DNA of 64,000 nt from Candidatus Micrarchaeota archaeon. GTDB lineage: Archaea > Micrarchaeota > Micrarchaeia > Norongarragalinales > Norongarragalinaceae. The stretch is from the NCBI GenBank assembly GCA_016207165.1, contig JACQQD010000008.1:64001-128000 (forward strand), written 5' to 3'. The number at the start of each line of letters is the position of its first letter. Within the stretch, counting starts at the first letter, position 1. The notes beneath the pieces are model-generated. The model saw nothing but the letters and a program-made list of their open reading frames with translations, had not been told where the DNA came from and did not search any database. Below are positions 1 through 64,000 of this stretch, piece after piece. The position numbers were made by a program, and so were the translations under genes.

Positions 1-92
1 GTTCTCCAGCGACCCCCACGGATTGGATTGGATGGCGTGAAACCGCCGTGGCCCATCAATGCCTTCAACGTGGTTCGGATGTGTTCAGACAT
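1..92 (-). CDS. 5' end of a hypothetical protein running off the window edge (MSEHIRTTLKALMGHGG...)
   Basis: ATG at 92 (minus) preceded by purine-rich AGAGGGA; frame open to the window edge; divergent from guaB. Confidence 0.3.
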   Translation of the reverse strand, partial: MSEHIRTTLKALMGHGGFTPSNPIRGGRWR

Positions 93-194
93 GCCGTTTC
101 CCTCTTGTTCTTACTTCTTTCTGCGGGAGCTTTAACCCTTTTGCTTTTGTTGTTCCAAACGTTTTTTAACCCGGATTCCAATGTATAAAAGAAA

Positions 195-277
195 GCAAAT
201 TGAGCGAAGCGAAGGAGGGTTGCCGTCCGACGCGACCAATTGCTCAAGCTCTTTTTTTTCCAGTCCGCTGGTTTTTT
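195..277 (+). promoter_or_regulatory. Structured guaBA leader: nested hairpin followed by a U8 tract (candidate attenuator)
   Basis: TTGAGCGAA (200-208) pairs with TTGCTCAA (240-247) around an inner GGTTG/CGACC stem; T8 at 252-259; second small hairpin CCAG-TCCG-CTGG plus T6. TATA-like TTTTAA at about 164-169. Confidence 0.35.
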
Positions 278-301
278 CCGAGGCTTAGGAGGAAGTGGAC
301 C

Positions 302-1384
302 ATGAACAAGTTCCAGGAAAAAATCGACAACGCCAAGGAAGCGCTCACGTACGACGACGTTTTGATTCGACCTGGCTATTCGGCCGTCTCGATTTCCGAC
401 GTTTCCACAAAAACGCGCATCACTCAGAACATCGAAATTGACTTGCCTATCGTCTCCTCTCCCATGGACACGGTCACGGAAAGCCAACTTGCTATAGCCA
501 TGGCCAAGCGCGGCGGGGTTGGCGTGATCCACTACAACATCAGCGTGCCGGATCAAGTCGCCCACGTGAAAAAAGTCAAGTCGGAAGACTGGTTGGTGGG
601 CGCGGCGGTGGGCCCGCAAGACGACGAGCGCGTCAAAAAGTTGTTGGACGCGGAAGCGGATTTTTTGGTTATTGACACGGCGCACGGCTACCGAAAGTCG
701 GTGTTGGATGCCGTCAAGCGCTACAAGAAAGAAGGCGCCCAAGTGGTCGCCGGCAACATCGTTTCCAAAACCGCCGCCGAGGGACTCGTTGCCGCTGGCG
801 CGGACGGCTTGCGAGTGGGAGTCGGACCAGGATCTATATGCACCACAAGAGTAGTAACCGGCATTGGGGTTCCGCAACTCACAGCGGTCTCGGAAGTCGC
901 CGACTACGCGGCATCCTATAACATCCCCGTGATTGCCGACGGCGGCATCAAGTACTCCGGTGATTTGGCCAAAGCGTTGGCCGCTGGCGCAAACGTGGGG
1001 ATGTTGGGCAACGTCTTGGCAGGCACCGACGAAGCACCCGGTGAACTCATTGAACAGGAAGGCGTCAAGTACAAGAAGTACCGCGGCATGGGGTCTGTTG
1101 AATCCCTGAAAGCGAATTGGGCGAACCGATACGACGCGTTCAAGAAAAGCCTGGTTCCGGAAGGCGTTTCAGGTTTGACCAAGTACCGCGGCTCCGTGGA
1201 ACAAGTCCTCACCCAGTTTGAAGGCGGGTTGAAGAAGGCCATGGTGTACGTGGGCGCGAAAAACTTGGAGGAATTCAAGGAGAAAGCAGTGTTCGTGCGC
1301 ATCACGTCATCGGGGTTCTTGGAAAGCCACCCGCACTCGTTGCTGGGCATCGAGGACACCAGCAATTACGAGGGCAAGAAATGA
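302..1384 (+). CDS. guaB: IMP dehydrogenase (short form without CBS subdomain)
   Basis: [15 protein letters not shown], catalytic [17 protein letters not shown] and YRGMGS motifs; SD AGGAGG at about 287-292 favours ATG 302. Confidence 0.97.
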
Positions 1385-2877
1385 TTGCCGTCCTGGATTT
1401 CGGGGGCCAGTACACGCACTTGATTGCCCGGCGTTTCCGGGATCTGCGCGTGGCCGTCCGCATTTTTCCCCACGCGGTTTCGCCCTCGGATCTAACGGAC
1501 GCCTCCGGCATCGTTTTTTCGGGCGGGCCGTCCAGCGTCTACGCTCAAAACGCGCCCCTTCCGGACCCGAAGATTTTTGACTTGGGAAAACCGATTCTGG
1601 GGTTGTGCTTCGGCCATCAATTCATGGCCAAGCATTTCGGCGGCGACGTGAAGCGTTCTTCCCGCGAGTACGGCGCGCGCACCATTGACGTGGTGAAAAA
1701 ACAAGGCGTGCTCAAAGGCCTCAACCGTCGGGAAACCGTGTGGTTCTCGCACGGCGACACCGTGTTGAGCGTACCGCAAGGCTTCGAGGTCCTCGCCCAA
1801 AGCGGGGACGCCATCGCCGCTTATCAAAAGGGTAACTGGTTCGGCTTGCAGTTCCACCCGGAAGTCCACCACACGCCCTGCGGGCAAAAAGTGCTGGAAA
1901 ACTTCGCTTTTGCCGTGTGCGGCGAGAAAAAGTTGACGTCTACGTTCTCCGTGGAACTGTTGCAGCAAGACGCCAAGGCCCGCGTCGGCGAGAAAAACGT
2001 CGTCATGGGCGTGTCCGGCGGCGTGGACTCCACCGTCGCCGCGTTTCTACTCAAAAAGCCGTTGGGCAAGAAGCTGTACCCGATTTTCGTGGACACGGGT
2101 TTGATGCGGAACGGCGAAGTCGCCGAAATCAAGGCGTTTTTCAAGGATTTCCCGAATTTCGTGGCCGTGGATGCCTCCCAACGATTTCTCTCGCAACTCG
2201 AAGGCGTCTCGGACCCAGAACAAAAAAGAAAAATCATCGGCCACTTGTTCGTGGACGTGTTCGAGCAAGCCGCCCAAAAGGTTGCGGACGTCGGGTTTCT
2301 CGCTCAAGGGACGATTTTTTCGGACCGCGTGGAATCCGCGGCCACCAGTTCCGTTTCCTCGAAAATCAAGTCCCACCACAACCTCACTTTGCCGGAAAAA
2401 ATGAAGTGGACTGTCTTGGAGCCGTTGGCGGAACTCTACAAGGACGAAGTGCGGGCTTTGGGCGCAACGCTGGGTGTTCCGGCGGAAATCATCGGCCGCC
2501 ACCCGTTTCCGGGCCCGGGTTTGGCCATTAACATCGTCGGCGAAGTCACGCCGGAAAAACTGGGCATCGTCCGCCAGGCCGACTTCATTTTCATCGAGGA
2601 ACTCAAGAAATCGGGTTGGTACGACAAGGTGTTTGAAGCGTTTGCCGCGGTTCTGCCTTGCAAGACGGTGGGTGTCAAAGGCGACGAGCGCTCCTATGAA
2701 TACCCCGTGGTTCTGCGTTGCGTCCACTCCAGAGACGTCATGACGGCCGACTGGGTCAAGTTGCCCCACGACCTTCTCCAGACCGTCTCCAGCCGCATTC
2801 TCAATGAAGTGGAAGGCGTGAACCGTGTGTTCTACGATGTTTCGCAAAAGCCGCCTTCGACCATTCGATACGAATGA
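1381..2877 (+). CDS. guaA: GMP synthase (glutamine-hydrolysing), fused GATase and ATP-PPase domains
   Basis: LDFGGQY, GLCFGHQ, QFHPEV, SGGVDS, IKSHHN, RHPFPGPGL and KPPSTI motifs; ATGA overlap with guaB. Confidence 0.97.
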   Translation: MIAVLDFGGQYTHLIARRFRDLRVAVRIFPHAVSPSDLTDASGIVFSGGPSSVYAQNAPLPDPKIFDLGKPILGLCFGHQFMAKHFGGDVKRSSREYGARTIDVVKKQGVLKGLNRRETVWFSHGDTVLSVPQGFEVLAQSGDAIAAYQKGNWFGLQFHPEVHHTPCGQKVLENFAFAVCGEKKLTSTFSVELLQQDAKARVGEKNVVMGVSGGVDSTVAAFLLKKPLGKKLYPIFVDTGLMRNGEVAEIKAFFKDFPNFVAVDASQRFLSQLEGVSDPEQKRKIIGHLFVDVFEQAAQKVADVGFLAQGTIFSDRVESAATSSVSSKIKSHHNLTLPEKMKWTVLEPLAELYKDEVRALGATLGVPAEIIGRHPFPGPGLAINIVGEVTPEKLGIVRQADFIFIEELKKSGWYDKVFEAFAAVLPCKTVGVKGDERSYEYPVVLRCVHSRDVMTADWVKLPHDLLQTVSSRILNEVEGVNRVFYDVSQKPPSTIRYE

Positions 2878-2922
2878 TTTATATATCATTTGATGCATTT
2901 TTGATGCATTGGTGATGCATTT
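2878..2922 (+). promoter_or_regulatory. TATA box plus three TGATGCAT repeats at 11-bp spacing (likely antitoxin operator)
   Basis: TTTATATA at 2878-2885; TGATGCAT at 2891, 2902 and 2913, the last overlapping the antitoxin start codon. Confidence 0.6.
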
Positions 2923-3169
2923 GCGTACGACGGTGGCGTTGGAAGGCGCCGTGGAATTGATTCTGGAAAAAGCCGTCAAGCTGGGCTTGGCGCGATCCAA
3001 GACGGACGCCTTGCGGATGGGCGTTTTTGCCTTGAACAAGGAATACCATCTGGTCAAAGACTTGGAGTTGGAAATGGTTGGACGCAAAATTGAGGCTCAA
3101 AAAGCGGAAATGAAGCGCAAAGGCCGCCGGTATCTTTCCGAAGAAGAAGCGTTGGGAAAATACCGGTGA
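2915..3169 (+). CDS. Ribbon-helix-helix-type antitoxin
   Basis: Beta strand RTTVAL followed by helices with SKTDALR; C-terminal YLSEEEAL; directly upstream of a RelE-like gene. Confidence 0.75.
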   Translation: MHLRTTVALEGAVELILEKAVKLGLARSKTDALRMGVFALNKEYHLVKDLELEMVGRKIEAQKAEMKRKGRRYLSEEEALGKYR

Positions 3170-3175
3170 TTTTTC

Positions 3176-3445
3176 TTGGATTTGTCGGAATGGCGCATCG
3201 AGTTTGAGCCGAATTGGGATCACCATTTCAGGAAATTCGATCGGAACACGCAACTTAAAATCATCAAGAAAATCGATCACATGAAGCAACCCCTCGTGGG
3301 CCGCGGACTTCATGGTTCTCCGTACATGGTTGAGGAAGTCGGCCAATACCGGATTGCCTTTGAACAAGACGAAAAAACGCGTACCAAAACCGTTCACTTT
3401 GTTGGCAATCACAAGCAATACGAGGCGTGGTATCGTTCGTTGTAA
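3176..3445 (+). CDS. relE: RelE/ParE-family toxin
   Basis: 89 aa; WRIEF...FRKFD...IIKKI, VGQYRIAF and FVGNH..Y match the RelE pattern. Confidence 0.8.
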   Translation: MDLSEWRIEFEPNWDHHFRKFDRNTQLKIIKKIDHMKQPLVGRGLHGSPYMVEEVGQYRIAFEQDEKTRTKTVHFVGNHKQYEAWYRSL

Positions 3446-3461
3446 GCGGATTTTGGGCGTT

Positions 3462-3929
3462 CTATTTAAGGTAGCCTTGGATGCGGGCTTTGCCGTTGGA
3501 CTTCTGGATTTTCAAGTCAAACGCTTGGTTCAGCGTGCGTTCGCCGAATCCTCTGGCGCGGATGAGGTCGTCTTCCGCGAAACGCCCTTTTCCAAGAAAC
3601 GACAATGCGCCGTACAATTTGGCGAAAAACGTGTTTTTCTCCACTTGCGCCCCCCTTTTTTTGAGTAGGGCCGTTCCATCGTCTCCGGACGCGTTCTTGA
3701 TGCCAAACACCGACACTTTTTTTCCGGTCCACTCGCGTTTTTCGACGTAGTCGTTTAGCGAAAACGTTTTTCCTTGCTTGCCGCCCAAAAAAACGAAGTC
3801 AACGCCTTGAGGGTCCGGGTTTTTGGAAACGGATTGAAGCACGGCTTGGTGCCCGATTTCCTTGACGCCTTCGGCCACGGCTTCCGCCAGTTTTTGCACG
3901 GCGTCGTCAAAAACGATCAAGACGTTCAT
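3462..3929 (-). CDS. Flavodoxin-like fold protein (degenerate FMN phosphate loop)
   Basis: MNVLIVF, KLAEAVAEG, DFVFLG, GKKVSVFG, and ARGFGE at the C-terminal helix. Confidence 0.7.
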   Translation of the reverse strand: MNVLIVFDDAVQKLAEAVAEGVKEIGHQAVLQSVSKNPDPQGVDFVFLGGKQGKTFSLNDYVEKREWTGKKVSVFGIKNASGDDGTALLKKRGAQVEKNTFFAKLYGALSFLGKGRFAEDDLIRARGFGERTLNQAFDLKIQKSNGKARIQGYLK

Positions 3930-3966
3930 GGAGACAACTCAACGGCGTTCAAGCATAAATGCTTTG

Positions 3967-4013
3967 CAGTAAGCCCAGGCCTATTCGTCGTGAAATTTAC
4001 GGGTCTTACGCTG
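3967..4013. repeat. Dispersed hairpin repeat, copy A
   Basis: Imperfect stem CAGTAAGCCC/GGGTCTTACGCTG; core CCTATTCGTCGTGAAATTT (3980-3998) is identical to 20191-20209. Confidence 0.75.
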
Positions 4014-4021
4014 TCCGTGGT

Positions 4022-4810
4022 TCAGAAATACGCGGAAAGCGGGGCGGCATTGATTTTCCTTCCCACCGCGTCCGGCAACCCGAACACGCGGCGCTCCCCG
4101 TTCTGCTGCAAAAACAAGACGGGTCCCTTCCACCCCGTCACCGTGCCTTGAAGCGTGGGCGTGGGCCGCGCGTCCAACGAATCGGGGTAATGGCGTTGAA
4201 GGCTTTGCACGGGCTTTTCCACGGAATTCTCCGGAAACGCGTCGCGCACGCGCCGGATGTGGGGTTGCTCCAACTCGTCTTTCAGAAGCGTCCCATCGGG
4301 CTTGGGTAGTTTCATCTTGTCTCCCAGCACGATGCGGGCCGCCAAACCGGTTCGAAACAAGGCGGATTCAATGACGCGCGCTTTCTGCCCGTTCAACCCC
4401 GAAAACGCTTCCAAGGCAAAGTCGGCGCCTTGCTCGACCCACCGCTTTTCCAGTCGGCTCGTCTTGGAGATGCCGGCTTTCACGGTTTGCCCAAACGACG
4501 CCAAATACACGGAGTACTCTTTTCCAAAACAATCGTCCTTGAGTTGGGAATTAAACTGGAGGCACGTAGCCCCGTCGCACCGCAAACAGACCAGGAAATC
4601 GTCTTCTTTGGCGCATGACGAGCACTGCTTGCGCCCAATACGCGTTTCAGGACAAACATGGCGTTGCCCGCTTCGGGAGTATCCCAGGCAATGCACTTCG
4701 GGATGCAGAGCCAAGTCGACGGCGGAGCCTTTTTCCAATAGCTGGGTTTTTTCGCCGATGTGCAGCTGCGGCACCCATTCGTCGGAATACGAAACGCGTT
4801 CGATGAGCAT
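4022..4810 (-). CDS. DUF2797-family protein (Zn-finger/GIY-YIG-like)
   Basis: HCLGY...CP...QCSSC, C..C.G..C, YSVYLASFG..VKAGIS, RWVEQGA and GWKG motifs; start placed at MLIERV. Confidence 0.8.
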   Translation of the reverse strand: MLIERVSYSDEWVPQLHIGEKTQLLEKGSAVDLALHPEVHCLGYSRSGQRHVCPETRIGRKQCSSCAKEDDFLVCLRCDGATCLQFNSQLKDDCFGKEYSVYLASFGQTVKAGISKTSRLEKRWVEQGADFALEAFSGLNGQKARVIESALFRTGLAARIVLGDKMKLPKPDGTLLKDELEQPHIRRVRDAFPENSVEKPVQSLQRHYPDSLDARPTPTLQGTVTGWKGPVLFLQQNGERRVFGLPDAVGRKINAAPLSAYF

Positions 4811-4906
4811 GTACGGTTTTTCTTTTGTGGTCAAGCCGTTTTTAACGTGGGGGCGGCCTGGCCGGTGAAGAGGCCTTAAAAAGTCGGCATGCGCTTTTTC
4901 AGTCAT

Positions 4907-6412
4907 ATGCGAAAACCTCTTGCCTCGCGCGTGCTGGACCGAATGCATGGCGTTGATTCCGCCGTCCGAGAGGATCCTCGTGTCAAGCCGTTCATCAAGA
5001 ATGCCATTCGGCTGGCTTCGGATCGCGTCAGGGACCCCCGGGGAATTCTGCGTGATTTGGTGCGAAATCGCGATCTCGTGGAACGACTTTCCTCGGCGGT
5101 TTCAAATAAAAAAGCCATTCGCGGCATGCTCCACACACTGCTGGTCCGCCATCCTGAATCGGCTGTGGACGCGTACTCGGCGGTGCTTGAACATGATTTC
5201 CGAAGGACGCATCATGTGTCACTTTCTGAAGCGGAGTCCTCCAGGGAGGAAAAGCTCGCGTCCGCGGCGGCGCTTACGCGTGAGCGGTTGTCTCTAGTTC
5301 GAACGCAGCTAGTTGATGCGGTCAAAGGGTACACGCATGCTTTTTCAGGAGGGGGCATTGCGCCGACCCCGTATGCGCTGATTGAAGAAACAAGGCCCGA
5401 ACTCCATCTTCTCCCCGGAAAAGGCGGCTTCGCCTATGAGGATAAGCTCAACGTGAAGGAACTTTGCGAAGCCGCCAACCGCCAGGGCGTTGACCCCAAC
5501 GTCTTGTTGGATCACTTCAGCGAAATACCGCCTCGAATGTTGCTGGAATTGGACATGGATCCAGCTGGGCGAGTGCATCCCGCGTTGGACGTGTTGCTGT
5601 TTCGGGAACCCGATCCCGTCTTTCCTGGTTTTCTTCCGTATGCGCATCGCATCCTCGAAACCGCACGCCGGGAAAATCCAGGACTTCTCAAAGAGTTCGG
5701 GGTAACGGATACCCGAAAAAAAGCGGAGGAGATCGCGGAGAAGGCCGAGCGAGCCACTCTGAATTACTACAAGCGCCATGAACTCCCGGTTGACCGCGCG
5801 AAAGGAGGGGAGGCCATCGCACCCCCTTTGTTTCGTCGACTTTCGTTCTGGTGGAATGGGCTGCCGATGAATTTTGCATCCAATTCCTTTGTCAACAATT
5901 TTTTTCGCATTCTCAAGGAAAAGCATCAACGGCCCCTTTTGTCAGATCGCCAAAACATTTTGATGGAGCTAAAGCCACGTCCTCGTGGTCTTTTTCCATT
6001 TTTTGGCTTCACGGACTTGCGATCGTTTGGCCGCGTGATTTCAAGGGAGAACCTGGAATTGCCTTTGGACCCTGAAGTAGACCGCGAACCCGAGGACCGT
6101 TATGGTACGTTTTTTGATCGCGTTACGCCGGATGCGTACGGCTTGGACGTGCATTACCTGATGTTATCCGACCCATCCGTTGTCAAGCGGGCACATCGTG
6201 CGCTTTACACGGTGTATATGCGACGAAGATGGGATTACCACGTAGAGGGTCTTGTTGACCGTTTTACCACAGGCCGTTATCAGCTCCAGAAAAAACGGGA
6301 TTTAGAAATCGATGCGGCATGCGACGAAGCAGATCAAAACATCGACTGGTACCGGGAACACTTTCTGGAAGCCCGCCGCATCCGCCTGTCCAAATCCGGC
6401 CGGAACAGCTAG
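4907..6412 (+). CDS. Hypothetical Arg-rich soluble protein (ORFan-like)
   Basis: About 500-codon ORF filling the gap between genes; no recognisable motif; more T-ending codons than its neighbours. Confidence 0.7.
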   Translation: MRKPLASRVLDRMHGVDSAVREDPRVKPFIKNAIRLASDRVRDPRGILRDLVRNRDLVERLSSAVSNKKAIRGMLHTLLVRHPESAVDAYSAVLEHDFRRTHHVSLSEAESSREEKLASAAALTRERLSLVRTQLVDAVKGYTHAFSGGGIAPTPYALIEETRPELHLLPGKGGFAYEDKLNVKELCEAANRQGVDPNVLLDHFSEIPPRMLLELDMDPAGRVHPALDVLLFREPDPVFPGFLPYAHRILETARRENPGLLKEFGVTDTRKKAEEIAEKAERATLNYYKRHELPVDRAKGGEAIAPPLFRRLSFWWNGLPMNFASNSFVNNFFRILKEKHQRPLLSDRQNILMELKPRPRGLFPFFGFTDLRSFGRVISRENLELPLDPEVDREPEDRYGTFFDRVTPDAYGLDVHYLMLSDPSVVKRAHRALYTVYMRRRWDYHVEGLVDRFTTGRYQLQKKRDLEIDAACDEADQNIDWYREHFLEARRIRLSKSGRNS

Positions 6413-6579
6413 CCAATCAAGTACCCGCCGTCCACCACGAGCACGTGGCCGGTGACGGCGTCGTTCTGGCAGAGAAGCAAGACGCCGTTCGCGCCTTTTT
6501 CGCCAAACGCCAAGGCGGTGGCGGAACCGATGCCGGAACTGGAGCCCGTAACCAAGACCATTTTGTCTTTGACGTCCAT
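6409..6579 (-). pseudogene. Internally deleted short-chain dehydrogenase/reductase (56 aa)
   Basis: N-terminal VLVTGSSSGIG..TALAF..GA joined in frame to the C-terminal SDR motif VTGHVLVVDGG; the catalytic YxxxK region is absent. Confidence 0.8.
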
Positions 6580-6605
6580 GGATGGACGTGTTGGCGGCGT
6601 GGGGG

Positions 6606-8363
6606 TTAATGGCTTGCGGGGTGGTCCGGCGTGTGGGTAGCGTGGTGTTGGACGGCGGCGGCCACAAAGGCTTTGAAAAGCGGTTGGGGGGAAAGCGGGC
6701 GGGACGTGAATTCGGGATGGAACTGGACGCCGACGAAGAAGGGGTGGTTGGGCAATTCCAGGATTTTCATGATGGGGTGCTTGGGGTCTTTGCCGGAAAA
6801 AACGATTCCGCTTTTTTCGAATAACTCGATGTATTTGGGGTTGCACTCGTATCGGTGCCGAAAGCGTTCGCGAATCGACGTGGCGCCGTAGTATTTTTCG
6901 GCCAGGGTGTCCTTGACGATGTGGATGTTTTGTCCGCCCAGCCGCATGTTGCCGCCCAGCCCCTCTTTCTCTTTTTGTTCCGGCAGAATGTCGACGACGT
7001 CTTCCTTTGTCTCGGGATCGATTTCCGTGGTGTTCGCGTTTTTCAGGCCCAAGACGTTGCGGGCAAATTCCACCAGAGCCATCTGGAAGCCGTAGCACAA
7101 GCCAAAGTAAGGGAGTTTTTGTTCGCGGGCGTGCTGGATGCACAGGATTTTGCCTTCCGCGCCGCGCGCGCCAAAGCCTCCGGGCACGATGACGCCGTCA
7201 ACGCCTTCCAGTGTTTTCGCGGCGTCCTCCCGTGACTTGATTTTCGTTGTTTCCACCCACTCCACAATGACGTGGGCGTCATTGGCCGCTCCGGCATGTT
7301 CCAAGGCGTTCAGGATGGAGGCGTACGCGTCGTGCAGGCCCGTGTATTTTCCGGTGATGGCGATTTTGATTTCGGTTTTCGGGGACTTGATTTTTTCTTC
7401 GAATTCCTGCCAGCGCGCCAACGCCTTTTCCTGGGTCTTGAGTTTCGCTTTCAGCTGCAGGATATCGGTGACGGCCGCGTCGGCGCCGGCTTGCTTGATG
7501 GCCAGGGGCACGGCGTAAATGCTTTCCGCGTCCGGCAAACTGATGACTCGGTCCAGCGGCACGTTGGAGAAAATCGAGAGTTTCTCGCGGATTTTTTCGG
7601 GGATGGGTTCGTGCGACCGGCAGACCACCAAATGGGGTTGGATGCCCATGCTCATCAACTGGCGGATGCCCAGTTGCGCGGCCTTGGACTTGTGTTCGCC
7701 CAAGGAATCGGGTTTGAGGATGTACGTGACGTTAACGAAGCAGGAATTGCCGGGGCCCTCCTCGTACGCCATTTCGCGAAGCGCTTCAATGGCGTAGCTG
7801 TTTTCGATGTCCCCCACGGTTCCGCCCACTTCGATGAGCACCACGTCGGCTTGCGTCTGTACCGCCAGGGTGCGGATGAAGGACTTGATTTCCCCGGTGA
7901 CGTGCGGAATGAATTGCACGTCGCGGCCGAGGTATTTGCCGTCGCGTTCGCGTTGAATGATTCCGGAGAACAGTTTTCCGGCGGTCAAGTAATTTTGTTT
8001 CGAAAGCTCTTGGTCCAGGAAGCGTTCGTACGTGCCGAGGTCCATGTCGCATTCCGTGCCGTCGTCCAGGACAAAAACTTCTCCGTGGCGGTAGGGGTTC
8101 AAGGTGCCGGCGTCCACGTTCAAGTAGCCGTCGAACTTCATGGCCTCGACTTTCAGCCCCTGGTCCTTGAGGAGTTTGGCAAGCGACGCGGAAAAAATGC
8201 CTTTGCCGACTCCTGAAATCACGGAGCCGGTGACGATGACGTACTTGGTCTTCCCGAATTCGTAGTTTTTGGGGATGGGGGTGTAGAATTCGTGTTCGTC
8301 GGTTTTCTTTGCGAGGCTCTTGATGAGCTGTTCCTGTTCGGTTTGCTCTTTTTTGGCGATCAT
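6606..8363 (-). CDS. pyrG: CTP synthase (with short N-terminal extension)
   Basis: TKYVIVTGSVISGVGKG, YLNVDAGT, HGEVFV, VPGGFG, GLCYGFQ, ERFRHRYE and QFHPEF motifs. Confidence 0.97.
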   Translation of the reverse strand: MIAKKEQTEQEQLIKSLAKKTDEHEFYTPIPKNYEFGKTKYVIVTGSVISGVGKGIFSASLAKLLKDQGLKVEAMKFDGYLNVDAGTLNPYRHGEVFVLDDGTECDMDLGTYERFLDQELSKQNYLTAGKLFSGIIQRERDGKYLGRDVQFIPHVTGEIKSFIRTLAVQTQADVVLIEVGGTVGDIENSYAIEALREMAYEEGPGNSCFVNVTYILKPDSLGEHKSKAAQLGIRQLMSMGIQPHLVVCRSHEPIPEKIREKLSIFSNVPLDRVISLPDAESIYAVPLAIKQAGADAAVTDILQLKAKLKTQEKALARWQEFEEKIKSPKTEIKIAITGKYTGLHDAYASILNALEHAGAANDAHVIVEWVETTKIKSREDAAKTLEGVDGVIVPGGFGARGAEGKILCIQHAREQKLPYFGLCYGFQMALVEFARNVLGLKNANTTEIDPETKEDVVDILPEQKEKEGLGGNMRLGGQNIHIVKDTLAEKYYGATSIRERFRHRYECNPKYIELFEKSGIVFSGKDPKHPIMKILELPNHPFFVGVQFHPEFTSRPLSPQPLFKAFVAAAVQHHATHTPDHPASH

Positions 8364-8473
8364 GCACCCACGTTCCAACACAACGACTGGCGTCTAAGGC
8401 TGAAAGGGCTAAAAAATCCGTGCCTGTTATTCTTTTCGTGGCGGAAGTATTTAAGCGTTCACGTGGCCTTTTC

Positions 8474-8845
8474 TCACAAAAGCAACAGGACGATGAGCAC
8501 GAAGACCAGCACGCTTTGGAGGCTGGTTCCGCCGGTCATGGCCGCCGCGGTTTCTGTCAGCGAAATGGGGCCGACCAGTCGATTGAACAGCTGCACGCCG
8601 CCAAGTCCCAATAAGACGATGATGACCCAGGGCAGGATGCCTAAGATGAATGCGATGATGCCAAAGACGATGTTGATTCCGACGATGGCTTTAAACACGT
8701 CCAGAAGCAGGCTCCAGGCGTAAAACGAGGCGCCGGTGCCGAAGCCGTTTTCGCCCAAGCCCATCAAGACGACGGTGGCGAACAGAAGCCCGTAAAACCA
8801 AAGAATCGGGCCTTCCAAGCGAAACACGGAATCCAGGATTCCCAT
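8474..8845 (-). CDS. Small multi-pass membrane protein
   Basis: Three to four hydrophobic segments; co-oriented directly after gatB. Confidence 0.7.
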   Translation of the reverse strand: MGILDSVFRLEGPILWFYGLLFATVVLMGLGENGFGTGASFYAWSLLLDVFKAIVGINIVFGIIAFILGILPWVIIVLLGLGGVQLFNRLVGPISLTETAAAMTGGTSLQSVLVFVLIVLLLL

Positions 8846-8866
8846 ACCACTATGCGGTGGTAACAA

Positions 8867-10246
8867 TCACTTTTTAAGGTTTTGGATGGTGGCTTTCAGT
8901 TTTTCTCGGACTTCGTTGGGTTGAAACCCTCGGTGGCGCTTGAGGAACTCGCCCAGCAAGAATTCCAGGGATTTTTCCTTGCCGGCAAGGTATTCCGAAA
9001 CGGCTTGGGGATTGGATTTCAGGACTTCCGCAACCAGTTCGTCCATCTCGCCTCCTTTCTGTGCGGAGAGAAAGTGCTGAATGGGTTTTTGATGGGTGAC
9101 CATTTCCTTGATGTATTCCTTGGCGGCGCGCTCCGTGATTTTTCCGCTGGACACGGCGGACAACAACGCATCCAGTTCCTGGACGGCCAGCGCTTTGTGC
9201 GGTTCCCAGATGCCGTGGTAGTTCATGCACTTGAGTAAATCTCCGCACACCCACTTCGCCAAAAACAGTTTGTCCGGCGTCTTCGAGGATTCAAAGTAAG
9301 GCGCGAGATTCTGGAAAACGAGCACTTCGGCGTATTGGGCGGGGACGAAATGGGAGAGGCGCCTCGTGGCGATTTCTGGGAGTTCCTTCATGGCGGAAAG
9401 CGTTTCCTCCAGGAATGCCTCGTCCAAGTACAGGGGGGGCAGGTCGGGTTCCACGATGTAGCCGTAGTCTTCTTCCTGTTCCTTGGTGCGCATCAACAGC
9501 GTGGTGTTGGTCTCTTCGGAGTAAAGCCGGGTTTGGCGTTCGACGTTCTCGCCGCTTTGCTTGGCTTTGCGCTGGCGGAAGAACTCGGCTTGGAGTGCCT
9601 TTTCCACGGCTACAAAGCTGGTGATGTTCTTGATTTCGACGCGCTCTCCGCCTGGAATGGATAGGTTCGCGTCGGTTTTCATGACGCGTTCGTTTTGTGC
9701 GTCAATGACGCCCAAATACGACAACTTCTTGAACAACGCCTCCAAGTACGCTTTGGCGTCCGCCGGACTTTTCAGGCAGGGGTCCGTCACGATTTCAGCC
9801 AGTGGCATGCCGGAGCGGTTGTAATCCAACAAACTGTACGTGCTGTTGGCCATGTTGCCGTGCGGGTACACGATTTGCGCGGGGTCCTCCTCCAAGTGCA
9901 GTCGCGTCAGCGTTACGGTAATTTTTCCGTTGACGTTCAGCGCGCCTTTTTCGGCCAAAGGCGAGTCGTATTGCGTGATTTGGTAATTCTTGGACAAGTC
10001 CGGATAATAGTACGTCTTTCGCGCGAACAAGCTTTTACGGTTCAACTGCATCCCCAAGGCGGTGGCGGCCTGGACGGCGAGTTTCACGGCTTTCTCGTTG
10101 GTTACCGGCTTTGAACCCGGCAAGCCCAAACAGATTTCGCAGGTGTGGGCGTTGGGCTCCGCGGGAGCGGTAGGGCAGCCGCAGAAAAGCTTGGTTTCCG
10201 TGTCGAGGGTGACGTGCGTCTCCAACCCGATTTTCATTTCACTCAT
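8867..10246 (-). CDS. gatB: Asp/Glu-tRNA amidotransferase subunit B
   Basis: IGLETH, KLFC, RKTYYYPDL, HLEED, DYNRSGMPLAEIVT, VEIKN and EPDLPP motifs. Confidence 0.97.
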   Translation of the reverse strand: MSEMKIGLETHVTLDTETKLFCGCPTAPAEPNAHTCEICLGLPGSKPVTNEKAVKLAVQAATALGMQLNRKSLFARKTYYYPDLSKNYQITQYDSPLAEKGALNVNGKITVTLTRLHLEEDPAQIVYPHGNMANSTYSLLDYNRSGMPLAEIVTDPCLKSPADAKAYLEALFKKLSYLGVIDAQNERVMKTDANLSIPGGERVEIKNITSFVAVEKALQAEFFRQRKAKQSGENVERQTRLYSEETNTTLLMRTKEQEEDYGYIVEPDLPPLYLDEAFLEETLSAMKELPEIATRRLSHFVPAQYAEVLVFQNLAPYFESSKTPDKLFLAKWVCGDLLKCMNYHGIWEPHKALAVQELDALLSAVSSGKITERAAKEYIKEMVTHQKPIQHFLSAQKGGEMDELVAEVLKSNPQAVSEYLAGKEKSLEFLLGEFLKRHRGFQPNEVREKLKATIQNLKK

Positions 10247-11531
10247 GGGGTTGTTCTACCTGTCGTGCGACGTCGCTCAGTGTTTTTTCCTGGAAGTGAT
10301 TTGTGATGATCTGGAGGCCGACGGGCAATCCGGAAACACGGCCGCAGGGAATGCTGGCATGCGGCAAGCCGGCGAGGTTGGGGGCGCCGGTGCAGATGTC
10401 CATGGCGTAGTGTTCCAGGGGCGAGAGTCTTTCAATTTCCCGAAAACGCGGAGCCACGCATGGCATGGAAGGCGTGATGAGTGCATCGTATTTCTCAAAG
10501 AGTTTCTTGAATTCTCGGATGACCAAGGTTCGGACTTTCGCGGCTTTCTCGTAGTATTTTCCGCGGTAGCCGGCGGTGCGGGCAAACGAGCCCAAAATCA
10601 GGCGGCGCTTGGCTTCGGCGCCAAAACCCTGGGCGCGCACGCGGGAAAAGTATTCCGTGTACGTCTCGGATTCTTCGGGTTTCGGCTGGATGCCGTACCG
10701 CAGGCCGCAGTACTTGGCCAAGTTCGTTGACGCTTCGCTCATGGCCAACACGTAGTAGGCGTAGAGTCCGGGGTCCGCCAACGGAAACGGCGCCTCTTCC
10801 ACGGCGACGCCTTGGGCTTGCAGTTGGCCTGCGGCTTTTTGGCACTGTTTTTGGATGGATGCATCCGTCTTCTCCCAAATCGTCGTCAGCAACGCGATTT
10901 GGTTCGTGCGTTTTTTTTCCGGGAATGGTTTCGTGGTTGTCGCGTCTTTTTCGTCGGGTCCGGCCATGGCGTAAAGCAAGCGGAATGCGTCCTGGACGGT
11001 GGTGGCCATGACTCCGATTTTGTCCAACGAATTGGCGTAGTCAATCAATCCCCAGCGCGACACCCGCCCGTACGTGGGCGTCAACCCCACCACGCCGCAG
11101 AAGGCCGCCGGAGCCGTGATGCTGCCGCCGGTGGACTCCGCTACGGAGGGCATGCCGGTAAACGCCGTGAACGCGGCGGATCCCCCCGATGATCCCCCGG
11201 TGCAACGCAATGCGTCGTGCGGGTTTTTCGGGATTTTCTCGGTGTTGACGTTGAACGTCCCGAACCCGAATTCGTCCATTACGGTTTTGCCCGCCACCAC
11301 GGCGCCTTGGTCGATGAGTCGTTGGACGCACGTCGCCGTAAAAGGCGGCACGTAGCCCTCCAAAATTTTCGAGCCGGCGCGCGCCGGCATGCCTTGCACG
11401 CACAGGTTGTCCTTGACGGCGATGACCGTATTGGAAAGCGGACCCGACTTGGCGGGCCCTAGTTTTTCCGGGATGAATTGCATGCAGTCCAACTTCTTGT
11501 CGGCCTGCCGGGTTTTTTCCAAGGCGTTCAT
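10239..11531 (-). CDS. gatA: Asp/Glu-tRNA amidotransferase subunit A (amidase)
   Basis: VKDN, GGSSGGSAA, STGGSI, EASTNLAKYCG.RYG and E.KRRLILG motifs. Confidence 0.96.
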   Translation of the reverse strand: MNALEKTRQADKKLDCMQFIPEKLGPAKSGPLSNTVIAVKDNLCVQGMPARAGSKILEGYVPPFTATCVQRLIDQGAVVAGKTVMDEFGFGTFNVNTEKIPKNPHDALRCTGGSSGGSAAFTAFTGMPSVAESTGGSITAPAAFCGVVGLTPTYGRVSRWGLIDYANSLDKIGVMATTVQDAFRLLYAMAGPDEKDATTTKPFPEKKRTNQIALLTTIWEKTDASIQKQCQKAAGQLQAQGVAVEEAPFPLADPGLYAYYVLAMSEASTNLAKYCGLRYGIQPKPEESETYTEYFSRVRAQGFGAEAKRRLILGSFARTAGYRGKYYEKAAKVRTLVIREFKKLFEKYDALITPSMPCVAPRFREIERLSPLEHYAMDICTGAPNLAGLPHASIPCGRVSGLPVGLQIITNHFQEKTLSDVARQVEQPHE

Positions 11532-11538
11532 TCTGGGT

Positions 11539-11814
11539 TCACCGCATCATGCGGGGGCCTTTGAGGTACCCTTTCTCTTTCCGGCTATGGTTTCCGGTGG
11601 GGTTTGTGCAGGGTTTTGGTTCGTCCGGCCGCAGCCTCGGCGAAAGCGCCACGGGGTGATAAGATGGTTCAACGCCGTTGGTGTCGATTTGGTCCAACGC
11701 GTCAAAGGCTTTCAAGACATCTTGGAGTTGCTGGGAAAGAATTCGAATTTCTTTGTCGGAAAGCGCCAGGCGCTGGGCGACGGCTATGTTATTGATTTTT
11801 TCCTTTAAATCCAA
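11539..11814 (-). CDS. gatC: Asp/Glu-tRNA amidotransferase subunit C
   Basis: RLALS..E, IDTNGVEPSYHP, LRPDE and GYLKGP motifs; position upstream of gatA; probable TTG start. Confidence 0.88.
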   Translation of the reverse strand: MDLKEKINNIAVAQRLALSDKEIRILSQQLQDVLKAFDALDQIDTNGVEPSYHPVALSPRLRPDEPKPCTNPTGNHSRKEKGYLKGPRMMR

Positions 11815-11951
11815 AATAATCCCCTGTAACGCCGAATTGAAGGAGTTCTCCTGTGGGCGTGTTGAAAGAAAAAGGTATTTGTTGGCCGCCGGCCACGCGG
11901 TAACGCGTGGCGGAAAAACCAAGGAGTCGACGCGGGCAATCGCATGGCACC

Positions 11952-12110
11952 ATGGCGGTGGCGGTCATGGTTTTGTTGGTGCCCGTGGTGCCGGTGGCGT
12001 ACTGGTTCACGGATCATCTCGCCCCCGTGTTTAACTGGTTTGAGGGCCCCCAGATTCTCGCGGCCACCGCCGTTTTGGCGTGGATGTTTTTCCAGAAGTT
12101 CCACTATTAA
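11952..12110 (+). CDS. Possible small two-helix membrane peptide or gene fragment
   Basis: 52-aa hydrophobic ORF ending at the duplicated tRNA 3' end. Confidence 0.3.
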   Translation: MAVAVMVLLVPVVPVAYWFTDHLAPVFNWFEGPQILAATAVLAWMFFQKFHY

Positions 12111-12137
12111 AAAGAGCGCCCGAGGTCAGGACTCGAA
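12110..12137 (-). repeat. Duplicate of the tRNA-Asn 3' end (att-like)
   Basis: AAAAGAGCGCCCGAGGTCAGGACTCGAA matches 12207-12233 with a single 1-nt insertion. Confidence 0.85.
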
Positions 12138-12213
12138 GGTCGCCCCAGGGGGCTCCGCCCCCTTGGCCCGACCTAGGCCTCGACCCCCGACTAGCTTTTT
12201 GAATCGAAAAGAG

Positions 12214-12338
12214 CGCCCGAGGTCGGACTCGAACCGACGGCCTGCTGATTTCTGTGGATTCAATGAGTTTGCCGACGACCCAAAGTCGGCGGTTACGCTC
12301 TTAACAGTCAGCCGCTCTACCTGCTGAGCTACCCGGGC
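12214..12338 (-). tRNA. tRNA-Asn(GTT) with a 52-nt intron at 37/38 (12250-12301)
   Basis: Acceptor GCCCGGG/CTCGGGC, D arm GCTC/GAGC, anticodon arm GCTGA-CTGTTA^A-TCAGC, T arm GTCGG-TTCGAGT-CCGAC. BHB-type junction: CUGU/ACAG central helix with UAA and AAA bulges. No encoded CCA. Confidence 0.95.
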
Positions 12339-12442
12339 TTTTATGCGGAATGGATTTGTCGGGCGTGTGCATTTTAAGGATTGCGTTTTGCGGCTAAATG
12401 GCCTTTGGGCGTTCAGGAAAACGGGGTTTCTTTCTGATGCGC

Positions 12443-12493
12443 CTACAGCAAGCCAAGAAAATAACACGACAAAATAGTCCGGGTTTGCTATAG
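12443..12493. repeat. Dispersed hairpin repeat, copy B (more degenerate)
   Basis: CTACAGCAAGCC/GGGTTTGCTATAG stem; loop contains CGACAAAATAGTC, identical to 20153-20165. Confidence 0.65.
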
Positions 12494-12518
12494 ACTGAAA
12501 ACCGATTCCAGAATGGAC

Positions 12519-12557
12519 GAAAAGAAAAAGAAAGAGGAAAAAGGGGGCTGCGCCCCC
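12519..12557 (-). terminator. Hairpin plus pyrimidine-tract terminator of the small membrane protein operon
   Basis: Minus strand GGGGGCGCAGCCCCC-TTTTTCCTCTTTCTTTTTC, 10 nt after the stop at 12568. Confidence 0.75.
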
Positions 12558-12567
12558 AACGACGCGC

Positions 12568-12876
12568 CTAGTGGCCGATGATGACGGTACGCTTGGATTG
12601 AAGGGTGCGTTGCTTGCGGAACTCCTTGAGTTGGTAGAAGTACACGGCGGCCGACAAGGCCGGCACGGCCAGGACGAGGTTGACGAAGAGCAGGTAGATG
12701 CCTAAAACCGTTAGGGCCATGAAGTAAAAATTGAACCGCACGTACTCCTTCCACAACGTCAAAAAGCGCGCGATGTAGTCCCACCGCGTCGTCGCCCTCA
12801 GCATCGGTGCCTTGCTCTCGGTGACGGCCATCGAGAGCGTGACGCCGGGGTTGTGCTGGATTTCGTCGTGTGCCAT
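12568..12876 (-). CDS. Small two-TM membrane protein
   Basis: SD GGAGGTGA; TRWDYIA motif followed by two hydrophobic helices. Confidence 0.8.
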   Translation of the reverse strand: MAHDEIQHNPGVTLSMAVTESKAPMLRATTRWDYIARFLTLWKEYVRFNFYFMALTVLGIYLLFVNLVLAVPALSAAVYFYQLKEFRKQRTLQSKRTVIIGH

Positions 12877-12881
12877 AATTC

Positions 12882-13004
12882 CTACTTCACCTCCAATTTA
12901 GCGAAGCGAAGGGCGGAGCGTTGCGATCGATGCAACGCATCGATCGCTTCCAACGCCGTGGCCTTCGCAAACTCTTTTTTTTCCATCTTGTTTTTTTCTT
13001 CCAT
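12882..13004 (-). CDS. 40-aa peptide (MEEKNKMEKKEFAKATALEAIDALHRSQRSALRFAKLEVK), below the ORF-track cutoff
   Basis: Fills the gap between two operon genes almost exactly; charged and helical. Confidence 0.5.
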   Translation of the reverse strand: MEEKNKMEKKEFAKATALEAIDALHRSQRSALRFAKLEVK

Positions 13005-13015
13005 GGTGTCGTTGC

Positions 13016-13480
13016 CTACTTGGCGTAGTACAGGGCCTTGCCCTTGAACCACGTCACGTTCCAGGGTGGCTCAATGAGGCGTTGCGACCAGAACAATCCG
13101 GTCAGAAACGCGAACGCCGCCGAGACGTACAAGTTGATGTTGTAGAAGAACACCATGAGGATGAACGCCACCACCGCCCAAAAGTAGAAGCGGTAGGCGG
13201 TGCCCAACCCGCCGCGAAACGAGCTGTCCAACAGTTCCGACAGGAATTTGGAACGCGTTTTGACGTGCATGGTGTGCACCGGCACTTCTTTCCCGCCTTC
13301 CTTCATGTTGCCGCCGCGTTGTCCAATGGGCACGTACATGTGGTGGAATTGCCGGGGGCCGGGTCCGTGGCCGCCTCCGCCATGCGCGTGCGGCGCGTAG
13401 TGGGCACTGCCGTGCGCCTTGACGTGGTCGCGCAAGTCCCTCGCGTTGATTCCGTGAATTTTTCCGTGTCCTTCGCTCAT
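13016..13480 (-). CDS. His/Gly-rich two-TM membrane protein
   Basis: N-terminal HGSAHYAPHAHGGGGHG; C-terminal hydrophobic hairpin. Confidence 0.82.
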   Translation of the reverse strand: MSEGHGKIHGINARDLRDHVKAHGSAHYAPHAHGGGGHGPGPRQFHHMYVPIGQRGGNMKEGGKEVPVHTMHVKTRSKFLSELLDSSFRGGLGTAYRFYFWAVVAFILMVFFYNINLYVSAAFAFLTGLFWSQRLIEPPWNVTWFKGKALYYAK

Positions 13481-13481
13481 T

Positions 13482-13682
13482 TCAGCTCACACTCAACAGC
13501 CAGTAGATGACCGTGAAGACCACCACGGCATTGATGATCCAGTCCGGCAAAATCAAGCCGTGGTCAAACATGCCTGTTTTGAAGTCCGTCGGCCCGTCAA
13601 TGATTTTGACGAGGCCGAAGTCTTCCAGTAGGGACATGAGGTGGGTCTCCCACGGGGCATCCGGTTCCTCGTATTCAGCCAT
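13482..13682 (-). CDS. Small acidic tail-anchored membrane protein
   Basis: 66 aa with a single C-terminal hydrophobic helix; tight operon spacing. Confidence 0.7.
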   Translation of the reverse strand: MAEYEEPDAPWETHLMSLLEDFGLVKIIDGPTDFKTGMFDHGLILPDWIINAVVVFTVIYWLLSVS

Positions 13683-13693
13683 TTTTTTCTACC

Positions 13694-14191
13694 TTAGTCC
13701 ACCAAGGTCAAGGTACGCGAGTACCCGAACTTTTTGGCGATGAAGTCGTACATCCAGGCCAACTCCTTGTGGCGTCCGGCCAGCATGAACATCAACAAGG
13801 CGCCGGGCGGAAACGTCTCCAACGTCAGCAACCCCAAGGCGAAAAACAAGATCGTCTGGATCTTGGACGTAATGCCCTGGCGCCACCACTCGACGTACTC
13901 CGCCAAATACTCCCAGCGCGTGAACTGCCGCAGGTTGGGCGGAAGAGTCCGCTCCACTTCCATGGGCATGTACGACACGTGCAAGTGCTCGCCGCCGCCA
14001 TGCGGCTGCCCGTCGCCGTGGCCCCCGCCGCTTTTTGGGGCGGGTTTGCCTTCGTTTTTGGCCTTGGCAGCCAAAAGCTCTTTCTCGGACTCCTCAAAGA
14101 TTTCTCCCACGTGGTGCGCGGGCGTGGCCGACTCCTCGATAGAGTGAAGCAGCGCGTCGCGCGGATCCCCGTGTCCATGGCTCACCTTCAT
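13694..14191 (-). CDS. His/Gly-rich membrane protein
   Basis: SHGHG, GGGHGDGQPHGGGEHLH and TRWEYLA, then a hydrophobic hairpin; SD AGGTGA. Confidence 0.82.
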   Translation of the reverse strand: MKVSHGHGDPRDALLHSIEESATPAHHVGEIFEESEKELLAAKAKNEGKPAPKSGGGHGDGQPHGGGEHLHVSYMPMEVERTLPPNLRQFTRWEYLAEYVEWWRQGITSKIQTILFFALGLLTLETFPPGALLMFMLAGRHKELAWMYDFIAKKFGYSRTLTLVD

Positions 14192-14195
14192 TCAC

Positions 14196-14567
14196 CTACG
14201 TGCTTTCCAACAGGTACCGTTTCTTGTACAACTGGTTGATGTAGAAGTCCTTCTTGAGAAACTCGCCGTAACTCCAGGCCGCGCCCATGCCGGAAACCGC
14301 GGCCAACAGCGGGTTGGAGAACAAAAACAACACCGTGGCAATGCCTCCCGCTACGGACAGCGCCCGGTAGCCGTGGAATTCCCGCCAGTCCGTGATGCCT
14401 TTCGTCAAGAATTCCTGACGGCGCTGGACGTTGATGACGGGTTTGCCTTCTGTCGCCACCGGGGTGAACATGGTGGTCTGCTCAAACTCGGGATCGCTTG
14501 TTTTGCCGATAAACTTGGCTTTGTCGGCGGCCACGACCTGTTTGATGCTTTGGGCGTTGTGCGTCAT
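14196..14567 (-). CDS. Small two-TM membrane protein (first gene of the operon)
   Basis: Hydrophobic hairpin LSVAGGIATVLFLF...LLAAVSGMGAAW; TTTATAAA about 30 nt upstream. Confidence 0.8.
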   Translation of the reverse strand: MTHNAQSIKQVVAADKAKFIGKTSDPEFEQTTMFTPVATEGKPVINVQRRQEFLTKGITDWREFHGYRALSVAGGIATVLFLFSNPLLAAVSGMGAAWSYGEFLKKDFYINQLYKKRYLLEST

Positions 14568-14922
14568 TTGAACCTGTACTACATACCTACTTCCTTATTT
14601 ATAAACTTACTGGTAGTAACAAAATAGGCTCTTTCTGTGGTGCCCTATATTAAATATAAGAAAAGGCTTCGTCTGTGGGTATCATTAGCTAATCCAATAC
14701 TGGTGCGGGTACCGGGGCGCCCCGGGGCTACTAAGATAGGGGTCCCTAGTCCCCTTCGACAAAAGACGTATGATTTTGGAAAGGTTTAAAAACCGACTAT
14801 CGATTACATATTCCGTCGGTTAACCCGGTTTCGGTGTATTGTTTGTTCCCGCTGTTTGGGGGAAGCCGTGTGGCTGAATAGTGTTGATGAATCGGACGAA
14901 CGATGTTCGTCGAGGTGGTTCC
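14568..14922. promoter_or_regulatory. Divergent promoter region (small-protein operon / S-layer gene)
   Basis: AT-rich; TTTATAAA (14598-14605), TATATTAAATATA (14646-14658), GAAAGGTTTAAAAA (about 14779-14792); perfect palindrome CCGGGGCGCCCCGG (14712-14725); SD GAGGTG at 14912. Confidence 0.6.
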
Positions 14923-17835
14923 GTGAAGAGTTTGAACGTGAAGAAAATCGCAACGGCCGCTGCTGGCGCTGCTATGCTTGGCGCGGCCTTTGCGGGCGCG
15001 GTCCAAGTGGACCAAGCCGGTTTGGAGAGCTTTAACTTTTTCTCCAATGGCGCGCCCAATCTGCAGATCGTCGTCGGTTCCCAGGCTCAGGCTTCGGACG
15101 CCGTTGCGGCTGCAAATATTGCCGCGATGATCGGCAACTTGGCGTACACGTCCAAGGACATCACTGTGCTGGGCACGGATGCATTGTCCTGTAGCGGCGG
15201 TACGGGTACCTCCACGGCGTCCTCAGACGAGGTCTCCTTGGAAGTGACGACTCCGGGCGTTAACCCGTCTGTCGCGTACCAAATGAAGTCCTTCATTGAA
15301 GGTTTCCTGGACAGCAACTCGACGGACGACAAGGTGGACTCCTCAGTTGGTTCTGCGGCTACGATTTTGTCCGTGGATGCCAACGGTGTGTCCAGCTCTT
15401 TTGGCCGGAAGGTCACGCCGTCGGAGACTTCGTTGGCGTTCAAGGGCACCATTACGGACCCGCAACGCACGACGGTGACGTACACGGAGGAAGAGCGCTA
15501 CTACCTCTACTCCAAGACGCAGTACGACACGGCGACCAAGAAGGTTAAGTCCCGCAACCCGCAGATTGCCTACGAGGCCATCTTTACCAACCCCATCCAG
15601 GTGTGTACGGAAGTCACGCCGGATGACTCGACGTGTTCGGACACCTACAAGACGCCGTTGCACCGCATGAAGGTCCGCCTCCTGGGTTCGGAGTGGGTCA
15701 TCTTCGGCATGAACAACTTCAACAGCAACATTTCGTTGCCTACGGGTGGTTCAGCCGCGGCCTTGGAATTGGGCAAGGAAATCCAGTTCAAGGAATTCAT
15801 GCAGATTGGCGACGAAGTGTCCAACCCCGCTGGCATCAAGGCGGTCCTCAAGGACATTTCGGCTGTGCCCACGGGTACGGCCCAACTGTTGTCCGCGTCG
15901 TTCGAGATTTTTGACGCCAACGGCAACTTGTTGGACACGACGACCTTGCAGGAAAGCGGTGAATACAACAACCACGGTATCGTCATTCGCGTTACCAAGG
16001 TGTTCGCCGGTTTGGGTCAGACCAGCTACGCGCAGGTTTCGATCTTCTCGGACCGCTTGACGGTGCAAAACGGCGCCACGGTCAGTGCAGACAACCAGCA
16101 ATGGCGCGTCGCCCTGGTCGGCGGCGGTGCCTCGTATGGTCACTCGCTGTCCAAGGTCCAGCTGATCCGGCAAGTCGTTGACGACTTGGAGGCCGGCGGT
16201 TCCGTGACTTTCATCCAGTCCCCGAAGCTCATGAAGCTCTCGTACAATGGATTGGAGGACGTCACGTACGACACGCTGACTTTCCAGACGGGTTCCCAGT
16301 CGTTCCAGACGAGTTCGACGGACACGACGACAGTCAACCTGAACTACGTGCGCGTCACGTCGGGTTTGACGTCGCCGTTTGACTTCGGCACTGTAGCCAA
16401 GAGCCAGTTTTACTACATTGTCGACAGCGCTCCGGTCGGAACGTCGGCGCAGGGTGTGATCTTTTACCAGGACACGACCTCGTCCAGCGCGGGCTTCTTC
16501 GTGCCGTACTTCGGCACGGCGTCCACGTCGGCCGCGGCCACGGGTAACATCACCTACGCCGGAACCGTCACGACGCTGAACTTGGCTAGCTTGACGCGTT
16601 CTCAGATGCGCATCTGGAACGGTACGTCCGCCAGCGGCGACTACAACGCCCAGACCGGCGGTGCCTTGTGTGCGGCGTTTGGTGCCGTTACGAACCAGAC
16701 GCTGGACTTGAACACGTCCATCGGGTTGTCGGCATTGAACTTGAACGGCAACGCGACGGGTCTCACGTTCGGCCAAGGTGGCGGCAGCGGCACGGGTACG
16801 CCCTTGACTACGGGTTACACGCTGAACCAGGAGAACCAGAACATCACGGTCTCCGCGGCCAGCATCAACTCGGGTTGCACGGCGGGTAACGTGACCATCC
16901 AGTTCCTCAACACGAACGGCAGCATTTCGCCGGGCGTGGGAACCACGGGTGTCACCTACGGCGTCCGGAACAACTACGTCAAGTTCAACTACGGTGCCCA
17001 GTCCGTGAACATGCGCTTTGACGCGCGTGGTGTCAGCTTGGCGGCCATCAACAACGGTGACCCGACGGGCAACGCGACGATCTGGATTCCCGAGTACGCC
17101 AAGGACGACGACACGACGCCGGGCGCATTCTCCCTGGACGTCAGCAATGCCGATGTCAAGGGTACGCCTCGTCTGGCGCCCAACAGCGGCACGGCGACGG
17201 TGGGTTACTCCGGCGGTGCGGGTGGTGGCAACGTATACACCATCAACTCGGCGGCGGCCAACTCGACGTTCGAGACGGGTTTCGTCTCGCCCCGCGGCAG
17301 CAAGCTGGAAGGCATTTCCACCTCGACGGCGACGATCAAGTACGCCACGAGGCTGGCCAACGCCTTGTACACGCTGTCGACATCGGGTACGGACACGACG
17401 GCCAACACAGCCACGGCTGACTACAAGGTCGGCGCGGAAGCCCTGAACTCCAACGGCTACAAGGTCGTTGTGAAGGGTATCTCGGCGGCGGGTACGTCCA
17501 CGGGCGGATCTGTCAGCGGTGCCGATGGTTTGAAGCCCTCGCAAGAGTCGGCTTTCGTCGTGACGCCTCTGAACACGGCGAGCTCCCCGTTGGTGGTTCG
17601 CGACAGCCAAGCTGGCGCGCAACCGCTCATTGTGGTGGGTGGCCCGTTGGTCAACTCCGTTGCGTTGTCTGCCATGTCTGGTGGTCCGGCTCCGTCGGCT
17701 TCCGACGAGGCGGTGGTCAAGGTCCAGGGTGACAAGATCCTGGTCTACGGCTTCACGGCTTCGGACACGCAGGAAGCGGCTCGCAGCTTGATTGGCTGGC
17801 TGGCTGCCAATGCGGACTCCGTCACGGGTCGCTAG
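14923..17835 (+). CDS. S-layer protein (Methanococcales S_layer_N/C type)
   Basis: MKSLNVKKIA.AAAGAAMLG signal, IVVG..A.ASDAVAAANIA, C-terminal LIVVGGPLVN and G..A.DT..AA; many N-x-S/T sequons; strongly biased codon use. Confidence 0.92.
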   Translation: MKSLNVKKIATAAAGAAMLGAAFAGAVQVDQAGLESFNFFSNGAPNLQIVVGSQAQASDAVAAANIAAMIGNLAYTSKDITVLGTDALSCSGGTGTSTASSDEVSLEVTTPGVNPSVAYQMKSFIEGFLDSNSTDDKVDSSVGSAATILSVDANGVSSSFGRKVTPSETSLAFKGTITDPQRTTVTYTEEERYYLYSKTQYDTATKKVKSRNPQIAYEAIFTNPIQVCTEVTPDDSTCSDTYKTPLHRMKVRLLGSEWVIFGMNNFNSNISLPTGGSAAALELGKEIQFKEFMQIGDEVSNPAGIKAVLKDISAVPTGTAQLLSASFEIFDANGNLLDTTTLQESGEYNNHGIVIRVTKVFAGLGQTSYAQVSIFSDRLTVQNGATVSADNQQWRVALVGGGASYGHSLSKVQLIRQVVDDLEAGGSVTFIQSPKLMKLSYNGLEDVTYDTLTFQTGSQSFQTSSTDTTTVNLNYVRVTSGLTSPFDFGTVAKSQFYYIVDSAPVGTSAQGVIFYQDTTSSSAGFFVPYFGTASTSAAATGNITYAGTVTTLNLASLTRSQMRIWNGTSASGDYNAQTGGALCAAFGAVTNQTLDLNTSIGLSALNLNGNATGLTFGQGGGSGTGTPLTTGYTLNQENQNITVSAASINSGCTAGNVTIQFLNTNGSISPGVGTTGVTYGVRNNYVKFNYGAQSVNMRFDARGVSLAAINNGDPTGNATIWIPEYAKDDDTTPGAFSLDVSNADVKGTPRLAPNSGTATVGYSGGAGGGNVYTINSAAANSTFETGFVSPRGSKLEGISTSTATIKYATRLANALYTLSTSGTDTTANTATADYKVGAEALNSNGYKVVVKGISAAGTSTGGSVSGADGLKPSQESAFVVTPLNTASSPLVVRDSQAGAQPLIVVGGPLVNSVALSAMSGGPAPSASDEAVVKVQGDKILVYGFTASDTQEAARSLIGWLAANADSVTGR

Positions 17836-17844
17836 TATCTTTGA

Positions 17845-17890
17845 AGGGGGGCGCAAGCCCCCTTTTTCCTCTTTTTTCCCTTGTTTTTTC
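17845..17890 (+). terminator. S-layer gene terminator
   Basis: GGGGGGCGCAAGCCCCC-TTTTTCCTCTTTTTT, 10 nt after the stop. Confidence 0.8.
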
Positions 17891-17974
17891 ATATCGTTCG
17901 CATCTTTTCCAATACGTTTTTAACCTTGTTTCCATCTCTTTGTTTACTTTCAAGTTGTGAGGTTTGTTTGTCCC

Positions 17975-18586
17975 ATGGATTTCAGGATGACTTTTTTGGC
18001 GTTGGTTTTCGCTTCGTTGCTGGTGTTGGGGTGCGCGCAACCGGCACCCGCCGATTCGTCGGCCACGCCGGCACCGAGTTTGACTGCGTCCACTACGCCG
18101 GAGCCGTCTCCATCCGTTGCGCCCCCTAGTAGTTCTTCTGTTGCTCCTTCCGAAAAACCAAGCCCTTTGGCGCAAGCCAAGCCGTCGCTGTCGGAGTTCG
18201 CGTTCCAGGTGCATAAAGCCACCAGTGCCGCGTTTAACGACACGCGGGACATGCGGGAAGTTTCGGCTACCTTGTGGGTGCAGGATGACTTCACGTCGCA
18301 GTACCAGTATTCCGTGTCCGTGAAGCGTTCCGTGTCGCGGGGTTGGTCGGCTTTTGACACCGTTATCACGCTGAAAGGCGACGAGGATGGTTCTAGCAAG
18401 GAGGCGGCTGTCAAGGAGGAGCCGTCTGGCACGTTTTACCGCTACCAGGCCACCATCAAGTGTTTTGACGCGTCGTACGACGTTGACTTGGATTTGCGGG
18501 ATTACGTGCAGGACTTGTCCGGGTCGTTGCGCAAGAGCTTGGGTGCGGCCGTCATGGCCAAACTGGTTTCGGTGTGCCCGGATTAG
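17975..18586 (+). CDS. Lipoprotein with Pro/Ser-rich linker
   Basis: Hydrophobic signal ending LVLG-C; S/P/T linker; small C-terminal domain with two Cys. Confidence 0.8.
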   Translation: MDFRMTFLALVFASLLVLGCAQPAPADSSATPAPSLTASTTPEPSPSVAPPSSSSVAPSEKPSPLAQAKPSLSEFAFQVHKATSAAFNDTRDMREVSATLWVQDDFTSQYQYSVSVKRSVSRGWSAFDTVITLKGDEDGSSKEAAVKEEPSGTFYRYQATIKCFDASYDVDLDLRDYVQDLSGSLRKSLGAAVMAKLVSVCPD

Positions 18587-18671
18587 ACCCATTGCTTTTT
18601 TATAGACGGGGTGGCACTACGTGCTTCTCCGATTTTTTTTTACCCTATTCGGATGATTGGTTTTTCACCAT

Positions 18672-19394
18672 ATGGTCAAGCGCGAAACCCTGTTGAAGTA
18701 CGGCGCCTTAGCCTTGATTTTGTTCTTCGTGTTCGAGGCGTTTTTCCCGTTGTTGTTTACGGCGAACGCGTCGGCGACGCCGGTTCCGTCTGTTGACCCG
18801 TCGGCTTTGTCGTTTACGGCGTCGGTAACGGCCAACGTATTGGTGGTCGCGTTGACGGATTTGGCGTTGGGCGCGTGCGCGTCGTCGGATGTGGATTTGG
18901 AGTCCATTCGCGCGTTTCCGGAAGTGTCGCAAGCCTTTTTTGCTTCGGATTCCTTGTTGACGGTTCGCTTGAAGGCCAACGCGTCAACGGTTGCCTTGGA
19001 GGATTATGTGGCCAAAAATTGCTTGCTTCCGTTGTACCGGTCAGCCATCCTGGACGTGCCGGCTTTGACGTTGAACACGTCCAACCAGGGTGAACAGTTT
19101 TTGTCGCGGCGCCAGATGCAGGCGTTCGCACAAAGCCAGGGCTTATCTGGCTTGCAGGGATTTGTTTCCGCCAAGGCGGTGCCTGGGCAGACGGTGAACG
19201 CCACGGTGCAGGTGGCCGTGCAAAACAATGCGTTGGCGGCGGTAACCATCCAGCAGTTGGAGTCCGATGTGGCGGCATCCGGACCTGTGTTCGTAGACGA
19301 GAGAAGCGCCAACGCCACTGAATCGAGTAACGCTTCGGTTTCCAACGTCTCCACGGCGTCTCCCGCAGGGAACGCTTCTGAGTCTGTTGGGTAA
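18672..19394 (+). CDS. Membrane-anchored exported hypothetical protein
   Basis: N-terminal TM; tail rich in N-x-S/T sequons. Confidence 0.75.
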   Translation: MVKRETLLKYGALALILFFVFEAFFPLLFTANASATPVPSVDPSALSFTASVTANVLVVALTDLALGACASSDVDLESIRAFPEVSQAFFASDSLLTVRLKANASTVALEDYVAKNCLLPLYRSAILDVPALTLNTSNQGEQFLSRRQMQAFAQSQGLSGLQGFVSAKAVPGQTVNATVQVAVQNNALAAVTIQQLESDVAASGPVFVDERSANATESSNASVSNVSTASPAGNASESVG

Positions 19395-19453
19395 CGCCTC
19401 GCTAAACGCGCATCCAATTTGAGTGCTTGACGAAAGAAGGTGAATGAGGTCTC

Positions 19454-20116
19454 ATGAAAGTTCAACAAAACGATTTGGTGGAATTGGAGTACTCGGCGAA
19501 AGCCGATGGACGCGTTTTTGACACGACGTTTTCTGACGAGGCCAAAAAAGCGGGTATTTTCAACGAGAAATCCAAGTATGGGCCGGTGCTGGTCGCTGTC
19601 GGCAAGAAGCAAGTCATTTCGGGCTTGGACGAAGCGCTTTTGGGTGTGGACGAGGGAAAGCCGGTTTCGGCGTCGTTTACCCCGGAAAAGGCGTTCGGCG
19701 AGCGGCGCGCCGACTTGGTGGGCCTCATTCCATTGCAGCGTTTCCGCGAGAACAACTTGGACCCCCAGCCCGGCCAAGTCGTGGAACTGGATGGCCGGCC
19801 GGCGAAGATTCAAAGCGTGTCCGGGGGCCGCGTGCGCGTGGACTTCAACTCGGATTTGGCGGGCAAAACCGTGGATTATTCCTTCAAAGTGTTGAAAGTC
19901 TTTCGTTCGCCGGAGGAAAAAGTCCAGGCGCTCTCTAAGTGGCTTGGGGATGCCGCGAAGGCGGAGTTCAAGGACGGCGTGGTTTCGGTTTCCCTTTCCC
20001 TAAAGAAGGACCAGGCCGCGGACGTCGTCATGAAAAAATTCCGTTTCCTGGAGGGCGTCTTCGCTGAAGTCGAAGGACTCGCGTCCGTTCGTTTTGAGGA
20101 GGAGTACGTCAAGTAG
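19454..20116 (+). CDS. slyD: Long-type archaeal FKBP peptidyl-prolyl isomerase
   Basis: DGRVFDTT, VISGLDEAL, PEKAFGER and RVRVDFN..LAGK motifs; SD GAGGT. Confidence 0.92.
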   Translation: MKVQQNDLVELEYSAKADGRVFDTTFSDEAKKAGIFNEKSKYGPVLVAVGKKQVISGLDEALLGVDEGKPVSASFTPEKAFGERRADLVGLIPLQRFRENNLDPQPGQVVELDGRPAKIQSVSGGRVRVDFNSDLAGKTVDYSFKVLKVFRSPEEKVQALSKWLGDAAKAEFKDGVVSVSLSLKKDQAADVVMKKFRFLEGVFAEVEGLASVRFEEEYVK

Positions 20117-20130
20117 GCCTTCTTCGCCTT

Positions 20131-20177
20131 ACAGTAAACCACGAAAGTTTCCCGACAAAATAGTCGTGGTTTACTGT
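20131..20177. repeat. Dispersed hairpin repeat, copy C
   Basis: Perfect 14-bp stem ACAGTAAACCACGA/TCGTGGTTTACTGT; loop AAGTTTCCCGACAAAATAG. Confidence 0.8.
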
Positions 20178-20178
20178 C

Positions 20179-20222
20179 TAGCAAACCCCGCCTATTCGTC
20201 GTGAAATTTGCGGGGTTTGCTA
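20179..20222. repeat. Dispersed hairpin repeat, copy D (inverted relative to C)
   Basis: Perfect 13-bp stem TAGCAAACCCCGC/GCGGGGTTTGCTA; loop reverse complement AAATTTCACGACGAATAG; supplies the vapC stop codon. Confidence 0.8.
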
Positions 20223-20590
20223 TAAAGCATTTGGACGTCTTTGAAACCCGTAAAGTGTGCGTCGCCCGTTAGCAGTTTGGATTGCGTGTATTTGGCCGTG
20301 GCGTAGATGATGGCGTCGGACGCATGCAGTTTTTTTCTGTGCTTGAGTTCTGCGGCATTCAACGCGATGTCGGACGTTACGTCGATGATTTGGCTGCGTC
20401 TTTTAATGAATTCAAGGCGGCTTTGGTATTCCAGGCCTTGCTTGAGGTATTTGGCCTTGAACTCCATGAGGCTTAATGCGGATGTGTAGACGAGCGGCTC
20501 CCGTTCTAGGATGCGTTTCACTTTTTTTCCCTGGTCCTCGCCGAGAAAATAGACCATCCACGCGTAGGTGTCAAACGTCAGGCTCATCAT
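20192..20590 (-). CDS. vapC: PIN-domain toxin
   Basis: FDTYAW, S..SLME, L..SDAIIYATA and LLTGDAHF motifs. Confidence 0.92.
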   Translation of the reverse strand: MMSLTFDTYAWMVYFLGEDQGKKVKRILEREPLVYTSALSLMEFKAKYLKQGLEYQSRLEFIKRRSQIIDVTSDIALNAAELKHRKKLHASDAIIYATAKYTQSKLLTGDAHFTGFKDVQMLYSKPRKFHDE

Positions 20591-20774
20591 GATCACGAAT
20601 GTCGTCCAAGTTCATGCCTCGGTACTTTTTGTCAACGCCGAACATGTCCGTGTCGGTTTTTTCCAGAACCAAGTGTTCATAGAGGGCTTGGTTGATTTTT
20701 TCCGACAAATCCTTCTTGCCCTCGGTTTTGAGCAATCGGTACAATTCGTCCCTCAGCATGATGGTCGTCTTCAT
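20571..20774 (-). CDS. vapB: RHH-type antitoxin
   Basis: MKTTIML.DELY..L, LSEKIN.AL and MFG motifs; overlaps the vapC start. Confidence 0.82.
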   Translation of the reverse strand: MKTTIMLRDELYRLLKTEGKKDLSEKINQALYEHLVLEKTDTDMFGVDKKYRGMNLDDIRDHDEPDV

Positions 20775-20781
20775 GCAATCA

Positions 20782-20797
20782 CCGTAATTAATTACGG
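20782..20797. promoter_or_regulatory. Palindromic operator of vapBC
   Basis: Perfect 16-bp palindrome CCGTAATTAATTACGG, 7 nt upstream of the antitoxin start. Confidence 0.65.
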
Positions 20798-20938
20798 CAT
20801 CCTCGTTATTAACCATATCTGCAACGCGTAGTCAATGCAACGATGCCGCTACTTAAAGCGACGGAGGCCTCCTGGCCGGTGAACGGTACGTTAGTCTGAC
20901 ACTTGTCTGGGTGATCGCGTCGGATGAAATTTGGCTTG

Positions 20939-23900
20939 TTAGGCTTGCACTTGTTGGGGTTGGATTTGAGGCGTGTCGGCGAATCCTTGGGGTCCGCCGA
21001 GTTGTTGTTGGTTGTAGTAGCCTTGCGCGAATCCGCAGCCGATTCCGCTGAGCGCGGCGTAGGGGCCCAAGTCCTTCATGAGGGTGGAAATCAAGAAGCT
21101 GTTGCCCAGCTCGATGGCGGCGTTCTTGGAAAACGGCGAGCAGTCCGGTGACAATCCCAGGTGGATGATTTTGGTGAACTGGCGTCCGTTGGGAAACATT
21201 TCGATGCAGGCCGGTTTTTGTTGGCAGAACGCTTTGCATCCCTTAAGTTCGCCTTTGAGTTCGTCCAGTTTGTCGTTGGCTTCCGTCCATTGGTCGTTCA
21301 AATCACCAATCGGTGAACTATCTTGAGCCCCAGTTGTCTGTGGGAGTTTTTCCTTGAGCGCGTCGGCTTCTTTTTGCGCTTCCTGGATTTGTTTGCTGAT
21401 TTTGTCGTAATCCGAATAGCACGTGAATTGCGAGAATTGGGGTCTTAGTCCTGGCGGGATTTCGAACAAGGGGTACTGCATGGCGTTGCACTTCTGTTTG
21501 GTGGCTTTGAGTTGGGATTCCAGGTTCTTCAAGTCGGCCCGCGCCTTTTCCGTGGCTTTTTTGGCGTTGGTACATGCTGCTGCGGTTGGGTCCGATCCGC
21601 ATGCCGTTGTTTGAGTAGCCTCTAATTTTGGGATTTCGACGGTTTTCTTTTGCTTGATTTGAGTGTCCAAGTCGATGACTTTTTTTCCGAGGGACTCGCA
21701 TTGGGCTTTGAAGATGGGTGCTTGGATGAATAACGCGAACTGGATTTGGGGTTGGGTGTGTTGGTCGTTGGCTTGGTTCTGGCTGGGAAGCACGGGGTTG
21801 GTGGTGGCGACGATCACGGGTCCTTGCGCGTGTAGGAAGCCGCAGAGCGGAATCTGGTTTTGCGGTTGGTCCAAGTTGTCGTGAAGTTCCAGGGTGCTTG
21901 CCGTGTACTGGAAGTTTTGTCCGTCCGACGTGGTGGCCTGTACCAGGAACACGGCTGGGTCGCCAGCTCGGCAGCCCGTCGAGCGCTTGACTTCAAAGCC
22001 GGCGGCCTCCAATGCTTTGTCGGCGTCTTCGGTCAGCTGCATGACGGTGGAGAACGTGAATGGGTCTGCGGCAATGCGGCGCTCTTCCGCGAAATTCAGT
22101 TGGCTGGCGGGCGCGGTCTGGGCGGAGGAAACCGTGAGGGTGACTTCGGCGTAGCGGTTGGCGGTGGTGGCTTCATGGTGGACGCTTTGCACGTTGATGA
22201 CCAAGCCGCTGGTTGTTTTTTGTTCTCCGGCGAACGCTTCCACGGCGTCCACCACGGCGCCTTGCGCGTTTTTCACGTCGAAAAAAGCCTTGGTTCGTCC
22301 GCTAACTGTCTCGATTGCCGTCAATTGGATCTTGAATCCGTTGGCCGCGGTTTTTTCGTCGTTGATGTGCATGGCGTCGGCGCTTGGGGACGCGGTTGGG
22401 TTAGGGGAGGCCGATGCCGTGGGGCTTGGGCTGGCACTGGGTGTGGTGGACGCGCCGGGGCTTGGACTTGCCGAGGCGGTGGGGGACGCTGTAGGCGTGG
22501 GGTTGGGCGTTGTCGTGGGCATGGCGTTTGAACCGCGGCGGAATACGGTGGCTTGAGCGGTTTTTTGGGCTTCTTGTTTGAAGGCGGAAATGGCTTGGAT
22601 GGCGGCGGTGCCAGTGCACCAGCCTTGGGCGCAGGACATGTAGTCGGATGCGCTTGAAACGCGGCTTCCAAGCGTGCCAATGCCTTCAAAGTAGGCGGGC
22701 CCGTTTTCGTACGTCCACTCGCCTACAACGGTTTCTCCCTCCAACAGCGTCAAGGTTCCCGGTCCTTTCCAGGACAACGCGGTGGCGGCGTGGTCCGACA
22801 GGGTAATGGTGCCGGAAGCGCCAAGCGGCGTGAGGGTGCGGAGGCCTTGCTGTTTTTGGTTGACGACGTACAGCAATTTCGCGGTGCCTTCGCCTTCATC
22901 GAGTTTTTGGGGAGCGGCCGTCAAGGAATTGACTTGGGCGACGTGGATGCGGATGGGCACTTCTTTTTGGGCTTGGACTCCGGAGCAGAGCGCTTGCAAA
23001 ACGAGTTTGGCTTGCGGGTCTTGTTGGAGTTTGACTTGGTTTCCTTCGACAAAGGAGGGACATGACGCGGAAAAATCCTTGGTTGAAAACGTCAGGCTTT
23101 CCCGGCTGACTTGGTAGCAGGACGATTGGCTGGACTGGATTTTAAATCCGATGGTGCACGACGCGTCGTTGAAGTTCAGGGGCACGGCGTCCTTGGGGTA
23201 GATGGCGTCGACTTCCAGGACGATTTCCGGTGCGTCCACCTCGATTTGTCCGGTGGCTGGATTGAAGGAAATGCCGACTTTCGGCGTGTATTGGTGGCCG
23301 GATGGCAACGGGTTTGGCGTGCCGGGCGGTGGCGTGGGCGTTGGAGTTCCGGTTCCTCCGTTGCCTCCTCCGTTTCCACCGCCTATGCTTCCAGCGACCA
23401 GCGGCAACTTGATTTCATAGGTTTTTGGGTAGCACGTCTGGCCGGCGGGGTCAAGCGGATCGCGGGCGTAAACGCTGCCCGCGTTGGTGTGCGTCGCGTA
23501 GTACAAGGACAGCGCTTGGTTGGTGGACGCGCCTTCGCGTACGCGGACGACAAACGAGACTAGCCGTACGGCGGGCTCGTCGTAGTCCAAGGCCACCCAC
23601 TTGTAGCCTTGCAGGCCGGAAGTGAATTCGGGTTGCAGGTCTGCGCACGAGGTGGAGGGGTTGTACTCCGTGCTTTTTTGGGCGGCGTCGGCGGTGGAAT
23701 GCTCGATGATGGCGACATCGTCGCCGTCCACCGATGACTTGGATCCGACGCGCAAGTAGATGCCTTGCGCTTCGGCTTGGGCGGCGGGGGTCGCGTTGAA
23801 TTCCACGACGTACTCGCGGCCGGGTTGTAGGCTCTGTACGGGTTGGCCGGAGACGTCTTTGATTTGGATGAACTCGATTTTCGCTCCGCCGGACGCTTGG

Positions 23901-25702
23901 CTTGGCACCATGACGGCCGAGAGGTTGCGTTGTTCGTCGTCAGCCATTACCAGGCTTGCGGCAAAGACGCGGAATCCGTCGGCCGTGACGCGGAGGCGGT
24001 TTTCCACCAAGGCGGCTGTGGTAAACGAACACGCCGCGCCTTGGCACGTCTGCGTGGATTCGATGAGGTTGGAAAGCTCCATGGCCGCTGGAACGGCTTG
24101 GCTGTCCACGGCGTTACTCGTTTTCACGTTCAACGTCGCGCGGTGAATGGTCAATGTAATGGTCGCCGTGGACCCGCCTTGCTCGACGTTCGTCGTGCCG
24201 CGGACGGTTTTGGTTCCAAATTGCGCGAACACGCCCACGGTTCCCACCGGAATTTCGTCAAATCGCGCTTCGCCTTGAGAATCCGTTTCGACGTCTGCAG
24301 AAAAAACGCGGTTCTCTTTTTCCAGCCGCACGTTGGCTCCGGAAAGGCTTTCTCCGTATTCGTCTTGGACGCGGACCGTGAGCGTCGCGGCGTTAAACGG
24401 CGTGGCTTTCTCCAGTTGGATGACGTGGTTTTGTCCGGCCACCAAGTCGAACGTTTTGGCCAGGAATCCGGGCGACTGGATCCACACGTAATACGTTCCC
24501 GGACTTACCAAAAGCTCCCATTGTTCGCCGTCAAATGCCGCCAGCTCGATGGCGGGCGGCTTGAAGACTTTCGCGGAAAAGTAAAGCGCGTTTTCGTCTT
24601 TGTCCACGGCTTTAATCGTGGTTTTCTCGCCGACGGGCGCGTCCGCCCCGGCCAACGCGATCTGGAATTCCGTGAATTCCTCCACGACTTTGGCTCGGGC
24701 CGATCCGTCAAACAACGCGAATCCTTCGGCGTTGATCGTCGGGTAGACGCTGTCGCCGATGGGGGCCGTGAAAACAATGACGCCCTCCACCGTCGTTCCT
24801 TCACCCAACAGGACGGCTTGAGCGTTGTAGAGCTTGACGTTTCCGTTGACGGGGTCCGAGCCGTTGGTGATGGTGACCGTTACGATTCCTTGGTCGGAAA
24901 ACGAGGTGCCTGGCGGAGTCAGCGTCCCCGTACCCCCGCCTTGGTTTTCCCCGCCCCCGCTTCCGGGTTGCGTGAAGAGTGCCTGGTTGGTTGCCTTGAG
25001 GTATACCGTGACGTCGCCGCCGCCGCGGACGGTCCGAACATCCGGCTTGTAGCCCGTCTTGCTGATGCGCAGGTTCATGACGGCGGCTTGCGGCAAAATG
25101 GCTTCGCCTTGCGCGTTGGTGGTTTCCTGGCCGTTTTGTTTGGCGGAGTTAAAGGCGATGGACGCGGCCGAAATGGGTTGCTTGGTTTGCTCGTCTTGCA
25201 CGATAACGCGCAGGCGGCTGCGATCCAAAAATCCGATGCTGGAGCCATCCGACCCGCTTTTCAAGTCGACGCGAAGCGACGTCTGGTCCGCCAACAGCGT
25301 GCGGCGCGCGGGGTCAAAGCCTTCCTGGAGGATGCGCACCGTGTACTCGCGTTGCGGCACGTCGCTGAATACGGCGGCGCCGTTTTGCGCCCGCTTTTCG
25401 GCGATGACTTCGCCGTCCAGCAACAGTTGTATTCGGGCGCCGTCCAGGGGTTGTCCGTCGGCGTCGACTTGGATGGTGACCGTCTTGACGCCCGTAGTCT
25501 GCGTCAACACCAACAAGGCGCCCGCGGAAATCGCCACGATCAACAACAAAAACACCGGCATGGAGGGAATGCCGGCGCCTTCAATGGGCTTGACGAAGAA
25601 ATCCAGAAATGGAATGCCTTTGCGTTGAAGGCCTTCGGCAAAGTCATAGTAGTGGTCCTCAATGGAAAAGTACGCGGCCTTGAGTCCGTCAAGAAACCCC
25701 AT
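20939..25702 (-). CDS. Giant membrane-anchored surface protein (1587 aa) with carboxypeptidase-regulatory-like beta repeats, an S-layer-like domain and a C-terminal Cys/coiled-coil region
   Basis: N-terminal E..GIPS plus TM; repeated V.D..G.P..GA.V...T...G.A.F...GF/Y units; P/T/S linkers. Confidence 0.88.
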   Translation of the reverse strand: MGFLDGLKAAYFSIEDHYYDFAEGLQRKGIPFLDFFVKPIEGAGIPSMPVFLLLIVAISAGALLVLTQTTGVKTVTIQVDADGQPLDGARIQLLLDGEVIAEKRAQNGAAVFSDVPQREYTVRILQEGFDPARRTLLADQTSLRVDLKSGSDGSSIGFLDRSRLRVIVQDEQTKQPISAASIAFNSAKQNGQETTNAQGEAILPQAAVMNLRISKTGYKPDVRTVRGGGDVTVYLKATNQALFTQPGSGGGENQGGGTGTLTPPGTSFSDQGIVTVTITNGSDPVNGNVKLYNAQAVLLGEGTTVEGVIVFTAPIGDSVYPTINAEGFALFDGSARAKVVEEFTEFQIALAGADAPVGEKTTIKAVDKDENALYFSAKVFKPPAIELAAFDGEQWELLVSPGTYYVWIQSPGFLAKTFDLVAGQNHVIQLEKATPFNAATLTVRVQDEYGESLSGANVRLEKENRVFSADVETDSQGEARFDEIPVGTVGVFAQFGTKTVRGTTNVEQGGSTATITLTIHRATLNVKTSNAVDSQAVPAAMELSNLIESTQTCQGAACSFTTAALVENRLRVTADGFRVFAASLVMADDEQRNLSAVMVPSQASGGAKIEFIQIKDVSGQPVQSLQPGREYVVEFNATPAAQAEAQGIYLRVGSKSSVDGDDVAIIEHSTADAAQKSTEYNPSTSCADLQPEFTSGLQGYKWVALDYDEPAVRLVSFVVRVREGASTNQALSLYYATHTNAGSVYARDPLDPAGQTCYPKTYEIKLPLVAGSIGGGNGGGNGGTGTPTPTPPPGTPNPLPSGHQYTPKVGISFNPATGQIEVDAPEIVLEVDAIYPKDAVPLNFNDASCTIGFKIQSSQSSCYQVSRESLTFSTKDFSASCPSFVEGNQVKLQQDPQAKLVLQALCSGVQAQKEVPIRIHVAQVNSLTAAPQKLDEGEGTAKLLYVVNQKQQGLRTLTPLGASGTITLSDHAATALSWKGPGTLTLLEGETVVGEWTYENGPAYFEGIGTLGSRVSSASDYMSCAQGWCTGTAAIQAISAFKQEAQKTAQATVFRRGSNAMPTTTPNPTPTASPTASASPSPGASTTPSASPSPTASASPNPTASPSADAMHINDEKTAANGFKIQLTAIETVSGRTKAFFDVKNAQGAVVDAVEAFAGEQKTTSGLVINVQSVHHEATTANRYAEVTLTVSSAQTAPASQLNFAEERRIAADPFTFSTVMQLTEDADKALEAAGFEVKRSTGCRAGDPAVFLVQATTSDGQNFQYTASTLELHDNLDQPQNQIPLCGFLHAQGPVIVATTNPVLPSQNQANDQHTQPQIQFALFIQAPIFKAQCESLGKKVIDLDTQIKQKKTVEIPKLEATQTTACGSDPTAAACTNAKKATEKARADLKNLESQLKATKQKCNAMQYPLFEIPPGLRPQFSQFTCYSDYDKISKQIQEAQKEADALKEKLPQTTGAQDSSPIGDLNDQWTEANDKLDELKGELKGCKAFCQQKPACIEMFPNGRQFTKIIHLGLSPDCSPFSKNAAIELGNSFLISTLMKDLGPYAALSGIGCGFAQGYYNQQQLGGPQGFADTPQIQPQQVQA

Positions 25703-25736
25703 GAAGGAAAGTGAAGCCGCAGGCGGATAAAAACGT

Positions 25737-26165
25737 TTAGAACAGCCGGTCCGAGAGGTAGTGCGACGCGTAGGCGATCACGCCGTTGGCAGCCACCCCC
25801 ATTTCGCGCGTCAACGCATACGCGGCCAGGCCAAAAACCAGGGCGGCCAGGGGATGGTGCGTGATGCCGCGGTGCCGGGGCTTCAAGATGGACACGGCGA
25901 TCGCGGCCAGGGCGGCGGCTAAGGCGGCCGCCACGGCGCGGGCCGGGTTGTCCAAGGAAATGGTTTGGTACGCGGCGGCAAAAACCAGGGCCGCGACGGC
26001 GACCAAAGCAAACTTGAAAATCCGCGTTTTTTTGTGGTCCACGTCCGGCAAAATCGCGCCCAAGAAAACCACGGCGAAAAGCGGGAGCGTCCAGGCCACG
26101 CCGGCGGCGACGTTGAACGCGTGCGCGAGGGCAAACGCGAGTGCAACGTGCGGCATCCAGTTCAT
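25737..26165 (-). CDS. Membrane-bound metal-dependent hydrolase (YdjM-like)
   Basis: N-terminal H, GAILPDVDH, HRGITH and YASHYLSD motifs; hydrophobic. Confidence 0.88.
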   Translation of the reverse strand: MNWMPHVALAFALAHAFNVAAGVAWTLPLFAVVFLGAILPDVDHKKTRIFKFALVAVAALVFAAAYQTISLDNPARAVAAALAAALAAIAVSILKPRHRGITHHPLAALVFGLAAYALTREMGVAANGVIAYASHYLSDRLF

Positions 26166-26224
26166 GGAAAAGCCCTTACCGTTTTTAGAAGCTTTATATA
26201 TTTGGTCCAAGCTAGTGTTCTGGT

Positions 26225-29200
26225 ATGGGCTTCTATGAGTCACTGGAGGAGGGTTATTACTCCTTCATGGATTCCCTGGAGGACCGGGGCATCAAGGTCT
26301 ACGAGTTCTTCATCAATCCCGTGGAATCCCACGGCATTCCTTCCTTTCCACTTTTTTCCCTCATTATACTGCTGTTGATCGGCGGCGCCGCGTTTTTGGC
26401 GTTCTCCGCTCTTTCCGGCGGCGGAGCGAATTTGTCGGTTCAAGTCGTGGACGCGCAAGGAAACACGTTGGACAACGTCATCGTTCAACTCGCTGTAGGC
26501 GACGACGTTCGGCGGGCAAAAACTTCGGGGGGCGTGGCCACCTTTTCAGGCATCCCGCACGGCCAAAGCCTGACGGTCAGCATCAACGAGGAGGGCTTCA
26601 AGCCGTACACCAACTCGTTTTCCATTGAAGGCGGCAAAGCCGCGGACTCCGTGCGCGTCACCTTGGAGTCCGCGAAAGCCAACGAACTGTTCTTGTTTGT
26701 TTCCGACGACTCCGGTTTTCCCGTGAGTTTAGCCGACGTCCGCTTTACGGATCCCAAGACCGGGGAACTGGTGTCCGCGCAAACCGACGCCCAAGGCAAG
26801 GTTTCCTTGCGTTATGCCTCGGCCACCGACATCCTCAACGTGCGCGTCACGCGCGATGGCTACCAGGCCACCACGCAGTCGTGTTTTGCCAGCCAGTCCT
26901 CGTGCGAAGCCATTCTGTCCTCGACTACTGGCGGAGGCGGCGGTGGAGGCGGGGGCGGAACCACGCCGCCGCGCGAGAAAGCCGGCATCCGCGTGGAAGT
27001 CTTGGACCAAAACGGCGACGGCGTGGACGCCAAAGTCGTGCTTTTCCACGGTTTTTCCGGCGAGCGCATCACTGACGCCTACACGGATTCGTTGGGTGTC
27101 GCGTTCTTCTCGGATGCCGTGGACTTGGGCACCGACGTCTACGTGTCTGTTGACCCTTCTTCCGACGGCTTCCAGTCCTTTTCTTCGGAAGTCAAGACCA
27201 CGACTCGTTCTACCGAGTTCTTCATCCAGTTGCGTCCCGCGACGCCCGTCCCTCCAGGAGGCACCAACTTCGAGCGCGTGTCGTTCAAAGTCGTGGACGC
27301 CGACAAGAAGCCTGTTGAAAATGCCTTGGTGAAGTTGTATTTTTCCCAGCCGCCCTTGCGCGCCATTGGCGAATCGTACACCGACTCTTCTGGCGACGTC
27401 GCCTTTGACGTGGCGGCCAACGTCCGCGTGTACGCCACCGTTTTTGCTTCCGGCTTTTTACCGCTTCGCTCCAAGGCGCTGACCGGAGGCGAGTTCACGC
27501 AACTGGTTTTGACTTCCCTGAAAATCGGCAACCACGGGTCCTTGACGGTCAATGTCCAGGACGAGACCGGCGCGCCAATCAGTTTCGCGTCCGTGACTCT
27601 TTCCACGCACGACGGATTCGCGTTGGGCGTGCCCAGCCAGGAAACCCTGTCCGACGGCTCCGCGCTTTTTGAAGGATTGCCCTTGGAGCGAGTAAAAGCG
27701 TTGGCGGTTTTCGGAGCCCAGAAGGGCCAAAGCGACATCGCGGAACTTGGCGTGGAACCCAAGGAAATCACGGTGGTGCTTCAACCCGCCCAGGCCTTCG
27801 TATCCGCCACGGTTTTGGATGCCGTGACCAAACAGAAAATTCCCGCGACGGTGACGGCGTACAAGTTCCAAGGCGATGGCGTGATTGGCTCCTGCCAGAC
27901 GGAAGGCAATTCCTGCGTCATTGAAGTGCCAGCGGACCGCGAAATCTATTTGGTGTCCAACGCGTCCGGTTACGGGTCCTTGACCGGAGAGGAGTTCCAG
28001 GTCTTGCCGGACCAAACCGTTTCCAAAGTCGCTTCCTTGCTTCCCAATTCCTTGACGGACGAACTGCGGATTCTGGACGTGCGGTTGGAGGATCTCAACG
28101 GCCAAAGCGTTTCCCTGTTGGACCAAAACCTCAACGTTCAAGTCAACCGCGGCGACTATTACCACGTCTTGTTGTCGGCGAACCTGCCTTCCTCTGCGCA
28201 GAAAGCCGGCACGCACATGCGCATCGGCGAATTGGCGGACGTTTCGGAAGAGAAAACGCGCATCGTGGACTACAGCAAGCCCGCCACCGCCGAAGTCGTG
28301 AAAGCAACCGGCTTTAACCCCGGGCCTTCCTGTGCCCAAGACTTGGGTGACCAAAACGGGCCGGTCAAGTGGGTGGAACACGGTTTCACGGAGTTTGGTG
28401 CCAAGACGGTGCGCGCCACCGTCTTTGTGGACCCATCGGCGACCAAAGACGACGAACTGGTTGTCTCGTACCGCGTGTACGCCAAGGCCGGCGACGTTTA
28501 CTTGCGTCAGCCCGACGACCCGCGTTATGAGGGATTGGAGAAAACCGCTTCCCTGGATTCCTGTTACGCGCAGACGGTGACGGTCCGCATCCCCATTACC
28601 GAAGGCCGCAGCACCTGCAACGATGACGCGTGTCTGTCGGCGTTGTTCTACACAGAAACCGCGTCCGCGGCCAACGGGTTGCGCGTGGACTTGGATCAAC
28701 CCTTTGCCGCCGCCGTGGGAATCCGCTCCTTTACGACCCTTGACGCGCCGTTCTTGCGCGTGAAAACCGATCCGTCGCTTCAAGTCTTGGGCTATGATTT
28801 CGGCAGCGGCTTTACCACCACTTCCGGCCAGGAAGTCACCATCCCGCTTTCATTCTTCCAGCGCACCCAAGGCAACCTCACGTTCAAGCCCATCATTCCC
28901 ACTCAGAACGCCCGCGTTTCCTTTGCATTCGGCGACGCGTCCGGCTCCATCGTCGAGGCGCAACGCTTTGTCGTGGTGCAGGGCACCGGGCAATTCAACG
29001 TGGCCGGCCAGCCCCTCGAGTTGCTGGCGCAGCAACGCAACACGTTGACCGTCAGCGTGCTTTCCCAGAACGGCCAGGCCGTCACCGACGCGAAGTTGAC
29101 GTTCAAGGAAGTCCAGGGTTCGGCGTTCAACGGTTTCCCCAACGGGCCGGAGACCTTGTTGGGCGACAATTCCGAAGGCCGCGGAAAAGACGGAACCTAT

Positions 29201-32200
29201 CGTTTTGAACAATTGCGCCCCGAATCCGTTGGATCCATCGCCGTGGACGTCGAGCGCGACGGCTTTGCACCCTCGTCATTGGATTTAGTCGTTTCCAGTG
29301 ACGAGCCGTTGTCCTTCAGCCAGGATCCGACTTTAATTGATCTTTCATGCGACGAACCCACGCGCCTCGGCGTTTCCTCGGCCATTGAATCCAAGTTGCG
29401 CGTGGCCGCCAGCTTCTCGGGGACGGCTTGCGCCAACCTCCAGGTTTTAGGTTCCGGCACCGGCGATTCGGCGTCCTTTGACGTCAAACCCGGCAAAGAC
29501 ACGACCATCATCATCGACCCGAAAATCAACGGCCAATGCTTGCTGGTCTTCAACGCGGAAACGCCATCCGGCCAGGCGCTGGGCACGCAAGAGGCCTGGC
29601 TGTCCGCGGACTGCGAAAAATTGGGTGGAGGCGACGGATCCGTCAACGCGTCCCCCACGCCTCCGGCTACTCTGCAAGGCACGTGCGCCGCCCAAGGCGG
29701 GCAATGCGTGCCCTCCGGCCAGCGCTGTCCCTCCGGGTTTGTGTCTTCCGATTACAACACCCTTCAAAGCCAGTACCCCAACCCCTACACCGGCCCCACT
29801 CCGACGCCCCAACCCGGCTCCCAGGCGGTCTGCACCGATGGCCAAACGTGTTGCAAGCCCGTGGACCAAGTATGCCAGCCGCCGATTTACAACTTCCAAA
29901 ACATTTTAGCCAAGTACCTCGGCTATTACGCCGGCGTGCAGACGCTGTCCAACTACCCGCAACAAGTCACCTCCGCTTCCGCTCCCATCCGCTTGGCGGC
30001 CACCCCCCAAGGCGTGGTGGTCACGGATCCAGGAAAGTGCCAACGCGCCGGAAACGGCTTGACGTGCACGAAACCCGTTTACGCGATTCTGCCCACCAAC
30101 GCCTTGGCTTTCTCCGTCGAAAACCAGTTGTTCGCTGATACCACCGTGCTTTTGTCCAACTCCGCGGAAACCTGTTTCTCCGTCGAGGAAGTCGGCCAGA
30201 AATCCGGGTTTTACAGCGTCTTGGGCAACGTCCGCAACCAACTGCAATCCGGCGCTTCCCTGCTCACTCGCCAGACGCGCACCTACGTGATTACGTTCCG
30301 CCCCACGCCCCAATGCGTCGCCTATTCGTTGGACGAAAACGGCGCGGCGACCCTGTCGTTGACGGAGGCCGCCAAGTCGGGTGCCCAGGTTGCGGTTCGG
30401 ACTTCATCGGGAATTGCCGGCACGCAGTTCATCTTGAACTTCCAAGTCGCGCCCAAGAAAGTGCCAGCCGACCAGTACGCCTTCATTGCCATGCCCACCG
30501 GCGAGGTGGCGGCCCGCGGCGACGCCTCGTATTCCTTCGAAGAACCCGCGGTCTTCGTCAACAACCTGCAAGCCACCGAAGGCTTGGGCGTGGACGTGTC
30601 CGGCAAATCCGTTCCTTCCAAACTCACCATCGCGCCGACGTCCTACACGCCGGCGATTTTGCGCTTCAAGAAATCCGAGGCCCCGGACGTCAACGCGGTT
30701 TTAGGCAACTCCAACACCAAAGTCAACCTCAAGTTCACGGTGGTCGACGCGCCCACTGGCCTGGACGGGTATGACGTGGTGGGCAACACTGGAGCTGTCG
30801 GCGAAGGATTCCTGCAATGCTCGCGCACCGGTTATTGCACGCCGGACCAAGTCAAAAAAGTCACCGACGCCATCCGGAATGATTTGGATGCGTTTGCCGG
30901 GGAATACGTGGCCAATGTCGACACGTTGGCCTACGAGAACGCCGTGTCCGGCACGCAACAAATCTACCAGCAAGCCTTCCAAGACGCCCTCCGCGAATAC
31001 CTGGCTTTGCGCTCCCAGTACGACGCCTGCGTGCGGTCGGGCCAGGACCCGCTTCGAGGCACCAACCAATACTGCCAGCAAAACAGCGGCCAGGCCCCCA
31101 TTTACCCGTACGCGCAGGGATTGCCTGGAGTGTACGGTCCCCAAGGCTTCTACCAGAACCCCTATTCCGGCGGCGCCGGCAGCTATCCGGGTTCTTACCC
31201 CGGCGCAGGCGTCAACCCATACCAGCAAGGCTACAACCCCTACCAATCCAACTTTTACCCCGGCCAAGGCTACTATCCTTCTTACGTATCCAACCCGCAA
31301 ACCCAGCAAAGCCTGACTGGAGCTTTCGGCGACGGATGGATGAACGCCGGCTGTAACTCCGACATCTTGAACGCCTTCCAACTCCAAGGCCAAGTGGGAT
31401 TGAACCAATTCAACCCCGTCCAACAACAATACATGCAATCCGCACGGTACTCGCAAGGCGTTTTCAGCCAACGCGAACCCGTCCTATCCAACCTCCAACC
31501 CAAAATCATCGTGCCCATCAAGGAAGCCGGGCCCCAAGGCGGAATCAAACTGTACACCTTCACCGCCGATTTAAGCAAATCCAGCCCCACCGGAGAAGGC
31601 GGCTTTACTGTCATTGACCGAATCAGCTCTGGAACCCTTCAAGCCGGCTACTTGACGCTGCCCTACCACCAGCGGCCCGCCACGGAACTGCCCTCCGGCG
31701 ATTCCGGTCAAGAAAAAATCTCCGGCTTCCCGTACCTGGAGAAAGACAAGGCGAGCACCACCTACAAACTCAAAAACTGGGGCACGACCACCAGCGTGAC
31801 GGTACCCTCCGGAACCCAGACCCACCTCGTCGTCGAGAAAACCCAGGCTCAAGCCGGTAGCCAAAGTACAGCGGGCGTCGGACCGGCTGGCGTGGCTCCA
31901 GGTCAACCCGGTGCAACGGGTTCCGGAGTCACCGGAAACGGCGGAGCGTCGGCAACCGGAAAGCCAGTCATCGTTGTATACGACGGTGAAATCGACGTGG
32001 AGCCCTCCGAATTATCGCGTGCAATTCGCTTCAGCATCCAAACTCCTACGAGTTCTACTTCCATTGAGGATGCGTTTGACGTGCTGTATTTGAACATTTA
32101 CAATCCAAAGACTGGAACGCAAAAAGCCGCGACCGCGCGAATATGCAAGACCAACACGCAATCCTACAACCTTGGCTGCGACTTGTCTGTTCAAGCTTAC

Positions 32201-32521
32201 TCGTCTGCGTCATTTTATGCTGTGGCTACAGGAACTTGGCTCATCAACCTGGACTACATCGACAAAACCGGCAAGCTCCAGAAATCCACGACTCCGCCCA
32301 GCGTAAACATCCAAGTCAAGCAAGCCACGGCCAGCAGCGAATACATTTTCTACGACCCGCAGCCGACAGAGGCTTTCCGGGTGGGACTTTCCGAAAGCGT
32401 CCGTGTTCGCATTCAAGGATTTAAGTACGATTCAGCCGGTCAATTGGTTTATGAATTTACTTCCAACGAAGCCACGTACGAAATCGCAATTCCAAGTGTC
32501 ACCGAGGTAAAAACATCATGA
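26225..32521 (+). CDS. Giant membrane-anchored surface protein (2098 aa), paralogue of 20939-25702
   Basis: Same N-terminal motif and beta repeats; defensin-like Cys cluster; Q/Y/G/P-rich segment. Confidence 0.88.
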   Translation: MGFYESLEEGYYSFMDSLEDRGIKVYEFFINPVESHGIPSFPLFSLIILLLIGGAAFLAFSALSGGGANLSVQVVDAQGNTLDNVIVQLAVGDDVRRAKTSGGVATFSGIPHGQSLTVSINEEGFKPYTNSFSIEGGKAADSVRVTLESAKANELFLFVSDDSGFPVSLADVRFTDPKTGELVSAQTDAQGKVSLRYASATDILNVRVTRDGYQATTQSCFASQSSCEAILSSTTGGGGGGGGGGTTPPREKAGIRVEVLDQNGDGVDAKVVLFHGFSGERITDAYTDSLGVAFFSDAVDLGTDVYVSVDPSSDGFQSFSSEVKTTTRSTEFFIQLRPATPVPPGGTNFERVSFKVVDADKKPVENALVKLYFSQPPLRAIGESYTDSSGDVAFDVAANVRVYATVFASGFLPLRSKALTGGEFTQLVLTSLKIGNHGSLTVNVQDETGAPISFASVTLSTHDGFALGVPSQETLSDGSALFEGLPLERVKALAVFGAQKGQSDIAELGVEPKEITVVLQPAQAFVSATVLDAVTKQKIPATVTAYKFQGDGVIGSCQTEGNSCVIEVPADREIYLVSNASGYGSLTGEEFQVLPDQTVSKVASLLPNSLTDELRILDVRLEDLNGQSVSLLDQNLNVQVNRGDYYHVLLSANLPSSAQKAGTHMRIGELADVSEEKTRIVDYSKPATAEVVKATGFNPGPSCAQDLGDQNGPVKWVEHGFTEFGAKTVRATVFVDPSATKDDELVVSYRVYAKAGDVYLRQPDDPRYEGLEKTASLDSCYAQTVTVRIPITEGRSTCNDDACLSALFYTETASAANGLRVDLDQPFAAAVGIRSFTTLDAPFLRVKTDPSLQVLGYDFGSGFTTTSGQEVTIPLSFFQRTQGNLTFKPIIPTQNARVSFAFGDASGSIVEAQRFVVVQGTGQFNVAGQPLELLAQQRNTLTVSVLSQNGQAVTDAKLTFKEVQGSAFNGFPNGPETLLGDNSEGRGKDGTYRFEQLRPESVGSIAVDVERDGFAPSSLDLVVSSDEPLSFSQDPTLIDLSCDEPTRLGVSSAIESKLRVAASFSGTACANLQVLGSGTGDSASFDVKPGKDTTIIIDPKINGQCLLVFNAETPSGQALGTQEAWLSADCEKLGGGDGSVNASPTPPATLQGTCAAQGGQCVPSGQRCPSGFVSSDYNTLQSQYPNPYTGPTPTPQPGSQAVCTDGQTCCKPVDQVCQPPIYNFQNILAKYLGYYAGVQTLSNYPQQVTSASAPIRLAATPQGVVVTDPGKCQRAGNGLTCTKPVYAILPTNALAFSVENQLFADTTVLLSNSAETCFSVEEVGQKSGFYSVLGNVRNQLQSGASLLTRQTRTYVITFRPTPQCVAYSLDENGAATLSLTEAAKSGAQVAVRTSSGIAGTQFILNFQVAPKKVPADQYAFIAMPTGEVAARGDASYSFEEPAVFVNNLQATEGLGVDVSGKSVPSKLTIAPTSYTPAILRFKKSEAPDVNAVLGNSNTKVNLKFTVVDAPTGLDGYDVVGNTGAVGEGFLQCSRTGYCTPDQVKKVTDAIRNDLDAFAGEYVANVDTLAYENAVSGTQQIYQQAFQDALREYLALRSQYDACVRSGQDPLRGTNQYCQQNSGQAPIYPYAQGLPGVYGPQGFYQNPYSGGAGSYPGSYPGAGVNPYQQGYNPYQSNFYPGQGYYPSYVSNPQTQQSLTGAFGDGWMNAGCNSDILNAFQLQGQVGLNQFNPVQQQYMQSARYSQGVFSQREPVLSNLQPKIIVPIKEAGPQGGIKLYTFTADLSKSSPTGEGGFTVIDRISSGTLQAGYLTLPYHQRPATELPSGDSGQEKISGFPYLEKDKASTTYKLKNWGTTTSVTVPSGTQTHLVVEKTQAQAGSQSTAGVGPAGVAPGQPGATGSGVTGNGGASATGKPVIVVYDGEIDVEPSELSRAIRFSIQTPTSSTSIEDAFDVLYLNIYNPKTGTQKAATARICKTNTQSYNLGCDLSVQAYSSASFYAVATGTWLINLDYIDKTGKLQKSTTPPSVNIQVKQATASSEYIFYDPQPTEAFRVGLSESVRVRIQGFKYDSAGQLVYEFTSNEATYEIAIPSVTEVKTS

Positions 32522-32554
32522 CCGTGTCCTTGGCTCCAAGCGAGGTATTCGTCC

Positions 32555-35005
32555 GTGCCCTCCAATAACGTTTTTCTGGGTTTCGCCTTCGTCGTCTTGG
32601 TTGGAGCCGCATTCTTTGTGGCGGGCCCCGACCGCGTGATTTCGGGCTTGGTCGTCGGCAAGGAACTGAACTTTGACGGCCCTACGTTGGTCAAACCCGA
32701 CAACGTTTTTCCCCCAGGAAAAAACGACGTTTGCGATGGTGGCCTTTACTATCTTTTCGGGACGTATGATTCACTGGTGAATACGCCAGACGGGCGAGTC
32801 TTTAGCCGCGTTGGTGACGTGGACGGAACCAAGCTGGGCAGCTGTTACCAACTGGCTTCCAGTGGCTCGTCCTCCACCCAATTGGAAGAAGCGGCTCCTG
32901 CCCCCGCACCCGCTGCTGCCGGTACAGTTGCAACCGATTCAACCACTGCTGCCAAAGTCTCCACTTCCGGCTTGACGCTGTACACCATGAACAAGTACGG
33001 GTTTTACCAGCGGGGCGGGGACCAAGTCCAACCCTCCAAAGACCTTGAAGGTTTTGCCGCGTTTTTGAATGAAAAGCGGGGCGGCGACGCATCCATCAAG
33101 GAAGATATTTTGGTTACCAGTTCGGCGGGGTGCGAGGCTTCGTCCACCGGTGCGTGCCAGCACACCAAGGGCGCCGGTTTCACCCTCAAGTTGATTCCAG
33201 GCCAGGGCGGTGCGTCCGGCGAATTGTTCATCGCCATCCACAATCCGGTGGCCAAAGCGACTTCAGCAAAGACTGAAGCGGAAACAACCATTCAGTTGAG
33301 TCCTGTCGCTGAGGACCTTGAATTCGCAGAACAACCCTGCGGAGGATTGTATAATCGACCTGGACTAACCGAACTTACGGGACCTGATTATTGCAGCGGC
33401 ATTAACGTAGGGAATCAGTGTACTCGCACGGATGGACAACCGGGAATCTGCATAAATCAAAACGCCGAACTTGATTCTCAGTCACGCGCTTTCTGCATAT
33501 GCGATGCTATTGGTTTGCAGTCCATCGGTGCATCTGGGAATCCTGCTTCCGGCGGTTCGGGAGCGGCTTCAGCACCGGCTGAACCCGTTGAAGTGCAAGC
33601 AGACAAGACTCCCGATTTTTCTTCCGCCGTGATGCTGGTCTTGCAGTCCTTGATGCGCGAGGAAACGGACTTGAAGCCGCTCAAGGCCGCGTTTGACCAG
33701 AAGAAATGCGAGGTCAAGTCCAGCACGCCGCTGGAACTCTCCGTCACGTGTACGGCGGACTTCAAGTTGTCCACCGCGGCCACGCCTCCCGCCAATCCCG
33801 TGGAACAAGGCAAGGGCGTGCGCATCGACAAGCTGTACTCGCCGGGCTCCTCCTTTGAAACCAATCTCGAGGTTGATGCGAAGACTGGAAAACTTTACTT
33901 GGAGTTTTCGTTGGAGCAGGCCTGCGCGAAAAAAGACGAGTGCCAGTATTCTTTGAAGATTGGAACGGTGGACGTCATCGTGAAAAAGGCGTTGCCGGAA
34001 AGTGCGAACCTGGTCCGCAAAATCGTTTACGTTGATTCGAAAGGCAAGGAAGCCGTGCAAAAACTCAAGGAAACCGACACCAAAGCCGTTCTGACCGTCT
34101 ACCGCAAGGACGCCGAAAACAAGGACGTCCAGTTTGAAGCGGAAGCCACCGTGAAAGTCTTGCCGAAACCAAAGCCTGAAACGCCACAGCCTCCTGTTGG
34201 AACCGAGCCTCCCGCTCTCGCAAACCCCCAGCCGCCTCCGACGGGTGGCGGCCCTGGAACCGCGGGGTTGACGGGTGACTCGTTGTGCACGGGTGGCACT
34301 CCAGCGGGCGTTTGCATTGACACCAACACGCAAACGTGTTCCACCACTTTGCTAGACAACCGTTGTTCAGGCGGAAACAACAAGAAGTGTTGCACGGGCA
34401 CGGTTTCATCCAAGGCCGGTGGCGGGGGTCCTCAGACGGCGAACGCCTGCAAAGACGGCGGTAATCAATGCGTTGCGGCTTCAAGCGTTCAAAGTGGCGC
34501 AGTAACTTGTTCTAGCCAACCGGCGCTTTCAGGTTGTGCAAGGGGCGAACTTTGTTGCAAAGTGGAATCCGCTCCGGGGGCCCCTGCGCCTAAGCCTGCA
34601 ATTGAAGGTCAGGCGTGCGTGGGTGGTTCTACCGGGACTACAGGTACGTGCGTTCAATGGAATCTCTGCGATCAATCAACTTACAAACGGGAATTGGCAG
34701 GTTCTGGCACGTCTTGTAGCGCGAATTACGTTTGTTGCACTCTTTTGGAGAGCCAATCTTGCCCCCAATATGGCAGATCTGCTTGCTTAGCTCTCGCAAC
34801 GAAGGGTGTTTGCACTTGGCACCCATACTATGAATGCAAATGCACGAACGAAATTCGTACTAGTTCTTTTGGTTTTGGTACTTCCGAATGGTGTGAATCC
34901 AGATCCAGTTGGGGTCTTTCGTGTCAGGCAGTGCTTGTCGATCCAACTGGTGCAGGCGTTTGTGGCCCGCCTGGAGTTGCTGTAGTTCAAGCCAAACCCG
35001 GTTAG
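32555..35005 (+). CDS. Membrane-anchored protein (816 aa) with Cys-rich C-terminal repeats
   Basis: SD GAGGT and GTG start; N-terminal TM; three or more C..G.C...C...C...CC units. Confidence 0.82.
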   Translation: MPSNNVFLGFAFVVLVGAAFFVAGPDRVISGLVVGKELNFDGPTLVKPDNVFPPGKNDVCDGGLYYLFGTYDSLVNTPDGRVFSRVGDVDGTKLGSCYQLASSGSSSTQLEEAAPAPAPAAAGTVATDSTTAAKVSTSGLTLYTMNKYGFYQRGGDQVQPSKDLEGFAAFLNEKRGGDASIKEDILVTSSAGCEASSTGACQHTKGAGFTLKLIPGQGGASGELFIAIHNPVAKATSAKTEAETTIQLSPVAEDLEFAEQPCGGLYNRPGLTELTGPDYCSGINVGNQCTRTDGQPGICINQNAELDSQSRAFCICDAIGLQSIGASGNPASGGSGAASAPAEPVEVQADKTPDFSSAVMLVLQSLMREETDLKPLKAAFDQKKCEVKSSTPLELSVTCTADFKLSTAATPPANPVEQGKGVRIDKLYSPGSSFETNLEVDAKTGKLYLEFSLEQACAKKDECQYSLKIGTVDVIVKKALPESANLVRKIVYVDSKGKEAVQKLKETDTKAVLTVYRKDAENKDVQFEAEATVKVLPKPKPETPQPPVGTEPPALANPQPPPTGGGPGTAGLTGDSLCTGGTPAGVCIDTNTQTCSTTLLDNRCSGGNNKKCCTGTVSSKAGGGGPQTANACKDGGNQCVAASSVQSGAVTCSSQPALSGCARGELCCKVESAPGAPAPKPAIEGQACVGGSTGTTGTCVQWNLCDQSTYKRELAGSGTSCSANYVCCTLLESQSCPQYGRSACLALATKGVCTWHPYYECKCTNEIRTSSFGFGTSEWCESRSSWGLSCQAVLVDPTGAGVCGPPGVAVVQAKPG

Positions 35006-35042
35006 AGTCCTGGTTTTGGATGACGGGGTTGGACGGGTTTTC

Positions 35043-35070
35043 GGATTTCGCTGACGAGCACGGCTTGCCG
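35043..35070 (+). repeat. 28-bp direct repeat, orphan copy of the giant gene's 5' end
   Basis: GGATTTCGCTGACGAGCACGGCTTGCCG is identical to 36593-36620; follows an in-frame ATG at 35020 (MTGLDGFSDFADEHGLP). Confidence 0.9.
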
Positions 35071-35113
35071 GCTGAATTTCCTGGGTGCGGAGCTCGTTTT
35101 TTGGGAAGGGTGG

Positions 35114-35740
35114 TCAGGCGCTCTGTTTTTTGATTTTTTCGAGGGATTGGGCCTTGAATTTCTTGAAGGAGTGCACGTTTTGGCCGACGTATTTCAGGTC
35201 GTCGGGGTCAAAGGTTTTCACGAGGGAAACCAAGTCTCTTTGGAAATCGTCGAGCCCGTTTTTCTTCAATTGTTTTTTGTAGGTTTGAAGGTCAAAGGGC
35301 GCGTGCATCAAGAGCGTGAGGATGTCGATTTCGTCTTTGCGGCCTTTGACGGAGTCTTTCCGGTCTCGCCAGGCGCCAAGCTTTAGGATGAGGAGGGTTT
35401 CGGGTGAGGCCACAGAAAAGCCCTCGATTTTTTGGGCGTGGCGGGTGATGGTAGTCGGAGGCAACGTCAGCGTGGAGTAGTGCGCCACGTAGATGTCGAT
35501 GTCGAAGAATTCGTGCTTGATTTCGTATTTCTTGAGTCGGTCGTTCTTTTGGATGGGATGCGTTTTTTTGAGTTGGTAAATAGTTTCGTCGCTGACGACG
35601 ATGTCGATGTCCTTGGATTTGTGTTGGCGCGTCCACAAGTACACGGCCCAGCCGCCAATCAGGGTGAACGCGAATTGTTTCTGGATTTTTTGGAGGGCGG
35701 TCCAGGACGCGTCGGTGGCGGTTTCAGGCCAGAATTCCAT
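35114..35740 (-). CDS. Nucleotidyltransferase (AbiEii-like type IV TA toxin)
   Basis: LIGGWAV, SKDID, LKL.A..R and KD..D motifs. Confidence 0.8.
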   Translation of the reverse strand: MEFWPETATDASWTALQKIQKQFAFTLIGGWAVYLWTRQHKSKDIDIVVSDETIYQLKKTHPIQKNDRLKKYEIKHEFFDIDIYVAHYSTLTLPPTTITRHAQKIEGFSVASPETLLILKLGAWRDRKDSVKGRKDEIDILTLLMHAPFDLQTYKKQLKKNGLDDFQRDLVSLVKTFDPDDLKYVGQNVHSFKKFKAQSLEKIKKQSA

Positions 35741-36314
35741 GCAGTTTCCCCTCCAAGGCGTTCAGAAAGTCTTTGGCGTACCAGTGGGGCAGGTTCCACA
35801 CGTCGGCGTAGAGGTGCGGGAGGCTGACGGCGTTTTTAGCGGCGGGGATTCCCGAAGGTTTTTCCATGACGAACAAGTTTTTTGGGCCTTGGGCCGGCGG
35901 AAAACGCTTTCTGACTTCGTTTGCGTCCTCTACGTACGCGTAGACTTCGCTGTAATCGGCGGGGACTTGTCCGAAGTGAAGCTTGAATCCCGTGTAGCCG
36001 GTGAAAAGCGTTCCGGCGGGCATGTTTTTCTCGATGTCGCGGGGATTCATGGCGCCGGCCCGCGTACTGTACGCGACGTCTTTTTCGAGGTTGCGGTGGC
36101 TGCACCAGTACCAGAGGATTTTTTTGGCGTCCTGGACGTGGAAGCCTCGGGGACGGATTTGGATGGCGCCGACGCGTTCCAAGGGTTTGAGGGCCGCGTT
36201 GACGGTGGAAAGCGACGCCGGAGAGCGCCGGGCCAGTTCGGCTTGGGTGCCGGTGCTCCGCCCGTTCAACGCATCCTGAAGCAACCATGCCCACGCGCAT
36301 TCGATTCTTTTCAT
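35724..36314 (-). CDS. wHTH transcriptional regulator / AbiEi-like antitoxin
   Basis: TQAELAR...SLSTVN.AL..LE..G HTH; C-terminal VS...LYADVW; overlaps the NTase gene. Confidence 0.8.
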   Translation of the reverse strand: MKRIECAWAWLLQDALNGRSTGTQAELARRSPASLSTVNAALKPLERVGAIQIRPRGFHVQDAKKILWYWCSHRNLEKDVAYSTRAGAMNPRDIEKNMPAGTLFTGYTGFKLHFGQVPADYSEVYAYVEDANEVRKRFPPAQGPKNLFVMEKPSGIPAAKNAVSLPHLYADVWNLPHWYAKDFLNALEGKLHGILA

Positions 36315-36572
36315 CTTTCTAATTTTAAGCACCTTAGTATATAAATATTTCGATAATAGTCGAAAGATTTAATTTTCCTGTTTTTTTTCGTCAAAAGTGG
36401 TCTCAGCGGGCCGGATGCGTGACCGTCAACATGCCGTGGGAGGTGCCGTGTTGGTGATGTTGGACCGAATGCTTGCCAAAGACGCGAAGCTCCACGTGGA
36501 TCTTCTTTTGCTGGATTCTGAGTTAGACGGCTGGCTAACGCCTTTTTATCCGTTTGACGCCTTCTTTTTGCA

Positions 36573-39500
36573 ATGGTTTTCGACTCGTTTTTGGATTTCG
36601 CTGACGAGCACGGCTTGCCGTTTCGGTCGTGGGCGGAGGCGTTGGAGGAAAAAGGGATTCCTTCCTTTGTGCTGCTTCTCATTCCGATTCTGGTTTTGGG
36701 TGCCGCGGCGTTCGTGCTGTTAAGCCAGGCGCCGTCCACGGGAACCGTAAAGATTTACGCCCAAAGCCAGGACGGGCAAGTTTTGGAAGGCGTTTCCGTG
36801 TCGCTGGTGGGGCCTAACGGCTTCAAAAAAGAGGTTGCGACGAATGCGGGGGGCTTGGCGGCGTTTAGCGACGTGCCGGCGGGCACCATTCGCGTGCAGG
36901 CGTTCTCCAGTCAAGTGGTTTTGAAGGAACCGGCGTTTGACGTCGTCGTGAAGGCCGGTCAAGTGGCCACGGGCACCGTGTTTTCGGAGGTTTCCACGCG
37001 GCAAAGCGTGGTTTTGACCGTGGATGTGCGCAATGCTGCGGAGGCGACGATTCGCGTGTTTGATTCTAAGGACGGCTTGGTTGACATGGCGTCCGGCGTG
37101 ACGAGCAATCCGTTTGCCGTGGCTCCGGAGAACACGTACCGCGTGGTGGCGGAAAGCGACGGGTTTTTGCCGGCGGAACAGGACGTCACCGTGGCGCGGG
37201 ACGCCGTGTTCGTGGAACTGATTCTCCAGGAAAAAGACAAGCCCACGCAAAGCCAGGTCCACGTCAACGTGTTCCAGCAGGGCTTGGAGGAAGTGCCGGT
37301 TGAAAACGCGTCGGTTCGCATCGTTTCCGGGGATCAGGTGTTGGCGGTTCGCGAGTCCTCGCAAGACGGCTCGATTGTTCCTGTGGGAGTGCCGTTGGGC
37401 GCGAACGTGACGGTTTTGGTGTCCAAGGAGGGCTTTGCGGAGGGCGTGCGGAACTTCAACGCGTCGCGCCTCGAGGAAGTCGTGGTCGTGGAATTGCAGA
37501 AGGGGGTTGCGGCCACGGCGGGAGTGACGATTCGCGTGCGGGATTCGGCGGGTAACCCGGTGTTTTCGCCGATTGTGCGGCTTTTTGAGAAAGGGCTCTT
37601 GAAGGAGGACGTGTTCGCGTCGGACGGCGTCGCTCAATTCGACGTTTCTTCTCTTTCGGATTTGTCGGCGGAAGTCTACAAGTCCGGTTTCCTGCCCAAA
37701 CGCGTGGAGTCCTTGCAGCGCGACAATGCCGTGGTGTTGGAACGCGCGTCGGCGAACAATTCGGGGCGCGTGCGCGTGTTGGTGTTGGACCGCAACGGTT
37801 TGGAGGTCTCCGGCGCCGCGGTGCAATTGTTGTCCGAAGGCCAAAAGCCGCTTGGAATCCCGCCCCGGCTTTCCGGAACCGATGGCGAGCAAGTCTTTGA
37901 CGACGTGCCGCTGGGGTTGGCTGTGGCGCAAGCCGTTTTGGGTCCGCGCGTGGCGCAAAGCAGTCCGGTGTTGGTCGTGCCTTTGAACCAATCCAACGAG
38001 ACGCGGGCGACGGTCCAGTTTGAGCCGGTGGCAGTTGACGTGCCGGTCCGCGTGACGGACAAATTCAGTTCCTCGCCCATTCGCGGTGCGAAAGTCGTGG
38101 TGGCAGACGGGTCGTGCACTACGGCGGCCGATGGCGCGTGTTTGTTGAAGTCGTTGGAAAGCGATGACGCGGTTTTAAGTGCGACTGCCAACGGCTTTGA
38201 GTCCTTTGAGTCCGCCGCGTTTTCGGTGTACCCCGGCATGCAAGTCGTGCCTGTGGAATTGGTGTCGGCGTCGGTGGCCCGCGACGTCAAGTTGTCGTTT
38301 GACGGTGTTTTTGATTCGGCGGGAAGGAAAGTCAATTTCCTGGATCCGGTGACGTCGTACGAGGCGCGTTACACCATTTTCCAGCCCAACGTGTCGTTTT
38401 CCAAGGCCGAGGCGTTCATTTCAATTCAAGGCGGCGCCGTGTTGCTTGGCGGCCAGTCCCAAAAAGCGCGGGTGACGAAAGGCGGGCAGAACGATTTCCA
38501 GGAACAGTTCGCGTCCCAGGAAGTCGCCATTACCCCCGAAGGGTTGTTTCCAGCCACCGTGGACGTGCCGGCCGGCGGTCAAGTCGTTTTCTCCAACGAG
38601 GACAACGCCACGCACGTGTTGGCGTTTGACGACGGACAAAGCCTGTCGTTGAATCCCGGCGACAAGCGGTCCCTGGCCTTTAACGCGGTGGGTTCCTTCG
38701 GCTTCAAGTCGCTTCGCTCCGAAACCCTGTCGGGTTTCGTAACGGTCACGGAGCAAGCCGTTTTCGAGGTGGATGACGCGTCGTCTGTTTTGTTCGAGTA
38801 TCCTTCCTTTAACGGCTCCAAGCAACTCACCGTGCGCTTCAAAACAAGTCGCGAGGGCGACGTGGTCTTGTCGCACCGATCGGCGTTTTTCACTCCCGTT
38901 GAAGCTTTGCGCGACCCGTTGGAGGGCGTCAAGCAAAGCGGTTCGCTTTCGATTCGGTTCCAGGGCACGTGCGCGGAAAACCTTTGCGTACAGCACTACT
39001 TCGAGTTTGGTGGCAGAACGCACAGGGAATTGGAGTTGCCGTTGGGCGAGCCGGCGGAATTGGTTTTCAACGTGGTGGGCTTGGAAAAACCGGGTGAAAT
39101 TCGGTTGGACGCGTCGCCGGGATTGGTTCTGCTTTCCGGCCGCACCGAGACGTCGTCGCTTCAAATCCGTTCCAACGAGTCCTCAACCATTCGCATTCCA
39201 GCCGGCCGTTCTGAAGTCCGCATTCAATTTGAGGCGCGCCGCCTGGCGGAGGATGCCTCCATTGGCTTTGCCGTGGCCTCGGACAACGCGGTTCTGTTCG
39301 AGGGTGACGCGTTCCTTCATGTTTTCGCCAAGACGCAGCCCGCGTTGGTCGTGTCGGTTCGGCCCAGCAAGGTGTTGGCGTTGGAGCAAAGTGCCGTGAC
39401 GTTTTCCGTCAAGGACGGCTTTGGCGAGCCGGTTTCCGACGCGTTGGTTGTTCTAGGCGATGCGGAGGCCAACCCGTCCAGTCAAGTAGGCCAGTACGTC

Positions 39501-42500
39501 GTGGAATCCCTTCAACCGGAGTCCTTGCAGCCGGTTTCCTTTGAAGTGCGGAAAGAGGGGTTCAAGGTGTTCCGCGGCTCGCTTTCCGTGGAGGCCCCGG
39601 ATTTTGTTTTGGAGGTCTCGCCGAGTCTGGTGTCGTTGTCTGTGGATTCCCGCGAAAAACAATCGGCTCCGGTTCAAGTGACGAACTTGTTGGGCGACGC
39701 CCTTCGCCTCGCCGTTTCCGTGAACGTGGAGTCCGGCGGGGAGTTGACGGACGTTGACGTGTCCACGTCGTCTCTTCGCTTGAAGGGCCACGAATCGGGT
39801 TCCTTTGACGTGTTGGCTTCTTTGAAGGAAGAAGTCATGCAAGTCGCGCGCCGCTCCGGGGCGCTGACCGAGGACGTGCGAGGCATCGTGCGCATTCGTT
39901 CAACGGCCAAAGGCTTTTCCGACGCCCAGGAAGTCCGCTTCCAAGTCCAAGCCACGCAAAGCCAGCAAAGCCTGGATGACGTGTGGCTTTTGTCCCCGGA
40001 TTCCTTGTCGTATTCCTTGGAGCCGCCGCGCACCAAGGCGGAATCGCAGGAGGTCACGGTGTCCAACAACGGGCCGTACCCGTTGGTCTTCAACGTGGAA
40101 CAAACGCTGGGGGGGCTTTCCGTTCAACCCGCGTCCTTGGTGATTCCTTCCAACCAAGAAGACGTGTTCACCGTGCGCGCGTCCACTCCCAACGAACTCA
40201 ATTGCTTCAGCGACGACGTGCAACGCCAGGGAGCCATGACGGTTTATGCGTCCTTCCAAGGCATCACGTCCAAGAAAACCGCGCAAATCAACGTCGACGT
40301 TCTGACGTCAAGTCTCGTGTGCGCGCCTCCCAACGGCTACCGCGTCACGCTTCCCGTGGACGCCCGAATGATGTTCCAAAGCGTGGTGAAGACCAAAGTA
40401 AACCCCGACGGCTCGACGGCCGTTTTGTTGCCCGGCGGGCAATTGATGTGGTTTGAATCCGGGGCTTCCGTGACACCCGTGGAAGCGCAGGTGCCGCCCT
40501 CCACCGGCTTCATGTTGGACCGGTCCTTGGTGCAACCGCTTCCGGAAGGCGGTTGGACGGTCCGGTTCCCCGTCCAAGTCGTTTTAAGCATTCCGGATGA
40601 CGCGGACCGCCAGCCGTTCGGCGGAGGCCAAACCATCATCACGATTGAGAACGCCCAAATCATTTTGCCGCCGGGAGTCCAATCCGCCCTGCCGCAGTTG
40701 ACGCGCCAAGCCTCCAACGAAGTTGTCATTCCACCGCTTTCGCCCGTCACGTTCCGCCGCGTGCCGTTCAACTACGACGCGTACGCCAACTTGCTGCCTG
40801 CGGACTCCGTGGAAGTGCATTTGCCGGCGGACGCGGTGTTGGACTTGCCAGCCGGAACCGTGGAACGCAAGTTGCCCAAGCAGGCCTCCACCTACGATTA
40901 TCTTTCGTCGCGGCAATCCACGGAGAATTTGTACAACATCAAGGCCATCCAGTTGCCGGGCGGCGAGCGCTTGGCCTTCGGGGACCAAGCCGCGATTTTG
41001 ATTAACCCAAGTTCCCTTCAAAACAATCCTTCGCAGGTGCGCCTGCCGGCGGATGCGGCGTTGTTTGTTTCACGGCATCGCGTGGCGCAAGTGGAAAACC
41101 GCGACGTTTCCGAGGCGTTTACGTTGACCATGCCGGTACCGTATTCCTTGACTGTTCAAGGCGAGCCGGTGCCTTTTCAAACCGAAGGCGGGCTTTGGGG
41201 GTTGAAAGTCAACGAGAAAGCGACTGTCGAGGCGTCCTGGAAGCCGTCGGTGACCAAGACTTCCTCTCAAAACGTCGTGCGCGTGGTGCGCGAGAATAGT
41301 TTGACGTATCTTTCCGGCGCGTCGGCGCGCATTCCAGTGGACCCCGCTTCTTTGGCTAAGTGCTCGTTCTCGTACGAACACGAGCAATCGGTGTCGTTCT
41401 TGATTCCGCAAGGCGCGTCGCTGTCCAAGAAAGCCGGACGCTATGAAGTCGTTTTGCCTCGGTGCGACGAGACGTCCAAACTCACGTTCCACGTGTCGGA
41501 TTCCGCTCTGGGAACCGCTGACGTGCTGGAGACGCCTGCCATCCGCAAGATCACTTTTCCCGATTCCGCCGAAGTGCTTGGCGACTTGTCTGCTTCCGAA
41601 GAAAAGCAGGTGACCGTCAAGGGAACCATTGAGTTTGTGGCGTGCCTCAAGGACGAGCAAGGCAAAGACGTGACGGAGACGCTCAAAACCATGCGCGTGG
41701 GCTTCAACGAGAAATCCCTGGTTTCCGTTCCCGAACGCGCGATTCTGGGTTTGTCCAAAGACCAACGGGAAATGGATTTTGAAGTGTTGACTCCGGTGAC
41801 TCTCAAACCCGAAGGCGTCACGTCGACTTCCTTGGGAAGTACCAAGAAAATGACGATGGAGCGCCAGGGCCGTCCCGTCACGTTCGTGGGCCCTCCGGAC
41901 TACGACCGCACCGGCATCGTCATGGAGCCCGGCTCCGAATTGTTGTTCGTCCCTGTTTGCCAGAAGGGAACCGGTCGCTTGGACATCACGGCCACCGCCG
42001 AAGACGTCGTGGTCCGCGAAAAAGACAAGACCGAGAAAGCGCCACTGGAAGTGACGTTTTCCAACAAGAACTTCAAGAAATCCGAGTCCCGCGAGCTGGT
42101 GTTGATCAACTCCGGCACGCAGGCCGTGAACTTGGACGGCGTGTCCTCGGAGGCCGACGCTTCGCTTGACCAACGGTACCGGACGTATTTGACGTCGATT
42201 CTGCGCACCGACACGGACCACGCGTTCCTTCAAAGTCCAGGCGTGTTCGGCCAAAAACAGAAACTCCGTTTGGAGGGCCGCGCGCCGTCGGAAGAACCCC
42301 GCCAACACGTGTTCGTCGTGAAACTGGAATTGCCGGATGACATGGTCATCCAAAACCAGTGCATCAAGTCCGAGTTCGACGGCGTGGCCATGAACGGCGC
42401 CTACGTGTTTTCCTTGACGGATTTGAACGGCGACGCGATTTCCGAAAGCCAGAACCACCGCATGCCCGTTATCGTCCGCTTTGACGCCAAGGCCGAGGAC

Positions 42501-45500
42501 TGCCAACTCATCAAAGACCAGGAGCAATTCCAGGATTTGGCGACTTTTTCGGTGAACTACGACGCCGAAGAACTGGCGAAACTCGGTGACTTCAACCCCG
42601 AGGGATTGTTCTACAAGAATACGGGCCATTACCGGTACTTTGCCGTAATCAACAACGAGGAAAACCCCATTGAATTAAGCAAAATCTCCGGCGACGGCGC
42701 GGGACTGGTTTCATGCCAAATCCTTGACTCCAGCGGCCAGGTTTTGGCCGGGTTGCAGGTGGGCCACCGCATCAACCCCGGCGACGTGCGCATCGTGAAA
42801 TGCACGTCGGTTAAACCGGGGGCGGGGTCCATGATTTTGGACTTTTCCGGCGCCGCCTTTGCCAGGACCAAGACCGTGCACGTGGAAGTTTTCCAGCCTG
42901 ACTCGTCCGTCTCCAAATTGTATCAAGCGTCCCCCATCGGCCAAGTCTTTCCCTTCTTCTCGCCCAAGGACTCGTCGCTTGCCGAGAAAGCCAAGGTCTT
43001 GCAGCAAGCCGGTTCTGAAAAGTTGGAGTTCGCCGAGCAACAACCGCTGTTGGGCCAGGCGTCACCCACTCCAACTTCCATTCCCTCCCCTTCCCCAGCG
43101 CCCCAGACAGACGAAGAGAAAAAGAAACAAAAGGAAGAATTGGCTGCCGCCATCCAGAACGTCCGCGACTTTAGGTTCTGCAAGTCGTACTTCTGCACCT
43201 TCAGCCGGGGCCAGGAAGCCCTGTACTCGTTTGCCGACGCGTTCCAGAAAATCGTGAAACAAAAAACCGATGGCGAAGGTGGAGCGCCCACCATTCAGTC
43301 GCTTTCCAAGTTCTGTGACTCGCTTCAAGGCCTCTCCACGTACCGCAAATCCATGGTGCTCCAGTTGGCCAACGTTCAGTTGACCGGCGACGAGTCCTCC
43401 AGCGCCGTTTCGTCCCTTCGCAACGAAATCCAGGCGCAAGTCTTCGGCGGCGACGTGTCCACCGTGGAAATCAAGGCATCGGATGGAAGCGACGTTTTGT
43501 TCAAAGGCTGCGGAATCTACCAAGTCGAAGCCGTATTGAACCCCATGTGCGGCTCCGGGGCCGCCACTCCGGAGGCTTGGAAGAAATCCATGCGCGTGGA
43601 GTTCCGCGTCAACAAAATCGTTTCCTGTGAAGAGAATTTGGCCAACGCCGCACTGCTTACAGCTCAGGATGACGGCGGCATGTCGGCGTACACCGGCAAC
43701 CAACTCGGCCACGGCGTGGTCAACGCCATCCGCTCCGCCTTCTCGCGAAAAACCTTTTCCGCTTTGGCGGCCATTCCCCAAGCCGCGTTCAACGACAAGT
43801 CCGAAAGCCGGCTGAAAGACGTGTTGGAAAGCGTGGGCCGCGTGCGGCAAGGCGTACTCGGCCAATACGGCGTGGAGACGAATGAGAAAGACGAGGCTAC
43901 AGTCAAAGCGCTTTACCACGCGCTTTACAACGTGAACGTGCAAGAAAAGAAAGTCAAGTTGTGTCCCCGCCTTGGAAGCGGCTTGGCGTACACGGCGTGC
44001 CCCGCGAAACCCTACGAGGACGCAGGATTCTGCTGGCGCACCGGTTTTGGCGCTTACTCCACCATTCTAGGCACGTCGGTGGCCTTGTTTGCCGCGCAAA
44101 CCGCGTACGTGGCCAGCGGCGCAGGCGGCGCCGTGGCGCCTCTGGCTTGGTCGCGCGCCATTGCCAGCAATTACCGCCTCATTTCCGCGTACTCGGGTTG
44201 CTTGGCTGGCGCTGGGGCGGAAGTCTTCCAAGGACGCTCGGCCGCCTCATGCCGCGCGCTGGATGTCTGCACGGGGTCTGTGTTGTCTGGCATCGTGGAA
44301 ACCGGCATGCCGTTCTTCGGAAATTGGCGGCTTTTGAGGCCCCAAATCCAGGCCGCACAGGCCTCATCCCAGCTGTCGGCTGGGTCATCCGCCGTGGCGT
44401 CCTTCTTCCTGGAAGGATTGCTGGGCGCCGGAGTTTTGGCTGGACTGGAGGAAGCCGCTGGCTTGCAGGAGGCGCCGCCGGTGCCGGCCATGCCTGTGAC
44501 GTTCATCGTCCGCCAATTTGCTTCGCCAACAGCGTTGGAGCGGGAACTGGGTGCCACGCGCCGGTTCGTCTTCAACATGGCGCCGTATGCCCAAGTGCGT
44601 GGCTCGCCGGCGCACCGCCGCGCGCAAGTGGAACTTTTGAACCGGCAACTCGAAGCACAAGGCATCTACAACCGGCGCGCGTCGGCCGACGCCATCCGTG
44701 CGTTGTACGATGCAGGCGGTGGCGACGTACGTGGCGCGTTCCAGAACAGCCGATTGGTTCGCGCCCTGGCGGCCATGGATGACGGGCAAGTCAACCATTT
44801 GCGTGATTTGCTTGAGGCAGGGGGTCCGGGTCCAGTCCAGGAGCAGGAGATTCTCAATTACTTGGCAGAGTCATTCATCGACAGCAACCCGCAGAACGCG
44901 GTGTACACCCGAAACCAGATCATCCAAGGTCTGGGTTTGACTACGCCGGATGCCACCGGACGTCATGCGCGGCTCGCAGAGTTCATTCGAGATCTTCCGT
45001 TTTCCTCTCAGCACAATTTGTTCACGCGTCCAGGACTGAATTCGTACTTTACGAGAACTCAGTTGTCCAGTGAAGCCAGTCTACGCACTGCACTGGCGGG
45101 CAACGACGCCCGACTTTTCGGCCGTGACGCACCTTTTGCAAGGCAATTGTTGACTGAATTGACGTCGGAGGGTTCCGATGCGTTGCTTCCGTTGCCCCGT
45201 TCCGCTCGCGCGTCTCCTTGGTTTTTTGGCGTTCGCCCAATTGATCTCATGGATTTGGAGTCGCGCATTCCATTCCACGATCCGGCGGCACCAACCAACC
45301 GGTTCACTGCCGTGCAGTACAACACGTTTTTGAACGCATTGGGTGTGCCTCCGGGAGCGGCGCCAAGGGACGTGGCTACATCCATTTACACGGAGTTCCA
45401 GCGAGGCCGCATTCAATTGACCCAAATTGATCAAGCGCTGGCCGCTGCTGGCCAGGATCCGCTACCGAACGGCTTTGGCGGTCTTCGTTCACTACTTCAC

Positions 45501-46403
45501 CGCGACCTGCGGACGCTTCAAGGTCCCTCGTTCCAAGGCCTAGACGACGGCGTCGAACGCTTCCGGCGGCTCTTCCAGATGCACCAAGTCAACGACATTA
45601 CTGGCGCCCACACTTCAATCCGCCCCACTCAGTTCGCCGATCTGACGCCCGACGAACTCAAGGCGGCAAGGCAATTGTTGGAGGCCGAACGCCACATGCG
45701 CATCTTCCGCGGCGTGTCGTTCGTCACCGCTTTCCTAACCAGCTTTTTGTTCAACACGGATTTCCGGCCGGTGCAAGTGGAAGTGGATGCCGGTCGCGAC
45801 GGCCACGTCATTGCCTTGCACGCCGAAGACGGAAAATACACGGCGGAAAGCATTTGCGTGAAAGGCATCGCGGGTTCCACCAGCTTGGATTGCAAGCCCC
45901 CGGCATCCAACGTGCTGTCGCCGCAACAGCTTTGCGGTTCTTCCCCGTTGTGCATGCGTCTCTTGAAGTGGTCCAACGGCAAGGTGACGTCGTACGCGTT
46001 GGTGGTCGGCTTTAATGATGCCGCTCCAACTGATCCCGAGTACTTGAATTCCTTGTTCATTCCCAAAGAAAAGCCGGTGAACAAACCCTACATGACGTCG
46101 GCCAGAGTCCAGTTTGACCCCATTTCTGCCGCCGGCTTTTCCCAGTATCAGGCGGACGTGACTGACCCCAAGACGGCCACCCGCACCGCCCAAATCGAGG
46201 TGGCAAAAGCCATCATTTCCGACATGAACGACCAAAATTCCAGGGCCGCGTTCCCGGCGGACAAGCGTGACGCCGTCAAGAAACTCGCACAGGACGCCAT
46301 CAACGCCTTCAAGCTAGAGCACGACACCACGGGTTCAGCGCTTCTGGCCAAAGCCCAGCAAGCCGAGACCGCGCTTCGCGCCGGCACCACGGAGGGACGC
46401 TGA
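36573..46403 (+). CDS. Giant membrane-anchored surface protein (3276 aa): beta repeats, cupredoxin-like domain, Ig-like domains, Cys module, hydrophobic segments and a variable C-terminal insert
   Basis: Uninterrupted 9.8-kb ORF; E.KGIPS plus TM start shared with two paralogues. Confidence 0.88.
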   Translation: MVFDSFLDFADEHGLPFRSWAEALEEKGIPSFVLLLIPILVLGAAAFVLLSQAPSTGTVKIYAQSQDGQVLEGVSVSLVGPNGFKKEVATNAGGLAAFSDVPAGTIRVQAFSSQVVLKEPAFDVVVKAGQVATGTVFSEVSTRQSVVLTVDVRNAAEATIRVFDSKDGLVDMASGVTSNPFAVAPENTYRVVAESDGFLPAEQDVTVARDAVFVELILQEKDKPTQSQVHVNVFQQGLEEVPVENASVRIVSGDQVLAVRESSQDGSIVPVGVPLGANVTVLVSKEGFAEGVRNFNASRLEEVVVVELQKGVAATAGVTIRVRDSAGNPVFSPIVRLFEKGLLKEDVFASDGVAQFDVSSLSDLSAEVYKSGFLPKRVESLQRDNAVVLERASANNSGRVRVLVLDRNGLEVSGAAVQLLSEGQKPLGIPPRLSGTDGEQVFDDVPLGLAVAQAVLGPRVAQSSPVLVVPLNQSNETRATVQFEPVAVDVPVRVTDKFSSSPIRGAKVVVADGSCTTAADGACLLKSLESDDAVLSATANGFESFESAAFSVYPGMQVVPVELVSASVARDVKLSFDGVFDSAGRKVNFLDPVTSYEARYTIFQPNVSFSKAEAFISIQGGAVLLGGQSQKARVTKGGQNDFQEQFASQEVAITPEGLFPATVDVPAGGQVVFSNEDNATHVLAFDDGQSLSLNPGDKRSLAFNAVGSFGFKSLRSETLSGFVTVTEQAVFEVDDASSVLFEYPSFNGSKQLTVRFKTSREGDVVLSHRSAFFTPVEALRDPLEGVKQSGSLSIRFQGTCAENLCVQHYFEFGGRTHRELELPLGEPAELVFNVVGLEKPGEIRLDASPGLVLLSGRTETSSLQIRSNESSTIRIPAGRSEVRIQFEARRLAEDASIGFAVASDNAVLFEGDAFLHVFAKTQPALVVSVRPSKVLALEQSAVTFSVKDGFGEPVSDALVVLGDAEANPSSQVGQYVVESLQPESLQPVSFEVRKEGFKVFRGSLSVEAPDFVLEVSPSLVSLSVDSREKQSAPVQVTNLLGDALRLAVSVNVESGGELTDVDVSTSSLRLKGHESGSFDVLASLKEEVMQVARRSGALTEDVRGIVRIRSTAKGFSDAQEVRFQVQATQSQQSLDDVWLLSPDSLSYSLEPPRTKAESQEVTVSNNGPYPLVFNVEQTLGGLSVQPASLVIPSNQEDVFTVRASTPNELNCFSDDVQRQGAMTVYASFQGITSKKTAQINVDVLTSSLVCAPPNGYRVTLPVDARMMFQSVVKTKVNPDGSTAVLLPGGQLMWFESGASVTPVEAQVPPSTGFMLDRSLVQPLPEGGWTVRFPVQVVLSIPDDADRQPFGGGQTIITIENAQIILPPGVQSALPQLTRQASNEVVIPPLSPVTFRRVPFNYDAYANLLPADSVEVHLPADAVLDLPAGTVERKLPKQASTYDYLSSRQSTENLYNIKAIQLPGGERLAFGDQAAILINPSSLQNNPSQVRLPADAALFVSRHRVAQVENRDVSEAFTLTMPVPYSLTVQGEPVPFQTEGGLWGLKVNEKATVEASWKPSVTKTSSQNVVRVVRENSLTYLSGASARIPVDPASLAKCSFSYEHEQSVSFLIPQGASLSKKAGRYEVVLPRCDETSKLTFHVSDSALGTADVLETPAIRKITFPDSAEVLGDLSASEEKQVTVKGTIEFVACLKDEQGKDVTETLKTMRVGFNEKSLVSVPERAILGLSKDQREMDFEVLTPVTLKPEGVTSTSLGSTKKMTMERQGRPVTFVGPPDYDRTGIVMEPGSELLFVPVCQKGTGRLDITATAEDVVVREKDKTEKAPLEVTFSNKNFKKSESRELVLINSGTQAVNLDGVSSEADASLDQRYRTYLTSILRTDTDHAFLQSPGVFGQKQKLRLEGRAPSEEPRQHVFVVKLELPDDMVIQNQCIKSEFDGVAMNGAYVFSLTDLNGDAISESQNHRMPVIVRFDAKAEDCQLIKDQEQFQDLATFSVNYDAEELAKLGDFNPEGLFYKNTGHYRYFAVINNEENPIELSKISGDGAGLVSCQILDSSGQVLAGLQVGHRINPGDVRIVKCTSVKPGAGSMILDFSGAAFARTKTVHVEVFQPDSSVSKLYQASPIGQVFPFFSPKDSSLAEKAKVLQQAGSEKLEFAEQQPLLGQASPTPTSIPSPSPAPQTDEEKKKQKEELAAAIQNVRDFRFCKSYFCTFSRGQEALYSFADAFQKIVKQKTDGEGGAPTIQSLSKFCDSLQGLSTYRKSMVLQLANVQLTGDESSSAVSSLRNEIQAQVFGGDVSTVEIKASDGSDVLFKGCGIYQVEAVLNPMCGSGAATPEAWKKSMRVEFRVNKIVSCEENLANAALLTAQDDGGMSAYTGNQLGHGVVNAIRSAFSRKTFSALAAIPQAAFNDKSESRLKDVLESVGRVRQGVLGQYGVETNEKDEATVKALYHALYNVNVQEKKVKLCPRLGSGLAYTACPAKPYEDAGFCWRTGFGAYSTILGTSVALFAAQTAYVASGAGGAVAPLAWSRAIASNYRLISAYSGCLAGAGAEVFQGRSAASCRALDVCTGSVLSGIVETGMPFFGNWRLLRPQIQAAQASSQLSAGSSAVASFFLEGLLGAGVLAGLEEAAGLQEAPPVPAMPVTFIVRQFASPTALERELGATRRFVFNMAPYAQVRGSPAHRRAQVELLNRQLEAQGIYNRRASADAIRALYDAGGGDVRGAFQNSRLVRALAAMDDGQVNHLRDLLEAGGPGPVQEQEILNYLAESFIDSNPQNAVYTRNQIIQGLGLTTPDATGRHARLAEFIRDLPFSSQHNLFTRPGLNSYFTRTQLSSEASLRTALAGNDARLFGRDAPFARQLLTELTSEGSDALLPLPRSARASPWFFGVRPIDLMDLESRIPFHDPAAPTNRFTAVQYNTFLNALGVPPGAAPRDVATSIYTEFQRGRIQLTQIDQALAAAGQDPLPNGFGGLRSLLHRDLRTLQGPSFQGLDDGVERFRRLFQMHQVNDITGAHTSIRPTQFADLTPDELKAARQLLEAERHMRIFRGVSFVTAFLTSFLFNTDFRPVQVEVDAGRDGHVIALHAEDGKYTAESICVKGIAGSTSLDCKPPASNVLSPQQLCGSSPLCMRLLKWSNGKVTSYALVVGFNDAAPTDPEYLNSLFIPKEKPVNKPYMTSARVQFDPISAAGFSQYQADVTDPKTATRTAQIEVAKAIISDMNDQNSRAAFPADKRDAVKKLAQDAINAFKLEHDTTGSALLAKAQQAETALRAGTTEGR
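36593..36620 (+). repeat. 28-bp direct repeat, copy inside the giant gene start
   Basis: Identical to 35043-35070. Confidence 0.9.
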
Positions 46404-46406
46404 AGC

Positions 46407-46970
46407 ATGAACAAGTGGGTTTTGGTGTTGGTTTTGTTGGGCGGCGTTTTGGCGTTGTGGGTGCTTGGCTTCGGCCAGTCGTTGGGGTTCAACGCGTTGA
46501 CGGGGCCTTCAACCAAGCCGCTTTCCCCAGAATCCGTGGCGACGTACGAGCCCTTGACCATCCAATACATCGATTCGGAGCTTGGTTTTTCCGTGCGCCA
46601 CCCCATTGGATACATTGTGGACGCCATTCCCGGCGAACACGTCCACTTTTTCGCTTCAAGCCCATCCGGTTTTTCCGAAGACTACTTGTTCAAGACCACC
46701 AATGAAACGCTTTCGTTCAAAGACCTGCGCGAGATTGCCGTCGAGCTTGAAGCCAAACCCGTTCGCGAAGACCAAGTCAACGTGAACGGAAAAACCGCGT
46801 TGCGCCTGCAAGCCGTCTTGCCTGGAGACGAACTCTTGGAATCCGAGACCCTTGTTTTGGGCGTGATTCCCTGTCCAGGGTATCGACTGTACTTTACCGC
46901 CGTGATTCCCGACTCGCTTTCCGACGACGTGGCGTTGGCCGACTACGTGTTGCAGACCGCCCAATGCTGA
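46407..46970 (+). CDS. Membrane-anchored PsbP/Mog1-like protein
   Basis: N-terminal TM; Y.D.ELGFSVRHP.GY and V.VNG..A motifs; starts 3 nt after the giant gene. Confidence 0.65.
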   Translation: MNKWVLVLVLLGGVLALWVLGFGQSLGFNALTGPSTKPLSPESVATYEPLTIQYIDSELGFSVRHPIGYIVDAIPGEHVHFFASSPSGFSEDYLFKTTNETLSFKDLREIAVELEAKPVREDQVNVNGKTALRLQAVLPGDELLESETLVLGVIPCPGYRLYFTAVIPDSLSDDVALADYVLQTAQC

Positions 46971-47026
46971 CCTCTTTCTTCGTCCCTTGAAAAGGGTATT
47001 TAAGCGGGAAATGCCAGTGTGTTGAC

Positions 47027-48625
47027 ATGTCGGAACACGGTGGCCGTCGTCGGCGTGCTGCAGCCCATCCCGCTGAACCCGAACGCCCACCGGAACGCCC
47101 GCCAGACCCCAATGAACGTGTTGTCATTCGGTTGTCCGATTCTTCGCCCCGTCCAGGTCAAAGCATTCATCAAATGGAACACGAGAAAATCCATAGCTTT
47201 TTTGACGGCATGCCTTTTCTTCTTCCTTGCGGAGTCCAAGGCGGTCAGGGCGTTGTACATGGTCAAGTCGCGTACCGCAAGCTTCCCGGCAGACCCGACT
47301 TGCCCCGTGCTCAAGCCAACCCCATTGAGCGCTCCCATGTGCTGGCCGCTTTGCTTGCAGAACGCATCTACCATCACCCCACCGCAGGCGCTTTCGTAGC
47401 CAGCCAATTAGGGAATGATTGGCATGAGAACATTTCCGAATTAATCAACGTGCTGCGCGGCGAAGCTCACCACGCATTTGCATCCGGCCTGGGTTTGGAC
47501 CATCGTTCGGAATGGCACGACGTGCTAGACTTGATACCCGATGTCGTGAATTTGTGGCCACAAACCCAAGAGCACGGCGGCCGCCCGCCGGGAGGCGGCG
47601 GACCCGGCGGAGGCGATGGAGGGGGCGGTCACCGTTCAGGCGTTCCGCCCATCAACATCAACATCCAAAACAACCCAGTCAACGAATTCAATCCGCAATT
47701 CAATCCCAGCAATTTTGGCAACGCCAGCATTAGTGACGCGAACAAAATCACCGACTCGAACAAAATTCAAGATGCATTGAACCCGCTTTCCAGTGGCCGC
47801 AACCGAATCCGAGTGGAAGGAGGCCGACAACGCCGGCGCAGACGCGATGCGCCTCCGCAAGCCGGACCCCAGCCGCCGGAACAGCAAGTCATTGAACCGC
47901 TCATCGTTGACGCGGACTTCCGCGTCCAGCCGCCCCAACGCCGGGCATTCCCGTTGGACTCAAGACGAGCCGCTCTTCCTTTGCCGCTCCGCGCGTTTCC
48001 AGGTCCTCAACGCGCGTTGCCACTCCAGTCACAAATCGCGTTGCCGGAGTCCACGCCCACCCACGACCACGGCCCCCAACAAGCGCAAGCCATTGACCCC
48101 AATGCCCCGGCGCCCTTGGCGCAACCGCATACGCCGGAACACGAATTTGAACGTCATCTTGGTTCTCTTCTGGCCTACTATGCTCATGTTCCGCATCGGT
48201 CGGCCCGCCTCGACGTTGTCCAACATGTTTGGGGTGATCCTGCCCTGCGCACGTTTCTTCACGAGCGCCCGGTCCCGCCAACTCCGTCAATGACGGACGA
48301 ACGCGTGCGTGAGTATTACCAAAATGTCGTTGGGGTATACCACGCACTGCCTACAAACAGTCCTTTTAAGGAGCAGTTGGGTCGCCGCCTGCTTCACGGT
48401 TTGGTCACGCATGTTTCGCAACAGGAGCAATGGCGGCGGGAAGACTTGACACAACTTTTGCGCCATCACCTCCACGACACGAATCTCGCGCCACACATTC
48501 AAGAGATGAGCGTGCATCGGATGCTGCCGGTTCTGCACATGAACTGGCCCCAATCCCGTGCCTTGGCGCACGACTTGGCCCGATACTTGGTTTGGCTCGG
48601 GTTTAATGGCCCGCTTCCCCGGTGA
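47027..48625 (+). CDS. Hypothetical His/Pro/Arg-rich protein with a long disordered middle
   Basis: 532-aa ORF; TATTTAA about 25 nt upstream; Gly run, Asn-rich stretch and RRA(F/L)PL repeats; no signal peptide. Confidence 0.7.
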   Translation: MSEHGGRRRRAAAHPAEPERPPERPPDPNERVVIRLSDSSPRPGQSIHQMEHEKIHSFFDGMPFLLPCGVQGGQGVVHGQVAYRKLPGRPDLPRAQANPIERSHVLAALLAERIYHHPTAGAFVASQLGNDWHENISELINVLRGEAHHAFASGLGLDHRSEWHDVLDLIPDVVNLWPQTQEHGGRPPGGGGPGGGDGGGGHRSGVPPININIQNNPVNEFNPQFNPSNFGNASISDANKITDSNKIQDALNPLSSGRNRIRVEGGRQRRRRRDAPPQAGPQPPEQQVIEPLIVDADFRVQPPQRRAFPLDSRRAALPLPLRAFPGPQRALPLQSQIALPESTPTHDHGPQQAQAIDPNAPAPLAQPHTPEHEFERHLGSLLAYYAHVPHRSARLDVVQHVWGDPALRTFLHERPVPPTPSMTDERVREYYQNVVGVYHALPTNSPFKEQLGRRLLHGLVTHVSQQEQWRREDLTQLLRHHLHDTNLAPHIQEMSVHRMLPVLHMNWPQSRALAHDLARYLVWLGFNGPLPR

Positions 48626-48631
48626 TTTGTT

Positions 48632-49084
48632 TTGGCCTCTCTTTTGACTTCCTTGAAAAAAGTCGTTTCCGCGTCCAAGAACGATCCGGTTCTGCGCCAG
48701 CGCCTCATCGCGCAAGCCATGTTGTTGGGCCAACTCAAGTACATCAAAAACAAGGTCTCGGCTCCGGCCAACGCGTGGCACGACGCGGACGCCTTCGAGA
48801 AATTCATGTTTTCCGTTTTGAAGCCTTCCCGATTTGCCAAAGGCTGGACCCAGCGCATTCTGCACTCGTTTGTTTTGTCCATGGTCTTGGCGCACGGCGA
48901 CTCCAAGAAACTGCGGGCCAAAGCCGGCGCATTCTTGCAGAAGTTTGACAAGCGGTACCACAAGCTCTCCGCGTTTTTCGCGAAATCCCCAGGGTTCTTC
49001 GCCGCGTACCTTTCGGGGTTGAAGTTCCAGAAAGACGTTGTGACGGTTGGGTTGCTGCGGTGCCTCGCGACGCCGCGTCATTGA
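48632..49084 (+). CDS. Basic alpha-helical hypothetical protein; its 3' end is repeated twice downstream
   Basis: TTG start 6 nt after the upstream stop; the repeat copies conserve this reading frame. Confidence 0.75.
   Translation: MASLLTSLKKVVSASKNDPVLRQRLIAQAMLLGQLKYIKNKVSAPANAWHDADAFEKFMFSVLKPSRFAKGWTQRILHSFVLSMVLAHGDSKKLRAKAGAFLQKFDKRYHKLSAFFAKSPGFFAAYLSGLKFQKDVVTVGLLRCLATPRH
48972..49084 (+). repeat. Gene-3'-end repeat, copy 1 (in use)
   Basis: Encodes FFAKSPGFFAAYLSGLKFQKDVVTVGLLRCLATPRH*. Confidence 0.9.
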
Positions 49085-49092
49085 CTCTTTGG

Positions 49093-49614
49093 CTATTCGT
49101 CTTTCAGGTGCTTTCGGCAAAGGTATTCCAATACACCGTCTTGCCAGCCCCGCGAATCAATCATTCTTAAAATCGCGTCATTGCCTTGGTTTTTTGACCA
49201 CGTGCCTTGCTTGACCAATTCCACGATCACGGCCGCACTAATCACGATGCGGATGCCCTCGGCTTGGGCCAAGCCGTCCAGTCTGTAGCCGGCTTCCACG
49301 TCATCGCATACCAGCAGTGGAATTTTTTCCCGAATGCACAGTGTGAATGCGCTTGCTTCGCCCACGTCCACAAGTCCCGTCACCGACGGCAAAACTCGGA
49401 CGGGGGCCGCATCCATTTTTCCCGACTTGATTAAGGCGAGGATTTTTTTGGCTGCTTGACCGACTCGGTCGTCAAAACCAGCCAATTCCTTGAGCTCGTC
49501 AACCACGGCCCTTGCAATCTTCCAGGAGACGATGGAAAACGAGGGTGTCAGAGCGCCAGCAAGTTCCAGGGAAACCAGGGCCGAAGTGTCCCCCGCCGCT
49601 GTTTTTAGTGCCAT
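49093..49614 (-). CDS. PIN-domain toxin (DUF3368-like)
   Basis: GDTSALV, VVDEL, D.GEASA..L and LVCDD motifs. Confidence 0.85.
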   Translation of the reverse strand: MALKTAAGDTSALVSLELAGALTPSFSIVSWKIARAVVDELKELAGFDDRVGQAAKKILALIKSGKMDAAPVRVLPSVTGLVDVGEASAFTLCIREKIPLLVCDDVEAGYRLDGLAQAEGIRIVISAAVIVELVKQGTWSKNQGNDAILRMIDSRGWQDGVLEYLCRKHLKDE

Positions 49615-49620
49615 GCCGGT

Positions 49621-49914
49621 TTATCCCAAGCCTTGTTCAAACGACTTTTTGGCCGTGGAAACGAAAAAGGCGACTTTACGAGCTTCCTCGTATCCCAGCA
49701 CTCGCACCAAGTCGTCAAAGAGGATTTGGCCTTCCGCAAATTTTTTCGCAACGATTTTCTTCATTTCGTTCAGCGACTGCTCCCGCGCGTAATATTCTTC
49801 GACGGCTTTCCGTACGATGGCCGAACGAACCTGCCGTTTGCCTTTGGCCAATATCTCGAGTTTCTTCTCCGTTTCAGGCTCCACGCGAACGTGAATGACG
49901 GATTCATGCGCCAC
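49621..49914 (-). CDS. RHH/CopG antitoxin
   Basis: IHVRVE.E....L..LA....RSAIVRKAVEEY; SD GGAGGTG before the GTG start. Confidence 0.85.
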   Translation of the reverse strand: MAHESVIHVRVEPETEKKLEILAKGKRQVRSAIVRKAVEEYYAREQSLNEMKKIVAKKFAEGQILFDDLVRVLGYEEARKVAFFVSTAKKSFEQGLG

Positions 49915-49935
49915 GGCAACCCACCTCCACATCCA

Positions 49936-49956
49936 ATGTAATACTTTGTATCACAT
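49936..49956. promoter_or_regulatory. Inverted-repeat operator of the TA operon
   Basis: ATGTAATAC-TTT-GTATCACAT (1 mismatch), next to a TATTAA box. Confidence 0.6.
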
Positions 49957-50017
49957 ATTAATGTTTCGGCGAATTGTCCATCCGAAAAAGGGCTGACAAG
50001 CCACGGCTGGCTTGCCT

Positions 50018-50121
50018 CGTTTTTCGCCAAGTCCCCGGAGTTTTTCGCCGCGTACTTGACGGGGTTGAAGTTCAAGAAAGACGCCGTCACGGCCGGGTTG
50101 CTGCGGTGCGTGGCCCGTTGA
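50018..50121 (+). repeat. Gene-3'-end repeat, copy 2 (orphan)
   Basis: Encodes FFAKSPEFFAAYLTGLKFKKDAVTAGLLRCVAR*. Confidence 0.9.
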
Positions 50122-50251
50122 TTTCCGTCGGCGTCAAGTACCTGTTGGCAATTGCTTTTCGGTTGCTTTGCAGAGGCTTGGAAAACGGCTTAGTCTTTTC
50201 TTCGATCTGTTTTTGCCGTGGTTGCACTGCCAACGCGGTTTGTTTCTTTCC

Positions 50252-50554
50252 CTACTTTCCTTTGAGTAGCCGGGCGAGCGTTTTTTCCTCCTCGTCGTCC
50301 TCTCCGTAAAGCGCTTCGTCAACGCCCGTGTTTCTGAGGGCTTCCAGGACTTGGCGCGTGGAGACGTTGAGGCTCTCCGCAATTTTTCGAATCGAGTATC
50401 CTTTTTTCCGGAGGTCAGCCACGGTTTCATCCAGGAGCGCCTTGAGGAGGTATTGGCGGGCCACATCCACGCGTTTGAGGTAGTTTTGCTTGGCTTTGGC
50501 GTCCAGCACGTCCACGGCTTCCTTGGGCAAGCCCAAGTGAATGTATTTTGTCAT
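50252..50554 (-). CDS. RHH+HTH antitoxin (UPF0175-like)
   Basis: IHLGLP.E....LD and SIRKIAE.LNVS; ATGA overlap with the upstream PIN gene. Confidence 0.8.
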   Translation of the reverse strand: MTKYIHLGLPKEAVDVLDAKAKQNYLKRVDVARQYLLKALLDETVADLRKKGYSIRKIAESLNVSTRQVLEALRNTGVDEALYGEDDEEEKTLARLLKGK

Positions 50555-51027
50555 GATTTGATTCCCTCCAAGTTCTTCAACGCGGTTTCGACTTTTTTTG
50601 TCCTCGGGTACGTGACGGAAAGTTTTTCCAGCCACGCAACCGCCGTCCGTCGTTCCACCACATCTTTTTTCGCCAGAAATTCGATGAATGCCGGCGTGGA
50701 AAGAACGGCGATGTGCCGATTTCTTGCCGCCGCCATCAAAAGCCCGTCGTCGGTGACCAGAACGCATTCCCGTTTGCGTTGCGTGCACGTTTCCAGGAGG
50801 CTTGCATCGACGGGCGAGAGGTTGCGAAACGCGGAATCCGTCTTGGCGGCTTTGCTTTCAAGGATGGCCACGCATTCCGCCATCCTGACGCTTTTGATTT
50901 CGTCTTTCAGGTTGTGTCGCGCCTCGTCCAATACCGCCTGGATGCTGGCGGGGCGGACGATTCCCAGTGCCTGGACGTCAATTTCGGCCATGAACGTGAG
51001 GAACGTTGCATCCGCAACGTACAACAT
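50551..51027 (-). CDS. PIN-domain toxin
   Basis: YVADATFL, VLDE, LSPVDASLL and LVTDD..L motifs. Confidence 0.85.
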   Translation of the reverse strand: MLYVADATFLTFMAEIDVQALGIVRPASIQAVLDEARHNLKDEIKSVRMAECVAILESKAAKTDSAFRNLSPVDASLLETCTQRKRECVLVTDDGLLMAAARNRHIAVLSTPAFIEFLAKKDVVERRTAVAWLEKLSVTYPRTKKVETALKNLEGIKS

Positions 51028-51035
51028 GGCATTTT

Positions 51036-51050
51036 ATTACAATTTGTAAT
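51036..51050. promoter_or_regulatory. Palindromic operator
   Basis: ATTACAA-T-TTGTAAT, 8 nt upstream of the PIN start codon. Confidence 0.6.
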
Positions 51051-51097
51051 TCTTAACCTTTTTGGTTTCCGGTCCTATTACTCCGTTGCGGATTCTT

Positions 51098-51205
51098 TTG
51101 TTCGCCAAGTCCCCGGAGTTCTTCGCCGCGTACCTTTCGGGATTGAAGTTCCAGAAGGACACCGTCACAACCGGGCTTCTGCGTTGCTTGGCTGTGGCCC
51201 GATAG
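51098..51205 (+). repeat. Gene-3'-end repeat, copy 3 (orphan)
   Basis: Encodes LFAKSPEFFAAYLSGLKFQKDTVTTGLLRCLAVAR*. Confidence 0.9.
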
Positions 51206-51298
51206 TTTTCAAGCGTTTTTCTTTGGCTTTTTGTTGCTACTGCGGGGTGTACTCGCGGCCCGCAGTGTTTAAATAACCGGCTTGTTCTACTAAGAGTC

Positions 51299-52735
51299 AT
51301 GGCTTTCAGGGGTCTTTCCCGGCTTCACTGGGTCGTCTTGGCCATTGTTTTCGTTGCTGGCGCCTTATGGTATCTTTCTTCCACTTCTTCCGCTCCGGTC
51401 CGCGATTTAGGCGGTTCTGCCTCTCCAACCCCTTTGGCTGTTTCCGACCAGACGCTTTCCGGAACCCCAACGCGCATTTCGTATGAGGGTTCCACGGTTT
51501 CGCTTGAACGACACGTTTCCGAGGACGGCAAGACGCATACGTCGGTAGTTGAGAATTTGGGTGAGTCCACGGTGAGCGTGGGCATCATCACGGTTGTTCC
51601 CAAGTCGCTGGCTTCCTCGGCTTCGCAACTGGGGCTTTCAAAAGATGTCGACGTTCTGGAGGACGACCCCATCGTTCTTCGCCTCGTTGACTTGGGTTCC
51701 GGTCAGAACGCGGCTCACAGCATTGTTTTGAAGTCAACGGCTGGACGTGACCGGGGCGTGTACCACATTTTTGTTTTGAATGCTAAGATGTGGTTGAACC
51801 AGTACACGGAGCAATTCGCGGAATTGGTGCAATTGCTGAAGACCTTGCCGGACAACGTTTCCAACGATGAGGCGAACCAGGTTTCGGATGCCTTCAGCCG
51901 TATTCTGAACGGAGACGGTGATCCCGCAGCCCGCATTGTTTCTGCGAAAGAGTACTTGGCGTCCAAGTCCACCGGCGCTGTCACGTTTGCGGTGGACGAG
52001 GACCAGCCGTTCGGCGACGTCCAAATGCAATTGTCTATTGACAACCCCGTTTCCTTGTATGCTTTGCCTTTGTCCAATGAGTTCACCTCGGTGCTGGGTT
52101 TGGGTACGCACTTGGGCGTCCGCCAGGGTTATGCTCACGTGCAAGGCCAAGATTCCGCTTTCGGCGGTCTTGAACCTTCCTATTTGCAGGACTACGTCAA
52201 GTTGGTTCAGACTAAGGACGGCGGTTATGCGTTGTTGGCGGACTTGCAGGCTCCGGCGCGCCAATCCCTGCCGGAATTCTCGGTTTCCGGACGCGCGGAA
52301 CTGTTCTTCTCTGGCCGGCCCAACACGGCTATTTTGGTTCCCATTCGCGTGGACTTGCTGCCGGCCGAGCACTTCGGCGACTCCAGCCTAGACACGCCAT
52401 TTGACTTGATTGCGTACGATTGCGGCGACTTGCAAAACGAGTTGGGCATTGCGGAACACGCGCTTTTGACCAAGGCCGCGCAGGTGGACGAAGTCAACGA
52501 CCAACTGCTTTCAGGAGACCAAGTCACGCTGGTTAGTTCCTTGCGCGTGAACTTGGAGCGTTTTGACGGCTTTCCCGAGGAATGCCAAGGCTTGCCGGAG
52601 ATTTTTGAAGGAATTCCGTTCAAGGCCAGAAAAATCAACGTGGTGACTTACTCTTACAAGGAGGGCGAGGCCACGTGGGAGTTGGTGGAAGAAGAACCAC
52701 CTACTTTTCGGGAAATCGAGGTTTCGGATTCATGA
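51299..52735 (+). CDS. Membrane-anchored surface protein, paralogue of 53814-55574
   Basis: TTTAAATA box upstream; N-terminal TM; P.RDLG, VPKSLASSAS.L and DVLEDDP motifs. Confidence 0.82.
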   Translation: MAFRGLSRLHWVVLAIVFVAGALWYLSSTSSAPVRDLGGSASPTPLAVSDQTLSGTPTRISYEGSTVSLERHVSEDGKTHTSVVENLGESTVSVGIITVVPKSLASSASQLGLSKDVDVLEDDPIVLRLVDLGSGQNAAHSIVLKSTAGRDRGVYHIFVLNAKMWLNQYTEQFAELVQLLKTLPDNVSNDEANQVSDAFSRILNGDGDPAARIVSAKEYLASKSTGAVTFAVDEDQPFGDVQMQLSIDNPVSLYALPLSNEFTSVLGLGTHLGVRQGYAHVQGQDSAFGGLEPSYLQDYVKLVQTKDGGYALLADLQAPARQSLPEFSVSGRAELFFSGRPNTAILVPIRVDLLPAEHFGDSSLDTPFDLIAYDCGDLQNELGIAEHALLTKAAQVDEVNDQLLSGDQVTLVSSLRVNLERFDGFPEECQGLPEIFEGIPFKARKINVVTYSYKEGEATWELVEEEPPTFREIEVSDS

Positions 52736-52772
52736 GTATCTTTTGTAACGAGGGGTTTGGAGGTTGTCGGGT

Positions 52773-53657
52773 ATGACTTGGAAAACGTTTGGAGTATTGG
52801 GTTTGGCTGCCGCACTTTTCTTGACGTTGGGAGCCTTTGTCGTAGGCGCGCCGGGAGGGACGCCCGCGGGCGGTCCTGCGACTCCGAAAATTATCTACTG
52901 TGCGTACAAAAGCCAGTCTTGGCTTCTTGACTCCTCTTTGTTGCAGAAGTATCCAGACGCCTGGTTGGTGGCGAACAACTACATTCGCTATCTGATGAAA
53001 GAAGGTGTCATTGCCGACGGTTCGGTGGGCACTTCGACGTCCGGCGGCGTGTACCATAAGGCTGATTACAACCCGGCTTTTGAAAACCTGTATATTGATT
53101 TGTGTTACCGTTCGGGCGTGACTCAAAATAAACTTAGCCTTATTTCCAGTGAGGAATATGCTGAGCGGGCTTTGGCTGACTTGAAGTCCTTTGCCAAGTC
53201 GAACGTTCGGTCGCAAGCGCTTGATGACGCTTTGACGGATTTCCGCGTATGGGTCAACGATAATTTGGGAAAGGCCAAGACCAAAGTGGTTCGGGGGGCG
53301 CGGGATTTCTGGAATGATTGGTTGGATGCCCAAAAGCGGCTTGCCACTGAGACGAACGAGCAGGCTAAGCGCGTGTTGACCTTGGCTGTCCAAGTCAATA
53401 AAGAAATTGGTGCCAACGAGATGCTGTCTGATAAAGAACAAACCGAAAAGAAGACGCGTGTTGTCGTTATTACCGGTTTGATGACTGAACTTATTAAGAG
53501 CAACCCAGGCATCACGGCTTCAGTAAAGGGCAAGTCGGACAAAGAAATCAAGGACATTTTCTACCGATATTTGCGGGATGAATCGGCCCCGGTAGATTCT
53601 GAAACCGTAAAGTCGCAGTTGCTCGCCCGTCTTACGGGCGGCCTAGTAGCGACTTAG
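52773..53657 (+). CDS. Secreted alpha-helical hypothetical protein
   Basis: SD GGAGG; signal peptide; lower GC than its flanks. Confidence 0.78.
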   Translation: MTWKTFGVLGLAAALFLTLGAFVVGAPGGTPAGGPATPKIIYCAYKSQSWLLDSSLLQKYPDAWLVANNYIRYLMKEGVIADGSVGTSTSGGVYHKADYNPAFENLYIDLCYRSGVTQNKLSLISSEEYAERALADLKSFAKSNVRSQALDDALTDFRVWVNDNLGKAKTKVVRGARDFWNDWLDAQKRLATETNEQAKRVLTLAVQVNKEIGANEMLSDKEQTEKKTRVVVITGLMTELIKSNPGITASVKGKSDKEIKDIFYRYLRDESAPVDSETVKSQLLARLTGGLVAT

Positions 53658-53659
53658 CC

Positions 53660-53692
53660 TTTTCTTTCTTTTTTTCTTTTTCCTTCTTTTTC
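53660..53692 (+). terminator. Archaeal-type poly-pyrimidine terminator
   Basis: About 33-nt T/C-only tract directly after the stop codon. Confidence 0.6.
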
Positions 53693-53813
53693 TGATTGGG
53701 TGCGAGCGTAGGCTTTGACTGGTTTCGGTTTGGGGGTTTGAACGGCAGTGGGGGGCGGGAATGCTTGCCGCGTTTGGAACTGTTTTTATTCAGGTTGCGC
53801 CTACTTTTAGCAC

Positions 53814-55574
53814 ATGTCGGACGCCTCTTTTTCGGTTGCATCGGACGGCGAAAAACCGTCGTTGCCGTTAATTGGTTTGGCGGTGTTGGTGGTGTTGGCT
53901 GGCGCCGTAATCTTTTTGTCGCAAAATTCCACCACCCCGTTTCGTGACTTGGGTTCTCCGGCGCCCCCGCAAGCCGCTTCGGTTTCTGGCGTTGTTTCTT
54001 CCACGGAGTCTTTTTCGCTTTCCGGTGCCCAAGTCCGAGTCGATTCCGAGGTCTTCGTGGTTGGCGAACGCATGACGGAAAAAGTGGCTCTTGAAAGTTC
54101 CAGTGCTTGGACGGGTTACTTCGTGGAAGTGATTCCCAAAGAGTTTGCGGCTTCGGCTTCAAAATTGGATTTGAATGGATATTCGGACGTCCAAGTTCTG
54201 GAGGATGACCCCGTGATTGCCGTTCCCATCGTGCTTTCGCCTGGTAGCCCGGTTTCGTTGTCGAAAACCGGTTCCAGCACCAATCTCCGCTTGCTTCACT
54301 TCCTGGTTTCGGACGACGCGCTGTCGTCGGATGCGTCCGAGCGGAAAGAACAGCTCAGGCAAATTGCGGCGGCGTTTGGCGCGTTGGACTTCGAGCAGTT
54401 GCTGGTGTTCACCGGAAGTGACATTGAGGCGTTTCAAGGGGATGTTTCGGGTTTGTTGAGCGATTCGTCGAAGACTTTTCCGGAGCGCGTGGCCGCGTTG
54501 AAAGGGAAAGTCTCGGCGCAGACGTCGTCGGAGAACGTGGAAGCTGCTTTGAAGAGAAGCGAGAACAAGATTTACTTGGAACTCAATCCGTATGCGCCTT
54601 CTTCGACGTACCGGTTGCCCGTGGTTTCGACGCGAGGCTCTGTCGAATTGACCCGCAATGCGTTTGCGCCTTTGTTGAAAGTGTCTGGGTTGGACGTGCC
54701 CCGGCTTGAGACGAACGTCGGTTTTTCCCAAAGCGTTGAGACCGATCCGTGGCTTGTCGAGGTGGCCGTCGACGCGTCTCGGGTTGAAACTTCAGGGGGC
54801 AAACTGGTTCTGGACGGCGAGCCATTGATCAACGCATTGGGGTCTTTGGATGTGCAATTCACCCAGGAATTGGACGTCAAGCAAAGCATTCCGTTTTTGG
54901 TTGAGTTCACGCAGCCGCCGGTTGCCGATTACTTGGCGTTTTATGTTCCCGCCATTTATTACGGGTCCACTGACGTGCCCTTCTTGATGAGAAACGACGC
55001 ATCCATGGATTTCCAAGTCAGCGTGTGCGGTCAAGAACAAATTTTGTCTGCTGAAACTTGGCAAGTTCTTTACGTGTCTCCGGAAAAAATCGACGACTGC
55101 CAAATCACGCAGGGAACGGAAACCCTGGTCTTGGGCGGAAAGACGGGGTTGACGGCGATGCCGGTTCGCGTGGATTTGTCCAAAGAGGATTATTCGCCGG
55201 ATGTCAAGGCGGCTTTGTCTGGGAATGGATACTTGTTCCACCGGTATGCCGTGCCGCTTTCCGAGTCGCCGTCGGATTACTGCTCCAACCGCTTGTGTAC
55301 CTGCGATGCGGCCGTTGAATCGACCAAGAATTTGGTTCTTCGGGCAACGGAATTGAACCGCCTTTACCAGGCAACGCATGCTTCGACTTTGGTGCTTTTG
55401 GATTCGACGGAAGCCGGTTGTGAATACGAATTTTCGGAGGATGGGCGACTTTCGCTTGAACCCGGTCTAAATGTCGTCCAAGCCACTTTTTCCGAATCCA
55501 ATGCGCACGACCAGCCATTCACCGTCGTGGTTTCAACTGAAAAAATAAAGGGCGGGTTCTTCGGGGCGGACTAA
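53814..55574 (+). CDS. Membrane-anchored surface protein with C-terminal Cys module
   Basis: TM; PFRDLG, IPKEFAASAS.L, QVLEDDP and YCSNRLCTC motifs. Confidence 0.82.
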   Translation: MSDASFSVASDGEKPSLPLIGLAVLVVLAGAVIFLSQNSTTPFRDLGSPAPPQAASVSGVVSSTESFSLSGAQVRVDSEVFVVGERMTEKVALESSSAWTGYFVEVIPKEFAASASKLDLNGYSDVQVLEDDPVIAVPIVLSPGSPVSLSKTGSSTNLRLLHFLVSDDALSSDASERKEQLRQIAAAFGALDFEQLLVFTGSDIEAFQGDVSGLLSDSSKTFPERVAALKGKVSAQTSSENVEAALKRSENKIYLELNPYAPSSTYRLPVVSTRGSVELTRNAFAPLLKVSGLDVPRLETNVGFSQSVETDPWLVEVAVDASRVETSGGKLVLDGEPLINALGSLDVQFTQELDVKQSIPFLVEFTQPPVADYLAFYVPAIYYGSTDVPFLMRNDASMDFQVSVCGQEQILSAETWQVLYVSPEKIDDCQITQGTETLVLGGKTGLTAMPVRVDLSKEDYSPDVKAALSGNGYLFHRYAVPLSESPSDYCSNRLCTCDAAVESTKNLVLRATELNRLYQATHASTLVLLDSTEAGCEYEFSEDGRLSLEPGLNVVQATFSESNAHDQPFTVVVSTEKIKGGFFGAD

Positions 55575-55577
55575 TCC

Positions 55578-58500
55578 ATGCGTTTTTTTGTCTTCATTGT
55601 TTTCCTGGTGTTGGCGGGTTTGGCTTCATCCGCCGCCTTTGACTTGGCCAACCAACCCAAAGTCAGCGTATACATCGGCTCGGATGCGTCCGTTCCCCAT
55701 GCTTCCGGCGGGGCTTCGTACGCGTTTCGTTTGGCCGGCCCCGCCGTGGTCGGACCCAAGGGGATTGAGGCCAAAATCCAGGCCACGCGTTCCGGCCAAG
55801 CCGAGTGTCCCGGTACAATCAAGGTCAACACGCAGGAGCAATACGCGTGCAACACGGTGTGCATTCGGTTGATTGGCTACCGGACGCAAGCCGCCATTGA
55901 TGCGGACAGCGCTTCCGGTCAACAACCTCTTTCCCAAGAGGACGCCATCGGCGAGCACGCTTTCATGCAAATAGGTTTGAAGTCATCGGATGGCTCGTGT
56001 AATGTCGCGCCGACGGCCGCGGATGTCCAGGCCCTCGCGCAATCGTCGTCGAAAATGACTCCTGAAGAGCAGGCCCGCGCAAGCCAATCCATTTCCGGCG
56101 GCTATCACCGCTTCCTGAAAGACGTTTCAATCGATGTGGCGTTGCTGGCTGGCATCCGCTTCAAGCGGGCGACGCCGCAATACTTGGAGCACCCCCGTGA
56201 ATTGACGGACTTGATGGCCAGCTTACACAAAGTGGAATACCTCGTCTTTCATGCCCCGACGTTTTTGGGCGTCCGCGATACCGTGGAACAATCCCAACTC
56301 GCGATTCGCGCGAATTCCGTGGAGTTGGCGTCAAGCGCCATTGCCTCCTGCGGCGCTCATCCCGCCTTTTTGGAGGAGTTTTCCGTGAATGGTTATGGGC
56401 CCAGTTCACTGTTTTCCGTTGGCCCCTCCGATGAATGGATTCGCTCGTCGTACAAGACGGCGGCTTCCTTGGATGAAGCCAAACAATTTCTTTCCTGCAT
56501 CGGGCAAATCAAGGGCGAAAAGGGGTACTTCTTTTTCGACCGGAAAATTGACCCCAAGACCATCACGCGCGCCTTGGAGGATCCAGGGTACACGTTTTTG
56601 ACGGAGTACGACAAGTCCCGCCGGCAGGAAGGCAACCTGGATGTGACGCAAGCGGACCGCGTGGTTTTCGCCTACGAATTTGGCAAGTACCTGTATACGC
56701 AGAAAGAGGACGCCGACGCCATCAACGTGCTTTCCGCCGCGATTCTGGAAGCCGAGCGGTTGCGCATTCCCAACGTGGTTCACCCTCAAAGCGGTTTGGG
56801 ACTCCAGAAAGACGCGTTTGACACCATCAACGCCGTTTTGGCGCGGCAGGGCCGGGAACCCATGGCGACGCTGGGCGGTTGCCTCAACGGCTTCTTGAAT
56901 CCGCTTATCATCCTAAAACCTCTTCAGTTGCTCAAGATAGGTGCCAAGACCGGCGCCGTCATGTCTGCGGGCGGCCGCGTCATCCACTTGGGCTTTGCTT
57001 TACAAGGCGGTCAGCAACTCATTGGCGCGGCCCAAACCGCGCAGGAGTCGGCTTTGGACTCCACCATTTCGGGTGTGTGCGGGACGGTCATGTTTTTTGG
57101 CGGCCTGAAAGCGGGTCTGACGCGAGCCCCCGCGGCGTCTACGGAAATGGTTCGAACGCCTGAGACAGGCAAATGGGTGTCGCGTCCGGTCATTGGAGGC
57201 TCCAAGGCGGCGTCGGCGCGTGCCTTGGTCTTGAACAAGGAATTGGCGGATACCCCGGTTGAGTTGGTTGTACAACGCTTCACCAAGTTTTCAAGCCAGC
57301 TTAAACCCGGTGAATCCGCTGGAGAGTTTTTTGTGCGGTTGACGGTGAAAGGCAAAGAATTGACTATTCGCGTCACGCCCGAAAACCATCGAGCCGTTTT
57401 GGCGGACGTGTTGCACATAAAGGCGACGCTGGCCATGGAAAAAGCAGACGCCGCCCAGTTTTCTCCCAGTTCCATCAAGGAGTTCCAGCAGGCGCTCTCG
57501 GAATTGTCGAAAGTGGATTCGGAGAAGGCATCATTCTACAACGAGTTCAATTTCCAGTTGAATGAACTGCTGAACGCCAAATCGAAGGAGGCCAAGCAGT
57601 CCATCCAGGAAAAACTCATCGGTTTGGTCTTCCAGCTATCCAAGCCTGAAAATAATCCCGCCAAGCAGCGCATCACGTTCTTGCAAGCGTTGCCTTCCGG
57701 CAAAGCCCAGACTCTGGATGGCTTGACCCCTGCCCAACCCCCTGGAACCGCTCAGCCCAGCGATCGCCGGACCCTCACGGAGCGCTTGCAAGCCGCGACG
57801 GAACTCTTCAAGAAGGCGAAAGAAAAGTTCGGCCGCAGCCTTTCGCGCGTGAAACAGTTCTTTTCGTTCAAGGACGGCCGGAGGATTGAAGTTCCGGAAG
57901 AGGCGTCCAGCCAAATCGCGGACGCCCACGTGGCGGCGTCGGCGACCGGCGAAGCCCAACAAGTCGTTGTTGAGGTTTTGGTGAACGGAAAGAAGCAGAA
58001 CATGCCGGTGTTTGTTCGCCCTGGCGGAAAATTTTTGTCGATTGAGGAAATCAAGCAAGTGGCCAAAGACGGGAAAACCACGATTGCGGGAGTAGTTCGA
58101 CTCGGGGAATTGGTCGTTTTTGATACCCGCCCCCAGAACCTGCGCTTTTTGCAAACTATTCGCCTCAATGACCTGCTTTCCGACTCCAGGCCCCTGCCTG
58201 CTCTTCGTGAATCGGTTACGGCGTTGGCGGATGCCGAAACCCTGTCAACTGATCCTTCAAGCGCCGGCAAGTCAACTCGTCCAGGTGACGCCGTCCAATT
58301 GCCTGAAACCCGCTGGAAGGATGCGTTGACGCGTCTGGGGTTAAGGCGAAATGGAAAATATGATGCCTACTACTTGGTTGAAGGTGCGGCGTTGCGGAAT
58401 GGGGTTCCCCTCCGTTTCGAAGTGACTGGATCCGACAACCACGTCGGTTTTCTGGTTTTGAAAATCATCCGGAACAAAATTCCGGAAAGCATTCGCGACG

Positions 58501-61160
58501 CGACCATTGAAACGCTCAAGAAGGAGGGTTTCACGGAGCACTCCGACGGCACCGTGTTCTCGAAGGAAGTCGACGTCCGGGGCCAGCAGGTGCTCTTGGT
58601 TCCAAAGCCGGGAGCCACAGGCTTGGCCACCCCGATCTTGGATACCGTGGCACCGGAGTTCCAGGCCTTGATTAAAGAACTTTTGCCAAACGAAGGCCGC
58701 GCCCAACGCGTTGCAACCGTGGAGGAAGCCGAAGCCCTGCTTGGGGAAAAAGGTTTGCTGGCGGATCCAACCGCCAAGACCCAGGAAGGCGGCAACCCAT
58801 TTGACCCCGGCAAACTTATTGAAGATCAAGCCGCCAAGGCCGAGCCCAATGCTCGTGAAGTGGCCGAGGAACAACGCCGGCTTGCGGAAGAGCAATCCAA
58901 AGTCGAACCGGTGCGCGCTCCAGTGCAAACCCAGGATGGGGTGTGGGAGGTTTCGGAAGGCCGTGGGTTGACTGTCGGTCGACTGACCGCCAACCGAGTC
59001 GTTCTTCCATCCGAGTCCATTGCCCGCCGGCAAGGAACCTTTTCCGCGGATTCAAAGGACGGCGTCTTTTACGTCAACACTGGTTCAACGAGCGGATACA
59101 GGGTTATTCGGGGCCGCAACGAGCAGGAGTATCCGGGGAGCCACACGGAACCCGTTTCGCTTAAGGCGGGGGACTCCGTTGTATTCGCGGACGGTTCCCG
59201 CGTCGTCGTGGACTCTTATTCGCCGAAATCCGGTTCCGGGCCTGCGGTGGCCCGCTTCCGCGTTGAACCCGCGGAAACGTCTACGTCGCCCACCCTGGAA
59301 ACTCTTCCGAGGACGAAAGGTGGTTCGTATTCGATTACGGGTTGCGCCGTTTGCCTGACGCAAAATCCGTTGGCCAGGGATTTCCTGGTTGACGAGGGCC
59401 AGAAGGCTTCGGTCGGACGCCAGGAAGGCAACACGATCATGTTTGAAAATGCGCATGTTAGCCGCGAGCAAGGAAGGTTCGACGTGGGCGCGCTGGGCGT
59501 TACTTACACGAACTTGGGCAGGTCGAACTTCTTTGCCGCTGTAATCGGGGGCCGCCGCCATGATTTTCCTCCGACGCACGGCGAGCCCATTTTGCTTGGC
59601 CCGTTTGATTCCATTCTTTACTTGAACGGCGAAAAAATCGTCGGCAGCATTACCGTTCAAGAGTTCGCGAAAGCCGCGTCGACGGGCAGTTCCCGGCTTT
59701 TGTTGCGCGTGGAGCGCGCTGGCTTCACTTCAACTCCGGAAACAGAGGGGGGGCCCGCAGTGACTCCGGAAAAAGCCGAGGCCAACCGCGAGGCGTTTGA
59801 AAAGCCACCGGCGCGTGCGTCCGGCGCCAAGCCCAAACTTGAAGTGAAAAAAGCCGGAGTGGCCGAACAGGCCAAAGTGGGGGAAACGGTATCCCAAGAT
59901 TCTCTTTTGAGCATAGAACAAGGTGACCGGTCGGTGGATGTCGTCGCAGATGGCGTAGGCGGCGCGCTTGGAGGCAGAGTCGCGTCGCAAGCCTTTGTAA
60001 ATGGGATTAATACCCGCTTTCCAGAAATGACGGATCAACTTTCGTTGGAAGAAGCCTTTAATGGAGCTGCAGGAGACACCGTCAGCGCGTTACGCCCTGT
60101 TTTAGAAGCAAACAAGTTTGACCGTGAGACTGGCGAGCCGTTGAATCCGCAGGGCGGCACCACGGCGTTGGTTCTTCTGATCAACGGACGTAAAGCGCAC
60201 CTCGCGGGCATCGGGGATGGTGCGTTGTTTATGATTCGCGGCGGTAATATTGAACTGTTATCGGAAATACACAACGACGCGTACGGCGCCCGCGGTCAGG
60301 TTGCGGGTTTGAGACCTGAGGACGCTTTCGTTGACAGAACCGAAGCCGGCGTAAATACGATGCGTAACTCCATTACCCGATCGATTGACGCCGGGATATA
60401 CGACGGGGAGTTCGAATCCTCTCAAGGCATCCCTCGGGGTCAGCATTTCTCTCGTGAATTCTCCGTACAAGACGGCGACCGGTTTATTCTCGTTTCAGAT
60501 GGCGTGGCGGATGTGGTCACGCCGACCGAGATTCGCGAGATTGGCAGACGGGGTACGCCGGAACAAGCCGCCCAAGCAATCTTGGCCTTGGCCCGACAGC
60601 GCATCTCCGGCCGGCATGAAGGCAACTTTGAAGGTCGCAAAATTCCCATCGACGGCAAGAACGACGACATTTCCGTCATCGTGCGGGATGTCGGCGAGCG
60701 GCCGGCTTCTGAGGAATCCTCTTCGGAGCCTTCGCGGTCCGAACCTGCGGTGGCGCGTTCGGCTCCTCCGGCAAGCATGGATTTGGAGCCGTTTACCCGG
60801 CTGATGCCTGCTGGGCCGACTTATTCCATTCGCATTGGCCGCGACGCCGTAAATGATGTGGTGTTGCCCAATGACTTCGTCAGCCGCTATCAGGGGGTGT
60901 TGCATTCGGATTCCTCCGGTCGGTTGTTTTACGAAAACGAAGGCGGATCCAATTCGTTTTGGCTTGGTCGTGGAGGCAGTTTGACGGAGTTGTCGGGTCG
61001 CCGAACCATTGAACTGCGTGTTTTAGACTCGATTTTCTTTGCCGATGGAAGCCGAGTGTACTTCCGTCACCTTAACCCCGCTTACCCCGGTTCGCTGCCA
61101 AGCGCGGTTTTCGACTTTTTCCCGAAATCCGTGGATGCCCCCGAATTTCAACCGACGTGA
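55578..61160 (+). CDS. Signal-peptide protein (1860 aa) with a hydrophobic segment, three FHA domains and a PP2C/PPM phosphatase
   Basis: FHA motifs GR...N......I/V(A/S)R.QG at about 58977, 59415 and 60837; PP2C motifs VADGVGG...G..AS, GGTT, GIGDG, LVSDGV.D and DDISVI. Confidence 0.88.
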   Translation: MRFFVFIVFLVLAGLASSAAFDLANQPKVSVYIGSDASVPHASGGASYAFRLAGPAVVGPKGIEAKIQATRSGQAECPGTIKVNTQEQYACNTVCIRLIGYRTQAAIDADSASGQQPLSQEDAIGEHAFMQIGLKSSDGSCNVAPTAADVQALAQSSSKMTPEEQARASQSISGGYHRFLKDVSIDVALLAGIRFKRATPQYLEHPRELTDLMASLHKVEYLVFHAPTFLGVRDTVEQSQLAIRANSVELASSAIASCGAHPAFLEEFSVNGYGPSSLFSVGPSDEWIRSSYKTAASLDEAKQFLSCIGQIKGEKGYFFFDRKIDPKTITRALEDPGYTFLTEYDKSRRQEGNLDVTQADRVVFAYEFGKYLYTQKEDADAINVLSAAILEAERLRIPNVVHPQSGLGLQKDAFDTINAVLARQGREPMATLGGCLNGFLNPLIILKPLQLLKIGAKTGAVMSAGGRVIHLGFALQGGQQLIGAAQTAQESALDSTISGVCGTVMFFGGLKAGLTRAPAASTEMVRTPETGKWVSRPVIGGSKAASARALVLNKELADTPVELVVQRFTKFSSQLKPGESAGEFFVRLTVKGKELTIRVTPENHRAVLADVLHIKATLAMEKADAAQFSPSSIKEFQQALSELSKVDSEKASFYNEFNFQLNELLNAKSKEAKQSIQEKLIGLVFQLSKPENNPAKQRITFLQALPSGKAQTLDGLTPAQPPGTAQPSDRRTLTERLQAATELFKKAKEKFGRSLSRVKQFFSFKDGRRIEVPEEASSQIADAHVAASATGEAQQVVVEVLVNGKKQNMPVFVRPGGKFLSIEEIKQVAKDGKTTIAGVVRLGELVVFDTRPQNLRFLQTIRLNDLLSDSRPLPALRESVTALADAETLSTDPSSAGKSTRPGDAVQLPETRWKDALTRLGLRRNGKYDAYYLVEGAALRNGVPLRFEVTGSDNHVGFLVLKIIRNKIPESIRDATIETLKKEGFTEHSDGTVFSKEVDVRGQQVLLVPKPGATGLATPILDTVAPEFQALIKELLPNEGRAQRVATVEEAEALLGEKGLLADPTAKTQEGGNPFDPGKLIEDQAAKAEPNAREVAEEQRRLAEEQSKVEPVRAPVQTQDGVWEVSEGRGLTVGRLTANRVVLPSESIARRQGTFSADSKDGVFYVNTGSTSGYRVIRGRNEQEYPGSHTEPVSLKAGDSVVFADGSRVVVDSYSPKSGSGPAVARFRVEPAETSTSPTLETLPRTKGGSYSITGCAVCLTQNPLARDFLVDEGQKASVGRQEGNTIMFENAHVSREQGRFDVGALGVTYTNLGRSNFFAAVIGGRRHDFPPTHGEPILLGPFDSILYLNGEKIVGSITVQEFAKAASTGSSRLLLRVERAGFTSTPETEGGPAVTPEKAEANREAFEKPPARASGAKPKLEVKKAGVAEQAKVGETVSQDSLLSIEQGDRSVDVVADGVGGALGGRVASQAFVNGINTRFPEMTDQLSLEEAFNGAAGDTVSALRPVLEANKFDRETGEPLNPQGGTTALVLLINGRKAHLAGIGDGALFMIRGGNIELLSEIHNDAYGARGQVAGLRPEDAFVDRTEAGVNTMRNSITRSIDAGIYDGEFESSQGIPRGQHFSREFSVQDGDRFILVSDGVADVVTPTEIREIGRRGTPEQAAQAILALARQRISGRHEGNFEGRKIPIDGKNDDISVIVRDVGERPASEESSSEPSRSEPAVARSAPPASMDLEPFTRLMPAGPTYSIRIGRDAVNDVVLPNDFVSRYQGVLHSDSSGRLFYENEGGSNSFWLGRGGSLTELSGRRTIELRVLDSIFFADGSRVYFRHLNPAYPGSLPSAVFDFFPKSVDAPEFQPT

Positions 61161-61290
61161 ATTCCTGAGGGGTAGAAGCGTTCCGGTTCATTTTGTGATA
61201 ATGAACGAGTATAATTCGAGCCAATTCAGCTTTTTTGTATGATTCAAGATATCAAAAATGATGTCTTTTTCCGTTTGGGTCGCCGCGACG

Positions 61291-62040
61291 TCATTTCGGC
61301 ATTTTCTGGATGGCGAGGCGGGCGGCGTCATCAAAATCCACGGGGTTGGGGCTCAAGGCGTTCATTTCCGTTTTCCAGATTTTTTCGGTTTGCCGTACGC
61401 GTTTTTGGAATTCATTGGCGTTGAAGGTTTTTTCGTAGTACGTCAGTTTGCCGTTGACGAGTTCTTTGTCGGGGACGGCGTTTCTTCGTAAAAGAAAGTA
61501 GAGGTCGTACAGGTCGCGGGCGGATTGGCGGGTGAGGATGGCGCGGATTTTTTCGGCGGCGATTTCCGTTGCGTCCATGGTCTTGAGTGCGTAGGGGAAC
61601 ACGTCGGGATACGGCGGTTGAATGCTGGTGATGACGGGTTCCAGACGCGTTTTTTCGCGTAGGCTGAATTCAAGTTGCACCGTGCATTCGCTGATGGGTT
61701 TTCCCATGTAAAGCGGGCCGCGGACGCGCAGTTTGGCGGTTTTCGAAACGGGGGTTTGACTGGTTTTCCACGTGGGTTCGGAAAAGCCCGCTGAAGCCAA
61801 AAACGCGGAGGCATTATCTGCGTCGGGTTGTTCTTCCTGGTCCGCCAGCGTAAAGTCCAAGTCCTCGGAGTAGCGGGGAAGCTGGAAGGCTTTCTGGAGG
61901 CAGGTGCCTCCCTTGAAGACGCCGGCAAACCCGGTGCGCGACAAGTACGACAAAAGCCAGTGCTGGACGTAGTCTTTCTCTTTTTGGCCTAATGTGAATC
62001 CCGGCGGCCCGTATTGGTCGAGTCCTTTCCGGTCAAGCAT
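61291..62040 (-). CDS. abiEii: AbiEii nucleotidyltransferase toxin
   Basis: EKDY, FKGGTCL, RYSEDLDF and AEKI.A...R...RDLYD motifs. Confidence 0.92.
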   Translation of the reverse strand: MLDRKGLDQYGPPGFTLGQKEKDYVQHWLLSYLSRTGFAGVFKGGTCLQKAFQLPRYSEDLDFTLADQEEQPDADNASAFLASAGFSEPTWKTSQTPVSKTAKLRVRGPLYMGKPISECTVQLEFSLREKTRLEPVITSIQPPYPDVFPYALKTMDATEIAAEKIRAILTRQSARDLYDLYFLLRRNAVPDKELVNGKLTYYEKTFNANEFQKRVRQTEKIWKTEMNALSPNPVDFDDAARLAIQKMPK

Positions 62041-62593
62041 GGCGCATCAGGTTTTTCAGGCGTTTGTTGGCGGCGGCGCTGGACAAGTAAGGCGGAATTT
62101 TTCCGGCTTTGACGTGGGCCAGTGCTTCCATGATGATGGCCGCCGGACAGCTTTTGGGGATGCTGATGGCGTCGGCCACGGCTTTTTCGGGTGTGGCCAG
62201 GAACAGGTTGTCTTTTTTCTCGTAGGCCCGGAACTGGTTTTTAGGGACGCGGTATTCCTGGACGGGTGTTCCAAGGACCTGATACTTTTTTGCGTTGCGC
62301 GTGACGGCAAGCTGGATGGTGCGGTGGGGTTGTGTGGTCAATCCGTGCAAGTGCAATGCGGTGTGGAAAGACACGTAGGCGGGGGTTGAAATCTCGCAGG
62401 CAACGGCTTCATGCATGGCATCGGAAAACGCCCACCAACCGCGATGGACCAAAAAAAGGACGCCTTTTTTGTGGAGGCGATGCAGGTGCAGACGCGCGTA
62501 CGCCGGGTTTTGGGCCAAGGCGACGAATTCTTTGGTGCGGAAGGCGGCGCGCCCGGAACCCCGAAGAATTTCTATGATTTTATTGCTTTTCAT
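62033..62593 (-). CDS. abiEi: AbiEi antitoxin
   Basis: wHTH, PAYVSFHTALHLHGL..Q and ATPEKAVAD motifs. Confidence 0.9.
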   Translation of the reverse strand: MKSNKIIEILRGSGRAAFRTKEFVALAQNPAYARLHLHRLHKKGVLFLVHRGWWAFSDAMHEAVACEISTPAYVSFHTALHLHGLTTQPHRTIQLAVTRNAKKYQVLGTPVQEYRVPKNQFRAYEKKDNLFLATPEKAVADAISIPKSCPAAIIMEALAHVKAGKIPPYLSSAAANKRLKNLMRHA

Positions 62594-62612
62594 TATCAAA
62601 AATGATAACGAA
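62589..62612. promoter_or_regulatory. Inverted-repeat operator of the abiE operon
   Basis: TTCATTATCA-AAAA-TGATAACGAA overlapping the start codon. Confidence 0.6.
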
Positions 62613-62705
62613 ATAGTATAAAAACGTTTTCATGGGGGTTTGGTGTGGGAATCGGCTTCCGACGCCCTTTCCGCCTGATGCGGGCTTGGCCGTCCATGGC
62701 CTGCT

Positions 62706-63818
62706 TCAGGGTAAGTAGATTTTTTCGTAGGCTTTCGTGGTGTTATCCCAGTTGAATTGCTTGAGGACTTTCTTTCGGCCGTTTCGACCGAATTTCTTGG
62801 AGGTTTTCGGGTCGGCCAAAAGTTCGTTGGTTTTTTGGGCCAGGAGCTTCGGGTTTTTCGGTGGAACCAAGAAGCCGTTTTGGTTTTGGTCCACGACTTC
62901 GGGAATGCCGCCGGTTGTGGTTGAAACTACGGGTTTTCCGGAGGCCATGGCTTCAAGCAAAACCATGCCGAAGGGCTCCCACAGTGAGGGAAGGACGAAG
63001 ACGTCGCAGGCGGCGTAGTATTGGGCGATCACGTCTTCGGACAGCTCGTCGGTGATGAAGGTGACGGGCGCCTTCTTTTTTTTCGCGTATTTTTTCAGGG
63101 TTTTTTCAAGGGGCCCGCGTCCAATGATGACGGTGTCGGCGTTGATTTCCAGGGAGGCGTCGATGAGGTATTTGAGGCCTTTTTGTTTGACGAGGCGTGC
63201 GACGCACAAGACGAATGGTTTTTCGTGGGGTGCGTTTGGGGTTTGTTTTCTCGGTTTGAAGACGTGGGCGTCAACTCCGTTGTAGGCCACGGCCTTTTTT
63301 CCGTGGAATTTTTTGGGGAGGGTGATGTCCAGCGTGTTTTGGCTGACTCCGAGGATTCCGGTGCACGCGTTCATTACAGTTGAACCTATGGTGTCGTCAA
63401 AGGCTTGGCCCCAAAAGTCGGTGGCCACGTCAATGCCTGTGGTTCGGGCGTTGTGCAGGGTCAAGTACAAGGGAACGCCGTATTTTTTGGAGGCGGCCAC
63501 TAGGTCCAGTCCATAAAAGAATCGGTTGTGGGCGTGGACGAGGTCCATGTGCGGCAAAAGTTTGGCGAGGTCTTTGGCGTGGTCCGGCATGATGGGGATG
63601 GGTGGGACGAGGGGTTGGGGTAAGTCTTCCAGGACCCAGGCGTTGGAGCGTACTAAGTGCATGCCGTGAAGGTCCTCTTTTTTTGGGGTGTTGGGCAGCT
63701 TTGCGGTCAGGACCGTGACGTCGTGGTTCTTGGAGAGCCGTTTGCCGACTTCCAGGACGTGTTTTTCGGTGCCGCCTTGGTAGGGGGAAAAAAAGGGGTT
63801 GAGCATGAGGATGCGCAT
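62706..63818 (-). CDS. Family 4 glycosyltransferase (GT-B)
   Basis: GGTE, NGVD, ARL..QKG and PSLWEPFGMVLLEAMASGKPVV motifs. Confidence 0.95.
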   Translation of the reverse strand: MRILMLNPFFSPYQGGTEKHVLEVGKRLSKNHDVTVLTAKLPNTPKKEDLHGMHLVRSNAWVLEDLPQPLVPPIPIMPDHAKDLAKLLPHMDLVHAHNRFFYGLDLVAASKKYGVPLYLTLHNARTTGIDVATDFWGQAFDDTIGSTVMNACTGILGVSQNTLDITLPKKFHGKKAVAYNGVDAHVFKPRKQTPNAPHEKPFVLCVARLVKQKGLKYLIDASLEINADTVIIGRGPLEKTLKKYAKKKKAPVTFITDELSEDVIAQYYAACDVFVLPSLWEPFGMVLLEAMASGKPVVSTTTGGIPEVVDQNQNGFLVPPKNPKLLAQKTNELLADPKTSKKFGRNGRKKVLKQFNWDNTTKAYEKIYLP

Positions 63819-64000
63819 GCTAATGGTGACGGTGGAATTGGATTTAAAGCGTGACGGCTGACACGGGAAGAATTGTTTGTTGGTTATGTTTTCGTTCGTC
63901 GGTTCCATTCGCGTCGTATTCGCTTGACGTATTTACTTCCGCTTCCTTTTTCATTTTTCCAAAGTCCCGCGGCGTTGTCCATGACTTTTTTTCTGAGTTT

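Follow-up and report, generated by a model that had tools for sequence, protein, structure and literature searches.

SPEARE proteins are giant membrane-anchored extracellular proteins of Nanohaloarchaeota (PMC10266531, PMC6642349). In the description cited here they have 8,880-9,409 aa, are encoded by one gene and not an array, and include an ATPase domain of VirB4/TraG type, with a second such ATPase gene alongside (PMC10266531). In the bacterium Apilactobacillus kunkeei, Giant1-5 are encoded in a tandem array, and the cited account gives them 3,000-8,000 aa, an N-terminal beta-solenoid binding domain and 6% of a 1.5-Mb genome (PMC12863079). The locus described here comes from the Norongarragalinales, which the cited part of one study argues to be potentially host-independent and the least host-dependent of the Micrarchaeota (PMC12892359).

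The window is a 64,000-nucleotide stretch of contig JACQQD010000008.1 from a Candidatus Micrarchaeota archaeon. It encodes three giant proteins, A, B and D. On balance, these are probably order-specific, fast-evolving, stalked surface proteins for contact or adhesion, with E as the partner of D and with the genes F to J as a separate island. In their main text, two papers on Norongarragalinales make no mention of giant, large, adhesion or surface proteins, and none of the papers listed by a full-text search on Micrarchaeota and very large proteins deals with this family.

Two gene sets within 40 kb

The region was originally predicted to be a single locus of about 40 kb. It consists of two separate things, a set at 20.9-47.0 kb (A to E) that is conserved across the order and an unrelated part at 47-61 kb (F to J). 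The three giant open reading frames of the prediction were all present at their positions (Table 1). In the window's genus the giant array has a neighbour some 3 kb away, a gene for an S_layer_C protein (14881-17835).

Table 1. Positions of the giants, their parts and neighbouring genes in the window
Feature	Position	Strand	Size and characters	Basis
Giant A	20939..25702	-	1587 aa; 22 Cys; one TM-like stretch	ORF; CarboxypepD_reg 8.6e-22
A, N-terminal anchor module, residues 1-68	25499..25702	-	two G-[ILV]-P motifs, GIPS end, then hydrophobic helix	alignment A1 and profile
A, Cys-loop (CAQGWC) and amphipathic helix, residues 1024-1052	22547..22633	-		best non-D match of D-type domain profile
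Giant B	26225..32521	+	2098 aa; plan as in A, with a Q/G/Y-rich low-complexity stretch	ORF, domain matches
B, Cys-loop (CSRTGYC) and helix, residues 1532-1560	30818..30904	+		weak profile match, i-E 0.004 in 10-protein set
C, signal-anchor, Cys-rich protein	32555..35005	+	816 aa; 40 Cys	between B and D only in the window's genus
Giant D	36573..46403	+	3276 aa	ORF, domain matches
D, Cys-loop and conserved post-Cys domain, residues 2195-2532	43155..44168	+		alignment A3, 29 sequences
D, distal weakly hydrophobic Gly/Ala-rich helices, residues ~2484-2640	44022..44492	+		Kyte-Doolittle 1.5-1.8
D, C-terminal domain, residues ~3030-3276	45660..46400	+		conserved in alignment of 7 D-type proteins
E, N-terminal TM helix and PsbP/Mog1p/DcrB-like domain	46407..46970	+	187 aa	directly downstream of D
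Putative strain-specific island	47027..61160	+	F, small minus-strand ORFs, G, I, H, J	outside the conserved set

F is an orphan of 532 aa. J, which has 1860 aa, is the predicted FHA/PP2C protein, with PP2C_2 (50.8 bits, cut-off 24) and FHA (54.4 bits, cut-off 20.7, two stretches) above the Pfam cut-offs; its residues 1129-1223 resemble 1749-1842. The two predicted paralogues with the motif IPK..A.SAS..LEDDP are G and I (36% over 137 aa). The proposal of a membrane hydrolase is unsupported, because Pfam and NCBIfam gave no hydrolase family in any ORF except PP2C in J, which was also the only match in NCBIfam. The small ORFs at 49.1-51.0 kb were considered as a toxin-antitoxin system, and only sub-threshold matches to RHH_1 (18.0 bits, cut-off 20.5) and HTH_7 (20.4 bits, cut-off 23.8) were obtained; the two larger ORFs there matched no family. 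Rfam gave nothing at E <= 0.1 for a 105-nt repeat. Another genome of the genus, compared over its syntenic 60 kb, has none of F, G, H, I and J. The first 1400 residues of J and the whole of I each matched in 0/60 other genomes of the order and had no match in a search of 5.8 billion proteins. Judged by these sequence comparisons, the genes F to J make up an island of their own that is specific to the strain and lies outside the giant system.

Architecture of the giants

The giants were predicted to be paralogues, and BLASTP agreed with this, giving 28% over about 790 aa between A and B and 23% over about 1080 aa between B and D. All three begin with the predicted N-terminus that ends in GIPS and is followed by a transmembrane segment, a 19-aa hydrophobic stretch with a Kyte-Doolittle value of 2.5-3.0. 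This is the one strong TM-like stretch in each giant. In the family, the anchor module comprises about 45 conserved residues with two G-[ILV]-P motifs and a GIPS or GIPP end before a long hydrophobic helix, and alignment A1 includes the modules of A, B and D. The helix is followed by beta-sandwich domains in a row, in keeping with the stalks that had been proposed; CarboxypepD_reg, Big_1 or macroglobulin-type matches were found in A, B and D (best Pfam E-values 8.6e-22, 9.2e-24 and 9.2e-19, respectively). Beta-sandwich families are the sole type recognised in the three giants and likewise in 22 of 23 relatives. These 23 are a sample of the 90 proteins that reach 1400 aa or more within the 150 best matches.

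Beyond this row the giants have Cys-rich regions, a junction made of a Cys-loop and a helix, low-complexity linkers and distal domains. A starts with the anchor module and the beta-sandwich stalk; a Cys-rich region, the Cys-loop and helix and a PT-rich linker come next, and its C-terminal part is coiled-coil-like. Each giant contains 22 to 30 Cys. The Cys-rich regions belong to no recognised family, and the distal domains matched no known family or fold. In Pfam and NCBIfam, A to D matched neither enzyme nor toxin families, and the 23 relatives had none either. The effector-like cargo of the original prediction found no counterpart, as no effector, toxin or enzyme domain was recognised in the giants or in these relatives. 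Residues ~660-730 of D looked cupredoxin-like by eye and had no Pfam match at E <= 0.01.

The four CxxxxCT strings on which a common Cys module had been proposed were found at the positions given for them. The module holds for the A, B and D types, in whose orthologue sets a Cys pair and a helix are conserved; it is not demonstrable in the fourth protein, I. The conserved pattern, located where the distal part joins, is C-x4-5-aromatic-C followed by an amphipathic helix; the second Cys is not regularly followed by T. A 46-column profile built from D-type proteins only was searched in 199 giants and gave 16 matches at E < 1 against 0 in reversed sequences. Eight of the matches had i-E < 0.01, and seven of these were taken to be the D-type proteins of the set. 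On iteration the profile also recruited A-type and B-type segments. When 10 proteins were searched, the window's B reached only i-E 0.004, whereas the i-E of 2.6 for I gives no support for the motif in that protein. The literal regular expression occurred 4 times against 0.1 expected, and 0/2000 shuffles reached 4, but this enrichment test is weak because the pattern was chosen post hoc.

The post-Cys domain of D is present in 43/61 genomes of the order. D-type giants are single-copy where found, each genome giving one match; the exception is G006, with two pieces inside the same ORF. In its AlphaFold2 (AF2) model the mean pLDDT is 76.5, and about 90 over the first ~165 residues. Across 29 members, Pfam matches reached E 0.0098 at best, no PDB sequence matched at E <= 1 and Foldseek had no match at E <= 0.001. 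The best VIA-align Z-score was 5.7, for helical hairpins only, in a comparison that barely took in the well-modelled first ~165 residues. The modelled domain thus resembled no known fold in these comparisons, and we make no claim of a novel fold. The distal Gly/Ala-rich segments are helices in the AF2 model. Hydrophobic segments of this kind occur at comparable positions in 5/7 D-type proteins; L059 has none and L063 has only one, nearer the C-terminus. The C-terminal part of D reached a score of at most 0.79 in the protein atlas.

The giants changed faster than housekeeping genes when compared within the genus. Their identity to same-genus orthologues is 44-46% (45% for A), whereas six other proteins from the first 11.5 kb of the window are more conserved (five housekeeping enzymes 66-78%, a DUF2797 protein 57%). 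The idea of swappable distal domains survives only for the last ~250 aa of B, which are not conserved within the genus; nothing further of this kind was seen. The five giant paralogues of this genome occupy 2.7% of 1.27 Mb.

Distribution, gene order and the partner E

The anchor profile matched 48/48 genomes of the order, with 1 to 8 matches per genome (five in the window's genome, G000), against 0/352 other genomes of the phylum. A degenerate DNA pattern for the exact motif was searched over 185,579 species genomes and gave 25 matches, all in MAGs of Micrarchaeota (Norongarragalinales). Among 1.84 billion proteins, the profile retrieved 899 cluster representatives at E <= 1e-3, and the best 150 of these 899 all have the module inside their first ~125 residues. 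Residues 1-800 of B matched in 41/41 relatives from 11 families, G000 being counted. A protein homologue search by word index with residues 1-160 of A returned only A itself, the index being too coarse for the giant family, and the anchor of A had no usable match in the protein atlas. The sequence of D occurs in four groundwater DNA sequencing runs of one study, one of which may be the source; no RNA run is among the listed runs that contain D.

A further membrane protein, P470, is encoded on another contig of the window's genome. It is present in 56/61 genomes of the order, and its profile matched 45/48 genomes of the order against 1/352 outside, this one being borderline. In 21/26 cases a giant gene starts less than 2 kb downstream of P470, and the same arrangement is seen in the window's genome. 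A resemblance of the N-terminus of P470 to the class III signal peptides of archaeal type IV pilins was considered; no Pfam family, Pilin_N included, was matched at E <= 0.05 by P470 or by two orthologues. The gene order A-B-C-D-E is kept in G001, of the same genus. In three other families (G030, G032, G036/G040), P470 is followed by B-like giants and then a D-like giant, with a small gene after the latter in G030 and G032. G007, of the window's family, keeps a B-like, a D-like and an E-like gene and has P470 elsewhere on the contig. The array lies next to the S-layer gene only in the window's genus, and other genes flank it in G007 and G030. No transporter or enzyme genes were linked to the giant arrays in the regions examined. 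C is the Cys-repeat protein of the original prediction; it matched nothing in Pfam or NCBIfam, and its positional homologue in G001 (985 aa) has the N-terminus in common with it (phmmer 1.6e-08).

A check of co-occurrence and synteny across archaea had been proposed, and the giants, E and P470 indeed co-occur and are syntenic throughout one order of a DPANN phylum. The suggestion that all of the genes encode subunits of one surface machine has this co-occurrence in its favour; F, G, H, I and J stand outside the set.

E genes are found in 42/61 genomes of the order, and E lies directly downstream of D in 27/27 same-contig cases. E has an N-terminal TM helix of its own and two invariant Cys. The window's E matched no Pfam family at E <= 0.1. 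Among 23 relatives of E, 5 matched PsbP_2 (PF18933, best 6e-05) and 4 matched PsbP (PF01789, best 0.0068), and the E profile found PsbP 2xb3 in the PDB at E 0.67. The AF2 model (pLDDT 90.3) had 39 Foldseek matches at E <= 0.001, the best at 2.9e-6. The top matches are CyanoP 2lnj, DcrB 6e8a and PsbP 4rth/2vu4 with TM-scores of 0.43-0.68, in line with the PsbP-like protein of the original prediction, and the model has the alpha-beta-alpha sandwich of PsbP. Matches to PsbP/Mog1p/DcrB-like proteins, which include the Eag chaperones EagT6 and SciW and the immunity protein Tsi3, span Foldseek E-values of 2.9e-6 to 7.7e-3 at probabilities of 0.99-1.00. Binding to other proteins is typical of this fold. 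Eag chaperones hold the transmembrane helices of effectors and act in the cytoplasm. E is like the type VI secretion system (T6SS) Eag (DUF1795) chaperones in fold only (6xrf_A, E 2.3e-4; 6xrb_A, E 1.5e-3), and unlike these cytoplasmic proteins it has its own TM helix and an invariant Cys pair, which suggest that E acts outside the cell. A complex prediction with two distal pieces of D and E scored 0.00, which counts neither for nor against binding.

Possible roles and comparison with known systems

If the giants serve contact or adhesion, the N-terminal module would be a signal-anchor that remains membrane-embedded and has a short tail in the cytoplasm, and the remainder of each giant would be exported, with disulfides to stabilise it. 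The row of beta-sandwiches would serve as a stalk and carry the distal domains past the S-layer, where they may touch other cells, surfaces or polymers. E would be outside the cell as the binding or holding partner of D. We infer retention of the module solely from the helix, whose length of at least 19 residues and strong hydrophobicity point to it. Small residues after the helix, such as SQA/PS in D, could be a signal-peptidase site, and the module would then be a long cleaved signal peptide.

The giants occur in every searched genome of the order as a multi-copy family of distinct orthologous types, with D in single copy. A core envelope component fits these data as well as an adhesin does. 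Such a scaffold, perhaps of pillars anchored in the membrane by which the S-layer is spaced or tethered, would have no role in contacting cells. It would also agree with the S_layer_C gene close to the array in the window's genus and with the lack of any recognised binding or enzyme domain. However, that gene adjoins the array in this genus only, and the family is missing from the other orders of Micrarchaeota (0/352 genomes). The fast turnover within the genus and the variable end of B are more usual for exposed interaction surfaces, and we consider the scaffold rather unlikely. The argued host independence of the Norongarragalinales weakens a role in host contact. The original prediction was of a machine for host attachment and delivery; here the distal parts of the giants, along with G, H, I and J, would serve as cargo or effectors that can be exchanged and are passed to a host cell. 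The synteny of the giants, E and P470, the Cys-loop junction common to the giants and the weakly hydrophobic helices in distal D would suit such a machine, as would a fold of E shared with PsbP, DcrB and the T6SS Eag chaperones as holders of effector TM helices. Nevertheless, F to J are missing in relatives, the Cys motif in I is without support and the searches turned up no family of effectors, toxins, ATPases or secretion proteins. No host is known, and the cited part of the study argues that no lineage of the phylum depends less on hosts than this one (PMC12892359). We give delivery into a host little chance.

It is also improbable that the giants, E and P470 form an order-specific device for cell-cell contact, in which the A and B types would be stalks and adhesins and E would hold the Gly/Ala-rich helices of D until their insertion into the membrane of another cell. 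If true, this would be a previously unseen archaeal way to tap or bridge a partner, in a lineage argued to be free-living. The giants might instead capture substrate or metal outside the cell, displaying binding or redox modules that scavenge nutrients from groundwater. Cupredoxin_1, or MopE copper-binding motifs with fn3, occur distally in 2/23 relatives and the runs that contain D are groundwater metagenomes, but such domains are rare, none was found at E <= 0.01 in A, B or D, and the arrays examined have no linked transporter or enzyme genes. This role seems very improbable.

Contact or adhesion by stalked surface giants is the reading that we prefer. An order presented as the Micrarchaeota most likely to live without hosts still invests a few per cent of about 1 Mb in a private family of surface giants with partner genes, in every searched genome. 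Investment of this kind has otherwise been discussed for host-attached DPANN. The family is a sequence marker of the order and a concrete target for asking what these cells touch.

In large bacterial proteins, the extended signal peptide region of autotransporters and the YSIRK signals of Gram-positive surface proteins are cleaved. The module described here is like them in being a conserved extra segment before the hydrophobic export helix of very large surface proteins. It is unrelated to them in sequence, and its helix is strongly hydrophobic and has at least 19 residues. Giant1-5, as far as the cited account describes them, are similar in being consecutive paralogous extracellular giants with lineage-restricted evolution and a sizeable share of a small genome (6% compared with 2.7% here). 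They are bacterial and have a beta-solenoid, whereas the proteins here are archaeal, with an N-terminal membrane module and a beta-sandwich stalk, and there is no sequence relation. The likeness to SPEARE, as described in the sources cited, lies in very large surface proteins of DPANN with small genomes, an N-terminal export signal, rows of Ig-like domains and a proposed role in cell contact. SPEARE proteins are larger than the giants here, which have 1,587-3,276 aa and 3 to 8 paralogues per genome. Their ATPase feature has no parallel in this locus, with no ATPase family at E <= 0.01 in A to E or at E <= 1e-5 in the 23 relatives. Compared with SPEARE as so described, the window's order alone has the N-terminal module, the Cys-loop and the pairing of D with E.

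Giant proteins and their N-terminal module

The giant paralogues A, B and D are related across their first 600–1100 residues (BLASTP identity 28% for A and B, 23% for B and D). Each starts with a conserved module of about 45 residues, which contains two G-[ILV]-P motifs in A and B and has a shorter form in D with the same ending, EEKGIPS. Directly after the module lies the sole strongly hydrophobic stretch of each protein (Kyte-Doolittle 2.5–3.0 over 19 residues). Behind this helix, Pfam found only beta-sandwich families, namely CarboxypepD_reg, Big_1, macroglobulin MG3/MG4 and SpaA, and an NCBIfam search of the giants gave no match. Each giant contains 22 to 30 cysteines, and the Cys-rich protein C contains 40. 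We infer that the N-terminus is inside and the bulk of the protein outside, because a single long hydrophobic helix is followed by Ig-like and Cys-rich domains with conserved Cys pairs. With this topology, the row of beta-sandwich domains would form a stalk that raises the distal domains above the S-layer.

Two further giant paralogues (2284 and 2114 aa) are encoded on other contigs, and the five giant genes make up 2.7% of the 1.27-Mb genome, which is 90% complete. A degenerate DNA pattern for P-I-E-x-R-G-I-P-S-F-P was found in 25 places among one genome each of 185,579 species, all with Candidatus Micrarchaeota, Micrarchaeia or Norongarragalinales in the record title. The profile A1 of the N-terminal module (25 sequences, 86 positions) had a match in 48 of 48 genomes of the window's order, which represent ten families, with 1 to 8 per genome, and in 0 of 352 from the phylum's other families. 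Among 1.84 billion cluster representatives it matched 899 proteins at E ≤ 1e-3, of which 475 passed E ≤ 1e-10. Therefore, the giant family is real, sizeable and, at the sensitivity used, private to one order, which we take to be Norongarragalinales. The module lies within the first ~125 residues in all 150 of the 899 matches that were listed. Module-bearing proteins have a median length of 1681 aa and a maximum of 3689 aa, and the short ones, which are many, may be fragments. ORFs of 70–260 aa made up of the anchor module alone also occur, for example a 171-aa ORF in G007, a genome of the window's own family (L020 2011–2256); they may be either contig-end fragments or genuine short proteins. 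Identity to same-genus orthologues is 44–46% for the giants, compared with 66–78% for five housekeeping enzymes in the window's first 11.5 kb, 57% for a DUF2797 protein, 58% for the S-layer protein and 66% for FKBP.

The giant array, its partner genes and the adjacent island

ORF calling found ten large ORFs, A to J, in the interval that the original prediction treated as one locus of about 40 kb. Only its left part can be retained as a unit: the interval is a conserved 26-kb giant array joined to an unrelated, strain-specific island of 14 kb, because the array genes recur in relatives and F to J do not. The order A to E is kept in G001, from the same genus, which has the S-layer gene, FKBP, A, B, a Cys-rich protein with the N-terminus of C, D and E.

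Features of the interval and its surroundings (window coordinates)
Feature	Position	Strand	Length	Match
S_layer_C gene	14881-17835		984 aa	1.1e-16
A, giant	20939-25702	-	1587 aa	
B, giant	26225-32521	+	2098 aa	
C, Cys-rich	32555-35005	+	816 aa	
AbiEii-like nucleotidyltransferase gene	35114-35740			3.6e-4 (weak)
D, giant	36573-46403	+	3276 aa	
E, PsbP-like fold	46407-46970	+	187 aa	
F	47027-48625	+	532 aa	
Direct repeat, copy 1	48964-49068		105 nt	
Direct repeat, copy 2	50010-50114		105 nt	
Direct repeat, copy 3	51088-51192		105 nt	
G	51299-52735	+	478 aa	
H	52764-53657	+	297 aa	
I	53814-55574	+	586 aa	
J	55578-61160	+	1860 aa	
AbiEii-like nucleotidyltransferase gene	61291-62040			5.6e-31 (strong)

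In the window's genus, the S_layer_C gene sits upstream of the array at a distance of 3 kb, and its product shares 58% identity with the G001 protein. Between C and D, the weak AbiEii-like gene splits the array. In this genome and in G009, A runs opposite to B; in G001 and G002 of the same genus (loci L017 and L029), both are on the same strand. Downstream of the A orthologue in G002 (L029, G002:C40, about 7200–9250) are repeats of the C-terminal ~40 residues of A, with short stretches 66% and 60% identical to A's C-terminal region over 38 and 25 aa. IMPDH, GMP synthase and CTP synthase are also encoded within the window.

The arrays of three further families of the order (G030, G032 and G036/G040) consist of P470, a membrane protein of 400–500 aa, then one to three B-like giants and then one D-like giant. 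In G030 and G032 a small gene follows the D-like giant; the stretch compared for G036/G040 stops within the D gene. G007 retains both a B-like and a D-like giant together with an E-like gene, and its P470 gene lies at another place on the contig. In the window's own genome, P470 immediately precedes one of the two additional giant paralogues, on a contig other than the window's. In a sample of 61 genomes of the order, this one included, the D domain that follows the Cys module was found in 43 (19 of the 22 high-quality genomes), E in 42 and P470 in 56. No genome has the D domain more than once (G006 has it in two pieces, both in the same ORF); the ORFs that carry it range from 775 to 5182 aa, and those that are short lie on short contigs. 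D and E are both present in 32 other genomes, on one contig in 27 and on different contigs in 5; E lies downstream of D on the same strand in all 27, at most 7 kb from where the D domain begins. Of the 26 genomes in which P470 and a giant match are listed on one contig, 21 have the match starting at most 2 kb downstream of P470. The next listed giant match is 6.6 to 18 kb from P470 in the remaining 5, where giants in between may simply be absent from the listing. P470, too, is limited to the order: 45 of its 48 genomes have it, compared with 1 of 352 outside, where the match is borderline (E = 1e-3) and on a 108-aa ORF.

E has a helix at its N-terminus, followed by a domain in which two cysteines are invariant. 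Its model (pLDDT 90.3) matches the folds of CyanoP, PsbP, DcrB, mycobacterial Apa, MTC28, LpqN, Tsi3 and the T6SS chaperones EagT6 and SciW (best E 2.9e-6; 39 matches at E ≤ 0.001), and the PsbP-like label originally given to E is thus correct at the fold level. Most likely, E serves as a partner of D outside the cell.

F, G, H, I and J had no tblastn or phmmer match in the 60-kb stretch of G001, where the genes after E differ. Residues 1–1400 of J and the whole of I were absent from 60 other genomes of the order (0/60) and had no match among 5.8 billion clustered proteins in a word-based search of limited sensitivity. F is a Pro/Arg/His-rich orphan between E and G, overlapped on the opposite strand by a 277-aa ORF, and is perhaps not a genuine gene. 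The stretch from E to G also contains four small minus-strand ORFs, whose RHH and HTH matches all stay below threshold. Three copies of a direct repeat, spaced about 1.05 kb, flank two cassettes of small minus-strand ORFs there; the later copies are 82% and 73% identical to the first, the genome contains no others, and Rfam gave no match. In J, residues 1129–1223 resemble 1749–1842, and therefore J has at least two FHA-like domains. Because of a Gly-rich hydrophobic stretch near residues 430–520, the PP2C/FHA part of J could be cytoplasmic and the first ~430 residues outside.

Junction element and distal part of D

A Cys module, a motif C-x3-4-(W/Y/F/L)-C-T with a helix, had been proposed for A, B, D and I, and the four Cys strings are located where they were reported. 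The orthologues of A, of B and of D all keep the two cysteines, the aromatic residue that precedes the second one and the amphipathic helix that comes after the motif; the threonine after the second cysteine is not conserved. In 28 further D-type proteins the motif is C-x4-[FY]-C, and a conserved Q/A/F pattern comes next. Among about 10,000 ORFs, the best non-D matches of a 324-position D-domain profile were the Cys-loop segments of A and a B-type protein (E 0.38 each, not significant alone). Among 199 giants, a profile of 46 columns built solely from D-type proteins had 8 matches at i-E < 0.01; one of these matches is taken to be non-D because the set contains seven D-type proteins. At E < 1 it gave 16 matches, with 0 in the reversed set, and after four rounds of an iteration that favours its own recruits it held 20 segments, A-type and B-type among them. 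In a 10-protein set, B of the window reached an i-E of only 0.004 with the Cys profile, and I one of 2.6. We conclude that the three giant types have a junction element of about 35 residues in common and that the sequence beyond it differs by type. The match of the Cys string in I is probably due to chance.

Behind the Cys-loop, about 330 residues can be aligned among D-type proteins; six positions are invariant, and three of these are Cys. The AlphaFold2 model of this domain (29 sequences) has a mean pLDDT of 76.5, with about 90 in the first alpha/beta part of ~165 residues. Pfam, PDB sequences, Foldseek and VIA-align gave no weighty match to the domain; helical hairpins filled the VIA-align list, and therefore this search barely tested the well-modelled part. 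Further along D are Gly/Ala-rich, weakly hydrophobic helices (Kyte-Doolittle 1.5–1.8), at comparable positions in 5 of 7 D-type proteins; L059 has no such helices, and the only segment of L063 is further towards the C-terminus. The C-terminal domain is conserved across seven aligned D-type proteins.

Function and comparison with known systems

Our data establish the architecture of the giants, their restriction to one order, copy number, conserved partner genes and rate of change. Their job is most likely surface contact or adhesion. The nearest rival explanation is that they are a purely structural part of the cell envelope. A delivery machine with cargo, as in the original prediction, is supported by no recognised domain. 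One study argues that, of all Micrarchaeota, Norongarragalinales have the largest number of 'free-living associated' genes (PMC12892359). The main text of the publications searched on this order mentions no giant or large proteins, adhesins or surface proteins, and a wider full-text search listed nothing on the giant family.

Bacteria have an extended signal peptide region and YSIRK signals, which the conserved extension before the export helix of the giants recalls. Giant surface proteins are a known theme in DPANN; in nanohaloarchaea, a single gene encodes a protein of about 9,000 aa that has Ig-like domains and a VirB4/TraG-like ATPase (PMC10266531), and no such ATPase was found in the giants described here. 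In their tandem array these giants resemble Giant1–5 of the bacterium Apilactobacillus kunkeei (PMC12863079). They form a family of their own, distinguished by its anchor, its junction element and the D–E pair.

Follow-up and report, generated by a model that had tools for sequence, protein, structure and literature searches.

Two stacked putative toxin–antitoxin cassettes at the 3′ end of an archaeal gene, probably an accretion array of integrase-less mini-elements

The E. coli icd elements e14 and phage 21 are prophage-like and carry an alternative icd 3′ end, and integron arrays consist of ~1-kb cassettes with ~100-nt repeats, among which toxin–antitoxin (TA) cargo stabilizes the arrays of chromosomal integrons. 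In streptococci, CIMEs (cis-mobilizable elements) and accretion arrays occupy the 3′ ends of four protein genes, fda, rpsI, rpmG and rplL; as described there, CIMEs are decayed elements of 1.2–13 kb that keep att sites without recombination genes, form tandem rows at protein-gene 3′ ends and include gene-less microCIMEs of 130–220 bp (PMC7563491). Elements reported in 2019 use tRNA, protein-gene and intergenic targets within one genome (PMC6563490), and Furuta et al. 2010 described RM units inserted with direct repeats of more than 30 bp and without mobility genes, the repeats often spanning the start or stop of the target (PMC2853133). The movement of chromosomal TA modules is poorly documented, and the mobile elements of DPANN-type archaea have barely been described. 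Here we analyse a 64,000-nt stretch (the window) of contig C8 from a 1.27-Mb archaeal genome (G000), in which two predicted TA operons are stacked between three copies of one gene's end (Table 1). The locus is probably an accretion array in which two mini-elements without an integrase have been added to the 3′ end of a lineage-specific 150-aa gene; the archaeon has a small genome.

Table 1. Coordinates of the gene, its end copies and the cassette features (positions in the window)
Feature	Position	Strand	Remark
Target gene	48632..49084	+	150-aa hypothetical protein, from the ORF list; last ~35 codons are the repeated unit
Copy 1, gene end now in use	48964..49084	+	core homology from F-F-A-K codon 48974; stop 49082–49084
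Cassette 1 putative toxin, PIN-fold, DUF3368-type, 173 aa	49093..49614	-	stop 8 nt from the target gene's stop
Cassette 1 antitoxin candidate, ribbon-helix-helix (RHH), 103 aa	49621..49932	-	upstream of PIN gene
Cassette 1 non-coding right end, presumed promoter/operator region	49933..50009		upstream of RHH gene; read from sequence
Copy 2, displaced gene-end allele	50010..50121	+	in frame; stop 50119–50121; tail two codons shorter
Cassette 2 partner, RHH-like N-terminus and HTH, 100 aa	50252..50554	-	downstream of PIN-like gene
Cassette 2 toxin candidate, PIN-fold, 158 aa	50551..51027	-	from relatives and structure comparison
Perfect 7+7 palindrome, candidate operator	51036..51050		9 nt upstream of cassette 2 start codon
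Copy 3, distal displaced gene-end allele	51088..51205	+	in frame; stop 51203–51205

The target ORF is intact and ends in the proximal copy (copy 1); profile searches placed its product in no Pfam or NCBIfam family. Its end belongs to one family of 105-nt direct repeats with three copies, at 48964–49068 (the reference), 50010–50114 (82%) and 51088–51192 (73%), whose start-to-start distances are 1,046 and 1,078 nt. Along the locus, the gene end is followed by an antisense two-gene module, copy 2, an unrelated antisense two-gene module and copy 3. Homology starts at the same codon in all three copies (F/L-F-A-K; 48974, 50020 and 51098), each copy being in frame and ending in its own stop codon, and upstream of this codon copies 2 and 3 have no further homology to the target gene. 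The sequence-only reading of this DNA had described just such a layout, with spacings of ~1046 and ~1080 bp and copies that share a start point, keep frame and have their own stops, and measurement bears it out. A whole-genome search with the gene end gave eight matches, three of them significant (self 1.8e-58, 7.6e-24 and 1.3e-17) and five with E values of at least 0.87; because the significant matches are the three local copies only, the repeat is local and far beyond chance. Genome self-BLAST returned the gene-end repeat with E values of 1e-20, 3.5e-14 and 1e-20.

The common start codon and the lack of homology further upstream speak against the idea, hardly credible in our view, that the 150-aa gene once stood here as three tandem paralogues whose bodies were overwritten, although tandem paralogues with shared C-termini do occur elsewhere in the genome (C6:175.9–181.3 kb, C9:137.3–138.4 kb and C11:95.4–96.1 kb). 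An assembly artefact, which we hold equally hard to credit, is contradicted by independent contigs of three further sequencing runs (all four runs belong to one study, and the remaining one, X1, may be where this DNA came from) that bridge two junctions with 0 differences. Contig X3 (48236–49896) runs from the gene through copy 1 into the first TA module, and contigs X2 (49171–50648) and X4 (49863–50196) run from the first TA module through copy 2 into the second; the strain-chimeric assembly that the first reading had named as a danger is thus not what these runs contain.

Each cassette is ~1 kb long and contains a two-gene operon on the minus strand, antisense to the target gene, with only two plausible ORFs of at least 60 aa, one for a PIN protein and one for an RHH or HTH protein; neither cassette contains genes for recombination, replication or transfer. 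The cargo modules of cassettes 1 and 2 are unrelated by BLASTP (E 16 and 0.098), so the array is not a duplicated unit. Packing is tight, with 8 nt between the target-gene stop and the PIN stop of cassette 1 and spacers of ~65–130 nt elsewhere.

The Pfam scan of the cassette 1 toxin in this analysis returned nothing, and the protein and its four relatives have a precomputed PF11848 assignment. Its atlas neighbours are DUF3368/PIN proteins, its AF2 model (pLDDT 92.5) matches PIN/VapC structures in Foldseek (E 4e-4 and weaker), and D9, E40/E43, D104 and D105 are invariant. The antitoxin candidate beside it matches RHH_1 (E 0.0029) and RHH-type NCBIfam profiles (3.9e-5 and 0.0021), all below cut-off, and shares 55% identity over 67 aa (E 3e-28) with the partner of the related PIN protein on metagenome contig L021. 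For the cassette 2 toxin candidate we found 29 representatives at E ≤ 1e-3, and 5 of 26 aligned members match PF01850 PIN; the best Foldseek matches of its AF2 model (pLDDT 95.3) are PIN domains (E 2.6e-3 to 0.09, probability ~1.0), none falling below E 1e-3, and D74, D93 and D94 are invariant. Its partner matches HTH_7 (1.4e-4), HTH_38 and HTH_23, all below cut-off, has weak BrnA/VapB-type matches and shares 43% identity (E 2e-19) with the protein that accompanies the related gene in genome G057. Both putative toxins thus combine a predicted PIN fold with conserved acidic residues, and the adjoining small DNA-binding partner is kept as a pair with the PIN gene, in L021, L022 and L024 for the cassette 1 type and in G057 for the cassette 2 type. 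On our best reading, the cassettes are type II TA modules with a PIN toxin and an RHH-type partner, as predicted from sequence and structure. They appear to carry their own promoters, judging from the upstream regions and the palindrome of cassette 2; that palindrome is also what suggests that the modules might regulate themselves, as the first reading had claimed. In the region upstream of the cassette 1 RHH gene, the only structure returned by the repeat search is a 7-nt hairpin (49997–50014). An imperfect palindrome at ~49942–49960 can be discerned there by eye.

The copies differ pairwise at 17, 21 and 16 of 96 nt, the length on which all copy-divergence statistics rest, and the dN/dS comparison that the first reading had proposed for its mostly synonymous differences gave NG86 ratios of 0.16, 0.12 and 0.26. 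Of the singleton changes, the script counted 14 as synonymous and 10 as nonsynonymous (P=5e-4, the neutral synonymous share being 0.25); since two of those 10 belong to a stepwise Leu CTT<->TTG change, we read the ratio as 16:8. Branch lengths are 11, 6 and 10 for copies 1, 2 and 3, the functional copy having the longest branch, with 10 singletons against 5 in copy 2 (P between 1e-4 and 0.02 when rate ratios of 0.25–0.6 are assumed), which would be unlikely had copy 2 arisen in situ from copy 1 as a neutral duplicate. Each of the three branches has a synonymous lean, in a small sample, and the changes between copies are clustered in blocks (runs test P=0.014); gene conversion among the copies could mimic part of the divergence signal. 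In the natural orthologue P0008 (151 aa, 83% identical), the variable positions are those that also vary among the copies (7, 22, 25 and the tail). Pooling ten further gene-end repeat pairs gave Sd 24.5 : Nd 16.5 (P=5e-6 against 0.25; 0.033 against 0.43), with four of the ten pairs purely synonymous (14:0). Within the lean that such a small sample can give, the displaced copies look like alleles that diverged while functional rather than local duplicates in decay, and the claim that each had evolved as a functional C-terminus gains support from the 14:10 singletons and the long functional branch.

These figures bear directly on the reading that the cassettes were inserted without an att-bearing element and that staggered breaks or repair synthesis duplicated the resident end on the spot, the copies diverging afterwards. 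Copies identical at birth, one of them a decaying spare, are not what the branch lengths and the synonymous lean of the three branches and of the pooled other pairs point to, small as the sample is, and the boundaries described for that mode of insertion are variable (PMC2853133), unlike the common first codon of copies 2 and 3. Substitution type, however, rejects a model with one functional copy and one in decay only weakly (pairwise simulation P 0.11, 0.04 and 0.21), and singletons give P 0.017–0.096. The direct repeats of more than 30 bp, the lack of mobility genes and the single copy at the empty site described below are likewise as expected under target duplication, as are the repeats of 22–121 nt that we find at gene starts and stops, here with another kind of addiction module as cargo and no recombinase in cis, and some of these repeats are perfect, for example the 26-nt pair in L021 and a 25-nt match of two copies at an aaRS gene end. 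On balance we regard in-situ duplication as quite improbable.

The anatomy recurs at other gene ends and at tRNA ends, in this genome and in relatives. In the same genome, HicBA lies between repeats at the end of the fibrillarin gene (a 3′-end duplicate present in 1 of 30 fibrillarin loci, that of G000), a PIN_2 cassette at the end of a 274-aa gene, and a small ORF between repeats at the 5′ end of ndk; a giant gene inside the window has a weak AbiE-like pair at its 5′ end. Three-unit arrays are present at a class-II aaRS gene end, where an AAA_14/DUF4143 ATPase accompanies three repeat copies and the unit between copies A and B is nearly empty, and at a tRNA end, with MazE/PIN_3 and Fic. Among metagenome contigs, L021 carries the related RHH-PIN cassette between its 26-nt repeats and L024 has two gene-end repeat pairs. 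Repeats flank HicA at 8 of 25 loci in relatives and 0 of 25 control loci (Fisher P=0.004), a comparison in which the HicA kin are not independent and the control is a core-genome locus. In our reading, the target sites share no motif.

Compact cassettes at so many ends could also be what is left of larger elements. In this account, two integrase-encoding elements integrated in tandem and were deleted down to their addictive TA modules, making them CIMEs in the strict sense; it has the integration step in common with the accretion array we favour, and only the origin of the cassettes' small size sets the two apart. The size range, tandem placement and gene-less units of CIMEs (PMC7563491) are in its favour, as are the near-empty unit at the aaRS gene and the small genome itself, which holds integrase-bearing elements with TA cargo (HicA inside the element on C1). 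Yet no cassette examined contains gene fragments or long spacers, non-coding parts being at most ~130 nt; the PIN stop abuts the repeat at this locus and in L021, and such exact trimming at many independent sites would be unexpected. The two integrase-bearing elements with locatable ends, at tRNA ends, have perfect att repeats of 15 and 14 nt rather than of ~100 nt, and they are unlike the cassettes here because their att repeats are short and perfect and those of the cassettes long and diverged. We therefore think decay unlikely, though less so than in-situ duplication; if the cassettes were merely relics, they would be an archaeal counterpart of bacterial CIMEs, useful but ordinary.

Contig C8 gave no match to a tyrosine or serine recombinase, to Cas1 or to TnpB, which extends to the whole contig what had been noted for the window. 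As for a co-occurring recombinase, the genome encodes three tyrosine recombinases and one serine recombinase (PF00589 on C1, C3 and C5 only), all on other contigs and none linked to the sites. Searches for a complete parent element and of viral contigs likewise returned nothing. Among 60 relatives, the only detectable orthologue of the target gene is in G001 (36–37% identity, E 3e-25), where upstream neighbours are conserved (E 8e-39 for one) and neither repeat nor TA cassette lies downstream. The comparison of related genomes proposed earlier thus yielded a single-copy site with zero cassettes, in one distant orthologue whose downstream synteny differs. The circular junctions and arrays of other occupancy also anticipated did not appear: the contigs of the four runs of that one study, a kind of data that drops rare variants, contain one identical form and no free or excised form, occupancy variant or joint.

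Unrelated cargo stacked at one site with equal left boundaries, and three-unit arrays at the aaRS and tRNA ends, might suggest an integron-like capture platform, in which some recombinase would place cassettes with their own promoters at an att site within coding sequence to form an organised adaptive array. We consider this very improbable, given that no integrase lies on the contig, that arrays have two or three units only, that no motif is common to the target sites and that four samples show one form; nor is there attC-like folding, the three copies on two strands folding no better than shuffles (z 0.79, -0.32, 1.15, 0.92, -0.95 and 0.85).

The accretion array of mini-elements draws directly on the anatomy, the coding-type divergence, the empty site in a relative, the PIN folds with conserved partners, the lack of a recombinase in cis and the recurrence. 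Each element (~1 kb) would comprise a PIN-type TA operon with its own upstream region and a homeologous copy of the target's last ~35 codons, with the stop and a few trailer bases. As a circular or otherwise recombinogenic form, it would recombine with the chromosomal gene end within the ~105-nt homology, leaving the gene body joined to the element-borne C-terminal allele and the previous end displaced behind the cassette; a second, unrelated TA cassette would then have used the same site. The enzyme may be an integrase acting in trans from elsewhere in the genome, or host homologous recombination. We infer the event, its order and its enzyme. TA addiction is the likely reason that such units persist in a streamlined genome. 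What stands of the original cassette reading is the ~1-kb TA operon without a recombinase, its C-terminal allele and its recurrence; the analogy with integrons does not.

A broader proposition, which we put forward only tentatively, is that TA modules in these small-genome archaea spread as ~1-kb recombinase-free cassettes, addressed only by a homeologous gene or tRNA end and inserted by a single crossover through host recombination or a relaxed trans-acting integrase. Any conserved gene end would then be a stackable landing pad, working like an integron array without integron machinery, with the swap of C- or N-terminal alleles as a side effect. The locus and its relatives in the same genome and order are concrete examples of putative units that hold only TA genes and have long coding repeats as their borders. 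If the cassettes do carry their own target-end allele, TA modules would have a minimal way of spreading without any enzyme encoded by the element, lineages would exchange the termini of host genes along with the cassettes, and annotation pipelines should read short in-frame 'gene-end' repeats as insertion scars.

The locus resembles integrons in its ~1-kb cassettes, the ~100-nt repeats between them and the TA cargo. It differs in that the repeat is the end of a host gene; contig C8 has neither an IntI-type recombinase nor an attI, no folded attC was found (z -0.95 to +1.15 against shuffles), and in place of a common promoter the operons run antisense to the target with their own upstream regions and putative promoters, one with the perfect palindrome, so the integron-like label of the sequence-only reading fails. 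With e14 and phage 21 it shares a coding sequence that serves as att, mostly silent differences and a displaced pseudo-end at the far junction; those, however, are full prophage-type elements with their own integrase, present as single units and not as stacked minimal cassettes. Like the RM units of Furuta, Abe and Kobayashi 2010, it combines a lone addiction module without mobility genes, repeats of more than 30 bp spanning a start or stop, and an intact neighbouring gene, but there the repeat is taken to be a duplicate of the resident target with variable boundaries and the cargo is RM (PMC2853133), whereas here the copies look allele-like with a common boundary and the cargo is TA in an archaeal host. 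The 2019 elements also integrate at 3′ ends, supply a replacement end and stop, and form arrays at one site; they encode integrases, the smallest measuring 2.6 kb with its integrase, and their att sites are mostly shorter than 25 bp (PMC6563490), in contrast to the integrase-less ~1-kb units and the repeats of 33–121 nt found here. CIMEs share with it a site at a protein gene's 3′ end, flanking direct repeats of the att type, tandem arrangement, sizes from 1.2 kb, gene-less micro units and the absence of integrase and transfer genes; they are described as bacterial, lying beside ICEs or IMEs that supply the integrase, and are regarded as products of deletion whose cargo is mixed (PMC7563491). 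At our locus, too, the repeats derive from the 3′ end of a target gene that stays intact and the units lack mobility genes, but it is set apart by its archaeal host, the lack of a complete element next to the array, cargo that is TA almost throughout, diverged coding repeats of ~105 nt and very compact units. The underlying principle is already known from elements that integrate at protein-gene 3′ ends, from tandem accretion and from integrase-less CIMEs; here it takes a small, recombinase-less archaeal form.

The target gene is followed by two antisense toxin–antitoxin (TA) cassettes, and its last ~105 nt are found as three copies (copies 1–3), the first being the end of the gene itself. The sequence-only reading had placed these copies at spacings of about 1046 and 1080 bp; repeat comparison gave 1046 and 1078 nt, and codon alignment bore out that they share the codon position at which they start, stay in frame and end in their own stops. 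Searching the whole source genome (G000; 1.27 Mb, 12 contigs, 90% complete) with the gene end returned eight matches, of which three were significant, in these three places only (E ≥ 0.87 for the other five), and genome self-BLAST among the copies gave E values of 1e-20, 3.5e-14 and 1e-20. A weak second similarity block lies beyond the stops of the copies, at variable distance, and Rfam at E ≤ 0.1 gave no matches in window 46000-54000. Logan contigs of four groundwater runs from a single study, one of which may be the assembly source, were compared: contigs from three further runs bridge the gene through copy 1 into cassette 1, and cassette 1 through copy 2 into cassette 2, with 0 differences; the array is therefore not chimeric. 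No alternative form, joint, variant or circular junction was found in the Logan contigs of the four runs, rare forms being outside their reach.

Coordinates and contents of the array, of sites of similar design and of other features; positions without a contig are those of the window, and C1, C2 and so on are contigs of G000 (C8 holds the window)
Feature	Coordinates	Strand	Description
Target gene	48632-49084	+	150-aa product; no Pfam or NCBIfam family
Copy 1 of gene end	within 48632-49084	+	last ~105 nt; tail ...CLATPRH-stop
Copy 2	50010-50114		82% identity; tail ...CVAR-stop
Copy 3	51088-51192		73% identity; tail ...CLAVAR-stop
Cassette 1		-	103-aa protein and 173-aa protein (toxin 1)
Cassette 2			158-aa protein (toxin 2), then 100-aa protein; the latter weakly matches HTH and antitoxin-type families
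Fibrillarin 3′ end			repeat 50 nt, 90%; cargo HicB-HicA
274-aa gene 3′ end			repeat 33 nt; cargo antisense PIN_2 pair
Class-II aaRS 3′ end (L027)	G000:C2:16017-17660		three copies; cargo AAA_14/DUF4143 ATPase
tRNA 3′ end (L029)	G000:C8:163780-168046		tRNA-like gene; three repeat copies; outside window
ndk 5′ end			repeat 40 nt; cargo small ORF
Giant gene 5′ end	35029-35070, 36579-36620		repeat 42 nt, 90%
Antisense ORFs in giant-gene interval	35114-35740, 35724-36332	-	AbiEii match E 3.6e-4 (below cut-off) and weak wHTH
Integrase-bearing element	G000:C1:153001-164696		tRNA 3′ end; perfect repeats 15 nt
Integrase-bearing element	G000:C3:214-4803		tRNA 3′ end; perfect repeats 14 nt
Very large ORF	20939-25702	-	1587 aa
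Very large ORF	26225-32521		2098 aa
Very large ORF	32555-35005		816 aa
Giant gene	36573-46403		3276 aa
Very large ORF	55578-61160		1860 aa
Smaller ORFs	47027-48625, 51299-52735, 52764-53657		no Pfam family; adjoin large ORFs
AbiEii nucleotidyltransferase toxin gene	61291-62040	-	E 5.6e-31
Double-hairpin family members	20129-20224; C8:138340, C8:34516, C9:27414/46793/53700, C7:5927/33178, C2:27070/33849		intergenic

Pfam and NCBIfam scans run here were empty for both toxins, so that fold evidence was required. Toxin 1 and its four database relatives carry a precomputed PF11848 label; its AlphaFold model (pLDDT 92.5, alignment of five sequences) matched PIN/VapC structures (four matches at E ≤ 1e-3, with nearly all matches listed being PIN domains), and acidic residues D9, E40/E43, D104 and D105 are invariant. 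The relatives of toxin 2 comprise 29 representatives at E ≤ 1e-3, and 5/26 aligned family members match PF01850; PIN domains were the best structure matches of its model (pLDDT 95.3), at E 2.6e-3 and weaker, none below 1e-3. The ribbon-helix-helix (RHH) matches of the 103-aa cassette 1 protein were weak, every one below cut-off. The two modules are mutually unrelated, and the gene pairs of both recur as pairs in other DNA; both toxins are rare, each being detected in one of 60 relative genomes (E 5.3e-4 and 3.1e-9). Cassette 2 has a perfect 7+7 palindrome 9 nt upstream, and the homologue of cassette 1 on the metagenome contig L021 is preceded by a related 8+8 palindrome, making autoregulation of the TA cassettes plausible.

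A sliding self-comparison of G000 yielded 39 matches, which were then inspected and annotated, and the same design was found at further gene ends (Table). G000 encodes fibrillarin (E 1.4e-72), GatA/GatB and an S-layer family match, which together with a tRNA-like gene (below) mark the organism as archaeal; of 30 fibrillarin loci compared, only that of G000 has the 3′-end duplicate. At the aminoacyl-tRNA synthetase (aaRS) site, the first displaced copy lies ~13 nt past the stop, leaving an almost empty unit that resembles a microCIME (CIMEs are integrase-less cis-mobilizable elements), and the second follows the ATPase gene; a left flank common to both displaced copies is missing at the gene. 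The tRNA-end site, at a tRNA-like gene that was overlooked by ARAGORN and recognized in our own reading of the sequence, holds two integrase-less units with conserved left (~120 nt) and right (~100 nt) arms, one carrying a 342-aa ORF with MazE/PIN_3 and the other a 198-aa ORF with Fic/DOC, together with a displaced 124-nt Fic 3′ end. Inside the window, the first ~14 codons of the giant gene are duplicated 1.5 kb upstream, where the copy has a separate ATG and represents another N-terminal allele, and the interval contains antisense ORFs; this duplication is the 5′-end counterpart of the gene-end array. By-eye comparison found no motif common to the different target sites. Several other repeats were rejected as unrelated: those at C6:175.9-181.3 kb, C9:137.3-138.4 kb and C11:95.4-96.1 kb are tandem paralogues, the last belonging to three consecutive ORFs at C11:94683-96132 (263, 93 and 84 aa) that share the end ...GLPNMVGGC and are not insertion scars; those at C6:54.4 kb are internal protein repeats; and those of the uvr-gene region and inside a large C1 ORF are likewise unrelated.

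The run of large ORFs and neighbouring smaller ones that encloses the target gene is presumed to encode secreted or surface proteins (Table). For the AbiEii toxin gene, the G000 genome scan reported no flanking repeat. An intergenic ~100-150-nt double-hairpin repeat family with ends like TATAGCAA...TTGCTATA (87-98% between copies) looks MITE- or REP-like and unrelated to the gene-end repeats.

Beyond G000, the L021 contig has an RHH-PIN cassette between perfect 26-nt repeats, one of which directly adjoins the PIN stop, and L024, a second metagenome contig with a toxin 1 relative, has two further gene-end repeat pairs. In the latter, a gene encoding 344 aa on the minus strand has its 3′ end duplicated 3.3 kb away (4082-4116 and 7427-7461); the three TA-like pairs in between may represent a similar but larger stack. 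Among 30 HicA loci of this order, of which five with flanks <400 nt were excluded, 8/25 were bounded by direct repeats of at least 18 nt within 2.6 kb, compared with 0/25 fibrillarin control loci under the same criteria (loci of at least 3 kb, four shorter ones excluded; Fisher P=0.004, with relatives being non-independent and a core locus being a lenient control). The seven positives inspected comprised two tRNA 3′ ends, three protein-gene 3′ ends and two intergenic hairpin-like repeats. An orthologue of the target gene was detectable among 60 relatives only in G001, of the same genus (identity 36-37%). The gene upstream of this orthologue is conserved (E 8e-39), a convergent gene lies within ~100 nt of the gene end, and no TA or gene-end repeat was found beyond the orthologue (best nucleotide match 11 nt, E 0.19); downstream synteny is unlike that of G000, so the empty-site comparison is coarse. 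Scans with the 150-aa protein in metagenomes (260 pattern matches) and with the toxin 1 alignment in genome contigs (335) gave 0 confirmed matches; in viral contigs, none of 137 pattern matches of the toxin 1 alignment was confirmed, 0 matches were obtained for a degenerate gene-end pattern of 33 nt, and no free attP-bearing form was found.

The copies had been read as apparently functional C-termini, the alternative being that displaced copies are decaying duplicates. Pairwise NG86 dN/dS among copies 1–3 is 0.16, 0.12 and 0.26 (17, 21 and 16 differences per 96 nt), a test resting on 32 codons in all. By parsimony, 24 two-state differences divide into 14 synonymous and 10 nonsynonymous, against a neutral synonymous share of 0.25 (P=5e-4); two of the 'nonsynonymous' calls are Leu CTT<->TTG steps, and our own reading is 16:8 (P=2e-5). 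A spare copy 2, derived from copy 1 by duplication, would be expected to change faster, and the reverse was observed: branch lengths are 11, 6 and 10 for copies 1, 2 and 3, with 10 singletons in copy 1, the one in use, versus 5 in copy 2 (P 1e-4 to 0.02 by assumed rate ratio). Inter-copy differences are clustered (runs test P=0.014), a blockwise pattern that crossovers or conversion would leave, and an 83%-identical orthologue, P0008, departs from copy 1 at positions that are variable among the copies too. The synonymous lean and the longest branch on the copy in use speak for functional ends, but substitution type gave only a weak rejection of a simulated pair of one functional and one decaying copy (P 0.11, 0.04 and 0.21). 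When ten additional pairs of gene-end repeats (11 blocks; from G000, relatives and one metagenome contig) were pooled, they gave Sd 24.5 versus Nd 16.5 (P=5e-6 against 0.25; 0.033 against 0.43, the share expected of one functional and one neutral copy), and in four of the ten the differences are purely synonymous (14:0). This pooled synonymous excess favours the view that displaced copies were functional ends, from another lineage or from the recipient, when brought together.

The sequence-only reading had noted no recombinase in the window; none is encoded in the cassettes or elsewhere on the contig. Genome-wide profile matches identified three tyrosine recombinases and one serine recombinase in G000, and no Cas1 or TnpB match. 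The C1 integrase-bearing element holds a HicA gene and this sole serine recombinase; the short perfect repeats of the C1 and C3 elements differ from the cassette repeats, which are long and diverged. AttC-like folding of copies 1–3 was absent, and the proposed label of an integron-like array fails on all three defining features tested. PIN or RHH proteins as mobility factors were dropped, the cargo varying among sites (HicBA, Fic, ATPase). Because there is no recombinase in cis, the repeats are long and diverged, and attC-like folding is lacking, we infer a crossover event at the gene end. An element-borne homeologous gene end would cross over with the chromosomal gene end, the reaction being either catalysed in trans or a Campbell-type insertion by homologous recombination, and selection would retain just the gene-preserving insertions, which would account for the repeats seen being gene starts and stops only.

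Among known systems, icd/e14 is a further comparison case. Archaeal elements that integrate into protein-gene 3′ ends supply a stop and can re-use the site in tandem, as described in PMC6563490, where 14/68 elements lie in protein genes and the smallest, which has an integrase, is 2.6 kb. Integrase-less, att-flanked CIMEs and gene-less microCIMEs are stacked at protein-gene 3′ ends in streptococci (PMC7563491), and restriction-modification addiction modules are inserted alone, with long repeats spanning gene starts or stops (PMC2853133). Among the papers listed in literature searches, none was seen to describe archaeal TA mini-cassettes with gene-end repeats. The locus joins the features of these known systems in an archaeon, in units of ~1 kb that carry TA only and have long coding repeats.

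Follow-up and report, generated by a model that had tools for sequence, protein, structure and literature searches.

A very large FHA- and PP2C-bearing protein of a groundwater micrarchaeote as a candidate exported "chassis plus cargo" protein

The gene and its neighborhood

The window analyzed here, a stretch of 64,000 nucleotides from a Candidatus Micrarchaeota contig, carries an open reading frame (ORF) for an 1860-aa protein, and its limits, from the ATG at 55578 to the stop at 61160, are exactly those given in an earlier reading of the DNA made without database searches (hereafter, the sequence-only reading). The product (P0001) is a very large, fast-evolving protein of a tiny symbiotic archaeon, a groundwater micrarchaeote. 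Our analysis bears out the order of parts that had been proposed for it, namely, a signal peptide-like start, a Cys-containing N-domain, a Gly-rich module, an orphan stretch of ~600 aa, and an FHA-FHA-PP2C-FHA end (Table 1). Near-identical copies of the gene are found on contigs from a single study's 4 groundwater metagenome runs, among which the source may be included, and they show 4 single-base differences and no indels; these differences are too few for a selection test. None of the RNA datasets was listed as containing the gene.

Table 1. Features of the locus, with positions in the window and the basis of each assignment
Feature	Coordinates	Strand	Basis
Orphan gene, 478 aa, N-terminally anchored	51299..52735	+	ORF and hydropathy
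Orphan gene, 297 aa, N-terminally anchored	52764..53657	+	ORF and hydropathy
Upstream gene, 586 aa, N-terminal membrane anchor	53814..55574	+	ORF; anchor hydropathy 2.86
Whole gene, 1860 aa (P0001)	55578..61160	+	ORF list and translation
Signal-peptide-like N-terminus, aa 1-20	55578..55637	+	M-R, ~14 hydrophobic residues, S-S-A-A
Orphan N-domain, aa 21-427, 6 Cys	55638..56858	+	No Pfam match
Gly-rich weakly hydrophobic module, aa 428-515, 2 Cys	56859..57122	+	Composition and hydropathy
Orphan middle region, aa 516-1100, Cys-free, partly helical	57123..58877	+	No family match
FHA1, aa 1132-1203	58971..59186	+	Pfam FHA E 3.8e-8, 34.1 bits (cut-off 20.7)
FHA2, ~aa 1269-1350	59382..59627	+	No Pfam match; paralogue of FHA1 and FHA3
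PP2C/PPM phosphatase domain, aa 1436-1703	59883..60686	+	Pfam PP2C_2 E 7.3e-15; PP2C E 1.7e-7
FHA3, aa 1751-~1830	60828..61067	+	Pfam FHA E 3.8e-6 (aa 1751-1798), 27.7 bits (cut-off 20.7)

The stop codon of the 586-aa gene lies 3 nt ahead of the ATG, and this gene is likely a co-translated partner. The N-domain of its product is repeated in that of the 478-aa gene (36% over 137 aa), and outside its own genome it was found only in another micrarchaeote of the same family (G009), where the homologue stands directly upstream of a gene for a signal-peptide- and HD-containing protein of 769 aa. Searches against Pfam, NCBIfam, and PADLOC gave no match for the 478-aa and 297-aa genes, and the PADLOC anti-phage models matched neither P0001 nor any of the three upstream genes. 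On the other side, the next gene encodes an AbiEii toxin on the opposite strand, and no immunity-like gene lies directly downstream. The locus belongs to a variable island that is flanked by AbiE toxin-antitoxin genes and adjoins giant surface proteins, and other genes occupy this place in a genome of the same genus (G001). A 534-aa protein of the G001 island, considered as an FHA-like candidate, was rejected for want of Pfam support.

A phosphatase domain among three FHA modules

The C-terminal part of P0001 is the part that can be recognized. Pfam PP2C_2 matched aa 1436-1650 with 55.5 bits (cut-off 24) and PP2C with 31.7 bits (cut-off 20.3), while the NCBIfam Stp1 equivalog score of 57.6, against a cut-off of 230, places P0001 outside the Stp1 orthologues. 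In an alignment of P0001 with 13 other PPMs, the metal-binding aspartates (D1441, D1458, D1547, D1634, D1641, and D1696), which had been described as intact, are invariant, and the phosphatase domain is predicted to be active. The AlphaFold model built from these 14 PPMs reached pLDDT 84-97 in the PP2C core, and its top Foldseek matches were tPphA, PstP, and PppA (E ~1e-15, target-normalized TM 0.74-0.79); PppA (6jkv) was also the top sequence match among solved structures (E 6.9e-6). The last PPM motif reads G-K-N-D-D-I-S, with Asp following D1696, whereas 13 of the 14 aligned PPMs have D-N-x-S/T. We considered whether this D-D form reflects the removal of an N-glycosylation sequon and rejected the idea, as the same form occurs in 12 of the 14 giant PP2C proteins encoded by a different Micrarchaeota family (f19), a group that is not sequon-depleted; it is therefore a subfamily trait. 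The statement that PPM phosphatases are uncommon in archaea stood for the 4 archaeal control genomes, none of which has a PP2C_2 match, but not for the phylum itself, where 49 of the 401 sampled genomes have one, including 34 of the 76 genomes of a single Micrarchaeota family.

Three FHA domains had been proposed around the phosphatase. Pfam supports FHA1 and FHA3, which are 39% identical over 79 aa; FHA2 escapes Pfam and is modeled by AlphaFold with low confidence, but pairwise comparison shows clear paralogy with FHA1 (E 6e-14, 29% over 83 aa) as well as paralogy with FHA3 (E 6.6e-5). FHA domains contact phosphothreonine through the Arg of a Gly-Arg motif, the Ser of a Ser-x-x-His loop, and an Asn. 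In FHA2 and FHA3, read directly from the sequence, the Gly-Arg, the loop Ser, and the Asn are all present. FHA1 keeps the Gly-Arg and, as had been noticed, lacks the conserved Ser (it reads ...SIARRQG..., with Ala in its place); it also has Ser where its paralogues carry the loop Asn. All three modules have Gln in place of the loop His. By these residues, FHA2 and FHA3 are candidate phosphothreonine binders, and FHA1 is degenerate.

The N-terminal 1100 residues

The signal peptide of the sequence-only reading is consistent with a Kyte-Doolittle 19-aa mean of up to 2.51 within aa 1-25, where M-R (a single Arg) precedes the hydrophobic core and S-S-A-A follows it. By simple criteria, and with the cleavage site read by eye, this N-terminus has what Sec export calls for, that is, a charged start, a hydrophobic core of ~7-15 residues, and small residues at -3/-1, and its core falls short of the length usual for a membrane anchor. 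The cysteines of the N-terminal part, 6 of them within aa 21-427, lie at positions 77, 91, 95, 141, 258, 307, 435, and 501, and the next ones occur only at 1256/1259. AlphaFold gave the N-domain (aa 21-427) pLDDT <50, and a single-sequence model of the N-terminal 1100 aa had a mean pLDDT of 41. The middle region, the ~600 aa of unrecognized sequence, likewise had no Pfam match, and its model was of low confidence except for helices at ~aa 630-700 (pLDDT 70-79).

The moderately hydrophobic Gly/Ala-rich region proposed earlier corresponds to aa 428-515 (18% Gly, 11% Ala). It ends in M-x-F-G-G-L-K-A-G-L...A-A-S, a motif unique within its genome. The internal hydropathy maxima of the whole protein, in 19-aa windows, are 1.31 (aa 428-446) and 1.27 (aa 496-515), which is the range of soluble enzymes encoded in the same window (1.27-1.44 for IMPDH, GMP synthase, CTP synthase, and a GT4 enzyme). 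Hence, no canonical transmembrane helix was found, and the hydropathy scan revealed no hydrophobic helix of the kind that a receptor phosphatase carries between its sensor and its catalytic part. A rough insertion-energy sum came to +5 to +7 kcal/mol. A composition classifier for exported versus cytoplasmic proteins (cross-validated AUC 0.89) returned a mixed profile along the chain, with exported-like segments at aa 26-175, 226-425, and 876-1325 and a cytoplasm-like one at aa 376-875.

No homologue of the N-terminal part or of the whole protein was detected among proteins of near-equal length, among 1.84 billion representative proteins, or in scans of genome and metagenome contigs; in 61 relatives, only the PP2C region was matched. 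An ESM Atlas search with aa 1-550 gave no lead (best score 0.85, unnamed clusters). The one candidate relative is the 769-aa G009 protein, in which a signal peptide and an N-domain with Cys are accompanied by a matching Gly-rich module and, at the C-terminus, an HD domain (Pfam E 2.7e-10); it has 0 sequons against 4.2 expected. Its alignment with P0001 is limited to the Gly-rich module (local score 61, matched by 0.15% of 2000 shuffles), and the similarity of the two N-terminal parts is weak (shuffle P 0.0015 for the module and 0.013 for the whole N-parts), consisting of one pairwise alignment and synteny. Since this weakly homologous protein carries HD rather than FHA and PP2C, the C-terminal part is not invariant in the sole candidate relative. 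Using the G009 protein and two-sequence profiles as queries uncovered no new homologue (one search recovered G009 alone), and the 401 phylum genomes, 5.8 billion proteins, and two contig collections yielded no further member.

Avoidance of glycosylation sequons

The genome encodes STT3/AglB. Of N-glycosylation sequons (N-x-S/T), P0001 contains 0, as opposed to 7.5 expected; a count of zero was reached in 0.02% of 20000 shuffles of the protein and in 0.8% of cytoplasmic stretches of 1835 aa drawn at random. The part that follows the Gly-rich module (aa 516-1860) also has 0 (6.0 expected), as do 2.3% of 1345-aa cytoplasmic stretches. Across the genome, exported proteins of large size show either strong enrichment or strong depletion of sequons, whereas cytoplasmic ones are neutral (398 observed versus 412.9 expected). 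Depletion at P<0.05 was seen in 14 of the 504 ORFs of at least 300 aa, a set made up of P0001, 10 ORFs with only an N-terminal hydrophobic segment, and 3 other ORFs with hydrophobic segments (class M), with none from the cytoplasmic class; these classes derive from crude ORF calls and hydropathy, and 2 of 20 checked "exported" ORFs were cytoplasmic enzymes with over-extended starts. The depleted set includes proteins with typically extracellular domains, such as Ig-like giants and an M23/amidase/SLT murein hydrolase. Collectively, sequon avoidance gives export independent support. Loss of an N-G-T sequon from the FHA loops was considered as well, but only 1 of 4 FHA relatives within the order has N-G-T there.

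The giant PP2C proteins of f19 (14 proteins of 730-1745 aa, loci L089-L102) offer a comparison. Like P0001, they consist of a long orphan N-terminal part followed by a PPM that belongs to its subfamily (26% over 318 aa in the best BLAST match, E 3.6e-11), and one of them carries ankyrin repeats. Unlike P0001, they have no hydrophobic N-terminus or signal peptide and no Pfam FHA match, and their sequons occur at the expected rate (75 versus 72.5, with zero in 0 of 14). They also come from kinase-rich genomes, with full Hanks kinases in 46 of 81 genomes (22 of 22 in one genus) and a kinase match within ~10 kb of the PP2C ORF at 5 of the 6 f19 loci whose contigs were among the kinase matches listed. 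The PP2C subfamily thus looks intracellular in f19.

Kinases and other signaling genes of the genome

In agreement with the sequence-only reading, which saw no kinase in the window, there was no Pkinase match on the window's contig or among the scanned ORFs. A cognate kinase for P0001 was likewise not apparent at the level of the 90%-complete genome, which has no Pkinase match above the Pfam cut-off. Four ORFs have a kinase fold, namely, RIO, a Bud32-like protein, and two orphans, one of which carries an H-N-D-L-K-L-K-N loop. A full kinase domain was found in 1 of 68 genomes of the order. FHA and PP2C matches within the genome are confined to P0001, and Pfam searches of another 32 ORFs, anchored at the N-terminus or exported, revealed no second exported signaling enzyme. 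The genome also exports scavenging enzymes, e.g., a staphylococcal-type nuclease.

A candidate exported chassis with a phosphatase cargo

The sequence-only reading had left a choice between a receptor phosphatase and an effector injected into a host. It had named three observations that would refute an effector, that is, canonical transmembrane helices, an invariant cargo, and a cognate kinase; none of them was made, and the receptor alternative is weakened. Delivery into a host cell is itself an inference. We tentatively favor, at somewhat below even confidence, the view that P0001 is exported by Sec as a "chassis plus cargo" protein and acts on the phosphoproteins of a partner cell. Because an export signal precedes them, the FHA and PP2C domains, which are signaling parts that normally work inside cells, may function outside the producing cell, perhaps on a partner. 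In such a scheme, a putatively cleaved signal peptide would carry the protein across the producer's membrane. The chassis would consist of the orphan Cys N-domain and the Gly-rich, weakly hydrophobic, presumably helical module, which may cross or enter a target membrane. The C-terminal cargo would be the PPM phosphatase flanked by its three FHA modules, of which the latter may dock on threonine-phosphorylated proteins of the partner while the phosphatase erases the mark. With neither a Hanks-type kinase nor a second FHA or PP2C gene in the producer, the substrates are most likely threonine-phosphorylated proteins of a host or neighbor. The genome exports a murein hydrolase yet has no match for a SEDS polymerase, which points to dealings with bacteria.

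We also postulate, with distinctly greater doubt, that P0001 is a self-delivering signaling enzyme of an episymbiotic archaeon, in which a new translocation chassis brings alternative cargos (FHA/PP2C in one protein, an HD phosphohydrolase in the other) into the partner, perhaps a bacterium in view of the exported murein hydrolase. Once inside, the phosphatase could erase threonine-phosphorylation signals of the kind that hosts use to sense and fight epibionts. Against an effector counts the finding that P0001 has no secretion-system signal, no Hint or other release domain, and no immunity-like gene downstream of it.

Alternative readings of the protein

The chief rival, a receptor-type membrane phosphatase, is somewhat unlikely. 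Here, the exported N-domain would be a sensor, and the Gly-rich module, assembled as an oligomer or glycine zipper, would make an odd number of membrane crossings. FHA-FHA-PP2C-FHA would lie in the producer's cytoplasm and, like plant KAPP or membrane-bound bacterial PPMs, would reset the phosphorylation made by RIO, by Bud32, or by the orphan kinases. By far the commonest architecture for such domains is a sensor joined through a membrane segment to a PP2C or HD output in the cytoplasm, and since PP2C and HD are both classic cytoplasmic receptor outputs, a varying cargo fits a receptor family equally well. In both P0001 and the G009 protein, an acidic loop precedes the last hydrophobic stretch and basic residues follow it (T-R...R...K and K-V-R-K-A-A-S-V-K-K, respectively), which would look like a stop-transfer segment with a cytoplasmic C-side and hence speaks against export of the cargo. 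The G009 module, moreover, has one borderline hydrophobic window (1.75). The apparently intracellular life of the same PP2C subfamily in f19 tells against export as well, and the four kinase-fold ORFs could supply substrates at home. Set against this are the soluble-enzyme hydropathy of every internal window of P0001, the unfavorable sign of the rough insertion energy, the lack of sequons beyond the module, and a genome with neither a Hanks kinase nor another FHA or PP2C gene. The hydropathy and sequon data that favor export also fit a surface protein whose FHA and PP2C domains act outside any cytoplasm, the FHA beta-sandwiches as phospho-independent attachment modules and the phosphatase on extracellular or surface phospho-substrates (e.g., in phosphate scavenging) or idle. 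The loss of phosphate-contacting Ser and Asn from FHA1, the Gln in all three loops, and the export of other scavenging enzymes such as the nuclease lean that way. However, FHA2 and FHA3 keep their Arg, Ser, and Asn and the PPM keeps every catalytic Asp, which argues for real phosphoprotein chemistry, and extracellular phosphothreonine proteins are no known prokaryotic substrate pool; we regard this reading as improbable.

Least probable of all is that the hydrophobic stretch at the N-terminus plays no part in export, or that the gene is a recent, decaying mosaic, with a product that is cytoplasmic like the f19 giants. Orphan-plus-PP2C giants devoid of a signal peptide are indeed a recurrent Micrarchaeota theme, the N-terminal part had no homologue in any searched collection, and the island with its AbiE flanks is variable. 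Nevertheless, the 5.6-kb frame is intact in all 4 runs, only a short gap separates its ATG from the gene ahead of it, to which it is tightly coupled, a similar N-terminus is seen in the candidate relative from G009, and the complete absence of sequons sets P0001 apart from all 14 f19 proteins.

Comparison with known systems and significance

To our knowledge, almost nothing is known at the molecular level of how DPANN archaea manipulate their hosts, and P0001 represents a concrete, testable candidate. If it is a self-delivering enzyme, it would be the first phospho-signaling effector known from Archaea. In addition, sequon counts are a cheap, sequence-only hint as to whether a protein meets the archaeal glycosylation machinery, and they could aid topology calls for orphan archaeal proteins.

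Among solved phosphatases, the best relatives are PppA of the PppA/Fha1/PpkA switch of Pseudomonas aeruginosa type VI secretion, PstP of Mycobacterium tuberculosis, and tPphA, which differ from P0001 in being cytoplasmic domains of 230-260 aa with ~20% identity. In PstP, the PPM is N-terminal and cytoplasmic, and a single strong membrane helix separates it from a C-terminal part on the outside, the reverse of the order in P0001.

Polymorphic and self-translocating A-B toxins combine a conserved delivery part with a swappable enzymatic end, and a weakly hydrophobic Gly/Ala-rich helical hairpin enters the target membrane. P0001 resembles them in having a signal peptide, a module at a conserved position, and a different enzymatic C-terminus in its sole candidate relative, and its hairpin-like module, as in translocation hairpins, is no more hydrophobic than soluble proteins. 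It is unlike them in that it comes with no immunity gene and no Hint-type release domain (Pfam revealed no Hint, other release, or protease domain), in that only two members with weak homology make up the family, and in that its cargo is a signaling enzyme with no recognized toxin domain.

KAPP of Arabidopsis joins a membrane anchor, a kinase-interaction FHA, and a PP2C. Deinococcus DRA0334 is reported to be a bacterial FHA-PP2C fusion (10.64898/2026.01.23.701218). Like P0001, both hold FHA and PP2C in one chain, so that the phosphatase is docked on phosphothreonine proteins, but they act inside the producing cell beside cognate kinases. P0001 differs from both in its three FHAs, its 1100-aa orphan N-terminal part, a cleavable-looking signal, the lack of a kinase partner, and sequon avoidance.

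Closer in destination are the PP2C phosphatases that Toxoplasma secretes, one of which is PP2C-hn. Another, PPM3C, is reported as secreted (PMC7793252). They provide a precedent for a signal-peptide-bearing PPM that a parasite exports beyond its own cytoplasm; they differ in using the eukaryotic secretory pathway and in lacking FHA, and their relationship to P0001 is limited to the family level. Finally, according to a recent preprint, Actinobacteria detect Patescibacteria epibionts by means of a kinase that phosphorylates threonine on an FHA-domain protein (PMC13622651). On that account, an FHA-phosphatase made by an epibiont would be a natural counter-move to such kinase/FHA detection.

Genomic setting of the target gene

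The target gene is the last in a same-strand row of four (478, 297, 586 and 1860 aa), and a gap of 3 nt separates its ATG from the stop codon of the 586-aa gene. The three upstream genes are orphans, each with an N-terminal membrane anchor by hydropathy. In this Micrarchaeota genome (G000; 1.27 Mb, 12 contigs, 56% GC, 90% complete), the target's neighbours are genes for three giant surface proteins of Ig-like type and two toxin-antitoxin pairs of the AbiE type. The flanks are kept in a same-genus genome, G001 (one formed by the end of a 3276-aa protein and a 187-aa gene, the other by AbiE and a GT4 gene), whereas the genes between them differ, which places the target in a variable island. No target homologue was found in the 2 same-genus or 25 same-family genomes searched. 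The target was nearly unchanged in four groundwater runs of one study (4 single-base differences, no indels), one of which may be the source of the assembly.

The 3276-aa protein has its own Gly/Ala-rich hydrophobic stretch (~aa 2400-2640), followed by a 640-aa helical end, and its C-terminal third is conserved in G001 (36% identity). The G001 island hosts other orphan genes, including one with a 927-aa product rich in Gly and in Pro/His/Ala, as well as a weak match to low-molecular-weight phosphotyrosine phosphatase (E 6.7e-4, below cut-off).

Coordinates of the target, its domains and other features discussed in the text
Feature	Location	Strand	Basis or content
Target ORF, 1860 aa	55578 (ATG) to 61160 (stop)	+	ORF list and translation
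FHA1 of target	aa 1132-1203		Pfam
PP2C of target	aa 1436-1650		Pfam
FHA3 of target	aa 1751-1798		Pfam
AbiEii/AbiEi-like pair, clear	61291-62599	-	AbiEii Pfam E 5.6e-31, PADLOC E 2.8e-61
AbiEii/AbiEi-like pair, weak	35114-36332	-	AbiEii E 3.6e-4, winged-helix gene adjoining
3276-aa protein	36573-46403	+	N-terminal anchor, Ig-like repeats
Island in G001	L018, G001:C17:116001-136000
769-aa protein of G009	L044:7237-9546	+	Signal peptide, Cys-containing N-domain, Gly-rich module, C-terminal HD
Orphan kinase-fold ORF	G000:C5:21812-22723	-	Weak Kdo/Pkinase match
Orphan kinase-fold ORF	G000:C6:162994-163989	-	Weak Kdo/Pkinase match
Murein hydrolase, 997 aa	L057, G000:C6:114642-117635		N-terminal hydrophobic segment, Peptidase_M23, Amidase_3, SLT
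Surface protein, 1601 aa	L056, G000:C9:74691-79496		CarboxypepD_reg/Ig-like repeats, Hint_2 at aa 1469-1518
Giant PP2C protein	L091:4516-9711	-	Singled out among L089-L102

Topology and domain organization

Strong hydrophobicity is limited to aa 1-25 of the target (2.51). Judged by its residues, this N-terminus (a short hydrophobic core with Arg before and Ser-Ser-Ala-Ala after) resembles a cleavable Sec signal more than an anchor. The Gly-rich module (aa 428-515), which the sequence-only reading had described as moderately hydrophobic, peaks at 1.27-1.31, and soluble enzymes of the window (IMPDH, GMP synthase, CTP synthase and the GT4 enzyme) peak at 1.27-1.44. With its internal peak in the soluble-enzyme range, the target has no canonical membrane helix by hydropathy.

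The FHA motif comprises Gly-Arg, a loop Ser, a loop His and an Asn. Among the three FHA domains proposed earlier, the outer two were recovered by Pfam; the middle one (FHA2, ~aa 1269-1350) was missed by Pfam and recognized as a paralogue of FHA1 (pairwise E 6e-14) and FHA3 (E 6.6e-5). All three have Gly-Arg, with Gln at the family's loop-His position, and FHA2 and FHA3 have the loop Ser and Asn. Direct reading confirmed that FHA1 lacks the conserved loop Ser, having Ala there and Ser at the Asn position. The metal-binding Asp motifs, described as intact, indeed fall in invariant columns when the PP2C domain is aligned with 13 other PPMs. The model from this 14-PPM alignment has a core pLDDT of 84-97 and target-normalised TM values of 0.74-0.79 against tPphA, PstP and PppA, and the phosphatase domain thus looks active from alignment and model. 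For aa 1-1100, no relatives were found via Pfam, 1.84 billion representative proteins or the Atlas, and the AlphaFold model has a mean pLDDT of 41.

A candidate relative with a different C-terminal domain

Of the 67 other genomes of the order, one, the same-family genome G009, has a counterpart of the N-domain encoded by the upstream 586-aa gene. One G009 contig encodes first an anchored protein of 291 aa, next a 613-aa protein homologous to that of the 586-aa gene, and then a 769-aa protein whose gene overlaps the 613-aa gene's stop. The 769-aa protein contains paired Cys (C-x-x-C, C-x5-C), has no sequons (4.2 expected) and ends in an HD phosphohydrolase domain (Pfam E 2.7e-10). The end of its Gly-rich module reads M-x-Y-G-G-V-K-G-G-L...A-A-S, compared with M-x-F-G-G-L-K-A-G-L...A-A-S in the target. 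Aligned with one another, the two modules score 61, a value reached by 0.15% of 2000 shuffles, and the score of the whole N-parts is reached by 1.3% of 300 shuffles. These similarities are suggestive, not proof, of a shared N-terminal chassis, and searches for additional members yielded none beyond the two proteins. The idea that the C-terminal cargo varies would agree with this one, weakly aligned candidate relative, with HD versus FHA/PP2C in the target. Exchangeable C-terminal enzymes of this kind suit an effector chassis and, no less well, a family of receptors that differ in their output.

Kinase, FHA and PP2C inventory

The absence of a kinase, noted previously for the window, extends for Hanks kinases to the 90%-complete genome: none was found in G000, whose kinase-fold ORFs are one RIO, one Bud32-like and two orphans. 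Besides RIO and Bud32, these orphans are the sole candidate protein kinases in G000, and one carries a catalytic-loop-like motif (H-N-D-L-K-L-K-N). No FHA or PP2C was found in G000 outside the target. Across the 68 genomes of the order (G000 counted), FHA occurs in 4, PP2C in 10 and a full kinase domain in one (E 3e-42); the remaining kinase matches cover part of the model in ORFs of ~160-510 aa, mostly Bud32-sized. Seven small PP2Cs read from the order have no hydrophobic segment.

Sequon avoidance

The target contains no N-x-S/T sequons, compared with 7.5 expected from composition, a state reached in 0.02% of 20000 shuffles and in 0.8% of random 1835-aa cytoplasmic-protein stretches. For aa 516-1860 alone, 6.0 are expected, and 2.3% of 1345-aa cytoplasmic stretches have none. 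Among 1053 crudely called ORFs of G000, those of at least 200 aa were classed by hydropathy as exported (N-terminal hydrophobic segment only; n = 53), cytoplasmic (no hydrophobic segment; n = 349) or other (n = 377), a rough division in which 2 of 20 exported ORFs checked are cytoplasmic enzymes with over-extended starts. The cytoplasmic class is neutral (398 sequons vs 412.9 expected). Of the 504 ORFs that reach 300 aa, 14 are depleted at P<0.05: the target, 10 from the exported class and 3 from the other class. None belongs to the cytoplasmic class, for whose short proteins low P values are out of reach.

Large exported or membrane proteins of G000, which has an STT3/AglB gene, are bimodal, being either strongly enriched (observed vs expected, e.g., 77 vs 30, 75 vs 24.5, 60 vs 21, 77 vs 29.5 and 38 vs 13.7) or strongly depleted (2 vs 14.2, 1 vs 9.5, 2 vs 11.4, 4 vs 13.6, 0 vs 5.3 and 0 vs 4.6). 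Among the depleted proteins are Ig-like giants, a Hint-domain protein and the M23/Amidase_3/SLT murein hydrolase. The pattern is genome-wide (e.g., loci L054-L065 and L068; in the window 20939-25702 (-), 26225-32521 (+) and 32555-35005 (+)), and we know of no description of it. With its Hint_2 domain near the C-terminus, the 1601-aa surface protein is built like a polymorphic toxin whose end can be released.

Possible roles of the target

Our tentative reading is that the target is an exported, partner-directed protein. Departure from the producer's cytoplasm as a whole chain is favoured by the export signal without a membrane helix, the whole-chain avoidance of sequons (versus the neutral, signal-less relatives in family f19, considered below) and the missing kinase partner. 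A cytoplasmic protein or a decaying mosaic is an improbable alternative. A receptor is a somewhat weaker candidate than the exported protein. The basic residues after the Gly-rich module, in the target as in its G009 candidate relative, lie where a stop-transfer segment would have its cytoplasmic flank, which speaks against helix-free export, and the G009 protein has one borderline hydropathy window (1.75). Exported phosphothreonine readers with an intact phosphatase need phosphoproteins, and a partner cell is the likeliest source. Action of an exported target outside any cytoplasm is unlikely. Toxin translocation domains provide a model for insertion hairpins; by analogy, the Gly-rich module of a partner-directed target might form such a hairpin and carry the cargo over a second membrane.

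Hanks kinases and FHA proteins are widely used by bacteria. The three-enzyme murein hydrolase suggests dealings with bacteria, and a search of G000 found no SEDS polymerase and only one Mur-ligase-like gene. Collectively, this bacterial kinase/FHA use, the exported hydrolase, the lack of a detected SEDS polymerase and the archaeal peptidoglycan hydrolases aimed at bacteria that are documented in one study (PMC12352652) make bacteria plausible partners of the producer. According to a preprint (PMC13622651), Actinobacteria sense Patescibacteria epibionts via a kinase whose substrate is a threonine in a protein with an FHA domain, the kind of pathway that a target-like enzyme could silence.

Comparison with known proteins

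A collection of open-access papers, searched on DPANN PP2C and on Micrarchaeota host, effector or secreted proteins, yielded no description of a target-like protein. The target is made of familiar domain families, and giant PP2C proteins are recurrent in Micrarchaeota; new are the combination of signal peptide, orphan chassis and triple-FHA phosphatase in one protein, its presence in a genome that has no Hanks kinase, the absence of sequons from it and a hint of alternative cargo. The view that PPM phosphatases are uncommon in archaea does not hold within this phylum, where 49 of the 401 genomes sampled have PP2C, as do 34 of 76 genomes from another Micrarchaeota family, f19. The Ser/Thr signalling set of f19 is unexpectedly rich for DPANN archaea.

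In f19, 14 ORFs of 730-1745 aa (L089-L102) carry a C-terminal PP2C behind an orphan N-part, one of them with many ankyrin repeats, and a kinase match lies within ~10 kb of the PP2C ORF at five of six loci (those with contigs among the kinase matches listed). Like the target, these proteins belong to the same PP2C subfamily (best BLAST E 3.6e-11), and in 12 of the 14 the last motif has its D-D form. Unlike the target, none has a hydrophobic N-terminus, and they are neutral in sequon content (75 vs 72.5 expected), with no protein at zero. Their genomes also differ from G000 in encoding full Hanks kinases (46 of 81, including 22 of 22 in one genus), with up to 15 per genome.
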